DNA of 64,000 nt from Planctomycetota bacterium. Lineage in GTDB: Bacteria; Planctomycetota; B15-G4. A program made the translations under genes and the position numbers. Below the pieces are notes generated by a model that searched no databases, was not told where the DNA came from, and was given only the letters and a program-made list of their open reading frames with translations. Shown here one piece after another: positions 1-64,000 of the stretch (position 1 is the stretch's first letter; every line of letters begins with the position of its first letter). The stretch spans positions 64,001 to 128,000 of the forward strand of contig JBBQUR010000011.1 of NCBI GenBank assembly GCA_038212275.1, written 5' to 3'.

Positions 1-2
1 CC

Positions 3-947
3 ACTGCGGCGATGGAGGCCGTGGGCCGCAGCGTCACGCGCCCGGGCGGCCGCCTGCTGCACCTCGTGAACGGCAACTTCAGCAATCTGTGGTTCGAGCT
101 CTCCACAGCCTGCGGACTGTCGGCGCAGTGCGCCGAGAAAAGCTGGGGCGAGGCCTGGGACGAGCAGAGCACGGCGCAGGAGCTGGCCCGGCATCCCGCG
201 CTGGATGCGGTGATGATCACGCACTGCGAGACCTCCACCGGCGCGCTGTCGGACATCGCCGGCGTCACGCGCGCCGTGCGTGCCCTGCGGCCCGAGGCGC
301 TCGTCTGCGTGGACGTCACTTCCACAGCATGCGGCGTTGCCATCGACTTCGACGCGATCGACATCGACGTCGCGGTCGGCGGCGTGCAGAAGTGCTGGGC
401 GCTGCCGCCGGCGCTCGCGCTCGGAGCGCTGTCGAAGCGCGCCAGGGCGCGCATGGCCGCCGTGCCGGGGCGCGGCTACACCAACGACTTCCTGTCGGCG
501 CTGGAGTTTCAGGACAGCAAGGGCATGACCTCCACCACGCCGGCGATCCCGCTCATGCTGGCGCTGCGCCAGCAGATCCGTGACATCCTCGCCGCGGGCG
601 GCTTCCAGGCGCGCTTCGACACGCACCTCGCGATGCAGAAGCTCGTGCTCGACTGGGTGGCCCGGCGCGGCTTCGGCGTGCTGGCGCGCGAGGGCTACCG
701 CAGTCCGTCGGTCACCAGCATCGAGAGCAAGGGCCGCTTCGTGATGGACGACCTCGTCGCCGGCTACAAGAAGGAGGGCTTCTTCCTCACCGGCGGCTAC
801 GGCAAGACGAAGGACAGCCACTGGCGCATCGGGCACATGGGCGATCACACGCGCACGGACGTGACGGAGCTGCTCGCCGCCACGGACCGCATCCTTGCGG
901 GACTCACGCCGAAGGACGGCGCACCGGCCTCCGGCACCGCACGCTAG
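3..947 (+). CDS. Class V PLP-dependent aminotransferase (serine-pyruvate/alanine-glyoxylate family), 5'-truncated by window edge
   Basis: Frame open to window edge (TAAMEA); motifs HCETSTG, VDVTS, GVQKCWALPP (PLP Lys), TPAIP, RIGHMG. Confidence 0.85.
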   Translation, partial: TAAMEAVGRSVTRPGGRLLHLVNGNFSNLWFELSTACGLSAQCAEKSWGEAWDEQSTAQELARHPALDAVMITHCETSTGALSDIAGVTRAVRALRPEALVCVDVTSTACGVAIDFDAIDIDVAVGGVQKCWALPPALALGALSKRARARMAAVPGRGYTNDFLSALEFQDSKGMTSTTPAIPLMLALRQQIRDILAAGGFQARFDTHLAMQKLVLDWVARRGFGVLAREGYRSPSVTSIESKGRFVMDDLVAGYKKEGFFLTGGYGKTKDSHWRIGHMGDHTRTDVTELLAATDRILAGLTPKDGAPASGTAR

Positions 948-967
948 CGCCCGCCTCACGCGCTGGC

Positions 968-1031
968 GCCTGCCGCGCGTAAACGTGTGCCGCGCGCAAA
1001 CGCCTGCCGGGCGCAAACGTGTGCCGCGCGC
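968..1031. repeat. 17-bp tandem repeat, about 3.8 copies, between convergent genes
   Basis: gcctgccgcgcgtaaac / gtgtgccgcgcgcaaac / gcctgccgggcgcaaac / gtgtgccgcgcgc. Confidence 0.8.
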
Positions 1032-1068
1032 TGGCGCCCGCCGGGCGCGATGCGCCGGCGTGTCGCGC

Positions 1069-1659
1069 TCAGGTCTCGTGCGAGGCGAGGATCCACTTCT
1101 CCACGTCGGGCGGCTGATGGCGCGCCAACGCGTCGAGCAGCGCATCGGGCTCGCTGCCCGACACCATGAGCTTGCGGTGCTCCGGCTTGATGAAGCCCTC
1201 GCCCACGGCCGAGTCGATGCACCCCAGCAGGCCGTCGAAATAGCCCACCACGTTCAGCAGCCCGATGGGCTTCCTGTGCAGGCCGAGCTGCGCCCACGTC
1301 ACCACCTCGAACAATTCCTCGAGCGTGCCGTAGCCACCGGGCATCGCGACGAAACCGTCGGAGAGCTCGTTCATCAGCGCCTTGCGCCGGTGCATGTTGT
1401 CCACGACGTGCGTGTGCGTGAGCCCGGTGTGCTGCACTTCCTTGGTGGCGAGCGCGGTCGGGATGACGCCTGTCACCTCGCCGCCGCCGGCCAGCACCGT
1501 GTCGGCAAGCACGCCCATGAGGCCGACGCTGCCGCCGCCGTACACCAGCCCGACGCCGCGCCGCACGAGCATGCGCCCCATGGCCTGCGCCGCCGACTTG
1601 TAGACAGGGTCGGTGCCCTCGCTCGAACCGCAGAACACGCACAGCTGCTTGATGTCCAT
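1069..1659 (-). CDS. LOG family nucleotide 5'-monophosphate phosphoribohydrolase (TIGR00730-like)
   Basis: CVFCGSS, LVYGGG..GLMG, MHRRK and PGGYGTLEE signature; start MDIKQ. Confidence 0.92.
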   Translation of the reverse strand: MDIKQLCVFCGSSEGTDPVYKSAAQAMGRMLVRRGVGLVYGGGSVGLMGVLADTVLAGGGEVTGVIPTALATKEVQHTGLTHTHVVDNMHRRKALMNELSDGFVAMPGGYGTLEELFEVVTWAQLGLHRKPIGLLNVVGYFDGLLGCIDSAVGEGFIKPEHRKLMVSGSEPDALLDALARHQPPDVEKWILASHET

Positions 1660-1803
1660 GGCGCCATGCTGCCATGCAGCGGCGACGGACGGAACGACGC
1701 GCTTGTGGAGCGCTGAAACGAACCTGCACGAACCCCGCTCGCCAGGCAGAGCAAGACAGCCCGCCTCGCGCCGCATCGCCGACGACGCGGCTTGCGTTGC
1801 CGC

Positions 1804-2319
1804 TCAGCGCGAGGGCCGGAAACCCCTGGCTTCGTCGGAGACCGCGAGCGCCTGCTGCAGCGCCAGCTGCAGCTCGTCGCCATCGAAGGGCTTGACCAGC
1901 AGCGGGATGCCGTCGGCGGCGAGGCGCCGGCACGCAGCCACCTCGGGCAGGGTGCCACCCGTGCACGCGATCATCGGCCCCGCGGGCTGCTCGGCGCGCA
2001 GCCGCTGGATGAGCTGCAGCCCGCTCATGCTCGGCATGAGCAGATCCGTGAGCACGAGGTCCGCGCCGAGCGCGTGCAGGCTGTCCAGCGCCTGCAGGCC
2101 GGACCCCGCGAGCGTCACGTCGAAACCCATTCGCATGAGCTCGCGTCGCAGCGCCGCGCGACACATGTCCTCGTCATCGACGACGAGCACGCGCAGGCGG
2201 CATGCGCGCGGCACGGTGAGTTCGGCCCGCCCTTGCGGCCCGGGCGGTGCGCCGCCGTCATGGCCATCCAGGCTGTCATCGCCATCCAGCAGTTGCGGTG
2301 CGATCACGGAGTCCGTCAC
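1804..2319 (-). CDS. Stand-alone response regulator (receiver domain)
   Basis: VLVVDDE, LVLTDLLMP.MSG, TG and KPF motifs; GTG start with GAGGA upstream (start uncertain). Confidence 0.8.
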   Translation of the reverse strand: MTDSVIAPQLLDGDDSLDGHDGGAPPGPQGRAELTVPRACRLRVLVVDDEDMCRAALRRELMRMGFDVTLAGSGLQALDSLHALGADLVLTDLLMPSMSGLQLIQRLRAEQPAGPMIACTGGTLPEVAACRRLAADGIPLLVKPFDGDELQLALQQALAVSDEARGFRPSR

Positions 2320-2480
2320 GTCAAGCCATCCTCGACACGGGTGTCGTCTCGACGCGCCCTCGGCGCGCGCACGACCCGATTCAGTCGGCAGCACGGCCAG
2401 ATGACTTGACGACGATCCGAGTGCGGCAGCTATCCTCTCGCCCCGACCATTCACGCCCACGTCTCTTCAGAGGAACCATC

Positions 2481-3092
2481 ATGCGGCGCGCTTTCACGCT
2501 CATGGCAGCAGTGACCATGCTCCCCTTCCTCCCCTTCGCCGGCGGCTGCGCCTCCGCGCCGGCCTCCACGGCGGCTCCCGCCATGGATGAGGCCGCCATG
2601 ACGGCGCAGATGGAAAAGATGGCCGCGCCGGGTCCGGAGCACCGGAGGCTCGCCGAAGGCGTCGGTCATTGGGAGAACACCTACCGCATGCGCTGGTCGC
2701 CGGACATGCCCTGGCAGGAGAGCAAGGGCAGCACCGACACGACGCTGGTTCTCGGCGGGCGCTACATCATGGAGCGCCATCACTTCGACGTGATGGGCAT
2801 GCCCATGGAGGGGCTCGGGCTCAACGGCTTCGACAACCAGAGCGGCGAGTACATCTCGATGTGGGCGGACACCGGCAGCACGTGGTGGACGACCTCGCGC
2901 GGCAAGGCCGGCCCCGACGGCAGCATCGACTACAAGGGCATGATGACCGACGCGGCCGGCACTCGTCCGTTCCGCATGGTCGTCAAGCCCTCCGGCGACA
3001 ACCTGCACATCGACATGTACGACACGATCCCGCCCGCGGGCGACGTGCTCGTCATGACCATCGACAGCAAGCGCACGGGTCCCGCGCGCTGA
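2481..3092 (+). CDS. DUF1579-like lipoprotein
   Basis: AGGA RBS; signal peptide with AGGC lipobox; PGPEH..L...G.W, LGGRY, G.DN....Y.S.W.D. Confidence 0.8.
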   Translation: MRRAFTLMAAVTMLPFLPFAGGCASAPASTAAPAMDEAAMTAQMEKMAAPGPEHRRLAEGVGHWENTYRMRWSPDMPWQESKGSTDTTLVLGGRYIMERHHFDVMGMPMEGLGLNGFDNQSGEYISMWADTGSTWWTTSRGKAGPDGSIDYKGMMTDAAGTRPFRMVVKPSGDNLHIDMYDTIPPAGDVLVMTIDSKRTGPAR

Positions 3093-3116
3093 GAGCGACG
3101 AAGCGGCCAGGCCGCT

Positions 3117-3761
3117 TCAGTGTCGGTAGGACGAGCCATACCAGCCGTAGCCGTACGGCCCGTAAGCTCCCCACGGCGGAGCGCCGTACGGTCCCCAGCC
3201 CGGTGGCGGGTATGGATTTCGCAGCGCGTCCGGCGACACACGCTGGAAGACCGTCGTGCCGGAGAGCTTGACGCCCTCCACTTCCAGCGCCCAGCCGAGT
3301 GAAAGCCCGTTCATGTCCGGCGTCGCGTCGTCGGGATAGGCGAAGGCAAGATCGGCGAGCGCACTCTCGCCCGCAGCCACTTCGCTCACGCCGTCGACCA
3401 GCCACGCGGAGGAGAACTCCAATAGGTCGCCGGAGAGCAGCCGCTGCCTGCCGACGGGAAGACGGATGGGCAGATCCGTCGTGTTCTGCAGGCGGTAGCG
3501 AAGGTGCACCTGGCGCCGGTCGCTGCCTTCCGGCGTGATCGCGCCGAGCACGGACACGAGCAGGAGCGGCTGCGAACCTCGCGCGGTGTGCACGTCGACG
3601 ACGGCCGGCATCGGTTCGAAGCGATAGCGATAGATGCCGGCGCAGCCGGGCAGGCCCGGCGCCGCGATGAAGAGGCTCAGCAGGGCGAGGAGCGCCGCGC
3701 CTCGCCGCGGACGTCGCGCGGCAGCTTCCGATTCGCAACGCATGATGCGTGCAGCGTGCAT
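3117..3761 (-). CDS. Hypothetical lipoprotein with Gly/Pro/Tyr/Trp-rich C-terminal tail
   Basis: AAGGA RBS right after the oxidase stop; hydrophobic stretch ending LPGC; tail PYPPPGWGPYGAPPWGAYGPYGYGWYG. Confidence 0.65.
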   Translation of the reverse strand: MHAARIMRCESEAAARRPRRGAALLALLSLFIAAPGLPGCAGIYRYRFEPMPAVVDVHTARGSQPLLLVSVLGAITPEGSDRRQVHLRYRLQNTTDLPIRLPVGRQRLLSGDLLEFSSAWLVDGVSEVAAGESALADLAFAYPDDATPDMNGLSLGWALEVEGVKLSGTTVFQRVSPDALRNPYPPPGWGPYGAPPWGAYGPYGYGWYGSSYRH

Positions 3762-3771
3762 GAGGATCCTT

Positions 3772-5256
3772 TCAGGCCGCGGGTGAGGCGGCGTGCGCGC
3801 GGGCCAGCGTGCGGGACGTTTCGATGAGGGCGTTCACGGAGATGCCGCGGCGGTGGTTGCCCACCAGCGCGAGTCCCGGAAGTGCGGCAAGCTGCGCCTC
3901 GATGCGTTCCTGCCGCGCGGGCTGGACAAGGTCGTAGCGCGGCAGCACCGCGCGCTGTCGCACGATGTTCGCGTAGAGCGGCTGGCCCGTGAGTCCGAGC
4001 AGAGGCGCGACATCGTCGGCCAGCGTCGCGTGCAACTCCTCGTCGGGCCACTCCACCATGCGTGCGTGGCGGGCGCCGCCCAGCAGCGTGCGCAGCAGCA
4101 CCGTGCCGGACGGCGTGCGCGCCGGCTGGATCGTGGAGGAAAACAGCGTCCCCAGGTGCAGGCGCCGCTCGCACCCCGGCACCAGGTAGCCGAAGCCGTC
4201 CAGCGGATGACGGACATCCTCCCGCCGCCAGCAGTGCACGAACGACACGACCGACTCGCAGGTCATGCTGCCCAGCGCCTCGCCGAGCGCGGCGCTGACC
4301 GGGCCGAGCAGCTTTGCCGCCGCACGCACCGGCAGCGCACACACGACGCGATGCGCACGCACCGTGCCCGCGGAGCTTTCCACGACCCACTCGCCCGTCG
4401 CATGACTCGCGGCATCTCCCGCGCCGTTCCACCCACGACTTTCGGAGCGCAGCGTGGTGACGCGCACGCTGGTCTGCAGGCGCGGGCCCAGCGCTGCGGC
4501 CAGCGACTCCGCGAGCGTGGACAGTCCGCCCGGCAGAGAAAGCAGCGACGGCACGCGTCTGGCCTCGCCACGCGCGCGTGCCGCCTTGCCGCGCGCGCGC
4601 AGCCCGGCGAGCAGGCTGCCGTGCTCCGACACGAGCGCGTGCAGCAGCGGAAACGCCGCGCGCACCGAGAGCAGCTCCGGGTCGCCGGCGTAGATGCCGG
4701 TGACGAAGGGATCCACGAGGCGATCGAGCACCTGCACGCCGAGTCGATGCCTCACGAAGTCCGCCACGGAGCCATCCAGCGCCGTGCGCGCGTCGCGCCA
4801 CGGTTCGGTGAACGCGCGCAACTTGCCGCCGAGCGACAGCAGCGGACTCCTGAGGAAGGCGGGCGGACTCGTCGGCAGCGCGACGAGCTGCCCGTTGCAC
4901 AGCACGAAGCGCTGCCGCGCCGCCTCCGCGGCGGGCAGCGGCGCGAGCCCCAGCTCGGCGAACAGCGCAAGCACGTCGGGCGTGTTGTCCTGAAGCGCCT
5001 CGGGCCCCCACTCGAAGTGCAGGGCTCCGCCGCCGTGCTCGGCGGGCAACCGCGCATGCTCCGTGCGCACCAGCCCGCCCGCCCGCGGGCCGGCCTCCAG
5101 CACCAGGACATCCGCGCCGACCCCACGGCCGTGCGCGTACGCGAGACCCGCCACGCCGGCCCCGAGCACGACGGTGTCCACGCACGCCGGCAACGGAGTG
5201 GGCGCGCCGCCGGATCGGACGCCCTGTTCGTCGGCGGGAGAGATCGCGTCGCTCAT
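3772..5256 (-). CDS. hemG: HemY-type FAD-dependent protoporphyrinogen/coproporphyrinogen oxidase
   Basis: GAGVAGL FAD motif, LEA..RAGG, EWGP, DPFVTGIYAGDP..LS...FP, GFGYLVP, GISV; ATGA overlap with upstream gene. Confidence 0.9.
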   Translation of the reverse strand: MSDAISPADEQGVRSGGAPTPLPACVDTVVLGAGVAGLAYAHGRGVGADVLVLEAGPRAGGLVRTEHARLPAEHGGGALHFEWGPEALQDNTPDVLALFAELGLAPLPAAEAARQRFVLCNGQLVALPTSPPAFLRSPLLSLGGKLRAFTEPWRDARTALDGSVADFVRHRLGVQVLDRLVDPFVTGIYAGDPELLSVRAAFPLLHALVSEHGSLLAGLRARGKAARARGEARRVPSLLSLPGGLSTLAESLAAALGPRLQTSVRVTTLRSESRGWNGAGDAASHATGEWVVESSAGTVRAHRVVCALPVRAAAKLLGPVSAALGEALGSMTCESVVSFVHCWRREDVRHPLDGFGYLVPGCERRLHLGTLFSSTIQPARTPSGTVLLRTLLGGARHARMVEWPDEELHATLADDVAPLLGLTGQPLYANIVRQRAVLPRYDLVQPARQERIEAQLAALPGLALVGNHRRGISVNALIETSRTLARAHAASPAA

Positions 5257-6686
5257 GCCGCGCCGCTCCCGAGCATGTGGCGCAACGCGTTCCGGAGTTC
5301 GGCGTGGCGGAACGCGTAGTCGCTGCCGAGCAGCGCGATCGGCACGACGCGCGTGCTGGAGAGCAGCAGGGCGTCGGCCATTTCGCCGACGAGCTTGCGC
5401 GCCACGGGCGCCGGCAGCGGAAGCAGCGCCGGTCGATGCAGCACGGCGCCGAGCGCGCGCGCGAAGTCGGCGTTGGGCAGCGGCTGCGGCGAGACCGCGT
5501 TGCACGGCCCCGACAACGAGTCCGTGAACAACGCGTGGTGCATCGCGCCAACCAGGTCATCCAGCGAAATCCAGCTCCACCACTGCCGGCCGCTGCCGAT
5601 GGGTCCGCCGCCCCCGAGCCGGAACGGCAGGAGCAGCTTGCCCAGCGCGCCGCCCTGCGGCGAGAGCACCGTGCCGATGCGCAGATTCACGGTGCGGATG
5701 CCCGCGGCGGCAGCCGGCGCGGTGGCGCTCTCCCACGCCTCGCACACCTCGGGCAGAAAGCCGGCGCCGGCCTCCGAGCGCTCGGTGAGCAACTCGTCGC
5801 CGCGGTCGCCGTAGTAGCCGATGGCCGACGCGCACAGGAAGGCCGCCGGCTTGCGGCGCAGCGAGCCGAGCGCGCGCGCGAGCGCCGCGGTCGGGCCCAC
5901 GCGGCTGCTGCGAACCGCCTCCTTGTGCGCCGGATTCCAGCGCCGCGCCGCGATGTTCTCGCCGGCGAGGTGCACGACGGCGTCGAGCCCCTCCAGAGCC
6001 TCGCGGTCGATGGCGCCCGACGCCGGCTCCCACGCGACGGAGGATGGCGCGCCCGCGACGGGCGACTCGCCGACGGCTCCTCCCGTGCCGTGAGCTCCGG
6101 AGCGCTGCAACCGCACGACCTCGTGCCCGCCGGTGGACAGGAAGGCCACGAGCTGACGGCCAACGAGTCCGCTCGCGCCGGAGACGAGCACGCGCATCGG
6201 ACGACCGCCCAGGTGCTCGGCGTGTGCAGCGTGCGCGGCGAGGTCCGCGCGCGTCGTGTCGTGACGATAGCGGAAGAGGCGCGCCAGCTCGCCGCGCGCG
6301 AAGGCGCCGAGCAGCGGCTGCGTCAGCAGCGACATGGGCAGCGCGTACTGCACGCGATCCGTGAGCCAGCACGCATCGGGGCCATCCGGCTCGAAGCGGT
6401 GCACGTGCTCCCAGTGCGCGAACGGCCCGCGCTCGGCGCTGTCGCGAAACTCGCGTCCGGGAACGCACGCGCCGTGCACCGCGACCCAGCGCTTGCGCAG
6501 CGGCCCGGCGCGCAGTCGCATCACGACGCGCGTACCGGCCGAGAGCCCCGCGCCCTGCTCGATGACCTCCACGTGCTGCCACGGCGGCGAGAGCCGCTGG
6601 AAGGCGCCGGGCCGCGCGTGCCATGCATAGGCCTCGTCCGCGGAGACGGGCAGGCGCACGCGCGCCGTGAACTCCTGGAGCTTCAA
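5253..6686 (-). CDS. SRPBCC/START domain fused to TIGR01777 family NAD-dependent epimerase
   Basis: N-term WH.RPGAF.RL.PPW, GPF..WEH.H; C-term GASGLVG, VHLAGENI, SAIGYYG, GSGRQWWSWI; TTG start with GGAGG. Confidence 0.88.
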   Translation of the reverse strand: MKLQEFTARVRLPVSADEAYAWHARPGAFQRLSPPWQHVEVIEQGAGLSAGTRVVMRLRAGPLRKRWVAVHGACVPGREFRDSAERGPFAHWEHVHRFEPDGPDACWLTDRVQYALPMSLLTQPLLGAFARGELARLFRYRHDTTRADLAAHAAHAEHLGGRPMRVLVSGASGLVGRQLVAFLSTGGHEVVRLQRSGAHGTGGAVGESPVAGAPSSVAWEPASGAIDREALEGLDAVVHLAGENIAARRWNPAHKEAVRSSRVGPTAALARALGSLRRKPAAFLCASAIGYYGDRGDELLTERSEAGAGFLPEVCEAWESATAPAAAAGIRTVNLRIGTVLSPQGGALGKLLLPFRLGGGGPIGSGRQWWSWISLDDLVGAMHHALFTDSLSGPCNAVSPQPLPNADFARALGAVLHRPALLPLPAPVARKLVGEMADALLLSSTRVVPIALLGSDYAFRHAELRNALRHMLGSGAA

Positions 6687-6744
6687 GCGCTGCCCTCCGG
6701 CGAGGCGCCGGGCGCGACCGGCGGCGCGTGACGGACGGCGCGCA

Positions 6745-8184
6745 TCAGATGGTCTGGCTGAAGCGCTTGCCGCTCTCCTCGGCGCGGCGGCTGCGCAGGT
6801 AGGCGTCGAAGACCATGGCCATGTGGCGCAGGAAGAGGCGGCCGCGCGGCGTGATGTCGAGGCGGCGCGGCGCCAGCGTGCAGAAGCCCTCGTCCGCGAA
6901 GGGCTGCATCTCGGCCCACTCGTCCTGAAAGTGCGTGGCGAGTTCGGGCACGCCGGTCTGCGCTTCCAGTTCGTCGAGGTCCACGCGCATGCGGCACATG
7001 AGCGAGAGAATCGTCGCGCGGCGCAGGTCGTCCTCCGGGCTGCGCAGCATGCCGCGCACCGTGGCGAGGTGGCCGCCCATGAGCGCGGGCTCGTATTCCT
7101 TCGTGCTGCGCGCGTTCTGCAGGAAGGCACCGCCGATGTCGCCGATGGCGGACATCCCGAGACCCACCATGTCCTGCGCAGGTTGCGTCGCGTAGCCCAT
7201 GAAGTTTCGGTGCAACGTGCCGGCAGACAGCGCCTTGAACATGCTGTCGGTCGGCCGCGCGAAGTGGTCCAGGCCGATGACCTCGTAACCGGCGGCGGTG
7301 AGGCGCCCGAGCGCGAGGCCGAAGAGGCGCGCGCGCTCGACGGCCTCGGGAATGTTGCTGCGTTCCAGCACCTTCTGCGCCGGCTTCATCCACGGCACGT
7401 GCGCATAGCCGAAGACCGCGAGTCGGTCGGGCGAGAGCTCGACGATGCGGTCCAGCGTGCGGCCGTAGGTGTCGAGCTTCTGCTCCGGCAGGCCGTACAT
7501 GAGGTCCACGTTGATGCCTTCGATGCCGGCCTGGCGGAAGCGCGCGATGAGGCTCGCGGTCTCGTCGTAGGTCTGGTCGCGCTTCACGATCTGCTGCACG
7601 ACGGAATCGAAGTCCTGCACGCCCATGCTCACGCGGTTGAAGCCGAGCCGCACGAGCAGGTCGGCCTGGCCGTGCGTGGTGATGTGCGGGTCCACCTCGA
7701 TGGACTGCTCGGCGCCGGGCAGGAAGTGGAAGGCCGCCGTGATCATCCCGTGCAGGCGCGACAGTTGAGCCTCGGACAGGAAGGTCGGCGTGCCGCCGCC
7801 CCAATGCATCTGCAGCAGCCCGCGGCGCGTTCCGAGCGCGGCGGCGACGAGCGCGATCTCGCGCTCCACCGCGTCGAGATACTTGTCGGCGCGGCTCTGG
7901 TGGCCGTGGATCTCCACGGTGCAACCGCAGTAGAGGCAGAGGCGCTCGCAGAACGGCAGGTGCACGTAGAGGCAGAGCGCTTCGTCGGGCGTGGCGGCGG
8001 CGCGGGCGTAGGCCGCCATCGCGTCGGCCTCGCGGAAGTCATCGCGCCACTCCGGCGCGGTCGGGTAGCTGGTGTAGCGGGGCCCGGGGCCGGAGAGGCG
8101 CAGGAGCGTGGGCTCGTCGATGGCCAGCGCGGCGAGGGTGTCGGGGGAAGCGCCGGGGTCGGATTCGGAGCCTGGAGTCGGCAT
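6745..8184 (-). CDS. hemN: Oxygen-independent coproporphyrinogen III oxidase (radical SAM)
   Basis: GPRYTSYPTA, HLPFCERLCLYCGC (CxxxCxxC), HWGGGTP, GLDHFA, RNFMGY. Confidence 0.95.
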   Translation of the reverse strand: MPTPGSESDPGASPDTLAALAIDEPTLLRLSGPGPRYTSYPTAPEWRDDFREADAMAAYARAAATPDEALCLYVHLPFCERLCLYCGCTVEIHGHQSRADKYLDAVEREIALVAAALGTRRGLLQMHWGGGTPTFLSEAQLSRLHGMITAAFHFLPGAEQSIEVDPHITTHGQADLLVRLGFNRVSMGVQDFDSVVQQIVKRDQTYDETASLIARFRQAGIEGINVDLMYGLPEQKLDTYGRTLDRIVELSPDRLAVFGYAHVPWMKPAQKVLERSNIPEAVERARLFGLALGRLTAAGYEVIGLDHFARPTDSMFKALSAGTLHRNFMGYATQPAQDMVGLGMSAIGDIGGAFLQNARSTKEYEPALMGGHLATVRGMLRSPEDDLRRATILSLMCRMRVDLDELEAQTGVPELATHFQDEWAEMQPFADEGFCTLAPRRLDITPRGRLFLRHMAMVFDAYLRSRRAEESGKRFSQTI

Positions 8185-8493
8185 GGAGGCCCACGATAGC
8201 GTCCCGGGTCCCCCGGGAGGGACGGCTCCTTCTGCGCCTCTGGAGGTCACGGGCGCGCAGCCCCGCCGTCAAGCACGCACCGGGAAACCGGCGTGGCACG
8301 CGAGAGGATCCGGGTCGTACGGGCCCGTTACCCATGACGGGCGTGAGCTGCGGACCTCTTCCGGCGGCGCGTCAGGGCACCGAAGCGTTGAGCGTGCGTC
8401 GCACCACATGGCCACGGATGATCGACAGGGGAGACTCCAATGGATGTGGGTCAGCCGGTCGCGACTTCCTCGCGTGCGCGGCGCCCGCCACCG

Positions 8494-8853
8494 CTAGGGC
8501 GCCTCCGCCAGCAGCACGGCGGCGATCGGGGCGCCAAGTCGGTAGCCGGCTCCCTGCGGCATGTGCAGCGACTGCCCGACAAGCAGCAGTCCATCGAGTC
8601 CAGGCGGAAGCGGGCCGAGGGCTGCCTGGAAGCTCAAAGCCCCCGAGGCAGGCAGCGCTCCCAGCGACACGATCAGCGGGGGCGGCGGCACGGCCAGCGC
8701 AGCCTGATAGGCGGAAAGGTGGGGCGCGGCGCTGTTCGGCTCGAAGCCCAGCAGCATCAGAATGATGTCACCGGGTGCGCCGCTCACCTGCACGAACTGC
8801 TGACTGCCGACCACCGTCGGCGAGGCGCAGCGCGTGCCGCTGCACGGAAGCAT
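8494..8853 (-). pseudogene. Orphan C-terminal-domain fragment resembling the tail of the secreted protein at 21782..23071
   Basis: LIVSLGALPASGAL..LPPGLDGLLLVGQS versus LIVPLGVVPASGEI..LPAGVTGVTLVLQS; no signal peptide or passenger domain. Confidence 0.55.
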
Positions 8854-8871
8854 CGGGCGCAGCTGACAGTC

Positions 8872-9100
8872 AAGCCCGTCGTCATGTCGAAGTGCGAGCT
8901 GACGCTGGGACAGTGGCTGCGCTTCGTCGGAAAGAACCCCGGCTTCGTGCAGAATCCTGCAGTCGAGCTGACCGCTGACCGGCCCGTGAACTCGGTCAGC
9001 TGGTGAGCAGGCTGCGCGCTCCGCGTACCGGATCTCTCGGGTGCCGAAGACTACGCGAGGACAAACCCGGATCTCCGGCCCGCCCGTCCCGTCGAACGCG
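8872..9100 (+). pseudogene. Degraded FGE-sulfatase (SUMF1/EgtB-type) domain relic
   Basis: KPVVMSKCELTLGQW...NP...DRPVNSVSW then stop; ARSAYR and LRPARPVE follow in other frames. Confidence 0.55.
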
Positions 9101-9147
9101 GCCAGGGAGTCAGTGACGGGCGTTGGCGAGGGTGCTGGTCCGCGCCC

Positions 9148-9441
9148 TCAGTGGCGCAACCAGCATGCATCGCTGACGAGACACATCCCGCCGCACTGGA
9201 CGAGCAGCGCGCGAAGCTCCTCCAGCAGAGACTGCAGCCGCTCGGGAGGGCAGGTGGTGAGAATCAGGTGATTGCCCGAGACGCCGGTGAGTTCGTCGTC
9301 GCGCTGGAGGCCGCGTTCGCCGGCCCCCGTCGCACCCCGGAGGAGTGTCCAGCCTCCCAGTCCGTGGCGCGCAAGCAGTTCGGTGACTCGCCCGCCGTGA
9401 GGCGCGTCGATCACGATCTCAAGACGTTTGACGGGAATCAT
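9148..9441 (-). CDS. sbtB: P-II-like regulator, SbtB-type
   Basis: 97 aa; KRLEIVI, GWTL...G.GERG, GG.CLVSD; ATGA-coupled to sbtA. Confidence 0.8.
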   Translation of the reverse strand: MIPVKRLEIVIDAPHGGRVTELLARHGLGGWTLLRGATGAGERGLQRDDELTGVSGNHLILTTCPPERLQSLLEELRALLVQCGGMCLVSDACWLRH

Positions 9442-10484
9442 GTCACGCTCCAGAGCGCGTCGATCGCCGCCATGTAGAGCGGGATACCGAGCGCGATGTT
9501 GAACGGAAAGGTCATGGCGAGGGACATCGGCAGGAAGAGGCTCGGATTGGCCTCCGGCAGCATCGAGCGGATCGCGGCGGGCACCGCGATGTAGCTCGCG
9601 GAGGCGCAGAGCACTGTGAGCAGCAGCGCATCACCGCGACCGAGCCCGAGCATGTGCGCGGCCGCAACGGCGAGCGCGCCGTGAAGCAGCGGCGCCACCA
9701 CCGCAAACCCCAGCAGCAGCGGCCCCGACGTGCGCAGCGCCGACAACCGGCGGGCCGCGATCATTCCCATGTCGAGCAGGAAGAGGCACAACACGCCTTT
9801 GAACGGCTCATGCGCGAACGGTGCGACGCTGCGCCAGCCCTTCTCGCCGACGAGGGCGCCGATGGCCAGCGCGCCGATCAGGAGAAAGACCGGGCCGCTC
9901 AGGAAGGCCTCGCGCAACAGCGCCGCGACGGAGCCGTGGCCGACATGCCCGGGCGCCGCGCCCGGCTCCGCACTCGCACCGGGTCCGACACCCGCGCTCA
10001 TCCCGACAACGGCGCCCGCGCCGACACCGGCGCGCCGCGCCAGCAGCACTCCGACCAGGATCGCGGGCGACTCCATGAGCGCCATGGCCGCGACCATGTG
10101 GCCAGACCACGCCACCTGCCGATCATCGAGGAAGCTGCACGCCGTCACGAAGGTCACCGCCGAGATTGACCCGTAGGTCGCGCCGATCGCGGCGGCGTCG
10201 GCGGGCCCCAGACGGCGGCGCAGCAGCAGAAAGGTCGTGAGCGGAAAGCAGGCGCTGGCAACGATGCCGACCGCGAGCGGCAGGAGCGAAGCGGGCGCGA
10301 ATCCCGCGGATGCGAGCTCGACGCCTCCATGCATGCCGATGGCGAAGAGCAGGTAGAGCGAGAGGGCCCGCGTGAACGGCTGCGGGATCTCGAGGTCGGA
10401 TCGCAGCAGCGTGGCCGCCATTCCGAGAGCAAAGAACAGGATGGGCGGCGTGAGCAGGTTGCTCGAGATCAGCGACCAGTCCAC
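9438..10484 (-). CDS. sbtA: Sodium-dependent bicarbonate transporter SbtA family permease
   Basis: PPILFF, RSDLEIP, LSLYLL.AIG.HGG, YGSISAVTF, MESPAI, FLLDMG, ASASYIAVPA, TFPFNI; GTG start. Confidence 0.92.
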   Translation of the reverse strand: MDWSLISSNLLTPPILFFALGMAATLLRSDLEIPQPFTRALSLYLLFAIGMHGGVELASAGFAPASLLPLAVGIVASACFPLTTFLLLRRRLGPADAAAIGATYGSISAVTFVTACSFLDDRQVAWSGHMVAAMALMESPAILVGVLLARRAGVGAGAVVGMSAGVGPGASAEPGAAPGHVGHGSVAALLREAFLSGPVFLLIGALAIGALVGEKGWRSVAPFAHEPFKGVLCLFLLDMGMIAARRLSALRTSGPLLLGFAVVAPLLHGALAVAAAHMLGLGRGDALLLTVLCASASYIAVPAAIRSMLPEANPSLFLPMSLAMTFPFNIALGIPLYMAAIDALWSVT

Positions 10485-11692
10485 GTCTCTCCCTTCGCCG
10501 GCGGCACGTGGGCGGCATGCGGCACCGGAGTTTCGGGCGAAGCGGCCGGCGCCGGCCCGACGAGCGCGGCGCGTGCCGCCAGCGCCCGGCGCTCGGCCTC
10601 TGCCAGCGTGGGGGCGGCGACGGTCAGGTGCCCCATCTTCCGGCCGGGACGCGCGTGCTGCTTGCCGTACAGGTGCAGGCGTACTCCGGGGTCGGCGAGC
10701 GCGGCGGCAAAATCCGGAGGTCCTGCAGCCCAGGAATCGCCGAGCAGATTGGCCATCACGGCCGCCGGAACGGTGCGCTGCGTGGAGCCGAGCGGCAGCC
10801 CGCACACCGCGCGCACCTGCTGCTCGAACTGACAGCAGACGTGCGCATCCATCGAGACGTGGCCGGAGTTGTGAGGACGCGGGGCAAGCTCGTTCACGAG
10901 CAGCGAACCGTCCGCGAGCAGGAAAAGCTCGACGCACAGCACGCCGATGACCTGCAGGTGCTCGAGCACGTCGCGAGCGATCGCGAGCGCCTCGTCGCGC
11001 ACGCGCGGCGGCACCGGCGCCGGACAGAGCGTCACGTCGAGCACGTGGTCGCGATGGCGATTCAGGACCGGCTCGTAGAGCGCGATCTCGCCGTCGAGCC
11101 CGCGGGCCCCGACGACCGACAGCTCCGCGGCGAAGGGCACGAAGCCTTCGAGCACCGATGGCGCCGCGCCCAGCGAGCGCCAGGCAGGCTCGAGGTCCTC
11201 TGCGCGCTCGACGAGGCGCTGGCCGTGGCCGTCGTAGCCCCAGGCGGCGGTCTTGAGCACGGCCGGGAAGCCGACCGCGGCCGCGGCTGCCTGAAGTTCC
11301 TCCGCCGAGCCCAGCAAGGCGAAGGGCGCTACCGGCAATCCGTTCGCGGTGAGCGCGCGCTTCTCCCGCACGCGGTCCTGAGTCGCGTGCAGCAGCTCCC
11401 CCGACGGCCGCACCGGAGCGTAGCGCGCAGCGGCCTGCGCCGTGGCGGCCGGAACGTTCTCGAACTCGAAGGTCACCGCCGCCACCTCGCGCGCGAAGCG
11501 TTCGACCGCGTCGAGGTCCTCGTAGGACGCGCGGATCTCTCGATACGCGATCTGACCCGCGGGTGTGTCGTCCCCGGGGGCGAAGACGGTGACGCGATAA
11601 CCCATGCGGCGCGCGGCCAGCGTGAACATCCGGCCCAGCTGCCCTCCGCCGAGCACGCCGAGCACGGCGCCGGGCTGAATCGAGGTGCTCAT
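10469..11692 (-). CDS. purK: N5-carboxyaminoimidazole ribonucleotide synthase
   Basis: [47 protein letters not shown]. Confidence 0.95.
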
Positions 11693-12183
11693 GTCAGCGT
11701 CGCCTCCATCACTTTGCGCTCCTGGGCCTCGTGGAAAGCCTGCAGGCGGGCACGCAGCGCGGGGTCCTCGCCCGCCAGCATGCGCACCGCAAGCAGCGCC
11801 GCGTTGCGCGCCCCGGCCTCGCCGATCGCGAAGGTCGCGACCGGCACGCCGGCCGGCATCTGCACGATGGACAGCAGCGAGTCCACGCCGCGCAGCACGC
11901 GGCTCTCCACGGGCACGCCCAGCACCGGCAGCGCCGTCCAGGCCGCCAGCATGCCCGGCAGGTGGGCCGCCCCACCCGCGCCGGCGATGAGCACGCGCAG
12001 GCCGCGCGCCTCCGCCCCGCGAGCGTAGCTCCGCAGGAGTTCCGGGGTGCGGTGGGCCGAGACGACGCGCGCCTCGCGAGGCACGTCGAACTCGTCGAGA
12101 CATTCGGCGGCGTGGCGCAGCGTCGGCCAGTCCGAGGCGCTGCCCATCACGACGCCGATGAGGGGAGATCGTTCGGAAGGCAT
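11689..12183 (-). CDS. purE: N5-CAIR mutase
   Basis: [41 protein letters not shown]. Confidence 0.96.
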
Positions 12184-12248
12184 GGGACTCCGTGGGAGAC
12201 TGGAGGTTGCTCCGTGGCCGTTCCGGCGGCCGCGGCTATAGAGGAAGC

Positions 12249-12278
12249 ACAATACACGAACGGAACTTCGTATGTCAA
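12249..12278 (-). promoter_or_regulatory. Putative sigma70 promoter of purE-purK-sbtA-sbtB with an inverted-repeat operator in its spacer
   Basis: Minus strand TTGACA-N18-TATTGT; imperfect palindrome ACGAA-N6-TTCGT (12256-12271) abutting the regulator ATG. Confidence 0.6.
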
Positions 12279-12631
12279 GCCGCGCCGCAACGTCCCGCCG
12301 CAAGTCCACAGCGCCACCTGCGCCCCAAGCGCCCCCTGCCAAGGCGTGGACCTTCCTGTCGAACCACGCGCACGTGCTCATCTGCCTGGCAGCTGCCCCC
12401 GAACTGCGTCTGCGCGAAGTCGCCGCGCGCGTCGGCATCACCGAGCGCGCGGTGCAGACGATCCTGGCCGACCTCGAGTCCGAGGGCCTCGTGACGCGCC
12501 GGCGCGACGGCCGCTGCAATCGCTATGTGCTGCACCTCGACCAGCCGCTGCGCCACGCGGTCGAGTCACACCGCAGCGTGCGCGAGCTGATCGACTTCGC
12601 GACGCGTACGCCACGGAAGAACAGGAACTGA
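12272..12631 (+). CDS. Winged-helix transcriptional regulator (MarR/AsnC-like)
   Basis: [36 protein letters not shown]; divergent from purE. Confidence 0.85.
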
Positions 12632-12800
12632 GGCGCGGCCCCCCCGGCGCAGGATGCCGGATCTCGCGCAGCACGCGCGCAGCGAACCCTCCGGCAGGAA
12701 CGAGCCCGCCGGCCCGCGGAAACTTCGGGCGCCCCGAAATCCCTTCATGCCCTAGAGTCTCCGCATGACCGCGGCTGATCCCTCCCAGGAGTCTTCGACG

Positions 12801-14564
12801 ATGAATCGGATCCGCATCCTCTGCACCGCCACCGCGTTGTCGCTCGGCGCCGTTCCCGCGCCCGCCCAGTGGAGTGCCGACCCGGCCGGCAACCTCGCGG
12901 TGGCGGATGCCGCCAGCGACCAGTCCCAGGCGAAACTCGAGGCTGTCGCCGGCCAGGCCGTGTACCTGAGCTGGTTCGACGGCATCGGCAGCGGCTACGA
13001 CGTGCGCCTGCAGCAGCTCGACGCCGCGGGCCACGAGCTGTTCCCGCACGCGGGCGTGCTCGTGGCGGACCGCGGCTTCAGCTCCACGCAGGACTACGGT
13101 CTCTCGCACAGCGCCACGAACGACGCGCTGCTGGCCTTCCGCGACGATCGTCCCGGCGGCGTGCAGATCACCGCAGCCAAGGTGACCCCCGCCGGCAACC
13201 AGCCCTGGGGTGCGGCCGGCATCCAGCTCACCGCCACGGCTGCTTTCGTGGCCTCGCCGAAGATCGCCGGCACGGCGGACGGCGGCGCCGTGGTCGCCTG
13301 GACTCAGGACTCCTCCGTGCGCCTGCGCAAGCTGGACGCAAGCGGCGTCAAGCAGTGGGCCAGCGACGTCGTGCTCACGCCGGCCGCGGGCACCTACTCG
13401 GTCAGCGACCTGCACGCCGCGGGCAACGACGTCGTGCTCTCGATCGTGCACCAGACAGGCAGCTTCACTTCGCCGAAACAGCTGCGCACGCAGAAGTTCG
13501 ACAGCAACGGCACCGCGCTGTGGGGCGCCTCGCCCGTGTCCGTGTTCGACAGCGGCTCGCTGCAGTTCGGCAACTTCCCGGGCTTCGAGCCGGACGGCTC
13601 CGGTGGCGCGGTGTTCTCGTGGTACGGCACCTCGCCGTTGCAGTGCTGGGCGCAGCACATCAAGTCCGACGGGACCGAGGCCTATCCGCACAACGGCGTG
13701 GCGGTCTCCACCAACGCAGGCCAGGTCCGCGTGAATCCGTGGGCCTCCTACGATGCGGACAACGGCACGACGGTGGTGAGCTGGGTCGAACAGAATTCGC
13801 TGCAGTCCCAGTTCGGCCTGTCGAGCCAGAAGCTCGGCGCGACGGGCAACCGGCTCTGGGGCGCGCAGGGCGCGGTGCAGATCCCGCTCGGCAGCGCCGA
13901 GATCAGCAACGTGCGCAACATCACGTCCGCCGACACCACCTTCGTGTACTGGATGACGGCGCCCTCCTTCGGCCAGGACGTGATCCGCGGCCGGCGCCTC
14001 GCATCCGACGGCAGCACCGACATGGGGCCGTTCGACGTGGCCTCCACACCCAGCGACAAGCTGCGTGTGGCGCTGACGCGTGACAGCGCAGGGCAGATGG
14101 TCCTGGCCTGGACCGACGCGCTGGTCGACGAGGGTGACCTGCTCGCGCAGAACGTGAACTGTGACGGCACGCTGGGTGCACCCGCGCTCGGCGCTCACTG
14201 GACCGACCTCGGACAGGGCCTGGCGGGCCTCACGGGCGTGCCGACGCTGTCGGGCGAAGGCACGCTCTGTGGCGGTGCACCGTTCACGATCACGCTCGCC
14301 AACGCCCGCCCCAACAGCAGCGCGGCGCTGCTGGGCGGCTTCACCCAGGTCTTCCAGCCCTTCAAGGGCGGAGTGCTCGTGCCCAGCCCGGACCTGATCT
14401 TCGTCGGCCTGCCGACCGGCCCCGCGGGTTCGCTCGTGCTGGGCAGCATCTGGCCCGGCAACGTGCCCAGCGGTTTCCAGTTCACGATGCAGTGCTGGAT
14501 CAGCGACGTCGCCGGCCCCAAGGGTTTCTCGGCCAGCAACGGTCTGGAAGCCCAGTCGCCGTAA
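12801..14564 (+). CDS. Secreted beta-rich repeat protein with conserved PFKGG C-terminal domain
   Basis: AGGAG RBS; signal ending APA-Q; repeated DGxGGA(V)xxW and QKxDxxG..LWG units; CTD 14199-14564. Confidence 0.8.
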   Translation: MNRIRILCTATALSLGAVPAPAQWSADPAGNLAVADAASDQSQAKLEAVAGQAVYLSWFDGIGSGYDVRLQQLDAAGHELFPHAGVLVADRGFSSTQDYGLSHSATNDALLAFRDDRPGGVQITAAKVTPAGNQPWGAAGIQLTATAAFVASPKIAGTADGGAVVAWTQDSSVRLRKLDASGVKQWASDVVLTPAAGTYSVSDLHAAGNDVVLSIVHQTGSFTSPKQLRTQKFDSNGTALWGASPVSVFDSGSLQFGNFPGFEPDGSGGAVFSWYGTSPLQCWAQHIKSDGTEAYPHNGVAVSTNAGQVRVNPWASYDADNGTTVVSWVEQNSLQSQFGLSSQKLGATGNRLWGAQGAVQIPLGSAEISNVRNITSADTTFVYWMTAPSFGQDVIRGRRLASDGSTDMGPFDVASTPSDKLRVALTRDSAGQMVLAWTDALVDEGDLLAQNVNCDGTLGAPALGAHWTDLGQGLAGLTGVPTLSGEGTLCGGAPFTITLANARPNSSAALLGGFTQVFQPFKGGVLVPSPDLIFVGLPTGPAGSLVLGSIWPGNVPSGFQFTMQCWISDVAGPKGFSASNGLEAQSP

Positions 14565-14757
14565 GCGGTCCCGAAACTTCCGCGCGCTTCACGCCCGACG
14601 CGGCCCGCCCGAAGTGACCTGCGCCGGGTGACCTGCGCGTGGAGACGTTCATCAACCCACCCGGACGGCGCTGGACTCGATGGATGCTGCAAGGCACAAC
14701 GGCGCAGCCGGTCCAGGCGCGGGCGCGTCGCGGCCAGGCGCCGTGACCGGAGGCGAC

Positions 14758-17619
14758 GTGTCGGCAAGGGCGTGGATGCTTCTTTGTGCGGCGCTCACGC
14801 TGGTGGGCCTCGTGCTGCTGCGCGTCCCCTTCCGCTGGCTCCATCCGGACGAGGTGCTGCCGCTGGAGTTCTCCGCACTTGCGCCCGACGAGGGCCACGC
14901 CTTCCTGATGCCGCTGACGATTGCGCACGTCAGCGACCGCGACGGCCGCTCGAACCTGCACCTCTATGAGGACGACATGGAACTCGGGCCGGCGCACGCG
15001 CTGCACACCAGCATCCGGCAGGCGGGCGCCGGGGCCTACTCGCACTGGGGCGACTGGCTGTACTTCTCGGCCTCCGACGACAGTGATCCGCGCACGAACG
15101 GGCGCCGCTACGAAGCGCGCTTTCCGAAGACGGTCACCGACGCGCAGTCGCTGCCGGGCGCGGTGCTCGTGCTGCTGGCCGCTGTCGTGGCGCTGGCGGC
15201 GGTGCTGGCGCGCACCCGTGCGTTGCGCGCGGCAGGCGCAACGGCAGCCTCCGCCTGGGGCACCTGGCTTGCGGCCGGCGTGTTCGTCGCGCTCGGACTC
15301 CTCGTGCTCTTCGCGATGCACCGAAGGGATGTGCTCCGCGACAGCCTGGAGGAGTTGACGGCCTCGTTCACGGAGCCGCTCGTCACGGAGAACGCAGGCA
15401 CCGCGAAGGCCGACGACGCGCCGGGCGCCGGGCGCTCATCACCCGGCCGCGACATCGCCCCGCGAACGCTGCGCCTGCTCGATGCGCCGGACGCGCTGGA
15501 CTTCCGCGCCACGGGCGCCGCGCCGAGCGCACGAGCGCCCGTGACCGTGAGCTTCCCGAAAACGATCACGCTGGAGCCGGGCCAGCGCATGGAGTGCGCC
15601 TCGGCCTTCGACATGCGCGACGACGACCTCGCGGAACTGCAGCTCACGCTGCGCGTGCTGCAGGGCCGGAGCTTCCTGCTGCACTTCACGCTGAGCACGA
15701 CGCCGGAGGCTGCTGCCGGAGAAGGTGCTGGCGACACGTATCAGGCCTCGATCGAGGTGCCCGTCGAGCCCTCGGAAGACTGGCAGACGCTGTGCCTCGG
15801 CGAGCCGCTCGTGCTCTCGGGCGAGCAACTCTGGTCCGACGGCTCGGTGCATGTCACGCGCCTCGCGATCGGCAACCCGGACATGGCGCCCGGCCCCGTG
15901 CGGATCGAGGTGCGCGAGGCCGTGCTGTCCGGCGCGGGCGCCGTCTACACGCGCACGACGCACGGCAGCGGCCGCCTCGCGGTGGGCGACGACGATCGGA
16001 ACGCGTGGTGGCAGAGCGTCTCGGGCGGGGTGACCTTGCCGGCGACGGAACTCTCCGGCCGGCGACTGCGTGGCGCGGTCGCCCTGCTCGATCCGGAGGG
16101 CGTCGGCGGCACGGCGTCGTATCGCGTGGAGACCGTGGACGACGCGGGCAGACGCCGCGTGCTGCAGGCCGGCACGCTCGACGCCTCGCAGGGCTGGCTG
16201 GAGCTGCAGGCCGACGTGGCGCGCGACGCGGGGCCGCTGCGACTCGTCTTCGGATGCGATGAGCTGCCGGCGGGGACGGCGCTCGCGTGGTCTGCGCTGC
16301 GCGGCGTGGACCTGTCACGGCCGGCGCAGCGCGCGGTCTTCGTGCTGATCGACACGCTGCGCGCAGATGCCACCGGCTTCGGCGGCGGCCCGAGCGAGGC
16401 GACACCGGCGCTCGATGCCCTGGCGGCGCAGGGCGCGAGCTTCACGCGCTGCTACAGCCAGGCGAGCTGGACGCGGCCGTCCATGCCATCCATCCTCACG
16501 GGGCGCTACGTCGCAGCGACGGGCGTCCAGCTCATGGGGCAGCGCCTGCCGCTGCGCTACGAGACGATGGCGGAGTCCTTCGCGACGGCCGGCTTTCACA
16601 CGCTGGCCTTTCTCACGAACACGAACGCGGGTGCGGCCGCCGGCCTCGACCAGGGCTTCGATGAGCTCGTCCTGAAGTTCGACACGTCCATTCACGACAC
16701 GGAGCGATTCCTGGCGTCGGTCGTCTCGCCGCGCCTCGCGCAGCTGCCCGACGACGATCTCTTCGTGTCGGTGCACCTCATGGAAGTGCACGAGCCGTTC
16801 GGGCCGATCGACGAACCGCCGGAATGGCGCGGCGCAAGCGGCGGCGAGTCCCTGCCGCACGACGCGCACTACGACCGCCCGTGGGTTGCTGCCCCCACCG
16901 CGAACACGCGTCGCGAGCTCTACGCGCTGGACGTGCGGCGTACCGACCGCGCTCTCGGCGCCTTCTTCGACCGCTGGCTGCCCACGTGGGAGTCGGGCCA
17001 CGGCAGCCCGGTGATCGTGGCGGTGGCCTCGGACCACGGCGAGTTTCTCGGCGAGGGTGGTCACTGGGGGCACGGCTGGGAGCCGATGTCCTCCGCCGTG
17101 CTCCACGTGCCGCTGCTGCTGCGTGCGCCGGGACGCATCCCGCCAGGTGTGCGCTGCACGGAGGTCGTGCAGAACGTGGACATCTGCGAGACCATGCTCG
17201 CGCTGGCAGGCGTGCGGCGCCGCACCGTGGACGCCGGCGTCGCCGGCCGAAGCCTGCTGCCGCTGCTGGACTCGGGCGAACGCCGCGGCCCGCGGACGGC
17301 GCTGGCAGGACTCGAGAGCGGCCCCTCGCGCATCTTCACCGTGATCACCGCACAGCAGGAACTCGTGGGAGAGACGGGAAGGTTGCTGTCGCCACCGACC
17401 GACGGGCTGCAGGACCTGCTCGGCGCGCACAGCCCGCCGCAGACCTCGAGCGATGCGTCCCTGAACATCGAGGTCGACTTCGAGCGCGCGTGGGCGGCCT
17501 ACCTGCTCACACAACGGGCCTGGCGTCGGCAACTCTGGGAAGGCAGCAGCGCCGAGCCGATGACGCTCGAGCCGGGAGCACTGGAGCAGCTACAGACGCT
17601 GGGATACTTCGGCCGCTGA
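14758..17619 (+). CDS. Membrane-anchored sulfatase-like hydrolase/transferase (alkaline phosphatase superfamily)
   Basis: N-terminal TM helices; LIDTLRAD, SWTRPS, H.MEVHEPF, SDHGE, LHVPL, C-terminal LQTLGY; GTG start after GGAGG. Confidence 0.8.
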   Translation: MSARAWMLLCAALTLVGLVLLRVPFRWLHPDEVLPLEFSALAPDEGHAFLMPLTIAHVSDRDGRSNLHLYEDDMELGPAHALHTSIRQAGAGAYSHWGDWLYFSASDDSDPRTNGRRYEARFPKTVTDAQSLPGAVLVLLAAVVALAAVLARTRALRAAGATAASAWGTWLAAGVFVALGLLVLFAMHRRDVLRDSLEELTASFTEPLVTENAGTAKADDAPGAGRSSPGRDIAPRTLRLLDAPDALDFRATGAAPSARAPVTVSFPKTITLEPGQRMECASAFDMRDDDLAELQLTLRVLQGRSFLLHFTLSTTPEAAAGEGAGDTYQASIEVPVEPSEDWQTLCLGEPLVLSGEQLWSDGSVHVTRLAIGNPDMAPGPVRIEVREAVLSGAGAVYTRTTHGSGRLAVGDDDRNAWWQSVSGGVTLPATELSGRRLRGAVALLDPEGVGGTASYRVETVDDAGRRRVLQAGTLDASQGWLELQADVARDAGPLRLVFGCDELPAGTALAWSALRGVDLSRPAQRAVFVLIDTLRADATGFGGGPSEATPALDALAAQGASFTRCYSQASWTRPSMPSILTGRYVAATGVQLMGQRLPLRYETMAESFATAGFHTLAFLTNTNAGAAAGLDQGFDELVLKFDTSIHDTERFLASVVSPRLAQLPDDDLFVSVHLMEVHEPFGPIDEPPEWRGASGGESLPHDAHYDRPWVAAPTANTRRELYALDVRRTDRALGAFFDRWLPTWESGHGSPVIVAVASDHGEFLGEGGHWGHGWEPMSSAVLHVPLLLRAPGRIPPGVRCTEVVQNVDICETMLALAGVRRRTVDAGVAGRSLLPLLDSGERRGPRTALAGLESGPSRIFTVITAQQELVGETGRLLSPPTDGLQDLLGAHSPPQTSSDASLNIEVDFERAWAAYLLTQRAWRRQLWEGSSAEPMTLEPGALEQLQTLGYFGR

Positions 17620-17750
17620 GCGCGCGCACCACGGCGCAGCACGGCAAGCTGCTGCGCTCGCTTGCCGGATGCCCCCCGGATGCCCGGCGACGACCGCGAC
17701 GTGTCGCGCGGTCGTCGCCGGAAGCTGCACCGGGCGCAGCTCGATGAAGA

Positions 17751-17903
17751 CTACTTCGCGATGATGGTCTTCTGGTTGGCCATGATCGTCTTCTGGTTCG
17801 CGATGATGGTCTTCTGGTTGGCCATGATCGACTTCTGGTTCTTCGTGATTCCGGCCTGATTCTTGAGGATCTTGGCCTGGTTGGCCACTGTGGCATTCGC
17901 CAT
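17751..17903 (-). CDS. 50-aa heptad-repeat (IxxNQxx) coiled-coil microprotein, absent from the ORF track
   Basis: GGAGAG RBS; MANATVANQAKILKNQAGITKNQKSIMANQKTIIANQKTIMANQKTIIAK*; GC-rich third codon positions. Confidence 0.75.
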   Translation of the reverse strand: MANATVANQAKILKNQAGITKNQKSIMANQKTIIANQKTIMANQKTIIAK

Positions 17904-18243
17904 GGTTCTCTCCCGAGTGATGGACATGCGGCGCTTCGCCGCGGCGGATACACGCTAGCGAAGTGGGCAGCCGACTCCACGCGTCGTGAACCGACGTTCT
18001 GCAAGTTCGATGCGGCGCGGAGTGGAAGGACGTCGGCAACCGTGCCACCTGCCCGGCCACCGGGACCATCGCCGGCTCTCCGTGCGGAATTCCGGTGACC
18101 GACGCGAGCCTCATGTCGGGCTTCGTGTCGGAAGTCCGTAATGACCTGCAGGCGCGTCACCAGACGCGCGTCGCACCATGTGCTGGATGAAGGCTGAGCG
18201 TTGCCCGGCCGATCCCGTGCCGGTGCCTGATCGGAGCAACGTC

Positions 18244-19806
18244 ATGACCCCGCGTGTGCTTGCCGCGCTGCTGATCGGCGCCCTCATTGCCTCACCGGGC
18301 GCCGCGCTGTCGGCGCAGTGCACCCCCGGTTTCGACGTCTCGCCCGGTGTCCCGGGATTCGATCTCGAGGTCTTCGCGTTCGAGCGGTTCGGGGCCGGGA
18401 CGCATGAGCTCTACGCGGGCGGGCGCTTCAAGAAGTTCGGTGCGACGCCGATACACGGCCTCGCCCGCTGGACCGGTACGGCGTGGCAGGCTGTCGGCGC
18501 GGGAGTAGCCGGCGGCCCGGTGCCGGCCGTGCGCGCCCTCCTGGCCGGCGATGACGGTTCGGGTCCATCCCTCTTCGTGGGCGGGGACTTCTCGTCGATC
18601 GATGGCGTGCCAGCGGGGTGCATCGCGCGCTTTGACGGTGAGCACTTTCACGCGATCGGCAACGGGTTGCCGGCCGCGGTGAATGCGCTCGCTCTGTACG
18701 ACGCCGGCAGCGGACCGCGGCTCTACGCAGGAACCGACTTCACCGACAGCAGCGTGCCGGGGGGCGTGTACCGCTTCGAAGCGGGGACCTGGAGTCTCGT
18801 GGCGGGTGGAGTCGCCGTGGGCCCGGGAAACAACGCGGGCTCGGTCGACGCTCTCGCGGTGTACGGCTCAGGCCGCGGTGAACTCTACGCGGGCGGAATA
18901 TTCGTCCTCGCGGGCGGAATCGCCGCCACATACATCGCGCGCTTCGACGGCACGGCGTGGCGCGACGTCAACGGTGGCATGGACGAGCCCGTGCACACCA
19001 TGGCCACGTTCGATGATGGCACCGGTCCTCAGCTCTTCTGCGGCGGCACCTTCCTTCATGCCGGTGCGCCGGCGGTTCCCGCAACGCACGCGGCGCGTTG
19101 GAACGGCAGTTCATGGAACCACCTCGGCAACACGAATCCCTTCGAATTCTTCGGAATCATCGGCGCCATCGAGAGCTTCGATGACGGCAGCGGCCCTGCG
19201 CTCTATCTCGCGGGCGTCACCGCCTTCGTCCCGACACCGGTTTTCCGGTGGGATGGCGGCCCGGCCTGGACGCCGCTCGCCACGACGCTGTCGGGCCGGG
19301 TCTACGCCATGGCGACGTTGCCCGACGGCCTGTCCAACGACCTGTTCCTTGGCGGCATGATCACGGCAGTCGGTGCGGCTCCCGTCGCGGGAGCCGCACG
19401 CTACCGGGGCTGTCCGCTGCCGCCCGCGAGCCTGAAAGCGATCACGCCGCCGCAACTGGGCACGGATCTCGTGCTGCACGGCAGCAGTCCCGGAGGAGCC
19501 GGCCGGCCGTACTTCTGCGGCTTCGCTTTCAGCAGTCGCCCCGGCATCCAGCTCGCGCAGGGCACTCAGGTGCCGCTCGCCATCGATCAACTCTTGTTGC
19601 TCTCGCTCGATGCGGCGAACGTGCTCTTCGACGACCAGTTCGGAACGCTTGACGCCGATTCGAGTGCCACCGTGCGGCTGCACCTGCCGCCGCTCCCCAT
19701 CGCGGCGGGAATCGACATCGTCGCGTCGCTGATCGTGTTCGGCGCCGGCGAGCCGGACGGCATTCACGCGGTGTCGCCCGCACTGGCACTGACGCTGAGC
19801 AACTGA
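18244..19806 (+). CDS. Secreted beta-propeller repeat protein with divergent C-terminal domain
   Basis: Signal ending LSA-Q; about 7 repeats of DDGSGPxLYAGGxF...IARFDGxxW. Confidence 0.8.
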   Translation: MTPRVLAALLIGALIASPGAALSAQCTPGFDVSPGVPGFDLEVFAFERFGAGTHELYAGGRFKKFGATPIHGLARWTGTAWQAVGAGVAGGPVPAVRALLAGDDGSGPSLFVGGDFSSIDGVPAGCIARFDGEHFHAIGNGLPAAVNALALYDAGSGPRLYAGTDFTDSSVPGGVYRFEAGTWSLVAGGVAVGPGNNAGSVDALAVYGSGRGELYAGGIFVLAGGIAATYIARFDGTAWRDVNGGMDEPVHTMATFDDGTGPQLFCGGTFLHAGAPAVPATHAARWNGSSWNHLGNTNPFEFFGIIGAIESFDDGSGPALYLAGVTAFVPTPVFRWDGGPAWTPLATTLSGRVYAMATLPDGLSNDLFLGGMITAVGAAPVAGAARYRGCPLPPASLKAITPPQLGTDLVLHGSSPGGAGRPYFCGFAFSSRPGIQLAQGTQVPLAIDQLLLLSLDAANVLFDDQFGTLDADSSATVRLHLPPLPIAAGIDIVASLIVFGAGEPDGIHAVSPALALTLSN

Positions 19807-20048
19807 TGAGCGTGCACCTGGACGATGGCCCTGACACGCAAAGCGGCCGCGGACACCGACACGATTTTCCGCTGATTGGCTTCGTTTCCACGAAGAAACG
19901 CGTACGCGGATTTCGCGTGTGACGGGAAAGCACAGGCCTCCGGTGAACTGATGTGAATCCCGATGTCAGCCCGGTCGAGTGCGGGGCCCTCACGCCTCGC
20001 GCGCCTCGCGCACCCGCTCGACCGCCAACCCTCGCCAGGAGAAGAGTC

Positions 20049-21575
20049 ATGTACCGAACGATCTGTGCCCTGCTGCTGTCTGCATGCCCCGCCATGTCAC
20101 AGGTGGTCTTCGAACCGCCGGTGGCCACGCCGCTCTTTCACGTCACGCAAGGCGTCATCAGCGCCGACCTGAATCTCGACGGTCACGTCGACCTGATCAC
20201 GATGCCGCGCTTTCCGGGCGGCTTCTCCACAGCGGCGTTCTCGGTGCTGCTGGGAAACGGCGATGGCGGCTTCGGAGCGCCGCTCTTCACGTCGCTGGGC
20301 GCGCAGAATGCCGGCCGCGGCCGCGTGGCCTTCCTGAACGATGATGCGATTCCCGATCTGGTGCTGCCCTTTCATCCGGGTGTCGAGTCGGTGCGACTCT
20401 TCTTCGGCGCGGGCGACGGCACCTTCCCGACCTCACAGACGATCAGCGTCGCCTTCGCGCAGTCGATCGCGGATGTCATCCCCGTCGACCTGACGGGTGA
20501 CGGCAAGCTCGATTTCTTCGTGCTCGATGCGGGCCTGTCGATCTTCCTGCCCGGCAGGCTGCTGGCCCTGGTGGCCGACGGAGCGGGCTACACGCTGGTC
20601 TCGGGTCCGTCGCTGCAATTGGGCGCCACTCACGTCGCACTGGGCGATGTGAACGGCGACGCCGTGCTCGATGCCGTCGTGGCAAATGACATCTCCGGCA
20701 GCCTCTCCATCGCGCTGGGCCTGGGAGCGGGCAACTTTGCCGCGCCGACGAACGTGGCCGTGGGCGGGTCGCCGCGCGACCTCGCCATGGCCGACTTCGA
20801 TGGCGACGGAAAGCTCGACCTCGCCTTCGCGGACGCCTCGTCCGCCAACCGCGTCGTGTTGATGCACGGCGATGGCGCAGGGCACTTCTCGACGGTGCAG
20901 ACGCTCATCCTCGCAGGCACTCCGTCGAGACTCTCGGTCGGCATGCTCGATCCGGACGCGATGCTCGACCTGGTCGTGAGCCGGTTCGGCAGTGGCGAAA
21001 TCACGGTGCTTCGCGGTGTCGGCGACGGCAGCTTCACGGTCGGCGTCACGGTGAGCCATGTCCCCAATGCCGACGGCTCGACGCTGGCGGACTTCGACGA
21101 GGATGGCCTCCCGGACGTCGCGGTCGGCTCCTACGTCGGCCTCGGCACCTTCGAGCCGTTCAGCAGCGTGTACGTGATGCGCAATCACACCTATTCGACG
21201 AGTTCTCCATTCCTCGACCTCGGACATGCGCTCGCGGGCAGCAAGGGCTACCCGATCCTGCTCGCGGAGGGCGACCTTCAACCGGCCACGCCCATGCAGC
21301 TGCGTCTGGCGAACGGCCTCCCGCTGGGACAGGCCACGCTGGTGCTTGGATTCCGCCAGATCGATGTGCCGTTCAAGGGCGGCGTCATGGTGCCGTCCGT
21401 CGACGTGCTCGTCCCGGGGCTGGCCATCGATGCGCAGGGCGGCGTGACGCTGGACGCGTCGTGGCCCGCCGGCGTCTCCTCAGGCCTCAGCTTCTTCGCG
21501 CAATACTGGTTCAAGGACCTTGCCGCACCGACGCACGAAGGCAGCTCGAGCGCGGTGCGGGTGATCACGCCGTAG
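20049..21575 (+). CDS. Secreted FG-GAP/VCBS repeat protein with PFKGG C-terminal domain
   Basis: Signal ending AMS-Q; DxNxDG..DL and GxGDGxF repeats; CTD 21210-21575. Confidence 0.85.
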   Translation: MYRTICALLLSACPAMSQVVFEPPVATPLFHVTQGVISADLNLDGHVDLITMPRFPGGFSTAAFSVLLGNGDGGFGAPLFTSLGAQNAGRGRVAFLNDDAIPDLVLPFHPGVESVRLFFGAGDGTFPTSQTISVAFAQSIADVIPVDLTGDGKLDFFVLDAGLSIFLPGRLLALVADGAGYTLVSGPSLQLGATHVALGDVNGDAVLDAVVANDISGSLSIALGLGAGNFAAPTNVAVGGSPRDLAMADFDGDGKLDLAFADASSANRVVLMHGDGAGHFSTVQTLILAGTPSRLSVGMLDPDAMLDLVVSRFGSGEITVLRGVGDGSFTVGVTVSHVPNADGSTLADFDEDGLPDVAVGSYVGLGTFEPFSSVYVMRNHTYSTSSPFLDLGHALAGSKGYPILLAEGDLQPATPMQLRLANGLPLGQATLVLGFRQIDVPFKGGVMVPSVDVLVPGLAIDAQGGVTLDASWPAGVSSGLSFFAQYWFKDLAAPTHEGSSSAVRVITP

Positions 21576-21781
21576 GCCGGCAAGCAACGCCTCGCACACG
21601 TCCTGGTTGCGCAGGGTCGGGAAGGGCCGATCGCTCATCGGGCTGCTGTCGCCATGCCGCTGCCGATTCCGTGATGAGTGATGCTTGACGCGGTCGTTCC
21701 CGGGTCCCCTGCCCTTCTCCGACCCTGCGCCTTGCTTCCTCCTCCCCCGCCTTCCATCCCCTCACGTCCCGGAGAGCACCC

Positions 21782-23071
21782 GTGATCCGCCCGACCCTTT
21801 CGATCCTGCTGCTTGGCCTGCTCTCGTTCCACGCCCCCGCCCAGCAGGTGTGGGTCGTGGACGACACCGCCGGCACCGGCGCTGATTTCTTCGAACCGCA
21901 GTCCGCGATCAACGCGGCCTCCGACGGCGACACGATCCTCGTGCGCGCCGGCTTCTACAACGCGGCGTTCATCATCGATGGCAAGTCGCTGACGGTCGCG
22001 GCCGACGCCGGCGCGGCGGCACATGTGCCGGGCTTCCGCGTGCGGAACCTGGCCGCGGGACAATCGGTGGCGGTCATCGGCCTGACCGCGGACCTGTTCG
22101 CCAACCAGTCGTTCACGCCCGGCGTCGAGGTCGTCAAGATCACGGAGTGCGCGGGGCCGGTCCTCGTCCAGGACTGCCTGCTTCCCGGCGGCACGCTGTT
22201 CGTCGTGGCGCCGCTGTTGCCGACGGTCCGCATCGTCAACGCCGCCGCCGTGAACTTCGAGCGCTGCACGCTGCTGGGTCGCATCGACACGCCGACGCTC
22301 TCGTCGTCCGTCGTCCTCACGGCGGAGGCGCTCAGCAGCACCGGTTCGCAGGTGCAACTCGCGCACTGCACCGTCACCGGTGCGGCCGGGCATGACGATG
22401 TGGCGCCCCACCCCGCGTCGCCGGGCAGGCAAGCCGTCACGCTGCTCGGCTCGCGCCTGATCCTTCAGGGAAGCACGATCACCGGAGGTCAGGGCGGCAA
22501 CGGCGGTTTCAGCCCGAGCTCGCAGTCGTGCTCGCTCGGCCAGCGGGGCGGCGACGGCATCGTGTTCGGCGATGCCGCATCCACCGCCGTGCAGCGTGCA
22601 TCGACCGTGAGCGGCGGTGCGGGTGGTATCGGCGGCGTCAACCCGGATCTCGGTTCCGGGTGCCCTGCCGGAGCCGACGGCGCGGCCTTCGCGGGACCGG
22701 GGCTGGCGACGAGCCTTCCCGGCGGCAGCGATCCGCTCGACATCGTTCCGGCGATCGTCCGCGAGGGCGGCGCCGGAACGCTGGTGCTGCACGGCACGTC
22801 GGGCAGCAGCGCATGGCTGCTGCCGGGCTTCGGCCAGTCGCAGCTCTGGTTGCCGGCGCACGCGGGCGTGCTGCTGCCGACGGCGACGGCGCTCATCGTC
22901 CCGCTCGGTGTGGTGCCGGCCTCGGGCGAGATCACGCTGCCTTACGTCGCGCCGGTGCTGCCGGCGGGCGTCACGGGCGTCACCCTGGTGCTGCAATCGG
23001 CCAGCGTCGGCGCGGGACCGGTGCTGCTCGGCGGCGGCGGCGCGCTCGTGATCATCGACGCGGCTCTCTGA
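21782..23071 (+). CDS. Secreted beta-helix-like, Gly-rich protein with divergent C-terminal domain
   Basis: GGAG RBS; signal ending APA-Q; QSAINAASDGDTILVRAGFY (typical beta-helix N-cap); GGxGG repeats. Confidence 0.75.
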   Translation: MIRPTLSILLLGLLSFHAPAQQVWVVDDTAGTGADFFEPQSAINAASDGDTILVRAGFYNAAFIIDGKSLTVAADAGAAAHVPGFRVRNLAAGQSVAVIGLTADLFANQSFTPGVEVVKITECAGPVLVQDCLLPGGTLFVVAPLLPTVRIVNAAAVNFERCTLLGRIDTPTLSSSVVLTAEALSSTGSQVQLAHCTVTGAAGHDDVAPHPASPGRQAVTLLGSRLILQGSTITGGQGGNGGFSPSSQSCSLGQRGGDGIVFGDAASTAVQRASTVSGGAGGIGGVNPDLGSGCPAGADGAAFAGPGLATSLPGGSDPLDIVPAIVREGGAGTLVLHGTSGSSAWLLPGFGQSQLWLPAHAGVLLPTATALIVPLGVVPASGEITLPYVAPVLPAGVTGVTLVLQSASVGAGPVLLGGGGALVIIDAAL

Positions 23072-23107
23072 GCGCCGCGCCCCCGGCTGCGCGGCCGTCC
23101 GGCACGC

Positions 23108-23566
23108 TCAGCGGGAGACAGGGATGACGTCCTGATCGACGCCGCGGCGTGCGAGCACCGCTCTCCACGCCGCGGCCTCGACGAGGCAGCCGCGGCGGTC
23201 GTACATCCTCGCCGTCTCGCGGGCGATGCGCAGCGTGTCGGGATGCGCCGCGCCCAGCGCCTCCTCGACGACCTGGTTCGCGCGCAGAAGCAGTGGCTCG
23301 GCCTCCTCGACCTTTCCGAGGTCGACGAGGCAACGTGCAAGGTCACCGCTGAAGGAACCCGTGACGCGGTTGTGCTCGCCCCAGATGGCCATCGCTCCGT
23401 CGACGGCTTCCCGCAGCAGCGGCTCGGCCTCGGCCGGGCGGCCGAGGATGGACAGCGTGAGGCCGAGGTCGTGCGTGGCGGCGACCACATCGCGATGCCC
23501 AGGCTCGTGCAGGGCGAGCACCGTGGTCCTGAGCCGCCGCACCTCGCTCCACGTCGCGCGGATCAC
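23108..23566 (-). pseudogene. TPR-only remnant of an ECF-associated Ser/Thr kinase (kinase domain apparently deleted in frame)
   Basis: GTGA overlap with ECF stop; MIRATWSEVRRL joined directly to TPRs (EAEPLLREA, LGAAHPDT). Confidence 0.6.
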
Positions 23567-24159
23567 GGGAGGCCAGGCCCGCGGGCCGGAGGCTCCGCGT
23601 CCAGTCCGATCGCATCGTGCAACCACGCGCGCGCCGTGCGCCAGCCGCGCTCCACGGTGCGCGAGGACACGCCGAGAACCTCGGCGATCTCGTCGTGCGT
23701 GAGCTGGCCGAAGAAGCGCAGCTCCACGATGCGCGCGAGCTGCTCGTCGAGCGCCGCGAGGCGGTCGAGAGCCTCATCGAGCGCGAGGAGGTGATGGGCC
23801 TGCTCCTCGACGACCAGCGCGTCCTCGGTGAGCGTGAGCCGCCGCATCCCGCCGCCGCGTTTCTCGGCGCCGCGGGCGCGCGCTTGATCGACGACCACGG
23901 AGCGCATGGCCTTGGCCGCCATGCCGAGAAAGTGCGCGCGGCTGGCGTAGTGGCGCTCGGCCGGCGCCACCAGCTTGAGGAAGGCCTCGTGCACCAGCGC
24001 CGTGGGCTGGAGCACGCGCTCGCCCGCATGCCGGGCGAGGCAGCCCTCCGCGAGCCGGTGCAACTCCGCGTAGATCAACGGGAACAACTCGTTGCCCGCC
24101 GCCTGGTCGCCCGCGCTCCAGCGTTCGAGAAGAAGGGTGATGCTCGTGGAGGCGGTCAT
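23563..24159 (-). CDS. ECF sigma factor, TIGR02999/kinase-associated type
   Basis: LFPLIY.ELHRLA, LQPTALVHEAFLKL, AM.SVVVD.AR, IVELRFFG, TVERGW..ARAWL. Confidence 0.92.
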   Translation of the reverse strand: MTASTSITLLLERWSAGDQAAGNELFPLIYAELHRLAEGCLARHAGERVLQPTALVHEAFLKLVAPAERHYASRAHFLGMAAKAMRSVVVDQARARGAEKRGGGMRRLTLTEDALVVEEQAHHLLALDEALDRLAALDEQLARIVELRFFGQLTHDEIAEVLGVSSRTVERGWRTARAWLHDAIGLDAEPPARGPGLP

Positions 24160-24269
24160 GACGTGGCCGGATTGTTGACCGCGAGGTCCATCCCGGCAAG
24201 GTCGATCACGAGCGGGCAGCGAGGATTGCCCGGTGCCGCTGCACCACGCTTCGCACTTAGGATGTCGCC

Positions 24270-24731
24270 ATGAGCCGAGCCTTCATCAAGGAACCCGAGA
24301 GCTCCGGCCCCGCCTGCCCGGAGCCGCCGGGATGCGGCGGCCTCGGCGTGCCGGTGTCGCGCGTGACCCTGCTGGCGCGACTGCGTCCCGAAGCCGCCGC
24401 GCGCTTCGCGGCCGCGGGCTACTTCTGCCCCGACCCGGCGTGCGAGGTCGCCTACTTCGATGCCGGGCGGGAGCGGGCCATGCGGAGCGAGCTGCTCGCA
24501 CCCGCCTGGCCCAAGCACGCGGACGCGCCGCTGTGCGCGTGCTTCGGCCTCGCGCGGGACCTCTTCGAGGACTTCGGTCGCCGCGGCGACAAGGCCGCCA
24601 TGCGCGCCTTCCTCGAACGCACGGTCTCGGCCGAAGCGCGTTGCGAGAGCCGCGCCGCCGATGGCCGCTGCTGCGCCACCGAGGCCCGGCGCGTGTTCCT
24701 CCGCGCGCTGGAGAACGCCGCGGAGACGTGA
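24270..24731 (+). CDS. Cys-rich metal-binding protein (CopZ zinc-binding / BFD-like 2Fe-2S chaperone-like)
   Basis: CP...CG, YFCPDP.CEVAYF, LC.CFG, C......GRCC. Confidence 0.65.
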   Translation: MSRAFIKEPESSGPACPEPPGCGGLGVPVSRVTLLARLRPEAAARFAAAGYFCPDPACEVAYFDAGRERAMRSELLAPAWPKHADAPLCACFGLARDLFEDFGRRGDKAAMRAFLERTVSAEARCESRAADGRCCATEARRVFLRALENAAET

Positions 24732-25069
24732 GCTCCCGGCCTGACGGACGTCACGCGCCCTGACCCGCTCACTCCATCCGCACACTGTCGAGCTGCAGGG
24801 ACCGCAGCAGACATGCGCTCTTTCCAGCGCGAGCGGAAGCGTGAGCCGCCACTTGCTGTCTCGCTCCGTTCAACACCCGTGACGGCGACAGGGTGCGATG
24901 CGGCAGGGGCCGTCTGCGCGAGCCGGCGCGGGATCCCAGGCGCGACGATGACCGGCATGACTGCGCACCGTCTGTACAATTCGCACACGTCGAGGTGGCG
25001 CGGCGCCACGTGCGCGCCGGGCGAGTCGATGCCGTGCCAGCACCCGCAGTGCACGTCGCCGGCACTGCA

Positions 25070-25160
25070 GCGCGCTCCGCGGGTGCTGCGCGCTCCGCGG
25101 GTGCTGCGTGCTCGGCGCGGGTGCTGCGTGCTCCGCGGGTGCTGCGTGCTCGGCGCGGGT
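25070..25160. repeat. 18/20-bp tandem repeat, 5 copies
   Basis: gcg(c/t)gctc(c|ggc)gcgggtgct x5. Confidence 0.85.
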
Positions 25161-25371
25161 CCGGTGGGGCGGCGCGGATTGGCATCCGGATTGCACTGGC
25201 CATCGACGGGCGATGCCACGATCGCCAGAGCGGCCGCCCGTCGCCGAACTGAACGAAGCGCCAGGCGGCGGCAGACGTGGCGTGGCTGACGTGGCGTGGC
25301 TGATGCAGTGCCTGATTCCTGTTTGCGGACGATCGACAGCGTTCGACGCCTCGACTCCCATCGGAAGCATC

Positions 25372-25779
25372 ATGTTCGAGAAACTCTCGCGGAGCTGGCG
25401 CCAGTTCAAGCAGGCCAGACCAGGCCAGCGCTTCCAGGATGCCCGCAGGCGCCGCCGTCAGGAGAAGGCGAGCGGGGCGGGTTCGGCGCTCTTCATCGCC
25501 CTGGGCATCGCGCTCGCCCTGCTCGGCGTCGTGGCGCTCTTCTTTCCAGGACCAGGCATTCTCTTCATCGCGATGGGTGCAGCGCTCATCGCCCGAGAGT
25601 CGATGAAGATGGCCCGAGCGATGGATGCCATCGAGCTCCGGCTGCGGCGTCTCGCGGCGCATGTCAGGCGAAGGTGGCAGCACACGGCGCTGATGCCGCG
25701 TGTGGCGGTCGTCTTCCTCGCGGCGGCTGCCGTGGGCGCTGCCGGAGTCGGCGCCTGGCTCCACTTCCGCCCGTTCTGA
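25372..25779 (+). CDS. Small membrane protein, PGPGW-like
   Basis: TM hairpin around FFPGPG followed by LIARE; C-terminal TM. Confidence 0.65.
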   Translation: MFEKLSRSWRQFKQARPGQRFQDARRRRRQEKASGAGSALFIALGIALALLGVVALFFPGPGILFIAMGAALIARESMKMARAMDAIELRLRRLAAHVRRRWQHTALMPRVAVVFLAAAAVGAAGVGAWLHFRPF

Positions 25780-25794
25780 TTCCGCCCGTTCTGA
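25765..25794. repeat. Perfect 15-bp direct duplication including a stop codon
   Basis: ttccgcccgttctga x2. Confidence 0.85.
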
Positions 25795-25856
25795 AGCGTT
25801 GCACGCCCGACTGGCTGCGAGAACGCGGCTCGGAAGGCGCCCGGGAGCAGGAGCGA

Positions 25857-26081
25857 TCAGCGGTTGGGGGGCGAGCCGCGCCTGACCCTGGCCACCTTGC
25901 GGATCGCTTCGGGTTCCGACAGGACCTTCAACTTGCCTCCGGCCTTCTGCGCAAGATCGCGAGCGATCGCGACCGCCTCGCCCCAGGTCGGCATGATCGC
26001 GCACGGATGCGGCGTGTTGCCGCGGCGGACGCACCACGTACCATCGGTGCGCGGGCCGACGCTGATGTCGATGATGTTCAC
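25857..26081 (-). CDS. Small DUF2188-like protein
   Basis: GAGGA RBS, GTG start; V.PR.DG.W.VRR.......T..EA.A.AR.LA...GG.L.V pattern. Confidence 0.55.
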   Translation of the reverse strand: MNIIDISVGPRTDGTWCVRRGNTPHPCAIMPTWGEAVAIARDLAQKAGGKLKVLSEPEAIRKVARVRRGSPPNR

Positions 26082-26271
26082 GAATGGGTTCCTCGGGATT
26101 GCATCGCTGTACAACACGCGCTCCCGGCCGAGGGTTCGGACGACTTCCGCGGTGGTGGCAACGGAAAGAGCAGGCCGCGTGAAACGCCGGAGCGGGACTT
26201 CGGCTTCAGGGATAACGTGTCGGCGCGAGGCCGGCCGTGCCGCTCGCCCTCCCCATCTCGGAATCGCTGCC

Positions 26272-27750
26272 ATGACACTCACGCTGCGAGTCGCCCTCTG
26301 CCTTGCCGTACTGGCCTTCCTCGGCGCAGAGATCTCCGCGCAGGGCGGCGGCTTCCACGCGGGCGAACTCTTCGTCTACACCAACGGCCTGACGTCGCCC
26401 GGCTACACCGGTGGCGGCATCATGCGCGTGGACCCGGTGACCGGCGCGAGCTCCGTGCTCGTGCAGACTCTGGGCGCGTACGACTTCACGGGCTCGATCG
26501 CCTTCGACCCGTACCGCCAGCGGCTCGTCTTCATCGCGGCGCTGCCGGGCGTCGATCCCTCGCCCAGGAACTATCTCTGGTTCGCGGACGGCGCCGGCAA
26601 CGTGCAGAACGTCTCCAAGCCCATCTTTCCCGAGGGCGTTCTCATGAACAGCATCGCGCCGACGCGCGATGGCCGCATCTACGCTTACGCGGTCATCAAC
26701 ACCACCGAGCCCCTGCGCTGGTTCGACGCGGCCAACCAGATTCACGTGCTGTACGACGCCGACGGCGTCACGCCGATGAAGATCGACGGTGACGGCTCCT
26801 ATCTGATGAACGGCATGATCCACGATGCGGGCACCAACGCGCTGTTCGTCGCCTCCACCAGGCCGAAGCCGGGCTTCCCGGAGGCGGCCGTCAACGTGCG
26901 CAAGCTGCCGCTCTCGCCCGATGGCTCGCGCGTCGTCGGCCCGGTCGGCAACGTGCAGTTCGAGATCAGCGCCAATCCGCCGGCTGCGAGCAGCGGCGAA
27001 ACGCCGCGCGGATGGAGCTACGGCCCGAACGGTCAGCTCGTGCTCGTCATCCTGTCCATCGACACCGAGGTCATGCCGCGCATGTTGCTCGTCGATCCGG
27101 TGACGTCGGCCATCTCCGTGTGGGGCAGCAACGGCGACACGATGATTCCCAATGGCGTCAGCACCAACACGGGCGGCGCCTACTGCTCCACGCTGAACAA
27201 GGTGGTCATGTCGGACTACTGGAACTCCAAGCTGCGCGCCTACGCGCAGGGTTCCACCGGCGGGCCGGGCAGCGTCATCCCGACCAGCCCGGTCTCGCCC
27301 ACGGGAAACGGCTACTACCTGAATGTCGTCGCGGTGCCGCCCGATGCGTGCACCGGCGGCTGGATCGCCTACGGCGTCGGACTCAAGGGCGCGGGCGATC
27401 TCGTGCCGAAGCTCATCGGTGCGGGCTGCGCCGAGCCTGGTGCCTCGATCACGCTGAAGATTTCCAACGCGGTCGGCGGCGCGAACGCGGCTCTCTTCGT
27501 CGGCCTCTCGCAGGGCGCGCTGCCCTTCAAGGGAGGCACGTTTCACCTCGGCTCCGCGCTGCTCACGATCAACCTGCCGCTGGGTGGCACGCCCGGCGCG
27601 GCCGGCGCGGGCGCGCTCACGCTGCCCACGTCGCTGCCGGCACTTCCGGCGCTTGCGGGCATGAGCATCTACCTGCAGGCCGCATGCAGCGACGCGGCCG
27701 CCGTGAAGGGCGTCTCGCTCACGCAGGGGCTCGAGCTGGAGATCGGCTGA
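26272..27750 (+). CDS. Secreted beta-rich protein with PFKGG C-terminal domain
   Basis: Signal ending ISA-Q; VDPVT repeats; CTD 27361-27750. Confidence 0.8.
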   Translation: MTLTLRVALCLAVLAFLGAEISAQGGGFHAGELFVYTNGLTSPGYTGGGIMRVDPVTGASSVLVQTLGAYDFTGSIAFDPYRQRLVFIAALPGVDPSPRNYLWFADGAGNVQNVSKPIFPEGVLMNSIAPTRDGRIYAYAVINTTEPLRWFDAANQIHVLYDADGVTPMKIDGDGSYLMNGMIHDAGTNALFVASTRPKPGFPEAAVNVRKLPLSPDGSRVVGPVGNVQFEISANPPAASSGETPRGWSYGPNGQLVLVILSIDTEVMPRMLLVDPVTSAISVWGSNGDTMIPNGVSTNTGGAYCSTLNKVVMSDYWNSKLRAYAQGSTGGPGSVIPTSPVSPTGNGYYLNVVAVPPDACTGGWIAYGVGLKGAGDLVPKLIGAGCAEPGASITLKISNAVGGANAALFVGLSQGALPFKGGTFHLGSALLTINLPLGGTPGAAGAGALTLPTSLPALPALAGMSIYLQAACSDAAAVKGVSLTQGLELEIG

Positions 27751-27915
27751 AGCCGGAGGCGACGAGGCGAGCTGCCGCCGTGCGCAGCGTCGCCCCGCAC
27801 GCTCAGTGCGCGGCGACGTCGTTCCACAGGACGCGGACGCCATCGCCCGTTCCGAACAGCCTGATGCGCGTGAGGGGACTCCGCCAGGATGTTCCGTCCG
27901 TGCCACCGGAAAGAT

Positions 27916-28899
27916 TCAGGCGCGCGTCGGGACCTCGACCGCGTGCGCGCGGCGGGTCTCCTTGCGGCCCTTGCGCAGGATGGTCAGCTCCAGCTCGCGG
28001 CCCAGGGCCTCGCCGTCGAGCATGCGGTGCAGGTCCGCGACGGACTGCACGGGCCGGCCGTCGAGGCCGACGATGATGTCGCCGGGGATGAGTCCGGCAG
28101 CCGCTGCGGGGCTTTCCTTCTCGATGCCGCGCACGGCGACGCCGCGTGCGTGCTCCAGCGCGTTGACGGACACGACGCGCGCCGGCAGCAGCACCTCCTC
28201 GACGCCGAGGCCGAGCCACGCGCGCCGCACGCGCCCATGCCGCAGGAATTCGGCAATCACGAAGCTGGCGGTGTTGGACGGGATCGCGAAGCACAAACCC
28301 TGCGCCGGCATGAACACGGCGGTGTTGATGCCGATGACGCGCCCCTCGCTGTCCAGCAGCGGGCCGCCGGAGTTTCCGGGGTTGAGCGGCGCATCGGTCT
28401 GAATGACACCCTCGATGGCGCGGCCCTGCGCGCCACCCAGCGTGCGGCCGAGCGCCGAGACGATGCCCGAGGTCACGGTGAACGAGAGCCCGTACGGCGA
28501 GCCGACCGCGATGGCGTAGTCCCCCACGCGCAGACTGTTGCTGTCACCGAGGTGCGCGCACGGGAACTTGCCGTCCGAGCTCAGGCGCAGCAGCGCGAGG
28601 TCGCTGGCCGGGTCGTCGCCGACGAGGTCCGCGAGCAGCGTGCGTCCGTCCGCCAGCGTGGCCTCGATGCCGGCGCTGCCGTGCACGACGTGGCTGTTGG
28701 TGAGCGCGTAGCCATCCGGCGTGACGAGGACGCCCGAGCCGCCCGCGATGCCGCCACCCGAGCCGTCGTCGCGCCCGCGGCGGGATGAGCGCCCCGCGCC
28801 CCGAAGTGTGCGGATGTTGAGGACGGAAGGCGCCACCGAATCGACGATGGCCGCCACTTCGTTGGAGAGCGAACGCATGATGTTCATGCGCGCCGTCAT
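27916..28899 (-). CDS. HtrA/S1C serine protease with PDZ domain, no signal peptide
   Basis: GSGV, LTNSHVV, DLALL, IQTDAPLNPGNSGGPL, C-terminal PDZ; start 28899 or 28887. Confidence 0.92.
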   Translation of the reverse strand: MTARMNIMRSLSNEVAAIVDSVAPSVLNIRTLRGAGRSSRRGRDDGSGGGIAGGSGVLVTPDGYALTNSHVVHGSAGIEATLADGRTLLADLVGDDPASDLALLRLSSDGKFPCAHLGDSNSLRVGDYAIAVGSPYGLSFTVTSGIVSALGRTLGGAQGRAIEGVIQTDAPLNPGNSGGPLLDSEGRVIGINTAVFMPAQGLCFAIPSNTASFVIAEFLRHGRVRRAWLGLGVEEVLLPARVVSVNALEHARGVAVRGIEKESPAAAAGLIPGDIIVGLDGRPVQSVADLHRMLDGEALGRELELTILRKGRKETRRAHAVEVPTRA

Positions 28900-28949
28900 A
28901 GCGCGCCCCCCGAAGCCTGGCAGCGCTCCGGTCAGGCGCACACACCACT

Positions 28950-29010
28950 CGCGGCCGAAGGCCTGGGCACGCGGCCGAAGGCCCGGGCTCGCGGCCGAAG
29001 GCCCGGCCAC
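28950..29010. repeat. 20-bp tandem repeat, 3 copies, upstream of the protease gene
   Basis: cgcggccgaaggcc(t/c)gg.c. x3. Confidence 0.8.
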
Positions 29011-29097
29011 GCCGGATGTCGCGGGGGCAGTTGCCGCAACGCACCGTGCACGGACGCCGCGGGGCGCCCGTGCACGGCCGTCGGAGCAGGTGGCGCG

Positions 29098-31797
29098 TTA
29101 CGGCACCAGGCCGCGAAGCGCATTGGACAGCGCGACGTCGTGCACGGCGCCGGCGTCCTGGATGGCCCACTGCATCCACAGGGTGGTGCCGGCCGGCACG
29201 CCGGACGGCATCGTGAACGGCAGCGCGAGGTCGCCTGCCGCGTTCGTGCCGAGGAAGAGCATCAGCAGGCTCGGCACCGGCACCAGCACTCCGCCCTTGA
29301 AGGGCACCGGCGAACTGGCCAGCGCCGTGAAGAGCGCGGCCGGCGCCGACGGTGCGGCGTGCGTGAGCGTGACCGCATTGCTGCTGCCCGCGACGAGCGT
29401 GCCTGCACCGGTGAGCAGCGGCAGGCCGAGCGTGCCGGCCAGCGCCGAACCCTGGTGACTCCACGCCGAGTCGGCCTGGCCGAAGAGAATGGACACCTGC
29501 TCGCTCAGCGTGATGACCGGCATGCGCAGCGCCATGGCCGCCACGTCGAGCAAGCCGTCACCGTTGAGGTCGCCCGACGCCACCCAGAGAGCTTGACCGC
29601 CGATGCCGTGGCGCTTGCCGGGCAGCAGGTGGCCTTCGCCGTCGTTGACGTAGAGCACCGCATCCTCCGCGCCGCCGACCACGAGGTCGGGCAGGCCGTC
29701 TCCCGAGAAGTCCCCGGACGTGATGCCGTTGGTGCCGTTGAAGGAGAGCGACTTCGGCGCGGGCTGTGCGCTCCACGGGAAGAAGCCGCCTGCGCCGTCG
29801 TTGCGCATGACGACGACCTGGTCGAAGGAGCCCCACGTGCCGAGGCCGGCGCCGACGAGATCCCGCGCACCGTCGCCGTCCATGTCCACGGCGCGCACGG
29901 TGATGGTGAGCACGTAGGGGGCGAGGTCGTGCGCGACGGGCGTGGCGAAGCTGCCGTCGCCGTTGCCGTGCAGCACGAGGTAGCCGTTGGTGGGCGCCGG
30001 CGCGCCGCCGAACTGCGTGGCGCCCACGCCGACGAGATCCACGCGGCCGTCGCCGTCCAGGTCCGCGGCGTCAAGGTCGCTCATGCCCCACTGCAGCTTG
30101 TTGATGGTGGTCGCAGCGGCGAAGGTGCCGTCACCCTGATTGGCCAGCAGGTAGATCTGACTGATGGGCTTGCTCGGGCAGCCGCCGGTTTCGTTGCACG
30201 CGACATCGAGGTCACCGTCGCCGTCGAAGTCCCCCGCCGCGAGGTGGTACACGCCGCACGAGTTCGGCAGCGTCCACTGCACGTTGGGACCCCACTGGCC
30301 ATTGCCGAGATTGCGGTTGGTGTAGAAGTGATACGGCGCGGAGGACGGGTCCTTGACCTTGAGGATCTCCGGGCGCCCGTCGCCGTCGAGGTCGCGCAGG
30401 AGGAAGTTGCGGAAGCGGCCGGCGCCGCCGAAGAACGTGGTGCGGGTGAACGCGCCGTTCCCGTCATTGAGGTAGGTGTAGACGCTCACCGACATCGCGA
30501 CGATGTCGAGGTCGCCGTCGAGGTCCAGGTCCGCGATCTCGCAGCGATAGGCGTCCACCGCCTCCAGGTGCAGGAACTCGGGGAAGGCGCCGCCGTCGTT
30601 GCGGTGCACCTGCAGCGTGAGCAGGCCGTGATTGGTGATGAGCACGTCGCGGTCGCCGTCGGCGTCGATGTCGGCCGTGGAGATCGAACGCGAGTACTCG
30701 CCGGAGGCGAAGGTCTGCGGCGGCGCGAAGGCCCCGCCACCGAGGCCGCGCAGGAAGCCCCACCACGACAGCGCCTGGCCGCCGCAGGCCACGAGGTCGG
30801 GCACGCCGTCGCCGGTCACGTCGTCCAGGGACATCGAGTACGGCGTGGCCATCTCGTAGCCGGTCTCGATGGCCGTGACCGCGCCGAAGCTGCCATTGCC
30901 CTGGTTCTTCCAGAGCGAGAGCGCGCTGCTGCCGGGAATGCCGGCGGACGTACCGAAGCCGTAGACGACGTCGAGATCGCCGTCGGTGTCCACGTCGCCG
31001 AGGGCGACGGCCGGGACGGGGCCGGGGAAGGCCAGCGGCGCAGCGCCGGTCACGAGGCCGAGCGGCGCCGCGAAGCCACCGGCCGTGGCCAGCGAGACGG
31101 TCACTTCGGGAAGCGACTGCAGGTGCGTCGTCACGACGTCGGAGCGGCCGTCGCCGTCGAGGTCGCCCACGGCCAGCCAGTAGGGCTCGGGGCCGACCGG
31201 GATGTCGGTGCGCGTGAAGTGCGCGGAGCCGTCGTTGCGCAGCAGCGAGAGGTCGTTCTCGCCGGGCTTGCGATTCGCGGTGACAAGGTCGAGGTCGCCG
31301 TCGAGGTCGAAGTCGGCCGCCGCGATGGACATCGGGCCCTTGCCGCACGGGATGACCACGGCTGCGTCGAAACTGCCGTCGCCCTGATTGCGGTAGAGCA
31401 GCACGCTCTGCCCGGACGCACCGTTTTCAGATGCCTGCGTGAAGGCGAGGTCCAGGTCTCCGTCGCCGTCGAGGTCCGCGGCGCACACCGCGGAGGTCTC
31501 GCCGGGCGAGGGCATGAACACCGGGGCGCCGAACTCGCCGGTGCCGTCGTTGAACGAGATCGAGACCTGCGACGACAGGAAGTTGCCGATCTGCGCGTGC
31601 GCCACGTCGGGCGAGCCGTCGCCGTTCAGGTCCGCGACCACGTGCGCATTGGGCCGGTAGGGCGAGTTGGGCAGGTTGGCGCCGGCGCCGGTCTCGAAGG
31701 CGCGCTGCGGCGACGAAAGCGGCGAGTGCTGCGCGGCAGCCGTCACGGCGGACGAGCCGAGCGCCCCGAGGCAAAGCAGGAGAGTGCGGTGATTCAT
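29098..31797 (-). CDS. Large secreted FG-GAP/VCBS repeat protein with PFKGG C-terminal domain
   Basis: Signal ending AAA-Q; about 14 D(L/F)DGDGDLD..NxGxGxF repeats (possibly two propellers); CTD 29098-29463. Confidence 0.88.
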   Translation of the reverse strand: MNHRTLLLCLGALGSSAVTAAAQHSPLSSPQRAFETGAGANLPNSPYRPNAHVVADLNGDGSPDVAHAQIGNFLSSQVSISFNDGTGEFGAPVFMPSPGETSAVCAADLDGDGDLDLAFTQASENGASGQSVLLYRNQGDGSFDAAVVIPCGKGPMSIAAADFDLDGDLDLVTANRKPGENDLSLLRNDGSAHFTRTDIPVGPEPYWLAVGDLDGDGRSDVVTTHLQSLPEVTVSLATAGGFAAPLGLVTGAAPLAFPGPVPAVALGDVDTDGDLDVVYGFGTSAGIPGSSALSLWKNQGNGSFGAVTAIETGYEMATPYSMSLDDVTGDGVPDLVACGGQALSWWGFLRGLGGGAFAPPQTFASGEYSRSISTADIDADGDRDVLITNHGLLTLQVHRNDGGAFPEFLHLEAVDAYRCEIADLDLDGDLDIVAMSVSVYTYLNDGNGAFTRTTFFGGAGRFRNFLLRDLDGDGRPEILKVKDPSSAPYHFYTNRNLGNGQWGPNVQWTLPNSCGVYHLAAGDFDGDGDLDVACNETGGCPSKPISQIYLLANQGDGTFAAATTINKLQWGMSDLDAADLDGDGRVDLVGVGATQFGGAPAPTNGYLVLHGNGDGSFATPVAHDLAPYVLTITVRAVDMDGDGARDLVGAGLGTWGSFDQVVVMRNDGAGGFFPWSAQPAPKSLSFNGTNGITSGDFSGDGLPDLVVGGAEDAVLYVNDGEGHLLPGKRHGIGGQALWVASGDLNGDGLLDVAAMALRMPVITLSEQVSILFGQADSAWSHQGSALAGTLGLPLLTGAGTLVAGSSNAVTLTHAAPSAPAALFTALASSPVPFKGGVLVPVPSLLMLFLGTNAAGDLALPFTMPSGVPAGTTLWMQWAIQDAGAVHDVALSNALRGLVP

Positions 31798-32148
31798 GAC
31801 GAGTGCCTTTCCATCGCGAGCGACGAACGAGTGATGGCGAGCGGCGCTCACCCGGAACCACCGGAGTGCAAGTCGCGTGCCGGACGAGCAAAGCTGCCCT
31901 GCGACCGCGTGCAGCGGCGCTCCGTCGCCGCGAGCGCTCGGCGGACAAGCTGCCCGGATGTCCACGATCCGGCCCTCATGCCCGGAATGCACACACGCGC
32001 GAAGCCTTCAAGCGCTCGGCGACACGTGACACGAACTTCACTATGTTGACTCTTATGTCGTCTTATCATCCTGGACATCGACAGCCGAGTTCTGGCCCGA
32101 TGGGCGGGCCCGCGACGGTTGCATCGAATTCCCCCGAGGACGCCCCCG

Positions 32149-33549
32149 ATGCTTCGCTTGCTCCCCTTCCGCCCCTCCCGATCACTGGCCTCAGGCGCCT
32201 GCGGCATCGCCGTCGGCCTGCTCCTCCTGACCGGCCCCCTCGGCGCGCAGGCGCTGCCCGCCTACCACGCCGAGTATCTCGGCGCCGCCGTGCACGTGGC
32301 CGCGATGAACGACGCGGGCCTCGTCGTCGGCACCGGCTCCCTCGGCATCCACTCTCGCGCTTACGTCGCCGGGCCCGGCAAGCCGCTCACGTATCTCCCG
32401 ATTCCGTTCGGCTTCCTCAGCAGCGGCGCGGCGGACATCAACGAGTCCGGCGTCATCGTCGGTGTCATGAGCCCTTACCAGACGACCAGCTTCTATCCGC
32501 AACCGGCGCGCTGGGATCCCGACGGCGCGGGCGGCTACAAGGTCACGCTGCTCCTCACCCTGCCCGGCGACAATCGTGGCACCGCCGACGCGATCAACGA
32601 CCTCGGCGACATCGTGGGCACCTCCAACTACCAGAGCAACCTGCACACGGTGCTGTACGCGCCGACCGGCACGGTGAATCTGCCCGGACTCGCCAGCTAC
32701 AAGCCGCTGTCGCTCAACAACCAGCGCCTGTACGTCACCGGCAACTCGCGCATCAGCCTGAACACGTTGACCGTCCAGAACCTCGGCGTACCGGCCGGCT
32801 TCACCAGCGCCAAGGCGTGGGTGATCAACAACAACGGCCAGGTGGCGGGCGACCTCACGATGCCGGCGGGCTCAGGCTGCCCGGCGGATGCCGGCGTGTA
32901 CACCGACGGCCTCGGCTGGCTGCCGGTCGGCGCGTGCGGCGCGACTGTCTCCAGCTACGACATCAACGATCTGGGCGACGTGCTCCTGCAGAAGGACAAC
33001 CAGCCCTGGCTTCACCTGCAGGGCGGCCCCACCGTGCGCGTCGAGGATCTGATCGTCGCGCAGACCGGCCACTGGACGGTGAACAGTCCATACAACATGG
33101 CCCTCAACGACTTGCGCCAGATGGCCGTGTACGCGACGAACGGCGGACTGTCGGGCATCATCCTGATCACGCCCGACACCAAGGTGGTGTGCCAGACCGA
33201 CCTTGGCTACGACGGCCCCGGCGCGCTGCAGCTCTCGATGTGCGGCGGCGATCTCTCGAGCGGCACGCACGCCGACCTGCAGATCAGCGGTGCGGCGCCG
33301 GGCGGGCTGACCTGGCTGCTGGCGAGCGCCACCCAGCAACCGACGCCCTTCAAGGGCGGCACGCTGGTGCCCGTGCCGGTGGACCTGGTGCTGTCGCTGA
33401 CGGCTGATGGCAACGGCGTGGCCGGCATTTCGGGCATCTCGGGCGGCAACGGACCGTTCTCGGTCTACCTGCAGGCCGTCGCGCAGGATCCCGGCCAGCC
33501 GCAGGGCTGGACCATCTCCCAGGCGGTGCGCGCCGATTTCCTGCCGTGA
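32149..33549 (+). CDS. Secreted HAF-repeat-like protein with PFKGG C-terminal domain
   Basis: GAGGA RBS; signal ending LGA-Q; A.xIN(D/N)xGx(I/V)VG repeats; CTD about 33190-33549. Confidence 0.8.
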   Translation: MLRLLPFRPSRSLASGACGIAVGLLLLTGPLGAQALPAYHAEYLGAAVHVAAMNDAGLVVGTGSLGIHSRAYVAGPGKPLTYLPIPFGFLSSGAADINESGVIVGVMSPYQTTSFYPQPARWDPDGAGGYKVTLLLTLPGDNRGTADAINDLGDIVGTSNYQSNLHTVLYAPTGTVNLPGLASYKPLSLNNQRLYVTGNSRISLNTLTVQNLGVPAGFTSAKAWVINNNGQVAGDLTMPAGSGCPADAGVYTDGLGWLPVGACGATVSSYDINDLGDVLLQKDNQPWLHLQGGPTVRVEDLIVAQTGHWTVNSPYNMALNDLRQMAVYATNGGLSGIILITPDTKVVCQTDLGYDGPGALQLSMCGGDLSSGTHADLQISGAAPGGLTWLLASATQQPTPFKGGTLVPVPVDLVLSLTADGNGVAGISGISGGNGPFSVYLQAVAQDPGQPQGWTISQAVRADFLP

Positions 33550-33700
33550 CCTGTCCCTCGGCCTGCACCTGAGCTGATGCGCAGCAAGGTGCAGGCCGAC
33601 GACGCCCGCGTGGCCCCAGCGCGCGCGCCGTACTCGCCACACTCGCCGTTCGAAGTGCTCGCCGCGTTCGCGCCGTTTGCGGTGCTCGCGCCGTTCGCGC

Positions 33701-33731
33701 CTCAGGGGCTCAGGGGCTCAGGGGCTCAGGG
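33701..33731. repeat. 8-bp tandem repeat overlapping a stop codon
   Basis: ctcagggg x about 4; degenerate cgccgttcg repeats at 33643-33700. Confidence 0.75.
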
Positions 33732-35411
33732 AGTGGTCAGCTTCTGCGCGTTGCTGAGCAGCACGCCGGGGACGTGGCCCGCGTCCTTGATGACGAACTG
33801 CACGAAGAGGTCGAAGCCGCCGGGGAGGCCTGCCGGCCACGTCGTCGGGAGACTCAGCTGGCCGGACGCATCGGCCTTCCAGATGATCTCGCTGAGCTGG
33901 GGCAACGTGTAGAGCGTGCCGCCGAGCACGGGGAGCGGGCTCGACGTGATCGAGAGCCACGAGATCATGAAGGCATTCGCCGGTGCGTGCGCCACGTCGA
34001 ACGTGACAGGCGAGCCGACCACCAGGCTGCCCGTGCCTGTCAACGTGGGCGCTCCGTTGCTGCCCGCCGTGTGGCCGCCCATGTCGGTCCAGGGACTGAG
34101 CCGGCGCACGGAGAAGTCCCACGGGTCGGCCATGTAGTCGCCGAAGGCCGGCTTGACCGGGAAGGTCACCGGGTCGAAGCCGTGGATCCCCAGATCGAAG
34201 ATCTCCAGCTGACGCTCGCCGGCGTCCATGCCGTCGCCGTCCCCATTGAGGTCCTCGAAGCGGTGGATCCAGACGTTGCCGTTCGGGCCCGGGATGAGCG
34301 CCGGGAAGGGCTTGAGACCCGCGGCGTAGACAGTGCCGCCGTCGATCACGTCGAGGCCGCGCAGGATCAGCAGGTCGGGGTCACCGTCGGTGTAGCTGCC
34401 GTCGTAGAAGGTGTGCACTTCGCCCGCGTCATTGATGTCGCCATCCCCGTTGCCATCGACGCCACGGAGGATGAGGAAGTTGAGGCCCTGGCCCGACAGG
34501 TTGTGGCCCGACGGGTTGAAGGGCGAGACGCTCGTTCCGAAATAGAAGGCCCGCACGCCGTTCTCGATCGAGGTGGCCATCTGCCAGAAGCTGGCGGGAT
34601 AGCCCGCCGCAGTCTGCAGGCTCTTCAGCGTGCCGTCGGCAAAGTCGGGGTTCATCGGAAGGTCCGGCCGTTCGCCGGTGGCATTCAGCAGCAGGATCGA
34701 CTCGCCGGCGTCCAGCACGTCGCCGTCGTGGTTCAGGTCATCGAAGCGGTAGATGGCGCCATCGGGTTCCTGGAAAGCGATGACGCCGTCGCCGGCCGCG
34801 GCAATGCTGGTGAGCGACCAGGCCTTGGTGGTCGAGGTGCCGAGGTCGTGTTCGATGGTGTGCGCCACGTTGCCGTTCACCATCAGGATCTGCTCGCCGG
34901 CGTCGGCGGCGTCGCCGTCAGCGTTCAGGTCCTTGAGGCGCAGCAGGCCGTTCACGGGCTGGCTGAGAAGGTATGCCGAGGTCCACCAGACGGCGCCGTC
35001 GTCGGTGATGTCCAGCGCCGCCGGAGACGATGCGCCGTCCAGGGCCCCGGAATCGCGGTAGACCTTGACCTCGCTCGCGCCCGCCATCGTGCCGTCGCCA
35101 TTGACGTCCACGCCGCGATAGATGCGCCCGGTGGACGGGTGCAACCAGTAGCTGACCACCTGGCCCGCTTCCTTCGTGACGCGCATGTTGTGAGCCGTGC
35201 TCGCGCCGGGCTGGCCGGCACCGAGATGCAGCTTGACCTCGCCGGCGCCCAGGAAGGTGCCGTCGCCATCCAGATCGTCGAAGCGCTGGAAACGCGAGTT
35301 CCAGTTGTCGGCCCAGTAGATGGAGACGGGCTGGGCCTGCGCGACGAGGTGCGACGCCAGACTCAGCGTGAGAAGGGAGACGGGCATCATGAAGCGGAGG
35401 AAGGCGTGCAT
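33726..35411 (-). CDS. Secreted protein with DxNGDGDxxDAGE Ca-binding-like repeats and the conserved C-terminal domain
   Basis: AAGGA RBS; signal ending AQA-Q; six DLNGDG...GE motifs; CTD 33726-34091. Confidence 0.82.
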   Translation of the reverse strand: MHAFLRFMMPVSLLTLSLASHLVAQAQPVSIYWADNWNSRFQRFDDLDGDGTFLGAGEVKLHLGAGQPGASTAHNMRVTKEAGQVVSYWLHPSTGRIYRGVDVNGDGTMAGASEVKVYRDSGALDGASSPAALDITDDGAVWWTSAYLLSQPVNGLLRLKDLNADGDAADAGEQILMVNGNVAHTIEHDLGTSTTKAWSLTSIAAAGDGVIAFQEPDGAIYRFDDLNHDGDVLDAGESILLLNATGERPDLPMNPDFADGTLKSLQTAAGYPASFWQMATSIENGVRAFYFGTSVSPFNPSGHNLSGQGLNFLILRGVDGNGDGDINDAGEVHTFYDGSYTDGDPDLLILRGLDVIDGGTVYAAGLKPFPALIPGPNGNVWIHRFEDLNGDGDGMDAGERQLEIFDLGIHGFDPVTFPVKPAFGDYMADPWDFSVRRLSPWTDMGGHTAGSNGAPTLTGTGSLVVGSPVTFDVAHAPANAFMISWLSITSSPLPVLGGTLYTLPQLSEIIWKADASGQLSLPTTWPAGLPGGFDLFVQFVIKDAGHVPGVLLSNAQKLTTP

Positions 35412-35658
35412 GGAGCGGTGTCCTTCGGGAGAAATGCCGGGAGCGGAGGTTGCGCGGCACCACGGGGCTACGGCACCACGGGGTTGCGGCATTCCGGTGG
35501 GCGCCAGAACGACGGAGAAGGCTATCACTTCTCCTCGAAGAGCTGCCTGGGTGCCTGCAGGATTCCGGCGCCGGCAGCGAGCGAGGCGAACAGCGCGTTC
35601 GAAGTCTCCCCCAGACCCGACCGACCCGCCACGCGTTGGCGACGGAGCCGCAGCAGGA

Positions 35659-36402
35659 CTACGGTCCGCCGACGTCCTCGGCTCCTGTCGTGTCCAGGGT
35701 CGCGAGCTCGCGGGATGCATACCAGTCATCCAGCGTGCAGGTGCCGAGTCGCGCAAGAGGCTCATCGAAGCGGCGCGCCGCCTCCTCGACATCCTGCGCG
35801 TCGAGGAGCGCGAGCGTGCGCGACCCGTCGAGTCGCGCGAGCAGGAAGACGCCGCCCCCGTTCAGCAACGCAGCCAGTGCGTCCTGCGCGGCAGCTCCAT
35901 CCTCCGCGGTGAGCAGGACGTAGGGACGCATGCGTTCGCCGGGTTGAAGCGTCCGGCCTTCGGCTGCGGCCAGCGCTTCCGCCTGAAGTGACCGATCCAG
36001 GGCCGCGACGAGCGGCGCATCGGTCGCCAGATCGTGGTATTCGAGGACGAACACGCCGGCCTGTGTCGTGGGATCGGTCGAGGCCCATGCCGTCGCCTCG
36101 GAGCGATCGCCGGTGTTGAGCACGAAGAGCCCGCGCAGTGCGTCGTCGTGCCTTTGCGATCCGAACGGGCCGGCCACCACGAGCTTGTGCTCCGCTGCGA
36201 GCCGCCCCATGTTGGCGAAGTGTCCTGCGAACGCCGCCCCGTTCTCCTCCTCGGAGAGCTGCCCGCTCTTCGGCCCGGTCCGGATGAGGACCAGCGTGTA
36301 GGCGCGCGGCTCGGAACCGGTCGGCACGCCGGCACAGCCGATCGCACAGCTGATCGCCAAGCCAAGGACAACAAGACAGCTGGCGAACGTGGTGCGGATC
36401 AT
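35659..36402 (-). CDS. YciI-related exported protein, probable lipoprotein
   Basis: Signal with AIGC; F.GHFANM.RL....LVVAGPF, TDP...AGVF. Confidence 0.7.
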   Translation of the reverse strand: MIRTTFASCLVVLGLAISCAIGCAGVPTGSEPRAYTLVLIRTGPKSGQLSEEENGAAFAGHFANMGRLAAEHKLVVAGPFGSQRHDDALRGLFVLNTGDRSEATAWASTDPTTQAGVFVLEYHDLATDAPLVAALDRSLQAEALAAAEGRTLQPGERMRPYVLLTAEDGAAAQDALAALLNGGGVFLLARLDGSRTLALLDAQDVEEAARRFDEPLARLGTCTLDDWYASRELATLDTTGAEDVGGP

Positions 36403-36454
36403 CGCCTCTCCCGGAAGGCGCTCTGGCGGCGCGAAGCGATCGCATGTGTCGACG

Positions 36455-37492
36455 TCACGACGCGCTCGTCTCGAGCTGTGACGTGCCGGGCAACGGCTCC
36501 GGCTGCTGGACCCGATCGGGCACGTGCATGAGGAACTCCGGAATGTCCGGCAGCCCGTCGATGAAGGTGCCCTTCTTCTTGCCTTGCGGAGAGAAGCGCC
36601 GCACGCGCTGGTGGAATCGCTCCGCGACGTAGAGGTCGCCGTCGGGGCCGATGGCGAAGCCCGACGGAGCCTTGAGCTTGCCGTCGATGACGGTCCGCGC
36701 CTTGAGCTTGCCGCGCGGATTCTTCGCGGGAAGGTCGAAGGCCAGGATGCTCCCGCTGCCGGCGGCGCCGATGTAGAGCGCGCCCCCGTGCAGGATGAGG
36801 TGCACGGGCTTCGTGAGTCGTGACCCCTTGATGCGCGCCACGAGCCGCCCCGTGTTCACCTCGAAGATCTTGACGGCATTCCCCGCCTCGTCCGCCACGT
36901 AGAGATGCTTGCGGTGCACGATGATGCCGCGCACCGAATGCCGCGGCTTGCCGTGCACGTCGAGCGTCACCTTGAGGCCCTGTGGCGACGGCACGCTGGG
37001 CGGCGCGGCATCACCGACCTCGGGCAGCCGGCCCTGGCTGGACGCGACGACCGTGCCGGGCAAAAATTCTCCGTCGGGATAGGTCCGTGCGAGGTGCGGC
37101 GCCACGGGTGCCGGCTTGCGCGATGCCGGCATGAGGGCCACCACCGTGTTGGTGTCCTGGCACGACATGTAGAGCCGGCCGTCGTCGCCGATCTCCACGT
37201 CGAAGGGGTGGACCATCGCCGCCACGTCGCTGGTCTTGACCACGACCTCGGCGAAGCGAAACGTGTCGCCGTGGCGCTGATAGCGGGCGACATGGCTGTC
37301 CTTGCGCCAGGCGTTGGCGATGTAGAGGTCGTCGCCCACGAGCGCGAAGCCCCGCGCGATGTGCAGCGGGTGCGCGTCGGGCGCGGTGTCGAGAAGCAGC
37401 GGGTGCTTCTTGCGCGGCGTGCCGTCGTCCTCGAAGACGCCGATGTTGTCGACGCCGGCCTTGCCCTCACCCCGATAGCTGATCCACCACAT
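36455..37492 (-). CDS. NHL-like beta-propeller protein without signal peptide
   Basis: GGAGG RBS; LYIAN, HPFDV, LYVADE, PSGFAIGPDGDLYVAE. Confidence 0.7.
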   Translation of the reverse strand: MWWISYRGEGKAGVDNIGVFEDDGTPRKKHPLLLDTAPDAHPLHIARGFALVGDDLYIANAWRKDSHVARYQRHGDTFRFAEVVVKTSDVAAMVHPFDVEIGDDGRLYMSCQDTNTVVALMPASRKPAPVAPHLARTYPDGEFLPGTVVASSQGRLPEVGDAAPPSVPSPQGLKVTLDVHGKPRHSVRGIIVHRKHLYVADEAGNAVKIFEVNTGRLVARIKGSRLTKPVHLILHGGALYIGAAGSGSILAFDLPAKNPRGKLKARTVIDGKLKAPSGFAIGPDGDLYVAERFHQRVRRFSPQGKKKGTFIDGLPDIPEFLMHVPDRVQQPEPLPGTSQLETSAS

Positions 37493-37563
37493 GATCCGTG
37501 ACCTCCGATCCCCGCACGATATCGCATCGCCGTGCCGGGCCGGAAGCGCGCGGATCTCCGGAG

Positions 37564-39153
37564 CTAGGCCGACTCGTCGACGAGACGCGTCATCGGTCGC
37601 GACAGGAGCGCCATGATCAGCGCCATGACGGCGGCGCCCGAAGCGACGACGAGGAACAGCGTCGACAGGTCGTAGGTCTCGTAGACGCCGGCCACCTTGC
37701 TGCCGAGGAAGGTGCCCACCGCGATCGACGCGAACCACACGCCGAGCATCAGTCCCTGCACCCGCGCCGGCGCGAACTTCGTCATCGACGAGAGACCGAC
37801 GGGCGAGAGGCACAGCTCGCCGATCGTGTGGCAGAGGTAGACGGTGAAAAGCCACATCGCGCTGGCCCGCGCACCGCCCTCCGAGGCCTGCGCGCCGCCG
37901 ATGAGCACCGCGAAGCCGAGGCCCGCGAAGAGGATGCCGATGGCGAAGCGGATCGCGCTCGAGCGGTCGAAGTCGCCCCAGCGCGCCCACAACCACGCGA
38001 AGACCGGCGCCAGCAGCACGATGAGCCCGCCGTTGACGGACTGCCACCACGAGCTCTTGAACTCCACGCCGAAGATCGTCTGCACCGTGCGCTCTTCCGC
38101 GAAGAAGGTCAGCGTGCTGCCGGCCTGCTCGAAGACGCTCCAGAAGACGCACGAGCCGACGAACAGCCCGGCGATGACGATCAGCCGGCGGCGCTCGTTC
38201 GGCGTCCAGCTGCGGTTCGAGAAGAGCCACGCGAAGAAGGCGCCCACCGCGCCGAACAGCACCCAGGTGTACGCGGTGTCGACGTGCGACTTGGTGATCC
38301 CGCCCTCGCCGAAGACGCCCGACATGAGCGACGCGACCATCGGCTGCGAGCGCAGCAGCACGAGCGCGAGCACCACGGCCGCGAGTCCGAGCAGCCAGCG
38401 CACGACGACCGAGAGCGTCCGCCGCGCGCGCGCGCGAGCCTCCGGCGTCGTCGCCCCGGCGGGCACGAGTCCGGCCTCGCCGAGCTGCTTCGCCGTGACC
38501 ACGTACTGCAACAGCCCGAAGAACATGCCGACCGCCGCGGCCGCGAAACCCCAGTGCCAGGAATCGGCCGGGTCGAGGCCCCACGACACGAGCATCGACT
38601 TGAAGCCGTCGTGCTGCGCGAGCCAGCCGCAGACGAGCGGCGAGGACACCGCGCCGAGGTTGATGCCCATGTAGAAGATGGAGAAGCCCGAGTCGCGGCG
38701 CTTGTCCTCCTCGCTGTAGAGCTGGCCGACGATGGCGCTGATGTTGGGCTTCAGCAGCCCGGTGCCCAGCACGATGCACGCGAGGCCGGAGTAGAAGGCT
38801 GTCGTGCCGTGGAACGCGAGCAGGATGTGCCCGGTCATGATCACGATGCCGCCGTAGAGCACGGCGCGGCGCATGCCGAGGAAGTTGTCCGCGAGCCAGC
38901 CGCCGACGAGCGGCAGCAGCCAGACCATCGACGTGTAGAGCCCGTACACGATCGCGGCGTCGGCCTTGCTGAAGCCGAGGCCTCCGTCCACGACCGCCGC
39001 AGTCATGAAGAGCACGAGGATCGCGCGCATCCCGTAGTAGCTGAAGCGCTCCCACATCTCCGTGAAGAAGAGCGTCTTCAGCCCGCGCGGGTGGCCGAAG
39101 AAGGCGCGGTCGCCGGAGGGCTGCGGGGATGTCGCGTGGGCGCCGGCCGTCAT
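37564..39153 (-). CDS. POT/PTR family proton-dependent di/tripeptide transporter
   Basis: GHPRGL, EMWERFSYYGMR, GLLKPNI, RRDSGFSIFYMGINLG, GELCLSPVGLS. Confidence 0.95.
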   Translation of the reverse strand: MTAGAHATSPQPSGDRAFFGHPRGLKTLFFTEMWERFSYYGMRAILVLFMTAAVVDGGLGFSKADAAIVYGLYTSMVWLLPLVGGWLADNFLGMRRAVLYGGIVIMTGHILLAFHGTTAFYSGLACIVLGTGLLKPNISAIVGQLYSEEDKRRDSGFSIFYMGINLGAVSSPLVCGWLAQHDGFKSMLVSWGLDPADSWHWGFAAAAVGMFFGLLQYVVTAKQLGEAGLVPAGATTPEARARARRTLSVVVRWLLGLAAVVLALVLLRSQPMVASLMSGVFGEGGITKSHVDTAYTWVLFGAVGAFFAWLFSNRSWTPNERRRLIVIAGLFVGSCVFWSVFEQAGSTLTFFAEERTVQTIFGVEFKSSWWQSVNGGLIVLLAPVFAWLWARWGDFDRSSAIRFAIGILFAGLGFAVLIGGAQASEGGARASAMWLFTVYLCHTIGELCLSPVGLSSMTKFAPARVQGLMLGVWFASIAVGTFLGSKVAGVYETYDLSTLFLVVASGAAVMALIMALLSRPMTRLVDESA

Positions 39154-39217
39154 GGGCGCACAGGCTAGCGGACCGCACGGGAGCGACCTAGAGGCGTCCC
39201 GCGAAGAGGCCTCGGGC

Positions 39218-39301
39218 CGACGCGGCGGTCGACGCGACGCCCGACGCGGCGCCCGACGCGACGCTCGACGCGCAGGGCGACGCGCAGGGCGACACGGACC
39301 G
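39218..39301. repeat. 12-bp periodic repeat (cgacgcg core), about 7 copies, in a divergent promoter region
   Basis: cgacgcggcggt cgacgcgacgcc cgacgcggcgcc cgacgcgacgct cgacgcgcaggg x2 cgacacgg. Confidence 0.75.
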
Positions 39302-39467
39302 GGGCGCGTGTCGTGCGGGGCCTTCTGCCGGTCGCTCGCGGCCACGGTGGCGAGGTGAAGGCGATGGTCGCCGCATGGCCGCGGCGCCGGAAGTGCAGCT
39401 GGTTTTCCGCGGGCGCCAAGCGACCATGACCGCCCGCTGTCTCACGCCCTCCGCCCGGAGTACCGGC

Positions 39468-41732
39468 ATGGCCACCGCCCGACTGCTGCCCCTCGCCTTC
39501 CTGTTGCTGCCCGGCGCGCTTGCCACGGCCGACGACGCGCCGTTCCTCGGCTTCAGCGAGCAGGGCGCCGCGGCCGAGCGCGCGCTCGAGTCGCGCTTCG
39601 ACGCGCTGCTCGTGGCGGACAACCTGCGCACGTGGATGGCGGAGCTGGCGGCGCGGCCGCATCACGTCGGCTCCGCGTGGGGCCAGCACAACGCCGAGTT
39701 CCTCGCGGGGCTCTTCCGCTCCTTCGGCTACGACACGCGCATCGAGGAATTCCAGGTGCTCTTTCCGACGCCGATCACGCGCTCGCTCGAGCTGCTCGGC
39801 CCCCATCCCTTCCGCGCCGCGCTCGCCGAGCCGCCGCTCGCGAGCGACGCGACGTCCTCGCAGACCGCGGAGCAGCTGCCGGTCTACAACGCCTACTCCA
39901 TCGACGGCGACGTCACCGGAGAGCTCGTCTACGTGAATCACGGCGTGCCCGACGACTACAAGGAGCTCGCACTGCGCGGCATCGACGTGCGCGGCAGGAT
40001 CGTCATCGCGCGCTACGGCGGCGCGTGGCGCGGCATCAAGCCCAAGGTGGCGGCCGAGCACGGCGCGATCGGCTGCCTGATCTATTCCGACCCGCACGAC
40101 GACGGCTACTTCCAGGGCGACGCGTGGCCCGACGGCGGCTGGCGTCCGGCCGACGGTGCGCAGCGCGGCTCCGTGGCCGACATGCCGCTCTATCCCGGCG
40201 ATCCGCTCACGCCGTCGCGCGGCTCCACGCCCGACGCGGAGCGCCTGCCGGTCCGCGGCGCGCCAACGCTCACCACCATTCCCGTGCTGCCGATCTCGTA
40301 CGGCGACGCGCAGCCGCTGCTCGCCGCGCTGGACGGACCGATGGCGCCCGAGGCCTGGCGCGGTGCGCTCCCGATTCCCTATCGCCTCGGCCCCAGCCAC
40401 GCGCAGGCGCATCTCGCGCTCGCCTTCGACTGGTCGCAGAAGACGATCCGCGACGTGATCGCGGTGCTGCCCGGCTCGGAGCTTCCGGACGAATGGATCC
40501 TGCGCGGCAATCATCACGACGCCTGGGTGAACGGCGCGACCGATCCGGTCAGCGGCCTGGTCTCGATGCTGGAGGAGGCGCGCGTCATCGGCCAGCTCGC
40601 GAAGGACGGCTCGCGGCCGAGGCGCACGATCGTCTACGCAGCGTGGGATGGTGAGGAGCCGGGCCTGCTCGGCTCGACCGAGTGGGTCGAGACGCACGCG
40701 GCCGAGCTGGGCGCCAAGGCCGTGGCCTACATCAATTCCGACACCAACAGCCGCGGCTTCCTGGACGCGGGCGGCTCGCACAGCCTGGAGCAGCTGGTCA
40801 ACGAAGTCGCGCGCGACGTCGAAGATCCCGAGCGAGGCGTCAGCGTGCAGGAGCGCCTGCGCGCGCTGCGGATCACGCGCGCCGCGAGCGACGAGGAACG
40901 CCGCTCGGTCCGCGAGCGCGGCAACCTGCGCATCGACGCGCTCGGCTCGGGATCGGACTATTCGCCCTTCCTGCAGCATCTGGGAATCGCCGCGCTCAAC
41001 GTGAGCTACGGCGGCGAAGAGGACTACGGCCAGTACCACTCGATCTACGACAGCGTCGATCACTTCGCGCGCTTCATGGACCCCGGCTTCGTCTACGGCC
41101 TCGTGCAGGCGAAGACGATGGGCCGGCTGGTGCTGCGCCTGGCGAACGCCGAGGTGCTGCCCTTCGACTTCAACGCCGTGGCCGACACGGTGTCGACGTA
41201 CGTCGACGAGCTGATGGCTCTCACCGACGAGCTGCGCCGGAGCACCGACGAGCACAACCGCTGCCTGCGCGACAACACGCTGCTCGTGGCGGCAGATGCG
41301 CGCGAGACCTTCGTGGCACCGGCCCCCGAAGCGGCCGTGCCCTTCCACAACTTCGCGCCGCTGCAGAACGCGGTGGCGAAGCTGCGCGAGAGTGTCGCGG
41401 CGCACGAAGCGGCGCTGAACGAGCTGCAGGCGAGCGGCCGCACGCTGAGCGCGGAGCAGCGCCGCGCGCTCGACGAGGTCCTGATGCACGCCGAGCAGAG
41501 CTTCACGCGCCCCGAGGGACTGCCGCGCCGGCCGTGGTACGTGCACCAGCTCTACGCGCCCGGCTGGTACACGGGCTACGGGGTCAAGACGCTGCCCGCC
41601 GTGCGCGAGGCCATCGAAGAGCGGCACGACGACGAAGCCGAAGCGCAGATCCCCCTTGCGGCCCGGTCCATCGAGGCCTACGCCGCAGGCGTCGCGCGCG
41701 CCACGGCCATCGTCACGGGCGGATCGCCCTGA
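39468..41732 (+). CDS. Secreted M28 glutamate carboxypeptidase II-like peptidase (PA and transferrin-receptor-like dimerisation domains)
   Basis: Signal peptide; PHHVGS, GNHHDAW, GATDP.SG, WDGEEPGLLGSTEW, GSGSDY.PF, YHSIYD. Confidence 0.93.
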   Translation: MATARLLPLAFLLLPGALATADDAPFLGFSEQGAAAERALESRFDALLVADNLRTWMAELAARPHHVGSAWGQHNAEFLAGLFRSFGYDTRIEEFQVLFPTPITRSLELLGPHPFRAALAEPPLASDATSSQTAEQLPVYNAYSIDGDVTGELVYVNHGVPDDYKELALRGIDVRGRIVIARYGGAWRGIKPKVAAEHGAIGCLIYSDPHDDGYFQGDAWPDGGWRPADGAQRGSVADMPLYPGDPLTPSRGSTPDAERLPVRGAPTLTTIPVLPISYGDAQPLLAALDGPMAPEAWRGALPIPYRLGPSHAQAHLALAFDWSQKTIRDVIAVLPGSELPDEWILRGNHHDAWVNGATDPVSGLVSMLEEARVIGQLAKDGSRPRRTIVYAAWDGEEPGLLGSTEWVETHAAELGAKAVAYINSDTNSRGFLDAGGSHSLEQLVNEVARDVEDPERGVSVQERLRALRITRAASDEERRSVRERGNLRIDALGSGSDYSPFLQHLGIAALNVSYGGEEDYGQYHSIYDSVDHFARFMDPGFVYGLVQAKTMGRLVLRLANAEVLPFDFNAVADTVSTYVDELMALTDELRRSTDEHNRCLRDNTLLVAADARETFVAPAPEAAVPFHNFAPLQNAVAKLRESVAAHEAALNELQASGRTLSAEQRRALDEVLMHAEQSFTRPEGLPRRPWYVHQLYAPGWYTGYGVKTLPAVREAIEERHDDEAEAQIPLAARSIEAYAAGVARATAIVTGGSP

Positions 41733-41788
41733 CGGCGCGGCCCGGGGGACGGCCGGCCGCGCGCCCGGCGCCCGGCGCCCTGCGCCCC

Positions 41789-41821
41789 ACGGGCGACGGG
41801 CGACGGGCGACGGGCGACGGG
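41789..41821. repeat. 7-bp tandem repeat between convergent genes
   Basis: acgggcg x about 4.7. Confidence 0.75.
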
Positions 41822-41858
41822 AACCGCGATGGCAAGGGCGACAGCGACGGCGACGTGA

Positions 41859-42833
41859 TCAACGAGCCAGATACGTCTCCGCCTTCACGCCGAGCCGTTC
41901 GCACAGTTCGCGGAACACGGCCTGTCGCTCGCGCGGCTCGTCGGTGTGAAAGCGGAGGAAGAACGGGCGCTGCTCCCAGTCGAAGGGCTCGTCGGCCTTG
42001 CCATGCAGAAAAGTCAGCATCGCGGCGCAGTGCACGGCGACGTCGCCGCCCCGCTGCAGCGCTCCGCGGAACAGCGCGTCGAGCACCGGCTGCGGATGGA
42101 AGTCCGGCAACTCGTCGAGAGCCTGGGACAGGCCGCCGAAGAACTCCGCGGTCTGCAGCGCCTCGACGAGGGTGCCGACGCGCTGTTCGTGCGAGGCCAC
42201 GCCCGGCGCGTGTCGGATGACCGCGAGCCGGAGCGCCAGGCTGCTGCTCTGCATCGCAGCCTGCAGCAGCTCGCGCGCGGCGGGAGTCTCCAGCGCAGCG
42301 AGCGCCTCGACGTCACGCCAGCCGGAGACACCGCGGGCCACGAGAAGGCTCTCGAGCTGCCGGCGTTCCGCGGGCGTGGCGGACGTGAGCGCAGAGAGGT
42401 CGTAGCCGGTGCCGTCGTGCCACGCGTCGAAGTCGATGACCATGCTCTCGCGGAAGCGGTGCACGGCCTCGGAGCCGCCCGGCACTCCGCCGGCAGCAGG
42501 CGCACGGTCCGCAGGCGGCGCTGGCTCCGGCTCCGGAGGATGGGGCGGCTCGAGGATGAAGTGGAAGCGGCGCTCGTCGTGAAACTCGCCGGAGTACAGC
42601 GCGCCGTTGCGATCGTAGAAGGAGATGCCGTCGCCGTCCGCGCGGGGCCGCGTGGACACCGGCCGCGCGAGCTTCACGTACACGCCGACCGGCGGCGCGG
42701 GAAACGAGCTGCCCACTTCGACGATGCCGTTGCCCGCCGCAAGTTCCGCCTCGAGCAGGGCGCGCAGCGGCGCGGGAAGTCCGGCGAGCCTCGCGACGTG
42801 CTCGTCCGGGATGCGGCTTCCCGGGGGACTCAT
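41859..42833 (-). CDS. Hypothetical two-domain protein with helical (HEAT-like) C-terminal half
   Basis: ATGA overlap with upstream gene; protein-like composition; Pro-rich linker. Confidence 0.65.
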   Translation of the reverse strand: MSPPGSRIPDEHVARLAGLPAPLRALLEAELAAGNGIVEVGSSFPAPPVGVYVKLARPVSTRPRADGDGISFYDRNGALYSGEFHDERRFHFILEPPHPPEPEPAPPADRAPAAGGVPGGSEAVHRFRESMVIDFDAWHDGTGYDLSALTSATPAERRQLESLLVARGVSGWRDVEALAALETPAARELLQAAMQSSSLALRLAVIRHAPGVASHEQRVGTLVEALQTAEFFGGLSQALDELPDFHPQPVLDALFRGALQRGGDVAVHCAAMLTFLHGKADEPFDWEQRPFFLRFHTDEPRERQAVFRELCERLGVKAETYLAR

Positions 42834-44149
42834 CGCGGCGGCGGGTCGCCCGGCAGCGGCGCAAGGCCCGTCCACTCGGACATCCAGTAGCTGGCGACGC
42901 GCAGCACGCTGCCGCGGATGCTCATGCTGTCCGGCCGCTCGCGCGACAGCTTCAGGATCTCCAGCAGCTCGGGCGTGAAGTCGCCGCCGCAGCTCTCGCG
43001 CAGCGTGCGCACGGCTTCCATCCATGAGCTGAAGCGGCTCGCGACGTCGGCAGCGCCGCCGTAGCCGGGATCGGCCTCGGCGCTCGTGCCGTTCACGCGA
43101 TGAAGCCGCACGGCGAGGTCGCGCCCCACCGCGGCCACCGGCGGCACGAGGCTGTCCGGCGGCGCGGGCAGGCGAGGGATGAGCCGCAGCGCTTCCGCCG
43201 CGACGTCCGTGTCGGGCGACGTGATCAGCGCGGTCATCTCCGCGACGAAACTGCCGCGCGACATCATCTGCGTGATGGCCCCGGCCTGGTGCTCCTCGGA
43301 CGCGCCGTAGCGCGTCCATGGCAGCCAGTCCGCGACCGTCGCGCCCGGATCCATCGCGTCGAAGCGGGCCTGCTCCGCCTCGACTTCCTCGGCGGCCAGC
43401 TCCTCGGGCGTCGGCCCGGGCGGCGGCGGTTCGATCGGCGACACGCGGAAGCGGAAGGAGGGCTTGCTGTCGGGCCAGGGAGGTTGCGAAGCAGGCGGTC
43501 GCGGCCCCCACTCGCTCCACTCCAGAAACTCCCGGCCCGGCCGCGCGGGCAGCGGCACGAGGAAACCCTGGACAGGTTCGCCGTTGAGCTGGATGTCCAG
43601 GGCGCGCAGCCCGCGACTCGTGTCGACATGCACCGAACCGGGGACGACCCAGCGGCCGCCTTGCAGCCGCGCGTCGGCAGGACGCAGCTCGCCGCGCACG
43701 ACGTTGCGTTGCACGTGATTCGCGACCGAGGCCAGGCCGAGGAAGGACTCGCCCGAGCCCCGCGCGGGTGACGCCTTCACATCCACCGGCAGCATGAGCT
43801 CCACCTCGAGCATCAGCTCCCTGCCGCCGATCCTGGGAGGAATGTCCGCCAGCGCCCACGCGATGACGGCCGCCAGCCCGGCGATGGCAAGGACGAGCGC
43901 CCACGCGACGCCGAGAGCTTTCAGGAAACCCGGCCCGCCCTCGCCCGTGAGCATCCGCGCGACGACGAAGCCGAGGATCGCCCCGGCCACGCCCCCGAGC
44001 AGCGCCACGGCGACGACCGCGTAACCGGAGCCGCCCTCGAAGCCGGAGATGCGATACCACCGGACGCAGGCGTTCATGACGAGTCCGCCGGCGACCAGTC
44101 CCAGCACGCCGCTGAGCAGTGCAACCATGGTGGAAAGTGGCCAGCTCAT
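42830..44149 (-). CDS. Hypothetical membrane protein (3 N-terminal TMs plus soluble domains)
   Basis: TMs around YRISGFEGGSGY; beta-rich then helical domains. Confidence 0.65.
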   Translation of the reverse strand: MSWPLSTMVALLSGVLGLVAGGLVMNACVRWYRISGFEGGSGYAVVAVALLGGVAGAILGFVVARMLTGEGGPGFLKALGVAWALVLAIAGLAAVIAWALADIPPRIGGRELMLEVELMLPVDVKASPARGSGESFLGLASVANHVQRNVVRGELRPADARLQGGRWVVPGSVHVDTSRGLRALDIQLNGEPVQGFLVPLPARPGREFLEWSEWGPRPPASQPPWPDSKPSFRFRVSPIEPPPPGPTPEELAAEEVEAEQARFDAMDPGATVADWLPWTRYGASEEHQAGAITQMMSRGSFVAEMTALITSPDTDVAAEALRLIPRLPAPPDSLVPPVAAVGRDLAVRLHRVNGTSAEADPGYGGAADVASRFSSWMEAVRTLRESCGGDFTPELLEILKLSRERPDSMSIRGSVLRVASYWMSEWTGLAPLPGDPPPR

Positions 44150-44192
44150 GGGCGCTCGTACACCGTGAGGAGAGTAGGCGAGTCGCGGGCGA

Positions 44193-44232
44193 CCGTGCGG
44201 CCGTGCGGCCGTGCGGCCGTGCGGCCGTGCGG
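44193..44232. repeat. Perfect 8-bp tandem repeat x5 in a divergent promoter region
   Basis: ccgtgcgg x5. Confidence 0.9.
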
Positions 44233-44404
44233 CGAAGTGTATCGAGCCGTGAGCGGCGCCGACATCCCGGCGCGGGCCGGGCGCGCAGCTTCCGATGCCC
44301 ACCCGCCAGCCACCGCAACGCGCCGCGTCGCGACGGGCTCCGCGCGGCCGCAGCGCCCGGGCCTTCGTGTCGGTTACCGTACTGCCCTCGACAAGGAGGC
44401 CCCC

Positions 44405-45223
44405 ATGCTGTCGCTCGTTCTGCTGCATCGGCTCACCGCTCCGGCGACTGCCGCGGCGCTGACCGCATTCATCGTGTTCTTCGCGCTGCCGACGAAGCAG
44501 TCCGCTCCGGCGTCCGGAGCTGCAGACGCCAGGCCCGCCGCAGCGAAGGGCACGGTCCTCGTCACCGGAGCCAACCGCGGCCTCGGGCTCGAGTTCGCGC
44601 GGCAGTACCACGCCGCGGGCTGGACCGTTGTCGGCACGGCGCGCGATCCCGGTGCAGCCACCGAGCTGAGCGCGCTCGGAGTGCGCGTCGAGGCGCTCGA
44701 CGTCACCGACGGCGCAAGCGTCGCCGCACTCGTGCAGCGGCTCGGGGGCCTGCCGATCGACCTCCTCATCAACAACGCGGGTGTCGGCATTGCGGAGCAG
44801 AAGCCGTTGCAGGACGTGTCGCTCGACGACTACGAGCACGTGCTCCGCGTGAATGCGATCGGCCCCGTGCGCGTCACGCAGGCCCTGCTGCCCAACCTGC
44901 GCGCCGGCGCCGGCAAGCGCGTGGTCTCCATCTCCAGCGGCCTCGGCAGCATCGCCGGCAACACGAGCGGCGGTTACTGGGCCTATCGCGAGAGCAAGGC
45001 CGCGCTCGACATGTTCATGCGCAACCTGTCCGTGGAACTCGCGCCCGAGGGCTTCACCTGCATCGCGATGAGCCCCGGCTGGGTGAAGACCGACATGGGC
45101 GGTCCGGACGCGACCCTGACGCCCGAGCAGAGCATCACCGGCATGCGCAAGGTCATCGACGGCCTCACGCCGCACGACACCGGCAGCTTCTTCAAGTACG
45201 ACGGGTCGACCGTCGCCTGGTGA
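44405..45223 (+). CDS. CsgA/C-factor-like short-chain dehydrogenase with N-terminal hydrophobic extension
   Basis: AAGGAGG RBS; TGANRGLG, NNAG, YRESKAA, SPGWVKTDMGG. Confidence 0.88.
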   Translation: MLSLVLLHRLTAPATAAALTAFIVFFALPTKQSAPASGAADARPAAAKGTVLVTGANRGLGLEFARQYHAAGWTVVGTARDPGAATELSALGVRVEALDVTDGASVAALVQRLGGLPIDLLINNAGVGIAEQKPLQDVSLDDYEHVLRVNAIGPVRVTQALLPNLRAGAGKRVVSISSGLGSIAGNTSGGYWAYRESKAALDMFMRNLSVELAPEGFTCIAMSPGWVKTDMGGPDATLTPEQSITGMRKVIDGLTPHDTGSFFKYDGSTVAW

Positions 45224-45306
45224 GACTGCGTGGCGGCCGCAGCCGACGATCGAAGTTCAGCAAGGAGCCTGCGCGCACTCCCCGTTCCCCCAAGGATGCA
45301 TCGCCC

Positions 45307-45792
45307 ATGAAGAAGCCCGTCCTCGCACTCCTGCTGGCTCTGCTTCCCGCGCTGTCGATCGGCTGCGCCGGTCCGCGCTCCTCCGGCCCCGCCACGCCCG
45401 AGCAGGCCGCCGTGATGGTGTGCGTGTACAAGTTCGTCGGCGCCTTCAACGTGGGCAACACGGCGCAGGCCACCGCGGCCTGCATGAACGAGATGTCCAT
45501 CATCGACGAGTTCCCGCCCTACGAGTGGCACGGCCCGGGCGCGCTCTCTACCTGGCTCGCCGACTACGCCACCGATGCGAAGCAGCGTGGCCTCAGCGAC
45601 GGGATCGTCGTCGTCGGCACGCCGCGACACATCGACGTCTCGGCCGACCGCGCCTACGTCGTCGCGCCGGCGGAATACGCCTTCCTGCTGCAGGGCAAGC
45701 CCGTGCAGGAAACGGACTCGACCTTCCTGTTCACCTTGCAGAAGACGGCTGCCGGCTGGCGGATCACCGGCTGGGCCTGGGCGAAGTCCTAG
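45307..45792 (+). CDS. NTF2/SnoaL-like lipoprotein
   Basis: MKK signal with SIGC; IIDEFPP..W.G, DRAYVV, GWRITGWAW. Confidence 0.75.
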   Translation: MKKPVLALLLALLPALSIGCAGPRSSGPATPEQAAVMVCVYKFVGAFNVGNTAQATAACMNEMSIIDEFPPYEWHGPGALSTWLADYATDAKQRGLSDGIVVVGTPRHIDVSADRAYVVAPAEYAFLLQGKPVQETDSTFLFTLQKTAAGWRITGWAWAKS

Positions 45793-46856
45793 ACGCCGTG
45801 CGCGATGACCGTGTCGGGCGCCACCTCGTGCGCGGCCTGCACGAACGCTGCCACGGCTGACGGATCCGTCTCCTTGGGCACGCCGTGCCCGAGCGACAGG
45901 ATGTAGCCGGGCCGCCCCGCCGCGGTGGCGACCAGCGCGCGAGCGCGGGAGAGCACATCCCCGCTCGGGCAGAGCAGCGCGGACGGATCCATGTTGCCCT
46001 GGATCGCGACGCGATGGCCGTGCTTGCGCATCGCGGCGTCGAGGTCCGTGCGCCAGTCGAGCGCGACGCCCTCCACGCCGAGGTCCACGAGATCATCGAG
46101 CAGGTGCGTCCCGTCGCGGATGAAACCGATGCGCGGCGCGAGGCCCGAGACCGGCTGCAGCGCGCGGCGGCTCCACGGCGCGGCGAAGCGCAGGTAGTCG
46201 TCGCGCGCGAGGCCACCGGCCCACGTGTCGAAGAGCACGACCGCCTGCGCGCCGCACTCGACCTGATAGCGGAGATGCCAGCCCACCAGGATGGCCAGCT
46301 TGTCCATGAGCTTCTCGAAGAGCGCCGTCTCCCGGTACATGAGCTGGCGCAGCGCCGCATGCGCGCTGCTGCCGCCGCCCTCCACCGCGTAGCAGGCCAG
46401 CGTGAACGGCGCGCCGCAGAAGCCGAGGAGCGTGGTGGCCTGGGTCAGCCCCGCGCGCGTGAGCTTCAGCGCCTCGCCGACGTACGGCATCGTCCCGGCG
46501 GGATCCGCAAGCGTGAGCGCTTCGATGTCGGCGGCCGTGCGCAGCGGCTTCGGGAGCACGGGGCCGTGGCCCTCGTCGAAGCGCAGCTCCATGCCCATCG
46601 CCGCGAGCGGCAGCAGGATGTCGCTGAAGAGGATGGCCGCGTCGACGCCGAAGCGCCGCACCGGCTGCAGCGTGACCTCCGCGGCGAGCGCGGGATCGCG
46701 CGCCATCGCGAGGAAGCCGCCCGCCTTCCGGCGCACGGCCTGATACTCCGGCAGGTAGCGACCGGCCTGGCGCATGAGCCATACGGGCGGCCGCGGCGTG
46801 GGCTGGCGGCGGAGTGCGGTCAGGAGCAGCGGCGACGACGACACGGAGGTGGTCAT
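45789..46856 (-). CDS. hemE: Uroporphyrinogen decarboxylase
   Basis: PVWLMRQAGRYLPEY, DAAILFSDIL, GAPFTLA.Y, QGNMDP, LGHG. Confidence 0.96.
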   Translation of the reverse strand: MTTSVSSSPLLLTALRRQPTPRPPVWLMRQAGRYLPEYQAVRRKAGGFLAMARDPALAAEVTLQPVRRFGVDAAILFSDILLPLAAMGMELRFDEGHGPVLPKPLRTAADIEALTLADPAGTMPYVGEALKLTRAGLTQATTLLGFCGAPFTLACYAVEGGGSSAHAALRQLMYRETALFEKLMDKLAILVGWHLRYQVECGAQAVVLFDTWAGGLARDDYLRFAAPWSRRALQPVSGLAPRIGFIRDGTHLLDDLVDLGVEGVALDWRTDLDAAMRKHGHRVAIQGNMDPSALLCPSGDVLSRARALVATAAGRPGYILSLGHGVPKETDPSAVAAFVQAAHEVAPDTVIAHGV

Positions 46857-46901
46857 GGTCGCCCACGATAACGTCCGGCGCCCCATCGCCGACGTGCCGC
46901 G

Positions 46902-48260
46902 TCAGCGCGTCCCGGGCTGCAGCTGATCGAGGACGCTGCGCAGGCTGACCAGCGAAGCCTCTGCGTCGTCGCCGAGCTCCCCGTCGTTCAGGAGATTCAG
47001 CCGTTCGAAGGGATCCTGCTCGAGATCGAAGAGCGCCTCGAAGGTCACCGCATTGCCGTCCACGCCACGGGCCGTGACGAGCTTGAAGCGTGCGTCGCGC
47101 GTCGTGCGGCGCCAGTCCGTTTTCGGCCCCGGGCCATTGGGCTTGAAGATGTCCGCGTAAATCCAGCTCCGGATCGACGGAAGCTCGGGATGGCTGAGGT
47201 AGGGCACGATGCTCACGGAATCCTTCGCGGCGCCCGGCTGGCCCGCGAGTTGCAGGATGGTCGCGAAGAGGTCCGTGGTGTTCACGAGCGCGGCGGATTC
47301 CGCGCCGGCGACGACGCCCGGTCCGGAGACGATGAGCGGCACGCGGACCCCTCCCTCGAAGATCGTGCCCTTGGCATGCGGGACGAAGAAGGGCGGCGTG
47401 GTCGCCTTCGGGTCGGTGCCGTTGTCCCCGACGAAGATGATCACGGTCCGGGCGCGCTCCTCGGGCGAGAGGCTGGCGAGCAGTCGCCCGAACTCCGTGT
47501 CCATGGCCTCGGTCATGGCCTTCATGTGGATCGGAATGTTGTCGGCGACACTCTCGGGCAACTCGAAGCTGTGCAGATTCGCGGGCGGCTTGTGATACGG
47601 CGTATGCGGCGCGTTGAAGGCCACGTACAGGAACCACGGCTCGGGCATGGCGCCCAGCAGTTCGATCGCGTCGTTCACGGTGGAGGTCGTGGCGTAGGTG
47701 GTGCAGTGCGCGGTCTTGCCGTCCACGGTGCGATCCCAGTTCGAGTATGCGTTGCTGACGACACCCGGAAAGGCCTGCATCGAGCCGCGGAAGTGCTCGA
47801 AGCCGCAGAGTTGCGGGTGATGCGTCCCGGTGCCGTGCGCGGCGGACAGGTGCCACTTGCCGGCGGCGGCGGTGGAGTAGACGGGCCGCAGCAGCCGGGG
47901 CAGCATCGGCAGCGAGCGCGGCAGCTCGGCGGTGTCTTTCCCGTAGTTGATGATCGTGCCGAGACCGGTGCGGAAGGAATACTGGCCGGTCATCAGCGTG
48001 GCGCGCGTCGGCGAGCAGAGCGGCTCGCTCCACGCATGGCGGAAGAGCAGGCCCTTCGCGGCGAGACTGTCGATCACGGGCGTGTGCCCCGGATCCGGGT
48101 GCTCGCGATAGCAGGCCACGCGGTCCACGCCGAGATCGTCGGCGACGACGAGCAGCACGTTGGGCCGCGAAGCAGCGGGAGGCCGGTCCGTCGTGCCGGC
48201 GAGCGCGAGCGGCGCGCCGAGAAGCATGCCGACAAGCAGCGTGGCAAGTCGGATTCGCAT
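46902..48260 (-). CDS. Secreted Cys-type sulfatase
   Basis: Signal peptide; PNVLLVVADDLG, CSPTR (CxPxR), GKWHL, APHTP, DNG, EGG.RVP; alternative start 48266. Confidence 0.92.
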   Translation of the reverse strand: MRIRLATLLVGMLLGAPLALAGTTDRPPAASRPNVLLVVADDLGVDRVACYREHPDPGHTPVIDSLAAKGLLFRHAWSEPLCSPTRATLMTGQYSFRTGLGTIINYGKDTAELPRSLPMLPRLLRPVYSTAAAGKWHLSAAHGTGTHHPQLCGFEHFRGSMQAFPGVVSNAYSNWDRTVDGKTAHCTTYATTSTVNDAIELLGAMPEPWFLYVAFNAPHTPYHKPPANLHSFELPESVADNIPIHMKAMTEAMDTEFGRLLASLSPEERARTVIIFVGDNGTDPKATTPPFFVPHAKGTIFEGGVRVPLIVSGPGVVAGAESAALVNTTDLFATILQLAGQPGAAKDSVSIVPYLSHPELPSIRSWIYADIFKPNGPGPKTDWRRTTRDARFKLVTARGVDGNAVTFEALFDLEQDPFERLNLLNDGELGDDAEASLVSLRSVLDQLQPGTR

Positions 48261-48388
48261 GGACATCCCCAGGAGTGGCTGGCGGCACGAGGACGTGCGG
48301 GTCGCGTGTCGACAAGAAGCTAACGCCCCAAGACTATCGAAGTTGCGGGGGGACGCGTCGCTGCAACACCGCTGATATGCTCTGCGAG

Positions 48389-50011
48389 ATGCTGCGCTCA
48401 AGACGATTCCTGCACGTCGCACCTCTGCTCGCGGCCCTCGTCGGCGCGGCCCCGGGCTGCTCGCCCGAGAGACCCGAGCGGCCCGAAGCGCCCGCCCGTC
48501 GGCCCGACATCGTGCTCATCTCCCTCGACAGCACGCGTGCCGACGCTCTCAGCTTCCGCGACGAGCAGGCGACGCCCCACCTCACGGCGCTGGCGAAGCG
48601 CGGCACCATCTTTGAACAGGCCATGTCCGGGAGCAGCTGGACGCTTCCAGGGCACGCCGAGATGTTCACCGGAAGCCCGCCGGCGCTGCACGGCGTGATG
48701 ACCGACAGGGTCGGCATCGACGCCCTGCAACCCACCGTGACCGAGTTGCTCCATGCGCGCGGCTACCACACCATGGGTTACTTCTCGGGCCTCTACCTCG
48801 ATCCGCGCTACGGCTTCCGGCGTGGCTTCGACAGCTACAAGGACGGCCGGCTGGCCGCTTCGGCGTCGGGCGAGGCCGAGGACGAGGGCGAGGGCGAGGG
48901 CGAGGGCGAGCCGCAATTCTTCGGCGCCGACACCATCGTGGGACCGCGCATCGCCGACCTGGCCGAGGCGGATCTTCCGGGCGTCCCGACCGACCAGCCG
49001 CTGTTCGTCTTCGCGCACGTCTTCGACCCGCACTACGACTACATCCCCCCGGCGCCCTTCGACACCCGGTTCGATCCCGACTACGACGGCGACATGGATG
49101 GGCGCGACTACTACACCGATCTGCGCGTCTACGATGCGCAGAAGTCTCCCCACCGGCAGGTGAGCGACCGGGACCTCGAGCACCTGCGCGCGCTGTACCA
49201 GGGCGAGCTCGCCTTCACCGACCAGAGCATCGGGCGGCTGCTCGCCTCGCTGGAGGCTCTCGGACGGCTGAAGAATGCGCTCATCGTGGTCACGTCGGAC
49301 CACGGCGAGGAGTTTTTTGAACACGGCAACCGCGGCCATCGCAATGGCCTCTTCGACGAGGTGCTGCACGTGCCGCTGCTCATCGTGCCCCCTGCGGGCA
49401 GCGCACCGGAGGGGAGCGCAAACCCCGTGATCAGCGTGGCCGACCAGGTCAGCCTGTCCGACATCGCCCCCACGCTGCTCGACTTCGCCGGCGTCACGCC
49501 ACCACCGACGATGAGCGGCCGTTCGCTGCGAGGCGCACTGGACGGCGCCGCCCTGGAGCGGCGGCCGGTTTACAGCACGCTGACCGGGCGCGTCACCGAG
49601 AAGGGCGAGCAGGTGCTCGTGCTGAGCGAGTCGCTGCGCTGGCCCGAGAGCAAGCTGCTGATCGTGTCCCGCTATGACCCGAAGGCGGGCTTCCGGCTGT
49701 CGTCAGCGACGTGCTTCAACCTGCTGACGGACCCGGGCGAGACGGCTCCGGCCTCTCGCGCACCGGGGCGCGATCCGATCATCAAGGCGCAGTGGCACGC
49801 GCTGGAAGAGGTGCTGGATGGGCTCCGAGCACACTACGCCGCCATGCCGCACTCGCCGGACGACGAGCGCGGCGTGTCGGCCCGCCCGGCCAGCGACGAC
49901 GCGTTGCGCGCGCTCGGATACCTGGGCACCGAGCACGTGAAGACGGACTCCGGCATGCTGCTGCCGCCCTGGGGTCTCGGACCGCGCACGGGACTGCCCG
50001 CGTCCAACTGA
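48389..50011 (+). CDS. Sulfatase-like lipoprotein with non-canonical active-site motif
   Basis: APGC lipobox; SLDSTRAD, SWTLPGH, FDPHYDY, SDHGEEF.EHG, LRALGY. Confidence 0.85.
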   Translation: MLRSRRFLHVAPLLAALVGAAPGCSPERPERPEAPARRPDIVLISLDSTRADALSFRDEQATPHLTALAKRGTIFEQAMSGSSWTLPGHAEMFTGSPPALHGVMTDRVGIDALQPTVTELLHARGYHTMGYFSGLYLDPRYGFRRGFDSYKDGRLAASASGEAEDEGEGEGEGEPQFFGADTIVGPRIADLAEADLPGVPTDQPLFVFAHVFDPHYDYIPPAPFDTRFDPDYDGDMDGRDYYTDLRVYDAQKSPHRQVSDRDLEHLRALYQGELAFTDQSIGRLLASLEALGRLKNALIVVTSDHGEEFFEHGNRGHRNGLFDEVLHVPLLIVPPAGSAPEGSANPVISVADQVSLSDIAPTLLDFAGVTPPPTMSGRSLRGALDGAALERRPVYSTLTGRVTEKGEQVLVLSESLRWPESKLLIVSRYDPKAGFRLSSATCFNLLTDPGETAPASRAPGRDPIIKAQWHALEEVLDGLRAHYAAMPHSPDDERGVSARPASDDALRALGYLGTEHVKTDSGMLLPPWGLGPRTGLPASN

Positions 50012-50070
50012 GTGCGCAGCCAGCGCAGGCAGCTGCCACACTGACTCCGCAGGCGCGGCTCGGCGGCTGC

Positions 50071-51690
50071 TCAGCGGCTGCCGCGGCAGTCCTCGAGGAA
50101 GAGCACGTCCTTGCGTTCCGCGTCGCCGCCGACGTAGCCCAGCGCCTTCATGTCGGGCAGCGCGTCGGCGGTGACGCCCGGCCAGGTCATGGCGCGCTCG
50201 TGCTGCGGCTCGTTGAGCCAGCGCAGCAGCGCCGCGCGCAGCGGGCGCAGGTGTTCCGGCAGGCCGGCCTCGGTGCCGAGCAGCGCGGGTTCGAGCCCCG
50301 CCAGCAGATCGTGCTGCGCGAGCGGGTCCGCCAGCAGGTCGTAGGCCTCGAAGCAGCCGATCGGAAAGGCGTGCTGCGTTCCGAAGTACGGTGCCTTGCG
50401 CATCTGCGCGTGGCGAGGGTTGTGCACGTACAGCCAGCGCTTGTCGACCACGCAGTACAGGATGTCCTGCATCTCGATGAAGGCGAAGGGACGCGTCGGT
50501 TCCGTCGAGTCACCTCGCGCGAGCGGCAGGATCGAGCGGCTCTCCATGTCGGCGGGCACCGGCAGCCCTGCGATGTCCAGCAGCGTGGCGGCGAGGTCGA
50601 GGTTCTGCACCTGCGCCTCGCGCCGCTCTCCGGCCGGCAGGCCCGGCCCCGCGAGGATGAGCGGAATGCGCAGCGTGCCCGGGTAGATCGAGCTGTCGTG
50701 AAAGAAGTAGCGGTTGTGATCGAAGAGTTCCTCGCCGTGATCCGCGGTGAAGACGAAGCAGGTCTGCCGGCTCAGGTCCGCCGCATCGAGCGCGTCGAGC
50801 AGGCGCCCGAGGCGCGCGTCGGTGGCGGTCACGCCGCCGTCGTACAGGCCCGTGATGCGCGCAATCTCCTGCGGCGTCGGCTCATGCGCGCCGAGCGTGA
50901 TCTGCGAGAGCAGCTCCGTGAGCGCCGGCCCCGAGTTCTCGTCGGGCGCCACGAGCACCGCGGGGAGATCCGGCGCATGACCGTAGAGGTCGAACTCGCG
51001 CGGCGGGTTGTAGGGATCGTGGATGTCGAAGAAGTGCACCCACAGTGCGTAGGGCCGCGCGGGATCGATCGTGGCGATCCACTCGAGCGCCGCCTGCTCC
51101 GTGCGCTCGTCCCAGAGCCGCTCGATCTGCCCCGCGTCGCCCGTGTCGTCGGCGCGCTTGCCCTGGAAGGCCTTGTCCGCACCCCGGAAGGCCCAGCGCC
51201 CGCCCATGTTCTCCGTGTCGAAGTTGGCCAGGAAGATGCCCACCTGATAACCCGCGTCGTGCAGGTCCTCGAAGACCGTGCGATGGCTGTCGAGCAGCGT
51301 GAGCCGGTTCTCGCGCAGTCCCGTCGTGATCGGATACTTGCCGCTGAGCATCGACGACAGCGACGGACGCGTCTGGCCGCGCGGCGCCCAGCACCGCTCG
51401 AAGAGCACGCCCTTTGCCGCGAGGCCGTCCACCTCGGGCGAGATGCTGGCGCCCCAACGGTCGTAGCCATAGCAGCCGAGGTGATCGGCGCGCAGCGTGT
51501 CGAAGGAGATGAGCGCGATGCTGGGCGGCCGGCCGCCCTCGGCGGGCGTCGAGGACGCGCGCGGCCCTCCGCGGCCCGCTTCCGTCGTGCCGGCCTGGTC
51601 GCGAGTCGTGCCCGCGGGCGTCGACTCGTCACCGCACGCTGCGAGTCCGGCGAGCAGGGCAAGGAGCAGCGAGCATGTGTGCTTGGGCAT
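50071..51690 (-). CDS. Sulfatase-like lipoprotein with non-canonical active-site motif
   Basis: LAAC lipobox; FDTLRADHL, GQTRPS, FDIHDPY, ADHGEE, MKALGY. Confidence 0.85.
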   Translation of the reverse strand: MPKHTCSLLLALLAGLAACGDESTPAGTTRDQAGTTEAGRGGPRASSTPAEGGRPPSIALISFDTLRADHLGCYGYDRWGASISPEVDGLAAKGVLFERCWAPRGQTRPSLSSMLSGKYPITTGLRENRLTLLDSHRTVFEDLHDAGYQVGIFLANFDTENMGGRWAFRGADKAFQGKRADDTGDAGQIERLWDERTEQAALEWIATIDPARPYALWVHFFDIHDPYNPPREFDLYGHAPDLPAVLVAPDENSGPALTELLSQITLGAHEPTPQEIARITGLYDGGVTATDARLGRLLDALDAADLSRQTCFVFTADHGEELFDHNRYFFHDSSIYPGTLRIPLILAGPGLPAGERREAQVQNLDLAATLLDIAGLPVPADMESRSILPLARGDSTEPTRPFAFIEMQDILYCVVDKRWLYVHNPRHAQMRKAPYFGTQHAFPIGCFEAYDLLADPLAQHDLLAGLEPALLGTEAGLPEHLRPLRAALLRWLNEPQHERAMTWPGVTADALPDMKALGYVGGDAERKDVLFLEDCRGSR

Positions 51691-51740
51691 GAGCGCACAC
51701 GATAACGTCCGCTCGCGCGCCTGGAACCGGCTCTCCGCGC

Positions 51741-53147
51741 TCAGAACTGGAAGTAGATGAACGGCGTCTGCCCCTGGATCACCAGGAAGAGCGTGCCGAG
51801 CAGCAGTCCCAGCAGGACGCCCACGGCGGGAGTCGGAAGGCCGAGCACCCGCGCGCGCACGGCGTCCACGCAGCGCTCGGGAAGGAAGTGCGTCAGCACG
51901 GCGCCGGCCAGCGCGACCCAGCCCCAGCGGCCGAGCTCCCACGAGCTGCCGAAGCGCGTCAGCACGTCGCCGGCATTGCCCAGATCGCCGGCGCGGACGA
52001 GCACGTAGGCCAGGGTCGTGAAATGGAAGGCGACCAGCCACGCCATCGCGCGGCGCAGCGGCGTCGTGGCGAAGGGCTCGCCCGTCACGTGCTCCCGCCA
52101 GCGCTCGAAGATCAGCGCCAGCGCTTGAAGGATTCCATAGAGCAGCCAGAGAGAGCTGGCGCCGTGCCAGAGACCGATGACCACCATGGTGATCATCAGG
52201 TTGCGCGCCACCTTCCACTCGCTGCCGCGCGACCCGCCCAGCGGAAAGTAGAGGTAGTCGCGCACCCAGCTCGAGAGCGAGATGTGCCAGCGTCGCCAGA
52301 ACTCGCGGATGGAGAGCGACCGGTACGGCGCGTTGAAGTTCTCCAGCAGGTCGTAGCCGAAGAGCCGCGCGCTGCCGATGGCGATGTCGGAGTAGCCGGA
52401 GAAGTCGCAGTAGATCTGGAAGGCGAAGGCGTAGATCGCGAGCAGGTGCAGCGGGCCCGAGTAGCTCTCGGGGTGCGTGTAGACGGGGTCCACGAGCGTG
52501 CGGCCGATGACGTCTGCGAGCAGGGTCTTCTTCGCGAGGCCGATGCCGATGCGCCAGAGCCCGTCGTGCAGGCGCTGCTTGTCGAAGCGCGGTTTCCATG
52601 AGATCTGCGGCAGGAAGTCCCTGGCGCGCACGATCGGCCCTGCGACGAGCTGCGGGAAGAAGCTCACGAAGAAAGCGAAGTCGCGCACGCTGCGCTGCGG
52701 CGCGAGCGTGCCGCGGTAGACGTCGATCGTGTAGGACAGCGTCTGGAAGGTGTAGAAGGAGATGCCGACCGGCACCTTGTCGGTCCACGCCAGCTCCATG
52801 AGCGGCACGTGCGTGCCCAGCGCGGCCTGCAGTGGCGCGCACAGCTCCGCGATCCACGCGCTGTACTTGAAGTACGCCAGCAGCCCGAGGTTCCCGAAGA
52901 GGCTGCAGCACAGCGCGACGAGCCTGCCGCGGGGGCTCGACAGGCGCGAGAGCAAGCGGCCGACGAGATAGTCGAGCAGCGTGGAGAACACGAGCAGCCA
53001 GACAAACCAGGGCTCGAAGGCGCCGTAGAACAGGAGGCTCGCGCCCAGCAGCAACCACGTGCGCAGCGCGCGCCGGTTCGCGCAGCTCCAGTACAGCAGC
53101 AGCGTCGTGACCAGCAGCAGTCCGTAGTGCCAGCTGTGAAACGCCAT
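51741..53147 (-). CDS. MBOAT family O-acyltransferase (AlgI/PatA-like)
   Basis: PVGISFYTFQ, FFPQLVAGPI.R, DFSGYSD, NF..PY, FWRRWHISLS.W.RDY, GLWHG, terminal FIYFQF. Confidence 0.93.
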   Translation of the reverse strand: MAFHSWHYGLLLVTTLLLYWSCANRRALRTWLLLGASLLFYGAFEPWFVWLLVFSTLLDYLVGRLLSRLSSPRGRLVALCCSLFGNLGLLAYFKYSAWIAELCAPLQAALGTHVPLMELAWTDKVPVGISFYTFQTLSYTIDVYRGTLAPQRSVRDFAFFVSFFPQLVAGPIVRARDFLPQISWKPRFDKQRLHDGLWRIGIGLAKKTLLADVIGRTLVDPVYTHPESYSGPLHLLAIYAFAFQIYCDFSGYSDIAIGSARLFGYDLLENFNAPYRSLSIREFWRRWHISLSSWVRDYLYFPLGGSRGSEWKVARNLMITMVVIGLWHGASSLWLLYGILQALALIFERWREHVTGEPFATTPLRRAMAWLVAFHFTTLAYVLVRAGDLGNAGDVLTRFGSSWELGRWGWVALAGAVLTHFLPERCVDAVRARVLGLPTPAVGVLLGLLLGTLFLVIQGQTPFIYFQF

Positions 53148-53153
53148 GCGCGA

Positions 53154-54530
53154 TCAGTCCCTCGGACGCGCGGCGCGCGCGCGCTGGAGCGACTCGATCA
53201 GGGCGGCGCCGGCGCCGTCCCCCTTCGCGTGACCGCCGGGCGCTCCCCCGGCGTCGGGCGCACGGACGGCGGCGGGCGCGGGGTCGGCGTCGGGCGCCGT
53301 GTCGGCGTCGGGCGCGGGGTCGGCGGCCAGCAGCTCCGCGAGACCCTCGGCAACCGCCGCGTGTCCCTCCGGCGACCAGTGCGCGTCGTCGCAGGTGAAG
53401 CGGCGATGGTCGGAGCCGATGTGCGTGATCACGTCCCCGAGCGACCAGCAGGTGATGCCGCGCCGCTCGCAGGCCTCGCGCAGCGCGTCGAGAGACTGCT
53501 CACGCGGCGTGCCCACGGGCGGCGCTCCGGCCGCGGCGTTCCCGTGAAGATACGCGCGCCAGGCCTCGTCGCTGTCCATGTACGGCTCGTAGAGCAGCAC
53601 CACCCGCAGCGCGACGCCCTGCGCGCGGGCGGCGAGGGCCAGCGCTTCCAGCTCGTCCCACGTGCGCTCCAGCATGGGCTCCACCACCTCGGCGAGACCG
53701 GGCGCGAGCGTCGCGCGCGACAGCACGAACTTGTCGATCTCCGCCGAGCGGCGCCCCTGGTCCGAGGCCCGGGCGCGGTAGCGCCTGTAGATCGACGAAT
53801 GCGTGAGGGCGCCGTGCACCGTCGCGGCCAGCGGCAGCAACGGCTGCGGGCACACGCTGGCGATGTCCAGCGGCAGCAGGTCGACACCCACGTGCACGTA
53901 ATGCCGCGTCGACGACGGGTCGAGCAGCATCTGCGAACCGGGCGCCACGAACAGCAGCACGAGGTCGGGCTGGACGAGCGGGATCAGCCGGATGGCGCGA
54001 CGCGCGGCCTGCACGGCCGAGTAGCCCATGACGCCGCCGTTGAGCACGCGCCAGTGGCCGGGGAAGCGGCGCGCGCACTCGGCCTCCAGATACACCGACC
54101 ACGTGTGATCCATGTCGGGGCCGCCCTTGCCCGCGCCGAAGACTGTGGACGCGCCGACACCGAGAATGCGCAGCTCGTCGCGCGGAGCGGTGCCCGGGAT
54201 CTCGGGGCTGCGCAACCCCAGCGAACTGATCGTCGTCTTGGCGTTGCGGAAACCGGGCAGGACCGTCCAGCCCAGTTCCGGGTCGGCCTGGTGCATCGGT
54301 TCCCCGGACAGATCGCGCGCCTCATCCAGCCAGCCCAGCGCAAGGTCGAAGGCGAAGAGTCCCGCCACCACGCCCGCGCAGAGCAGCACGAGCTGGCGCA
54401 GCACCGGCCCGCGTGCGACGGGCGTGCCTGGAGCGGGTGATGGATCGAGGTCGCCGTCCGGGCCCGGCGCGGCCTCTCGTGCCGGCTGCTGCCGCGGGTC
54501 CGGCGGAGACATGGGCGCGACCTCGGACAT
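53154..54530 (-). CDS. Membrane-anchored SGNH/GDSL-like protein (candidate periplasmic acyltransferase)
   Basis: N-terminal TM; DP.LGW, GLR, GASTVFG (GDS-like), N.GV.GY, DDAHWS..GH. Confidence 0.75.
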   Translation of the reverse strand: MSEVAPMSPPDPRQQPAREAAPGPDGDLDPSPAPGTPVARGPVLRQLVLLCAGVVAGLFAFDLALGWLDEARDLSGEPMHQADPELGWTVLPGFRNAKTTISSLGLRSPEIPGTAPRDELRILGVGASTVFGAGKGGPDMDHTWSVYLEAECARRFPGHWRVLNGGVMGYSAVQAARRAIRLIPLVQPDLVLLFVAPGSQMLLDPSSTRHYVHVGVDLLPLDIASVCPQPLLPLAATVHGALTHSSIYRRYRARASDQGRRSAEIDKFVLSRATLAPGLAEVVEPMLERTWDELEALALAARAQGVALRVVLLYEPYMDSDEAWRAYLHGNAAAGAPPVGTPREQSLDALREACERRGITCWSLGDVITHIGSDHRRFTCDDAHWSPEGHAAVAEGLAELLAADPAPDADTAPDADPAPAAVRAPDAGGAPGGHAKGDGAGAALIESLQRARAARPRD

Positions 54531-54572
54531 GCGGGCGAGTCTAGCGCGCGGGAGCGCCGCGGCGGCGACGCC

Positions 54573-56210
54573 TCAACGCTCGTCCACGAAGCGGTAGAGG
54601 CGGAAGGTCTGCCCGAAGGCGCGCGCCGGCCCCTCCACCAGCGCGAAGTGCGGATTGCGGTCGATGCTGTCCAGCGCCGGCCGCATGGACGGCGCGCCCG
54701 GATCGCCCATGAGCAGCAGGTGCGTGACGCCGTAGCGCTGCGCCACGTCGCGGATCACGGCTTCCGGCTCGTATGGGATCTGCACGCAGCGCAGGCCGGT
54801 GAGCGCATTCAGCTCATGGACGTCGCGCGCCATGATGACCGCGTCCTGGAGTCCGTAGCGCTGGATCACGCGGCGATCGAAGGCCGTGTAGAAGTTGTTC
54901 AGCTCCTGGATGCCACGCGCCTTGCGCGCGAGACCCAGCACACCGAACCGGTATTGTCCGACCGCGAGCACGCCGCACACGACGACGGCGACGGCGAACG
55001 GCACGCGCGCGTCCGGCCAGCTTGCCGGCAGCACGCGCCGCAGCGGCAGGAGCAGGAGTCGCGTCGCCAGCAGCAGGCCCGAGGCCGCGCACAGGACCAG
55101 CACGGGATAGATGCTGAACATGCCGGAGCGGAACGACTCGAGTCCGACGGCGGTGAAGACCAGCGAGTAGAAGGTCCACTCGGCCGCCCAGAGCATCCAG
55201 AAGGCGACGCACACGCGGCGGAAGGTCGTGAGCAGGCCGATCCACGACAGCACCAGCAGCGCAACGAGGGCCGGGTGATTCCAGGCGCCCTCGCGATCGG
55301 CCGCGCCCGACACCATGCCGGTGGCCGCGGTCTCCAGATTGCGCATCGACACCACGCCCTTGAGTTGCAGCACCGGGTCCCAGCCGTCCTTGAGCCAGCT
55401 CTCGCGCGTGACGCTCTCGGGCAGCGAGTACCACTGCTCGTAATCGCGCATGAACACCGCGCGGAATGAGCCGCCCGGCATGAGCGCACCGTGCACTTCG
55501 AGATTGTGCACCCACCACGGCGACATCAGCAGCACGTAGCCCAGCGGCACGAGCGCAACGCGCTTCCAGCCCGGCCGGCTGCGGTGCACGACGTGCGCGA
55601 CGACGAGCGGGACGAAGAGCAGGATGCCGTCGCTGCGCGCGAGCTGCGTGAGCGCGATGGCAGCGCCCGCCCAGAACAGGCAGCGCGGGTCCCGCACGGA
55701 GCGCACGGCGAGCCACAGCGAGAGCGTGGCCAGCACCAGGTAGGGTCCGTGCGACAGCGGCGCGCAGGGCTGGTCCATGAACAGGTGGAAGGTGGTGGCG
55801 AAGGTCGCGCCCAGCAGCGCCACGCGACGGTCGATGAAGAGTTCGCAGCCCAGCAGCCAGATCAGCAGCGGCAGCACCGAAGTGATGACGATCATCGTGG
55901 TCTGCGCGACCGCGTAGCTCGTGCCGCCCACCCACATGCCGATGGCGCAGAGCAGGGACGGCAGCGGCATCCACCACACGTTGCTGGGCGTCGGAAAGCC
56001 CTGCGGGTGGTCCCAGAAGTTCCAGATGTAGTCGATGTTGAAGCCGCGGCCTTCGACGAGGTTCTGCGCCACCGTGTAGTAGAAGGAGACGTCGCCGTGA
56101 TTGAGGCCGGTGCGCGGCGCGTTGATCGCGAGCTTGCAGAAGAAGGTCGCCACGCAGCAGAGTCCGACCCAGACCCACATCCACTTCGGCGGGCGCGACG
56201 GGGCGAGCAT
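54573..56210 (-). CDS. GT-C fold glycosyltransferase-like membrane protein (ArnT/PMT-like)
   Basis: D..FY..VAQNL.EGRGF after TM1, WMPL, multiple TMs, R.DG, PWW..N. Confidence 0.7.
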   Translation of the reverse strand: MLAPSRPPKWMWVWVGLCCVATFFCKLAINAPRTGLNHGDVSFYYTVAQNLVEGRGFNIDYIWNFWDHPQGFPTPSNVWWMPLPSLLCAIGMWVGGTSYAVAQTTMIVITSVLPLLIWLLGCELFIDRRVALLGATFATTFHLFMDQPCAPLSHGPYLVLATLSLWLAVRSVRDPRCLFWAGAAIALTQLARSDGILLFVPLVVAHVVHRSRPGWKRVALVPLGYVLLMSPWWVHNLEVHGALMPGGSFRAVFMRDYEQWYSLPESVTRESWLKDGWDPVLQLKGVVSMRNLETAATGMVSGAADREGAWNHPALVALLVLSWIGLLTTFRRVCVAFWMLWAAEWTFYSLVFTAVGLESFRSGMFSIYPVLVLCAASGLLLATRLLLLPLRRVLPASWPDARVPFAVAVVVCGVLAVGQYRFGVLGLARKARGIQELNNFYTAFDRRVIQRYGLQDAVIMARDVHELNALTGLRCVQIPYEPEAVIRDVAQRYGVTHLLLMGDPGAPSMRPALDSIDRNPHFALVEGPARAFGQTFRLYRFVDER

Positions 56211-56268
56211 CAGGCGAGCGTACTCGGCCGGCTCGTCCAGGTTCCACAGCCATGCCCTTCTCGCACGG

Positions 56269-57162
56269 CTACAGCTCGATGGGCACGAGCGGCACGGGGA
56301 TGACCACGCGCGTGGCCGGCGCGACGGCGCGGATCTCGGCCTGAAACGCCGCGAGATCCGCGCGCGTCGTCGCCGACAGCGGCTCGCCGAGCGGGGCCCG
56401 CCACGCGTCGAAATGACTGGTCAGCACGAGCGGCGGCGCGCCCAGTGCGGCCATCAGCCGGCCGGCGTAGTCGTGCACCTCATCGCGCAGGCCCGTGGCC
56501 ACGACGGCGACATCCGGGCGCAGGCCGGCCAGTTCGCGCTCGATGTAGTTGGCCGAGCCGATGAAGAGCACCTCGTGCCCGCCGAGACGCACGAGATAGT
56601 CGAGAGTCCCGCCCTCGCCGAAGTCCGCGAAGGGCATGGGCAGCACGACGTCGGCGGCGATGAGGTCGTCCGCGCCGTAGACGTGCTTGTCGTCCAGCGC
56701 GCTGTGCAGGCCGGGGATCACGCGCACCGAGAAGCCGTCGAAGGCGTAGTCCTCGCCGCCCTTCACCGGGATGATCCGGTCCGCGGGCAGGCCGCAGGCG
56801 CGGCCATAGTGCGCCGTCGACACGCTGCCGACGAGCTGCGCGCCGCTGCGGGCCGCCACGCCCGGCGCATCCAGCACGTGGTCCACGTGCGAGTGCCCCA
56901 CGAGCACGAGGTCCGCGCGCGCCGGCGAGTGCCGCGCGATCGCGTCCTCGTCCGGGATCACCGGCACGCCCCCGTCGAGCGCCGGCCGCGAGAAGTACGG
57001 ATCCACGACGACGGTGTGCAGCCCGTCCGTGAGCGACCAGCCCGCGACGCCGAGGTACGTGAGCGTGACGGGCGGCGAGGCCCTCGGGCCGGCGCAGGCG
57101 CCGAGCGCGAGCAGGAGCGCGGGCGCGAGCAGGAGCGCGAAAGCGGGCTGGAGTCGGTGCAT
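56269..57162 (-). CDS. Metallo-beta-lactamase fold lipoprotein
   Basis: LGAC lipobox; YLG.AG, DPYFSR, HSHVDH, HS, HFD. Confidence 0.88.
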   Translation of the reverse strand: MHRLQPAFALLLAPALLLALGACAGPRASPPVTLTYLGVAGWSLTDGLHTVVVDPYFSRPALDGGVPVIPDEDAIARHSPARADLVLVGHSHVDHVLDAPGVAARSGAQLVGSVSTAHYGRACGLPADRIIPVKGGEDYAFDGFSVRVIPGLHSALDDKHVYGADDLIAADVVLPMPFADFGEGGTLDYLVRLGGHEVLFIGSANYIERELAGLRPDVAVVATGLRDEVHDYAGRLMAALGAPPLVLTSHFDAWRAPLGEPLSATTRADLAAFQAEIRAVAPATRVVIPVPLVPIEL

Positions 57163-57212
57163 GCGCGGCGAGGATACGCACGGCCGGACCGCGCTTCACG
57201 TGCCGGTCGGCT

Positions 57213-57845
57213 TCAGGCGCCGCCTGCCGACTCGCCTCCGTCCATCACCTCGGCCAGCGCGGCCAGCGCGCGGAACAGGCGCAGGCGCGCCGCGCCCTCG
57301 CTGCAGCCGAGGCGCTCGCCGATCTCCGCGTGCGACAGGCCGACCAGTCGCGCGAGCACGACGACCTCGCGCTCGTCCTCGGTCAGAAGCAGGAAGCCGC
57401 GCTCGATGCGTTCGAGCGACTCGCGGCCCATCGCGGCCTCGCTGGGCGTGCACATCGTGCGGTAGACGTCGGCGAGGCGGCCCTCGTCGTCCGAGTCCTG
57501 GCCCGCGCCGGGCGCCTGCTCCCGCGCGGGGTTCCGCTTGGCGGCCCCCCAGTATTCGGCGCGGTCGAGGAGCTTGCGCGTGGCGGCCTCGTAAAGCCAC
57601 GCCTTGAAACCCGCCTCGCCCCCGTAGTGGAAGTGCCCGATGTTCTGCAGCACGTCGCGGCACGCGGACTGCACGATGTCGCTCGCCGATTCCTTGGCGC
57701 GCAGCACGGGCCCGCAGCGCAGCCGCACGTAGGCGCGCAGCCCGGGGACGTGCCGTGCCAGCAATTCCTCGACGGCCGGGAGGTCGCCGCGACTGGCACG
57801 CTCCACGAGCGGCCCGCTGTCGTTGGCCGGGCCGCGCGCGTTCAC
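57213..57845 (-). CDS. ECF sigma factor, kinase-associated type
   Basis: ESASDIVQ in region 2, F.AWL, TPS..A, REVVVL....GLSHAEI. Confidence 0.9.
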   Translation of the reverse strand: MNARGPANDSGPLVERASRGDLPAVEELLARHVPGLRAYVRLRCGPVLRAKESASDIVQSACRDVLQNIGHFHYGGEAGFKAWLYEAATRKLLDRAEYWGAAKRNPAREQAPGAGQDSDDEGRLADVYRTMCTPSEAAMGRESLERIERGFLLLTEDEREVVVLARLVGLSHAEIGERLGCSEGAARLRLFRALAALAEVMDGGESAGGA

Positions 57846-57889
57846 CTAGACTCTCCCGCGGTCGTGCAGCGGCTCGAGGAGGCTCCGGC

Positions 57890-60800
57890 GTGGAGAGCAA
57901 GGACAACCCCGACAGCGCTGGCGCTCCGCTGCGCGAGCTGGTCGTGCAGTGCCTGGCGCGCATGGAGCAGGAAGGGCCGGCCGCCCTCGAGGCGCTGTGC
58001 AGCGAGCACCCCGACCGGGCCGCGGCGCTGCGCTCGCTGGTCGGTCGCCTCGGCGACGTCGGCCTGCTCGGAAACCGGTTGCTGGACGGCACCCGCCCGC
58101 ACGGCAGCGGCGGCGACGACGACCGCTTCCCGGAGCGCCTCGGCGAGTTCCGGCTCATCGCGCGCCTCGGCGGCGGCGGCATGGGCGTGGTCTTCCTGGC
58201 CGAACAGACCGCGCTGCACCGGCAGGTCGCGCTCAAGCTCATCCGCCCGGAGCTGCTGTACTTCAGCGGCGCACGCGAGCGCTTCAGGCGCGAGGTCGAG
58301 GCGGTGGCGCGGCTGGCTCACCCGGGCATCGTACCGGTGCTCACCGGCGGCGAGGAGGGGGGCATCCCCTGGTTCGCGATGGACCTCGTGCAGGGTGCGA
58401 CACTGCACGAATTGCTCGACGCGCTCTCCGGCCACGAGCCCGCCCGGCTGACGGGTGCCGACCTGCACCGCGCTCTGCTCGAGTTGATGGCGGCGCGTCC
58501 GGCGAACACGACACCGGCCACGGCAGGCGCCGCAACGCCTTCGGGCGAGGCTGCCCGGCGCCTCTTCGGCGGCTCCTGGTCGGCGGCCTGCCTGCACATC
58601 GCGCAGGCGGTGGCCGAGGCGCTGCAGCACGCGCACGAACGCGGCGTGCTGCACCGCGACGTGAAGCCCAGCAATGTGATGCTCACGCCCGACGGCCGCG
58701 TGCTGCTGCTCGACTTCGGCCTGGCTCAGGCAGCGGGCAGCACGCGCGTCACGCGCACCGGCAGTCACCTCGGCAGCCTCGCCTACATGTCCCCGGAGCA
58801 GGCGCGCGGCGACCACGCCGCCATCGATGCGCGCAGCGACGTGTATTCCCTTGGCGCCTCGCTCTACGAGATGCTGGCCCTGCGCGCGCCGTTCTCGGGC
58901 GCCGACGAGGAGGACACGCGTCGCCGGATTCTGGAAGGCCGCTGCCCGGCGCTGCGCGACCTGAACGCGGCCGTGCCGCGTGATGCGGAGACCGTCTGCC
59001 AGGCGGCCATGGCGCTTCAGCCGGCAAGGCGATACGCGACCGCAGCCGCCTTCGGGCAGGACCTCGGCGCGGTGCTCGCCCTGCGCCCCATCGCGGCGCG
59101 TCGCCCGGGCGCGGCGCACAAGCTGCTCCGCTGGACGCAGCGCAACCCGGCCGGCGCGGCTGCCGTCGTGCTGCTCGCGCTGCTGCTGATCGGCGGGCCG
59201 CTCGGCTACGCCCTCGTGCAGCAACGCGCGGCCGAGACCGAGAAGTCGCTCAACGCGGAGCTGCATGCCACGAACACCCGGCTCGACGCGACCCTGCAGG
59301 ATCTGCAGCGCTCGCTGGCCGAGGAGCAGCGCCAGCGCCAGCTCGCCGAGCGCTCCTTCGACCGCACGCTCTCCGCGGTCGACGAGATGCTCACGACGGT
59401 CGGCGCCGACGACCTGCGCGGCGTGCCGCAACTGGAGCCCGTCCGCCGCAAGCTGCTCGAGCGCGCGCTGCAGTTCTATCGCGAGCTGGAGGCCGACTAC
59501 CCCGTCGATGCCGGCCTGCGTCGCGAGCAGGGCCGCACGCACCGATCGATCGCGATGCTCCTTCGTGAACTGGGCCGTGACGACCAGGCACGTCCGCTCT
59601 TCGAGGAATCGCTGGCCGAACTGCAGGCGCTGGTCGCTAGCCCCGGCGCGACGCCCGAGGCCCGGCACGAGTACGCCGCCGCGCTCTGCGAACTGGCCAG
59701 ACTGGACTACCAGCAGGCGCGCAACGACGACGCCGCGCTGCACTGGGGCGAAGCGGCCGAACTGCTCGAACAGCTCGCGGCCGAGGTCACGGTGCCTCCG
59801 GAGTGGGTCTTCGACCACGCGAGCGCGCTCGTCGGCCTCGGCCTGCTCGCCAGTCAGGAGGGCGCCGGGCCCCAAGCCCTGGCGCACTACCGGCGCGCCG
59901 CCGACTTGCTGGCGCCCGTGGCTGCGGCCCGGCCGTCGGACACGCAGTACGCCTCGCTCCGCGCCGACGCGCTGAACAAGGCCTCGCTCATCTGCTCGAA
60001 TGCGGGCCGCAACGACGAGGCCACTCGACTGCTGGCCGAGGCGTGGGCCAGCTTCGAGCAACTGCTCGCCATCGATGCGACGGACGACTCGCTGCGCAAC
60101 AGGGCGCTCGAATGCGCCTCGAACTACGGCAATGTCCTGAGCGCGGGCTCCGACCGCGCGCTGGCCGAGGCCACGCTGCAACGAGGCTGCAGCCTGGCGC
60201 GCGGACTCGTCCGCGAATTTCCGGAGAACCCCGACTACGGCATGCGCTGCTCGATCATCGAGCTCAACCTGGTGACCGAGCTGGGCATCCAGGAGCGCTT
60301 CGCCGAGGCGCAGCCGATCGCGCGGGAGGCCGTGACGCGCCTGGAGCGGCTCGCGGCCGAACAACCCGAGCGAAGCGACATCCCCTTCTATCTCGGCGCA
60401 GCGCACGGCATCGCGTCTGCCATTCATCTGTCGCTGGGCGAACTGGACGAGGCGCTGGTCGAGGCGCAATCCGGTGTCGCCTCCGGGCGCGCCTCGCAGC
60501 AGGATTTCCCGGAGGATCCAGGCGTGAGCGGGCAGCTCTCGGCCGCGCTCAGCCAGCTCGCCGACGTGCAGCGCGCGCGGGGCGACCTCGACGAGGCCCT
60601 TGCCACGCTCGACGAGTCACTGAGCCGCGCCGGCCAGCGCCCGGAAGTGCTGTACCAGGCGCTGGAGACGCTGGCGCGCGCCGCCGTCGCCGCACGCGAC
60701 GCCGACGACCGGCCGGCCGGGGAGCGCGATGCGCTGCGCGGCGAGTTCGAGGAGCGCGCGCTGGTCACGCTGCGGGCCGCGCTCGACAGCGGCTACACGG

Positions 60801-60892
60801 ACCTGGAGCGGCTGCGCACGCGACCCGACTTCGCGACGCTGCGCGAGCGCCCCGAGTTTCAGGAGCTCGTCGCGGCGCCGCCACCTGAATGA
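57890..60892 (+). CDS. Ser/Thr protein kinase with TM, coiled coil and TPR region
   Basis: GAGGAGG RBS; LGGGGMGVV, VALK, HRDVKPSN, DFGLA, YMSPEQ, DVYSLG; TPR-like helices. Confidence 0.93.
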   Translation: MESKDNPDSAGAPLRELVVQCLARMEQEGPAALEALCSEHPDRAAALRSLVGRLGDVGLLGNRLLDGTRPHGSGGDDDRFPERLGEFRLIARLGGGGMGVVFLAEQTALHRQVALKLIRPELLYFSGARERFRREVEAVARLAHPGIVPVLTGGEEGGIPWFAMDLVQGATLHELLDALSGHEPARLTGADLHRALLELMAARPANTTPATAGAATPSGEAARRLFGGSWSAACLHIAQAVAEALQHAHERGVLHRDVKPSNVMLTPDGRVLLLDFGLAQAAGSTRVTRTGSHLGSLAYMSPEQARGDHAAIDARSDVYSLGASLYEMLALRAPFSGADEEDTRRRILEGRCPALRDLNAAVPRDAETVCQAAMALQPARRYATAAAFGQDLGAVLALRPIAARRPGAAHKLLRWTQRNPAGAAAVVLLALLLIGGPLGYALVQQRAAETEKSLNAELHATNTRLDATLQDLQRSLAEEQRQRQLAERSFDRTLSAVDEMLTTVGADDLRGVPQLEPVRRKLLERALQFYRELEADYPVDAGLRREQGRTHRSIAMLLRELGRDDQARPLFEESLAELQALVASPGATPEARHEYAAALCELARLDYQQARNDDAALHWGEAAELLEQLAAEVTVPPEWVFDHASALVGLGLLASQEGAGPQALAHYRRAADLLAPVAAARPSDTQYASLRADALNKASLICSNAGRNDEATRLLAEAWASFEQLLAIDATDDSLRNRALECASNYGNVLSAGSDRALAEATLQRGCSLARGLVREFPENPDYGMRCSIIELNLVTELGIQERFAEAQPIAREAVTRLERLAAEQPERSDIPFYLGAAHGIASAIHLSLGELDEALVEAQSGVASGRASQQDFPEDPGVSGQLSAALSQLADVQRARGDLDEALATLDESLSRAGQRPEVLYQALETLARAAVAARDADDRPAGERDALRGEFEERALVTLRAALDSGYTDLERLRTRPDFATLRERPEFQELVAAPPPE

Positions 60893-60913
60893 GGCGCTGC
60901 GCACGCCGGTCGG

Positions 60914-61957
60914 TCAGCGCCGGTACGGAGTGGCCACCGGCCCGGAGCGTCGGCCGACCCACGGCCCGTAGCAGCTGCCGCTCGACGCGGAATTCGACGC
61001 GATCTCGCTGCGCAGCGCGAGCAGCTGCTCGTTCTTCGGGTCCAGCGCCAGGCCGGAGTTCACGGCACCCGATGCGTCGATGTACGACGAGCGCACGTTG
61101 TAGACGTTGGCGAGCTGGATGTCGGCGTTGACGACCTGCGCGACGAGTTCAGTGTTCAACTGCGCGACCGCCTGCGCCAGTCCGGGCGTGTTGCTGTTCT
61201 GCTCGTTCACGCTCTTGAGGCGGGTGAGTCCGTCATTGCCGCTGGACACGCCGGCCTTGAACTTGTCGATGGCCGTGCTCTGGTCGGAGCCCGCCTGCAG
61301 GCCCTCTTTCACGAGCCGCAGGCTGGTCTGGTAGGCCTGCTCGGCCGGCGCCAGCGCCTCCGTGATCTCGGACGACCGCTGCGCCTTCTGCGTCGCCTGC
61401 CGCTGGGCGGCCACGGCCGTGTGCAGCGTCTCCAGCAGCTGGCTGGCCTCCGGGGCGCACGCCGCGTGGGGCACCTCGGTGAGCAGCTGCGACAGGTGCG
61501 TGAAGGCGCCGGGCTTGTCGCCCCCCTGCACGTTCTGCTTCGCCTCGCCCAGCAGGGCGGCGCCGGTGGCGTTGCTCAGTGCGGTCATCTTCGCGTTGAA
61601 CTGGCTTTCCAGCGAGGCATCGGCTTCCACGGCCTGGTGGTAGTGGAGCTTGGCCTGGGCCCACAGCCCGGCAGCCATCGCCTCGTCTCCCAGCAGCATC
61701 TGTCCGTGCCCGTCGGTCTTGTCGATGAGCCCGAGAGAAATCTGGTAGGTCGTTGCCGGCGAAAGCTCCGAGTGGGGCAGACCGAGCTCGAGTCCGGCGC
61801 TCGTGCGGAACATGAGTTCCTTGCCGTTGTCCGAGAGGACCTGACCCGTGTAGGTGTCGCCGGACTTCATCGTGATGACGGTGTCCTGCGCAGCGGCCGT
61901 GGCGGTCAGCGCCAGGCAGAGGCTCCACGCCAGCCCGGCAAGTGCGGTGCGATGCAT
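60914..61957 (-). CDS. Secreted helical/TPR-like protein with small N-terminal beta domain
   Basis: GAGGA RBS; signal ending AAA-Q; DTVITMKSGDTYTG; LALDPKN. Confidence 0.7.
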   Translation of the reverse strand: MHRTALAGLAWSLCLALTATAAAQDTVITMKSGDTYTGQVLSDNGKELMFRTSAGLELGLPHSELSPATTYQISLGLIDKTDGHGQMLLGDEAMAAGLWAQAKLHYHQAVEADASLESQFNAKMTALSNATGAALLGEAKQNVQGGDKPGAFTHLSQLLTEVPHAACAPEASQLLETLHTAVAAQRQATQKAQRSSEITEALAPAEQAYQTSLRLVKEGLQAGSDQSTAIDKFKAGVSSGNDGLTRLKSVNEQNSNTPGLAQAVAQLNTELVAQVVNADIQLANVYNVRSSYIDASGAVNSGLALDPKNEQLLALRSEIASNSASSGSCYGPWVGRRSGPVATPYRR

Positions 61958-61959
61958 GT

Positions 61960-62184
61960 TCAGTTTCCTCCGTTGCCGGCCTTGGGGACGATGATCGGGC
62001 CGCAATGACACTTCGGGTTGTCCGGGTTGGTATGGCCCGACACGCAGACGGGGTTCTGGCAGCCGTGTGCGGCGCTTGCGGTCGTGCCGCAGGTGCACCT
62101 GGGCACACCGGCGCTGCTCGACGACGCGCAGGCGCCCAGGACAAGGAGACCGGCCAGGGCGAGCGTGCGGGTGAGACTTCTCAT
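61960..62184 (-). CDS. Small Cys-rich lipoprotein (74 aa)
   Basis: AGGAG RBS; LGAC lipobox; CTC..HGC....C..GH......CHC. Confidence 0.7.
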   Translation of the reverse strand: MRSLTRTLALAGLLVLGACASSSSAGVPRCTCGTTASAAHGCQNPVCVSGHTNPDNPKCHCGPIIVPKAGNGGN

Positions 62185-62281
62185 CGGACTCCTGAGCCTC
62201 TGTCGAAGCGGGGTGGTCCGCCGGAATTCCATCCGGCGGCGGGGCGCGACTATACCGTCGGACCGCGGGGTGTTGTCCAAC

Positions 62282-63502
62282 TCAGAGATTGGGTGCGAAG
62301 ACGACGGCCATGCTCTCCGCGAAGCGCTGCCAGCGGGGGCGCCGGCCCCACTCGGCGGGCACCACGCGACGCGCACCGGTGAGGTCCCTCGCGAACATGT
62401 CGCGCATGCCTGCGCCGGTGACCGGATCGACGACGACGAGATTCAGCTCGTAGTTGCGGTGCATCGAGAGCGGGTCGAGATTGCTCGAGCCGACGAGCGT
62501 CACCTCGCCGTCCACCACGGCGGTCTTGGCGTGCACCATGACGCCCTCCCACTCGTAGATGTGGACGCCCGCAGCGAGCAACCGCTGGTAGATGCGGCGC
62601 GCCGCTGCGCCGGCCATCGGATGATTGTTGCGGCCGGGAAGAAGCAGGCGCACCTCCACGCCCCGCCGCGCGGCCGCCTCGAAGGCCGACAGCAGGGACG
62701 GCGGCGCCACAAGGTAGGCGTCCGTGATCTCCAGGCTCCGCTGCGCCCGGCCCGCGAGCCAGGTGTAGAGCCCCGCCACGCGCTTCGCCCCCGGCTGGTC
62801 CGCGGCCACCACGGCCACCGGCACCGGGATGTCGTCGCGCGGCACCTCCGGCAGCGCGACGAGTTCCTCGTTCGCACGCCGCCACATGGCCTCGAAGGCC
62901 CAGGCCACGTCCCCCACCACCGTGCCGCGCACCAGCAGCGCCGTGTCGCGCCAGCCGTGGCCACCATGCGTGGAGGGTGACCAGTTGTCGGAGATGCACA
63001 GCCCGCCGACGACGGCGGACTCGCCGTCGACGATGAGCGATTTGCGGTGATCGCGGTGCCGCAGGCGCAACCAGCTCCAAGGCGCCATGGGCGAGAGCGG
63101 CCGGAACGCGCGCACGGTGACGCCGCTGCCGCGCAGCGTGCGGGCGATGGAACCGCCGCGGACCATGAGCGTGCCGACCGGGTCGTAGAGCACGCGCACC
63201 TGGAGGCCGCGCTTCGCCGCGGCAGCGAGCGCCTCCGCGAAACGCCGGCCGGTGGCGTCGCCGGCAAAGATGAAGTTCTCGAAGAGGACGTCGCGCTTCG
63301 CCGAGTCGATGAGTTCGATCATCGCGGGGAAGGCGTCCGCGCCGTCGCGCAGGATGCGCACGTCCGCCACGGGACGGACCGGGGCGCCGGTGAGGCGTGA
63401 CAACTCGCCCATGCTCGCGATCGATGTGTGGTGATCGCCTGCACCGGCTCCTGCGGCGGACTCGGCGCGAGTGGGAGGTGCGGGCGTCATGGCGGGACTC
63501 AT
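62282..63502 (-). CDS. cls: Cardiolipin synthase / phospholipase D family (ClsB-like, no N-terminal TM)
   Basis: Two HKD motifs (DHRKSLIVD, HAKTAVVD), WRDT, GSSNLD; ATGA overlap with upstream gene. Confidence 0.88.
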   Translation of the reverse strand: MSPAMTPAPPTRAESAAGAGAGDHHTSIASMGELSRLTGAPVRPVADVRILRDGADAFPAMIELIDSAKRDVLFENFIFAGDATGRRFAEALAAAAKRGLQVRVLYDPVGTLMVRGGSIARTLRGSGVTVRAFRPLSPMAPWSWLRLRHRDHRKSLIVDGESAVVGGLCISDNWSPSTHGGHGWRDTALLVRGTVVGDVAWAFEAMWRRANEELVALPEVPRDDIPVPVAVVAADQPGAKRVAGLYTWLAGRAQRSLEITDAYLVAPPSLLSAFEAAARRGVEVRLLLPGRNNHPMAGAAARRIYQRLLAAGVHIYEWEGVMVHAKTAVVDGEVTLVGSSNLDPLSMHRNYELNLVVVDPVTGAGMRDMFARDLTGARRVVPAEWGRRPRWQRFAESMAVVFAPNL

Positions 63503-64000
63503 TCGCTGAAAATGGGGCTCGACCACGCGGCGTGGCCGTCCACCTGGATGGCGCGCAGGTAGACCTGATCGCCGGGCTTGCGCGCAGGGTCGCGCCACGT
63601 GATGGTCTGCTGCAAGGCGGCACCCTGCGCGGCCGAGGCCGGAAGGCCGGCGGGCGTCGGCGGGGCCGCGCCGTCCGCTCGAGCGACGACGATGCCGTTC
63701 TTGATCAGCTCCAGGCTCGCGAGGCTCTCCACGCCGAGGGCGATGCCGACGTAGGCCGGGTCACCGGCAGCCTTCCCGGCAGGCGGCACCGGCACGACGC
63801 CCCCCATGCCGGTCGAGCCGAGGCTGAACCAGAGCACGATGCGCGGCCCGCTCGTCGCCCAGCAGCTTCGGGCCAGCAGTGCGGCGTGAATCGCATCGGC
63901 CGTGTTGTCGGCGGCGAGGATCGCCGCGACGCCGCCGCCGGCCGGTGAGCCCAGGTGCACGAGCCCCGGATGGCCGTTGTGAGAGTCTCCCGAACCGACG
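63499..64000 (-). CDS. C-terminal part of a PHP-like metallohydrolase (DUF3604/CehA-McbA-like), truncated by window edge
   Basis: GSGDSHNGHPG, R..WATSG.RI, YLRAIQ.DG..AWSSPIF. Confidence 0.75.
   Translation of the reverse strand, partial: VGSGDSHNGHPGLVHLGSPAGGGVAAILAADNTADAIHAALLARSCWATSGPRIVLWFSLGSTGMGGVVPVPPAGKAAGDPAYVGIALGVESLASLELIKNGIVVARADGAAPPTPAGLPASAAQGAALQQTITWRDPARKPGDQVYLRAIQVDGHAAWSSPIFSE

Follow-up and report, generated by a model that had tools for sequence, protein, structure and literature searches.

The C-terminal domains (CTDs) of the T9SS of Bacteroidota (TIGR04183/PF18962 for type A, TIGR04131 for type B) are folded beta-sandwiches of roughly 70-100 aa that occupy the extreme C-terminus of unrelated Sec-exported proteins. 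Each cargo protein carries one copy, and dozens to hundreds of such proteins, including peptidases, nucleases and adhesin-like repeat proteins, are present per genome. Dockerins, the partners of cohesins, and SLH modules are small autonomous, usually terminal units on many different exported proteins whose position is not absolutely fixed; the dockerin fold is a Ca-binding helical pair and the SLH fold a helix bundle. The signals of the PEP-CTERM/exosortase, GlyGly-CTERM/rhombosortase and LPXTG/sortase systems consist of a short motif, a TM helix and a basic tail. The PPC domain (PF04151) is a beta-sandwich that terminates secreted hydrolases and may be cleaved off or help in their secretion.

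In a genome of the Planctomycetota, six genes located in one window (the whole analysed stretch of 64 kb) were found to end in a domain of about 121 aa that is probably a tag which docks or sorts exported proteins in the cell envelope. All six open reading frames (ORFs) exist at the starts given in a first-pass annotation of this DNA (12801, 20049, 26272 and 32149 on the forward strand, 31797 and 35411 on the reverse strand), and each encodes a signal peptide, a passenger and the CTD. Gene 1 (12801..14564, forward; 587 aa) carries a beta-rich passenger without a Pfam or NCBIfam family and a CTD of 121 aa at 14199..14561 (end ...QSP-stop; profile E 3.8e-50), over which a 587-aa protein in the public record is 100% identical. 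FG-GAP repeats form the passenger of gene 2 (20049..21575, forward; FG-GAP_3 E 1.7e-30), followed by a 121-aa CTD at 21210..21572 (end ...ITP-stop; E 5.2e-50), and a long array of the same repeats that of gene 4 (29098..31797, reverse; FG-GAP_3 E 2.7e-84), with a 121-aa CTD at 29101..29463 (end ...LVP-stop; E 4.7e-48). Gene 6 (33726..35411, reverse; 561 aa) combines an Asp/Gly-rich repeat passenger with a 121-aa CTD at 33729..34091 whose core reads PVLGG and not PFKGG (end ...TTP-stop; E 1.3e-50). Cys-containing variants of the domain terminate gene 3 (26272..27750, forward; 492 aa; E 3.7e-38), where the CTD at 27361..27747 has a 6-residue insertion and ends in ...EIG, and gene 5 (32149..33549, forward; 466 aa; E 4.6e-38), where it lies at 33193..33546 and ends in ...FLP-stop. 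The FG-GAP calls of the first-pass annotation for genes 2 and 4 were thus confirmed; its HAF call for gene 5 received weak support (HAF_rpt E 3.3e-4, below the cut-off), and the passengers of genes 1, 3 and 6 match no family. Public protein lengths of 587, 561, 492 and 466 aa agree with the called starts of four of the six genes, and the N-termini of all six, judged by eye from the sequence, resemble signal peptides, with basic residues, a hydrophobic run and a small-residue site ending in ...AQ.

Alignment and profile bore out the proposal that one homologous domain ends all six genes. The stretches 14199-14564, 21210-21575, 29098-29463 and 33726-34091 each comprise 121 codons plus stop and align without gaps, and exactly the 19 invariant positions that had been counted by hand were recovered among these four copies, which share 33-49 of the 121 positions pairwise (27-40% identity). 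The remaining two copies (P0005 and P0006) align only with small indels, and ten columns are invariant over all six. When the six-copy profile was run against the 38,109 stop-to-stop ORFs of the genome, the six scored E values of 1e-38 to 1e-50, and the similarity of their tails is far beyond chance. As previously claimed, the domain matches no named family in Pfam, NCBIfam or PDB sequences.

The same profile search identified 132 ORFs with the domain in this 4.65-Mb genome, all with one copy per protein and none in tandem. In 127 of them (96%) the domain ends at most 11 residues from the stop codon, and in 71 exactly at the last profile position. At loci from other genomes 79 of 81 copies are C-terminal, as are the domains in all 150 best of the 8,235 matching public protein clusters (clustered at 50% identity), and 77 of 105 copies have Pro as their final residue. 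The 96% C-terminal position together with the C-terminal Pro would equally suit a true C-terminal signal. All 42 genomes of the class contain the domain, often in at least 100 copies each, and it is present in 80 of 401 sampled Planctomycetota genomes. Five of 80 loci from other genomes derive from MAGs labelled outside Planctomycetota; one such MAG (G420) has 139 domain matches genome-wide, like the genomes of the class, and another (G419) has two, both on a single 10-kb contig, and these MAGs are no secure evidence for the domain outside Planctomycetota. The nearest clusters in a protein language-model atlas are unnamed Planctomycetota hypothetical proteins, and full-text searches of the literature turned up nothing on the domain.

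An AlphaFold model of the domain is confident (pLDDT 86.8) and all-beta, and the predicted fold is a generic beta-sandwich of the CBM/Ig type. The matches listed from structure libraries were all generic and Ig/macroglobulin-like (Z up to 8.2, Foldseek TM <0.5), with no specific fold relative and no T9SS CTD among them. Across 456 distinct copies about 20 positions are near-invariant, the majority of them Gly, Pro or hydrophobic. The conserved set also includes the aromatic residues W5 and W89 and several polar residues: Q102 is retained in 455 copies, S/T117 in 450, D107 in 442, N118 in 418 and K60 in 407, next to G81 in 453. The role of the conserved polar residues may be structural only; Q102 lies in a strand that is hydrophobic throughout. 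The conservation of these roughly 20 positions despite 27-40% identity within one genome points to a common partner or to shared constraints of the putative fold. Ester-bond and isopeptide adhesin Ig domains, for example the CPE0147 repeats, were recovered as weak Foldseek matches (E about 3e-4, TM 0.32-0.38). A Lys-Asn isopeptide bond received no support, losses of K60 and N118 being uncoupled in the 456 copies (Fisher p 0.25). The domain contains no conserved His. A predicted CTD homodimer scored 0.01, which carries no weight either way.

A scan of 120 further CTD ORFs assigned 31 passengers to FG-GAP and 46 to about 26 other Pfam families, leaving 43 without a family. The families include S8, M10 and M12 peptidases, a sulfatase, an ExeM-type nuclease, a phosphoesterase, and phytase-like, Ice_binding, CHRD and WD40 proteins, while Pfam glycoside-hydrolase families were found on none of the 120. 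NCBIfam 'choice-of-anchor' families L, J and C (the last three times above cut-off) are represented, and two passengers are ExeM/NucH proteins, a family for which the named model describes the GlyGly-CTERM form; the 'choice-of-anchor' and ExeM/NucH proteins of other bacteria end in different sorting signals. An MtrC-like multihaem cytochrome carries the domain and has no lipobox; MtrC itself acts at the cell surface. A genome-wide signal-peptide heuristic was positive for 97 of 127 CTD ORFs (76%) vs 302 of 600 control ORFs (50%) and discriminates poorly. Consequently, export rests mainly on the six N-termini that were read and on the passenger types, and from the signal peptides we infer that the domain proteins would be exported.

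The view that no machinery is evident within the 64-kb window was upheld, and genome searches and neighbourhoods likewise yielded no candidate for a partner, receptor or translocon. Direct reading of the six C-termini (...SP, ...TP, ...VP, ...TP, ...IG and ...LP) revealed no LPXTG motif, TM helix, hydrophobic tail or basic tail, in agreement with the earlier statement that the TM-plus-basic tail is lacking and that the domain does not resemble a T9SS CTD: the six proteins have no TIGR04183, PF18962 or TIGR04131 match (Pfam and NCBIfam, E<=0.1), and TIGR04183 is without a match in the whole genome. The T9SS models TIGR04189, PF14349, PF12081 and PF01364 also gave no match in the 91%-complete genome; as control genomes were likewise silent above the cut-off, this does not prove absence. 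A C25 peptidase was considered as a PorU analogue and rejected, as none was found in this genome and one public CTD protein carries it merely as another passenger. Exosortase (PF09721) is without a match here, although the control matched, and PF07589, used to search for PEP-CTERM, was silent in both genome and control. Across the 401 genomes exosortase occurs in 31 of 80 with the domain vs 138 of 321 without it, so its distribution is independent of the domain, and it was rejected as machinery or as an alternative system. No dockerin Pfam match was obtained on 126 CTD proteins and no cohesin-like scaffold was identified; PF04151 gave no match on the CTD proteins scanned. Within this genome, enrichment near CTD genes is confined to regulators (Ser/Thr kinases and ECF sigma factors) and a radical-SAM family, by P values that are uncorrected for the 83 families compared: 14 of 32 Ser/Thr kinase-TPR genes lie near a CTD gene (20% background), as do 8 of 17 B12-radical-SAM genes. 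None of these is a plausible machinery candidate, and at 80 loci of other genomes no non-CTD neighbour recurred apart from antisense artefacts.

The first-pass annotation had named frequent internal occurrences beforehand as an observation speaking against its proposal, and copies away from a free C-terminal position were found in a minority that is small yet conserved. A single ORF in each of the genomes G000, G146, G022 and G397, which span three families, encodes a signal peptide, the CTD and a metallo-beta-lactamase (MBL) fold, in this order. A further copy is internal (L115), and two more, divergent in sequence, are N-terminal. In two genera, a polytopic PMT_2-type membrane glycosyltransferase, 44% identical between them, bears the CTD on a low-complexity linker of 40-60 residues; a CTD tethered to such a predicted inner-membrane enzyme would be unable to leave the periplasm. 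Both the conserved N-terminal copy on an MBL-fold enzyme and the inner-membrane glycosyltransferase with its long-linker CTD are new here, and judging from these architectures the domain would work away from a free C-terminus. The MBL-fold partner was rejected as a universal component: it occurs in 23 of 401 genomes, 22 of which have the domain, and thus in only 22 of the 80 domain genomes. The fused GT-C glycosyltransferase was rejected as general machinery, since only 2 of 41 genomes from the order encode its membrane part, and is kept as a topological clue.

Taken as a whole, these data are best explained, with a probability of roughly 0.5, by a C-terminal beta-sandwich that acts as an address or docking module peculiar to this lineage and binds an envelope component from the periplasmic side. 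In this model, the six genes would give rise to Sec-exported proteins whose last ~121 residues fold autonomously into a beta-sandwich. After export, a component of the envelope that is accessible from the periplasm, be it a scaffold protein or a glycan, would bind the folded domain and thereby keep more than 100 different passengers at the envelope or surface; these include proteases, nucleases, sulfatases, phosphatases, FG-GAP and propeller proteins and the multihaem cytochrome. Given the N-terminal and membrane-tethered copies, docking or anchoring is favoured here over a secretion signal that acts strictly at the C-terminus. The original suggestion of a secretion, anchoring or docking role therefore stands in so far as the domain is deployed like a sorting or anchoring tag, and is weakened for strictly C-terminal secretion; equally, the strict C-terminal position that the profile was to check holds for 127 of 132 ORFs and fails for the N-terminal, internal or membrane-tethered minority.

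A secretion signal of the T9SS-CTD type, in which an outer-membrane translocon would recognise the folded CTD and export the passenger before a peptidase cleaves the CTD off, whether or not a covalent link to a surface glycan is made, appears rather unlikely. The C-terminal location in 127 of 132 ORFs and the conserved chain end (T-P-stop) are in line with it, as are the cargo-like hydrolases and adhesin-like proteins, which number over 100 in a genome, the 'choice-of-anchor' passengers and a lipobox-free cytochrome with homologues that act at the surface. It is opposed by the N-terminal architecture conserved in four genomes of three families, by the glycosyltransferase tethered to the CTD in two genera and by 98 passenger-CTD junctions without a conserved cleavage-site motif or linker; nor was a translocon candidate or any T9SS part detected, the controls for the latter being weak. 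The conserved N-terminal, internal and tethered copies together argue against a strictly C-terminal signal.

The generic CBM/Ig-type sandwich also suits two further explanations. An outward, CBM-like or adhesive module that binds an environmental polymer or surface and concentrates enzymes on their substrate would explain the invariant polar (K, Q, D, S/T, N) and aromatic (W5, W89) residues and a position as flexible as that of CBMs, with N-terminal copies and the internal one in L115. It is nevertheless clearly improbable, given passengers that include no Pfam glycoside hydrolase among 120 and many non-enzymes (FG-GAP, WD40, cytochrome), tandem copies that were never found, a CTD that matches no Pfam CBM family and a copy on an inner-membrane enzyme that could not reach the outside. 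Very unlikely, in our view, is a passive structural or maturation module, namely a folding or stability cap like PPC domains or a shuffled spacer, without an addressing role. Although only generic Ig-like structural matches, conserved residues that are mainly Gly, Pro or hydrophobic and the failure to find a partner would be expected of such a module, spacer Ig domains are usually tandem and internal, and this domain stands alone at the chain end in 96% of cases. Its retention in all 42 genomes of the class, often on 100 or more proteins each, the near-invariant polar residues over 456 copies, the long flexible linkers to a membrane enzyme, needless for a folding cap, and the lack of a PF04151 match speak against it as well.

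Should the domain prove to be an address or docking tag, it would delimit the "surface proteome" that an entire uncultured class of Planctomycetota exports, comprising proteases, nucleases, sulfatases, phosphatases, adhesin-like repeat proteins and an extracellular-type multihaem cytochrome, and an envelope receptor or sorting device outside the known secretion and anchoring systems would be implied. Tentatively, it may be the cargo tag of an undescribed envelope sorting or surface-display system that is specific to the class and to scattered Planctomycetota lineages, serves 100-300 proteins per genome, or about 5% of the coding DNA, and relies on a receptor or translocon outside known secretion-system families. 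With 8,235 matching clusters at 50% identity, the profile would annotate many thousands of "hypothetical" proteins, and it offers a direct handle on the partner via phylogenetic profiling or pull-down. Planctomycete envelope biology, with its enlarged periplasm and polymer uptake, is poorly understood, and a tag so large and so abundant offers a concrete way into it.

In its proposed function, the domain would be an analogue of dockerins, of SLH modules and of T9SS CTDs, and it is a member of none of these families. With T9SS CTDs it has in common the (here predicted) beta-sandwich, the extreme C-terminal placement on unrelated proteins, the single copy per protein, the number of cargo proteins per genome and the cargo types; it differs in sequence, in its host phylum, in its length of about 121 aa and in its conserved N-terminal and membrane-tethered copies, and SprA, GldM and C25 peptidase were not detected in its genome, with weak controls. 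Dockerin and SLH modules are similar in being small, mostly terminal and somewhat free in position and, under the docking reading, in attaching non-covalently to a common scaffold or wall polymer, whereas the present domain has no sequence match to them and is modelled as an all-beta sandwich. PEP-CTERM, GlyGly-CTERM and LPXTG proteins overlap in their passengers (choice-of-anchor C, J and L, ExeM-type nucleases), yet the tag described here is soluble, spans 121 aa and has Pro at its end, in a genome where exosortase was not found. The PPC domain resembles it as a C-terminal beta-sandwich of secreted hydrolases; in contrast to PPC, the planctomycete domain is not confined to peptidases, never occurs in tandem and reaches far higher copy numbers.

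The first-pass annotation had proposed that six exported proteins with different passengers share a C-terminal domain (CTD) of about 121 aa, and this observation is fully confirmed. All six ORFs (12801, 20049, 26272 and 32149 on the forward strand, 31797 and 35411 on the reverse strand) are present with the starts assigned to them, and for four of the six genes the proteins recorded for the contig (587, 561, 492 and 466 aa) have the lengths expected from these starts. As judged by reading, the six predicted N-termini are signal peptide-like, with basic residues, a hydrophobic run and a small-residue site ending in AQ. The four copies aligned previously each consist of exactly 121 aa followed by a stop codon, align without gaps, have in common exactly the 19 positions listed as invariant and are identical at 33–49 positions per pair. 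The remaining two deviate by small indels and additional cysteines; across all six, ten columns do not vary. A six-copy profile, run on the complete set of 38,109 stop-to-stop ORFs in the genome, retrieved its own six members at E values of 1e-38 to 1e-50; the similarity is one of homology, not chance. The passenger assignments stood in part: in Pfam and NCBIfam, FG-GAP is supported for two proteins, the HAF repeat is only weakly seen in one, and three have no family.

That the domain belongs to no named family was likewise borne out. Pfam (2025) and NCBIfam (June 2026) gave no match to it in 126 proteins scanned, PDB sequences gave none below E 0.38, and the result listings of a full-text literature search contain no description of it. 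AlphaFold predicts, with confidence (pLDDT 86.8, pTM 0.77), an all-beta fold of some eleven strands, for which Foldseek and an in-house aligner returned only generic Ig, macroglobulin or Fn3-like sandwiches at the usual background (Foldseek TM < 0.5, Z ≤ 8.2). In a protein language-model atlas, the domain lies among clusters of Planctomycetota without names. Current libraries of domains and structures do not contain the family. Among 456 distinct copies, Q102 (455), G81 (453), S/T117 (450), G62 (447), P90 (444), D107 (442), N118 (418) and K60 (407) are near-invariant. The strand carrying Q102 is hydrophobic on both faces, and this residue may be buried and structural. An intramolecular Lys-Asn bond found no support, as losses of K60 and N118 are uncoupled in these copies.

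The assembly (4.65 Mb, 40 contigs, about 70% G+C, 91% complete) was surveyed with the six-copy profile on stop-to-stop ORFs at a domain E value below 1e-3. The domain was found in 132 ORFs, none of which has a second copy, and these ORFs make up, stop to stop, roughly 5% of the genome (80,940 residues for 123 of them). It ends at most 11 residues from the stop in 127 of the 132 and exactly at the final profile position in 71; a strictly C-terminal position holds for the great majority, but N-terminal and internal copies exist. The consensus of 105 well-aligned copies reads W-x-D-L-G...G...P-x-L-x-G-x-G...P-F-K-G-G-(T/V)-L-V-P...G...W-P-x-G...Q-x4-D...G-x-(A/S)-x-(S/T)-N-x-L...T-P-stop, with proline as the final residue in 77. 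In three short ORFs of 60–90 aa (C7:24059-24238, C23:32389-32571 and C15:87242-87511), the match is confined to the final part of the domain; they appear to be relics of decayed CTD genes. On the strand opposite the CTD coding region, long high-GC3 ORFs also recur and cluster as a "family" (e.g., C8:86034-86378 on the forward strand; 38 ORFs among loci L143–L221). These are an artefact of the CTD sequence, which is conserved and G+C-rich, and might lead gene callers astray.

Among 1.84 billion representative proteins, 8,235 clusters matched the profile at E ≤ 1e-3, and in all of the best 150 the domain lies at the very C-terminus. It is present in 80 of 401 sampled Planctomycetota genomes, which fall into at least ten separate families and whose families are all-or-none for it, and in 42 of 42 genomes of the window's class. 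Copy number in this class ranges from mostly at least 104 matches in families f1 and f2 through 9–67 in f3 to only 4–7 in f105. Of the best 80 loci in named public records, 75 belong to MAGs with a Planctomycetota or Phycisphaerae-type label and none to a cultured strain. Four others (L171, L176, L177, L201) derive from a single MAG, G420, whose gammaproteobacterial label is doubtful because it holds 139 domain matches genome-wide and a neighbour gene that shares 78% identity with a gene of the window's genome. A further locus (L214) comes from a myxobacterial-labelled MAG (G419), whose two matches both lie on one 10-kb contig that is probably mis-binned. Publicly, the proteins are named "hypothetical protein" or after their passengers only. 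Identity between copies is 27–40% within the window's genome and up to 70% with orthologous copies of other genomes; concerted evolution is thus absent.

Passengers were scanned in 120 of the 123 further CTD ORFs that reach at least 150 aa; three short ones with hardly any passenger were excluded, and three ORFs below 150 aa had been set aside beforehand. FG-GAP passengers account for 31 of the 120 and about 26 other Pfam families for 46; the other 43 match no Pfam family at E ≤ 1e-5. The families include peptidases (S8, M10, M12), other enzymes (sulfatase, LTD-plus-EEP nucleases, phosphoesterase, phytase-like, alpha/beta-hydrolase, GSDH, MBL and a PMT_2 membrane glycosyltransferase), repeats and propellers (Kelch, beta-helix, WD40, NHL, PD40, BNR) and DUF642, DUF7948, CHRD, Laminin_B, TSP_C and Ice_binding domains; no Pfam glycoside-hydrolase family occurs among the 120. 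An MtrC/MtrF-like multihaem cytochrome (C25:40935-43475) combines nine CxxCH motifs and a Big_9 domain with a CTD at its end. Its Shewanella homologues are surface lipoproteins; this protein has a plain signal peptide without a lipobox cysteine, and no recognisable porin-cytochrome cluster (barrel or periplasmic cytochrome gene) lies beside it. A 979-aa sulfatase without the domain is encoded between two CTD genes of the window (14680-17619, forward strand); two other sulfatases of the genome (L021, L088) do bear it.

Gene neighbourhoods were compared within 4 kb of CTD genes, with P values uncorrected for 83 families. On this uncorrected basis, Ser/Thr kinase-TPR proteins are enriched (14 of 32 vs. 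a 20% background), as are ECF sigma factors and a 17-member B12-binding radical-SAM family (C4:199426-201273 and 16 paralogues, e.g., L125–L128; 8 of 17, p = 0.012), one gene of which shares 26 bases with the end of a CTD gene's ORF. By type, these families are regulators or modifiers rather than translocons. An ECF sigma factor gene and a zinc-finger anti-sigma-like gene also lie among the CTD genes of the window (23566-24159, reverse; 24270-24731, forward); together with the genome-wide enrichment, this suggests ECF/kinase control of the tagged proteins. An HtrA-like trypsin-PDZ protease gene (27919-29010, reverse) begins 88 bases downstream of the stop of an FG-GAP CTD gene on the same strand; of its four paralogues, two are close to CTD genes, a share that is not significant. 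The window's neighbours further comprise genes for a sulfatase, a propeller protein, a POT transporter and an M28 peptidase. Across 80 loci of other genomes, no neighbour without a CTD was found repeatedly.

A few copies depart from the C-terminal position. In one protein (L051), the domain directly follows the signal peptide and precedes a metallo-beta-lactamase (MBL)-fold domain; another (L115) has an internal copy, and one partial match stops 19 residues short of the stop. Two adjacent giant paralogues of 1,301 and 1,771 aa (L030, L031; C4:144061-155149) each carry a divergent, Cys-containing copy right after the signal peptide, followed by domains including malectin, IPT/TIG, a GSDH-like propeller and Kelch. 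Two architectures speak to the mechanism. In the signal peptide-CTD-MBL architecture, the MBL part was detected in 23 of the 401 genomes, and 22 of these also have the domain; in G146, G022 and G397, the open frame of the MBL part also contains a CTD match directly upstream of it, and with the window's genome the architecture spans three families. Consequently, the domain works without a free C-terminus. In a membrane glycosyltransferase (L103; at least eight predicted TM segments, PMT_2 match), it is attached through a (Gly-Ala)n linker some 40 residues long. Across 41 genomes of the order, a single orthologue was detected (G322, 44% identity); it likewise ends in the domain, after a different low-complexity linker, and in both copies Arg replaces K60 and the terminal Pro is missing.

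The predominantly C-terminal position would suit a cleaved secretion signal of the T9SS type, a reading that we regard as possible though unlikely. Models for the T9SS CTD, SprA (two models), GldM and the C25 peptidase found nothing in the 91%-complete genome, weak negatives as most T9SS controls were silent. The 98 passenger-CTD junctions examined are short, variable connections, often P-x-x-W-T-D-L-G, without a cleavage-site-like conserved upstream motif or linker. The glycosyltransferase tether and the CTD-MBL architecture are easier to reconcile with a docking module than with a translocation signal bound strictly to the C-terminus. Exosortase (control positive) and PEP-CTERM (control silent) were not found in the window's genome; exosortase was detected in 169 of the 401 genomes (31 of the 80 that have the domain, 138 of the 321 that lack it) and is neither required nor replaced.

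An outward ligand-binding module appears improbable. To our knowledge, a polytopic inner-membrane protein cannot be exported, so the copy borne by the glycosyltransferase must act in the periplasm, distant from the inner membrane. A passive structural cap is given an equally small chance. NCBIfam identified choice-of-anchor L, J and C passengers (three above cut-off) and two ExeM/NucH extracellular nucleases; the ExeM model takes its name from the GlyGly-CTERM form. The same families bear other C-terminal sorting signals in other bacteria, which independently supports an addressing or anchoring role. We therefore favor, at a probability of about one half, a lineage-specific, autonomously folding candidate docking or anchoring module that would attach many Sec-exported proteins to some periplasm-reachable envelope component.

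This analysis newly adds censuses of the genome and of the class, the finding that the domain is independent of exosortase, passengers of the choice-of-anchor and ExeM types, and two conserved non-canonical architectures, CTD-MBL and membrane glycosyltransferase-linker-CTD. In its proposed function, the domain resembles T9SS CTDs, dockerins and SLH modules, but it is a member of none of these families.
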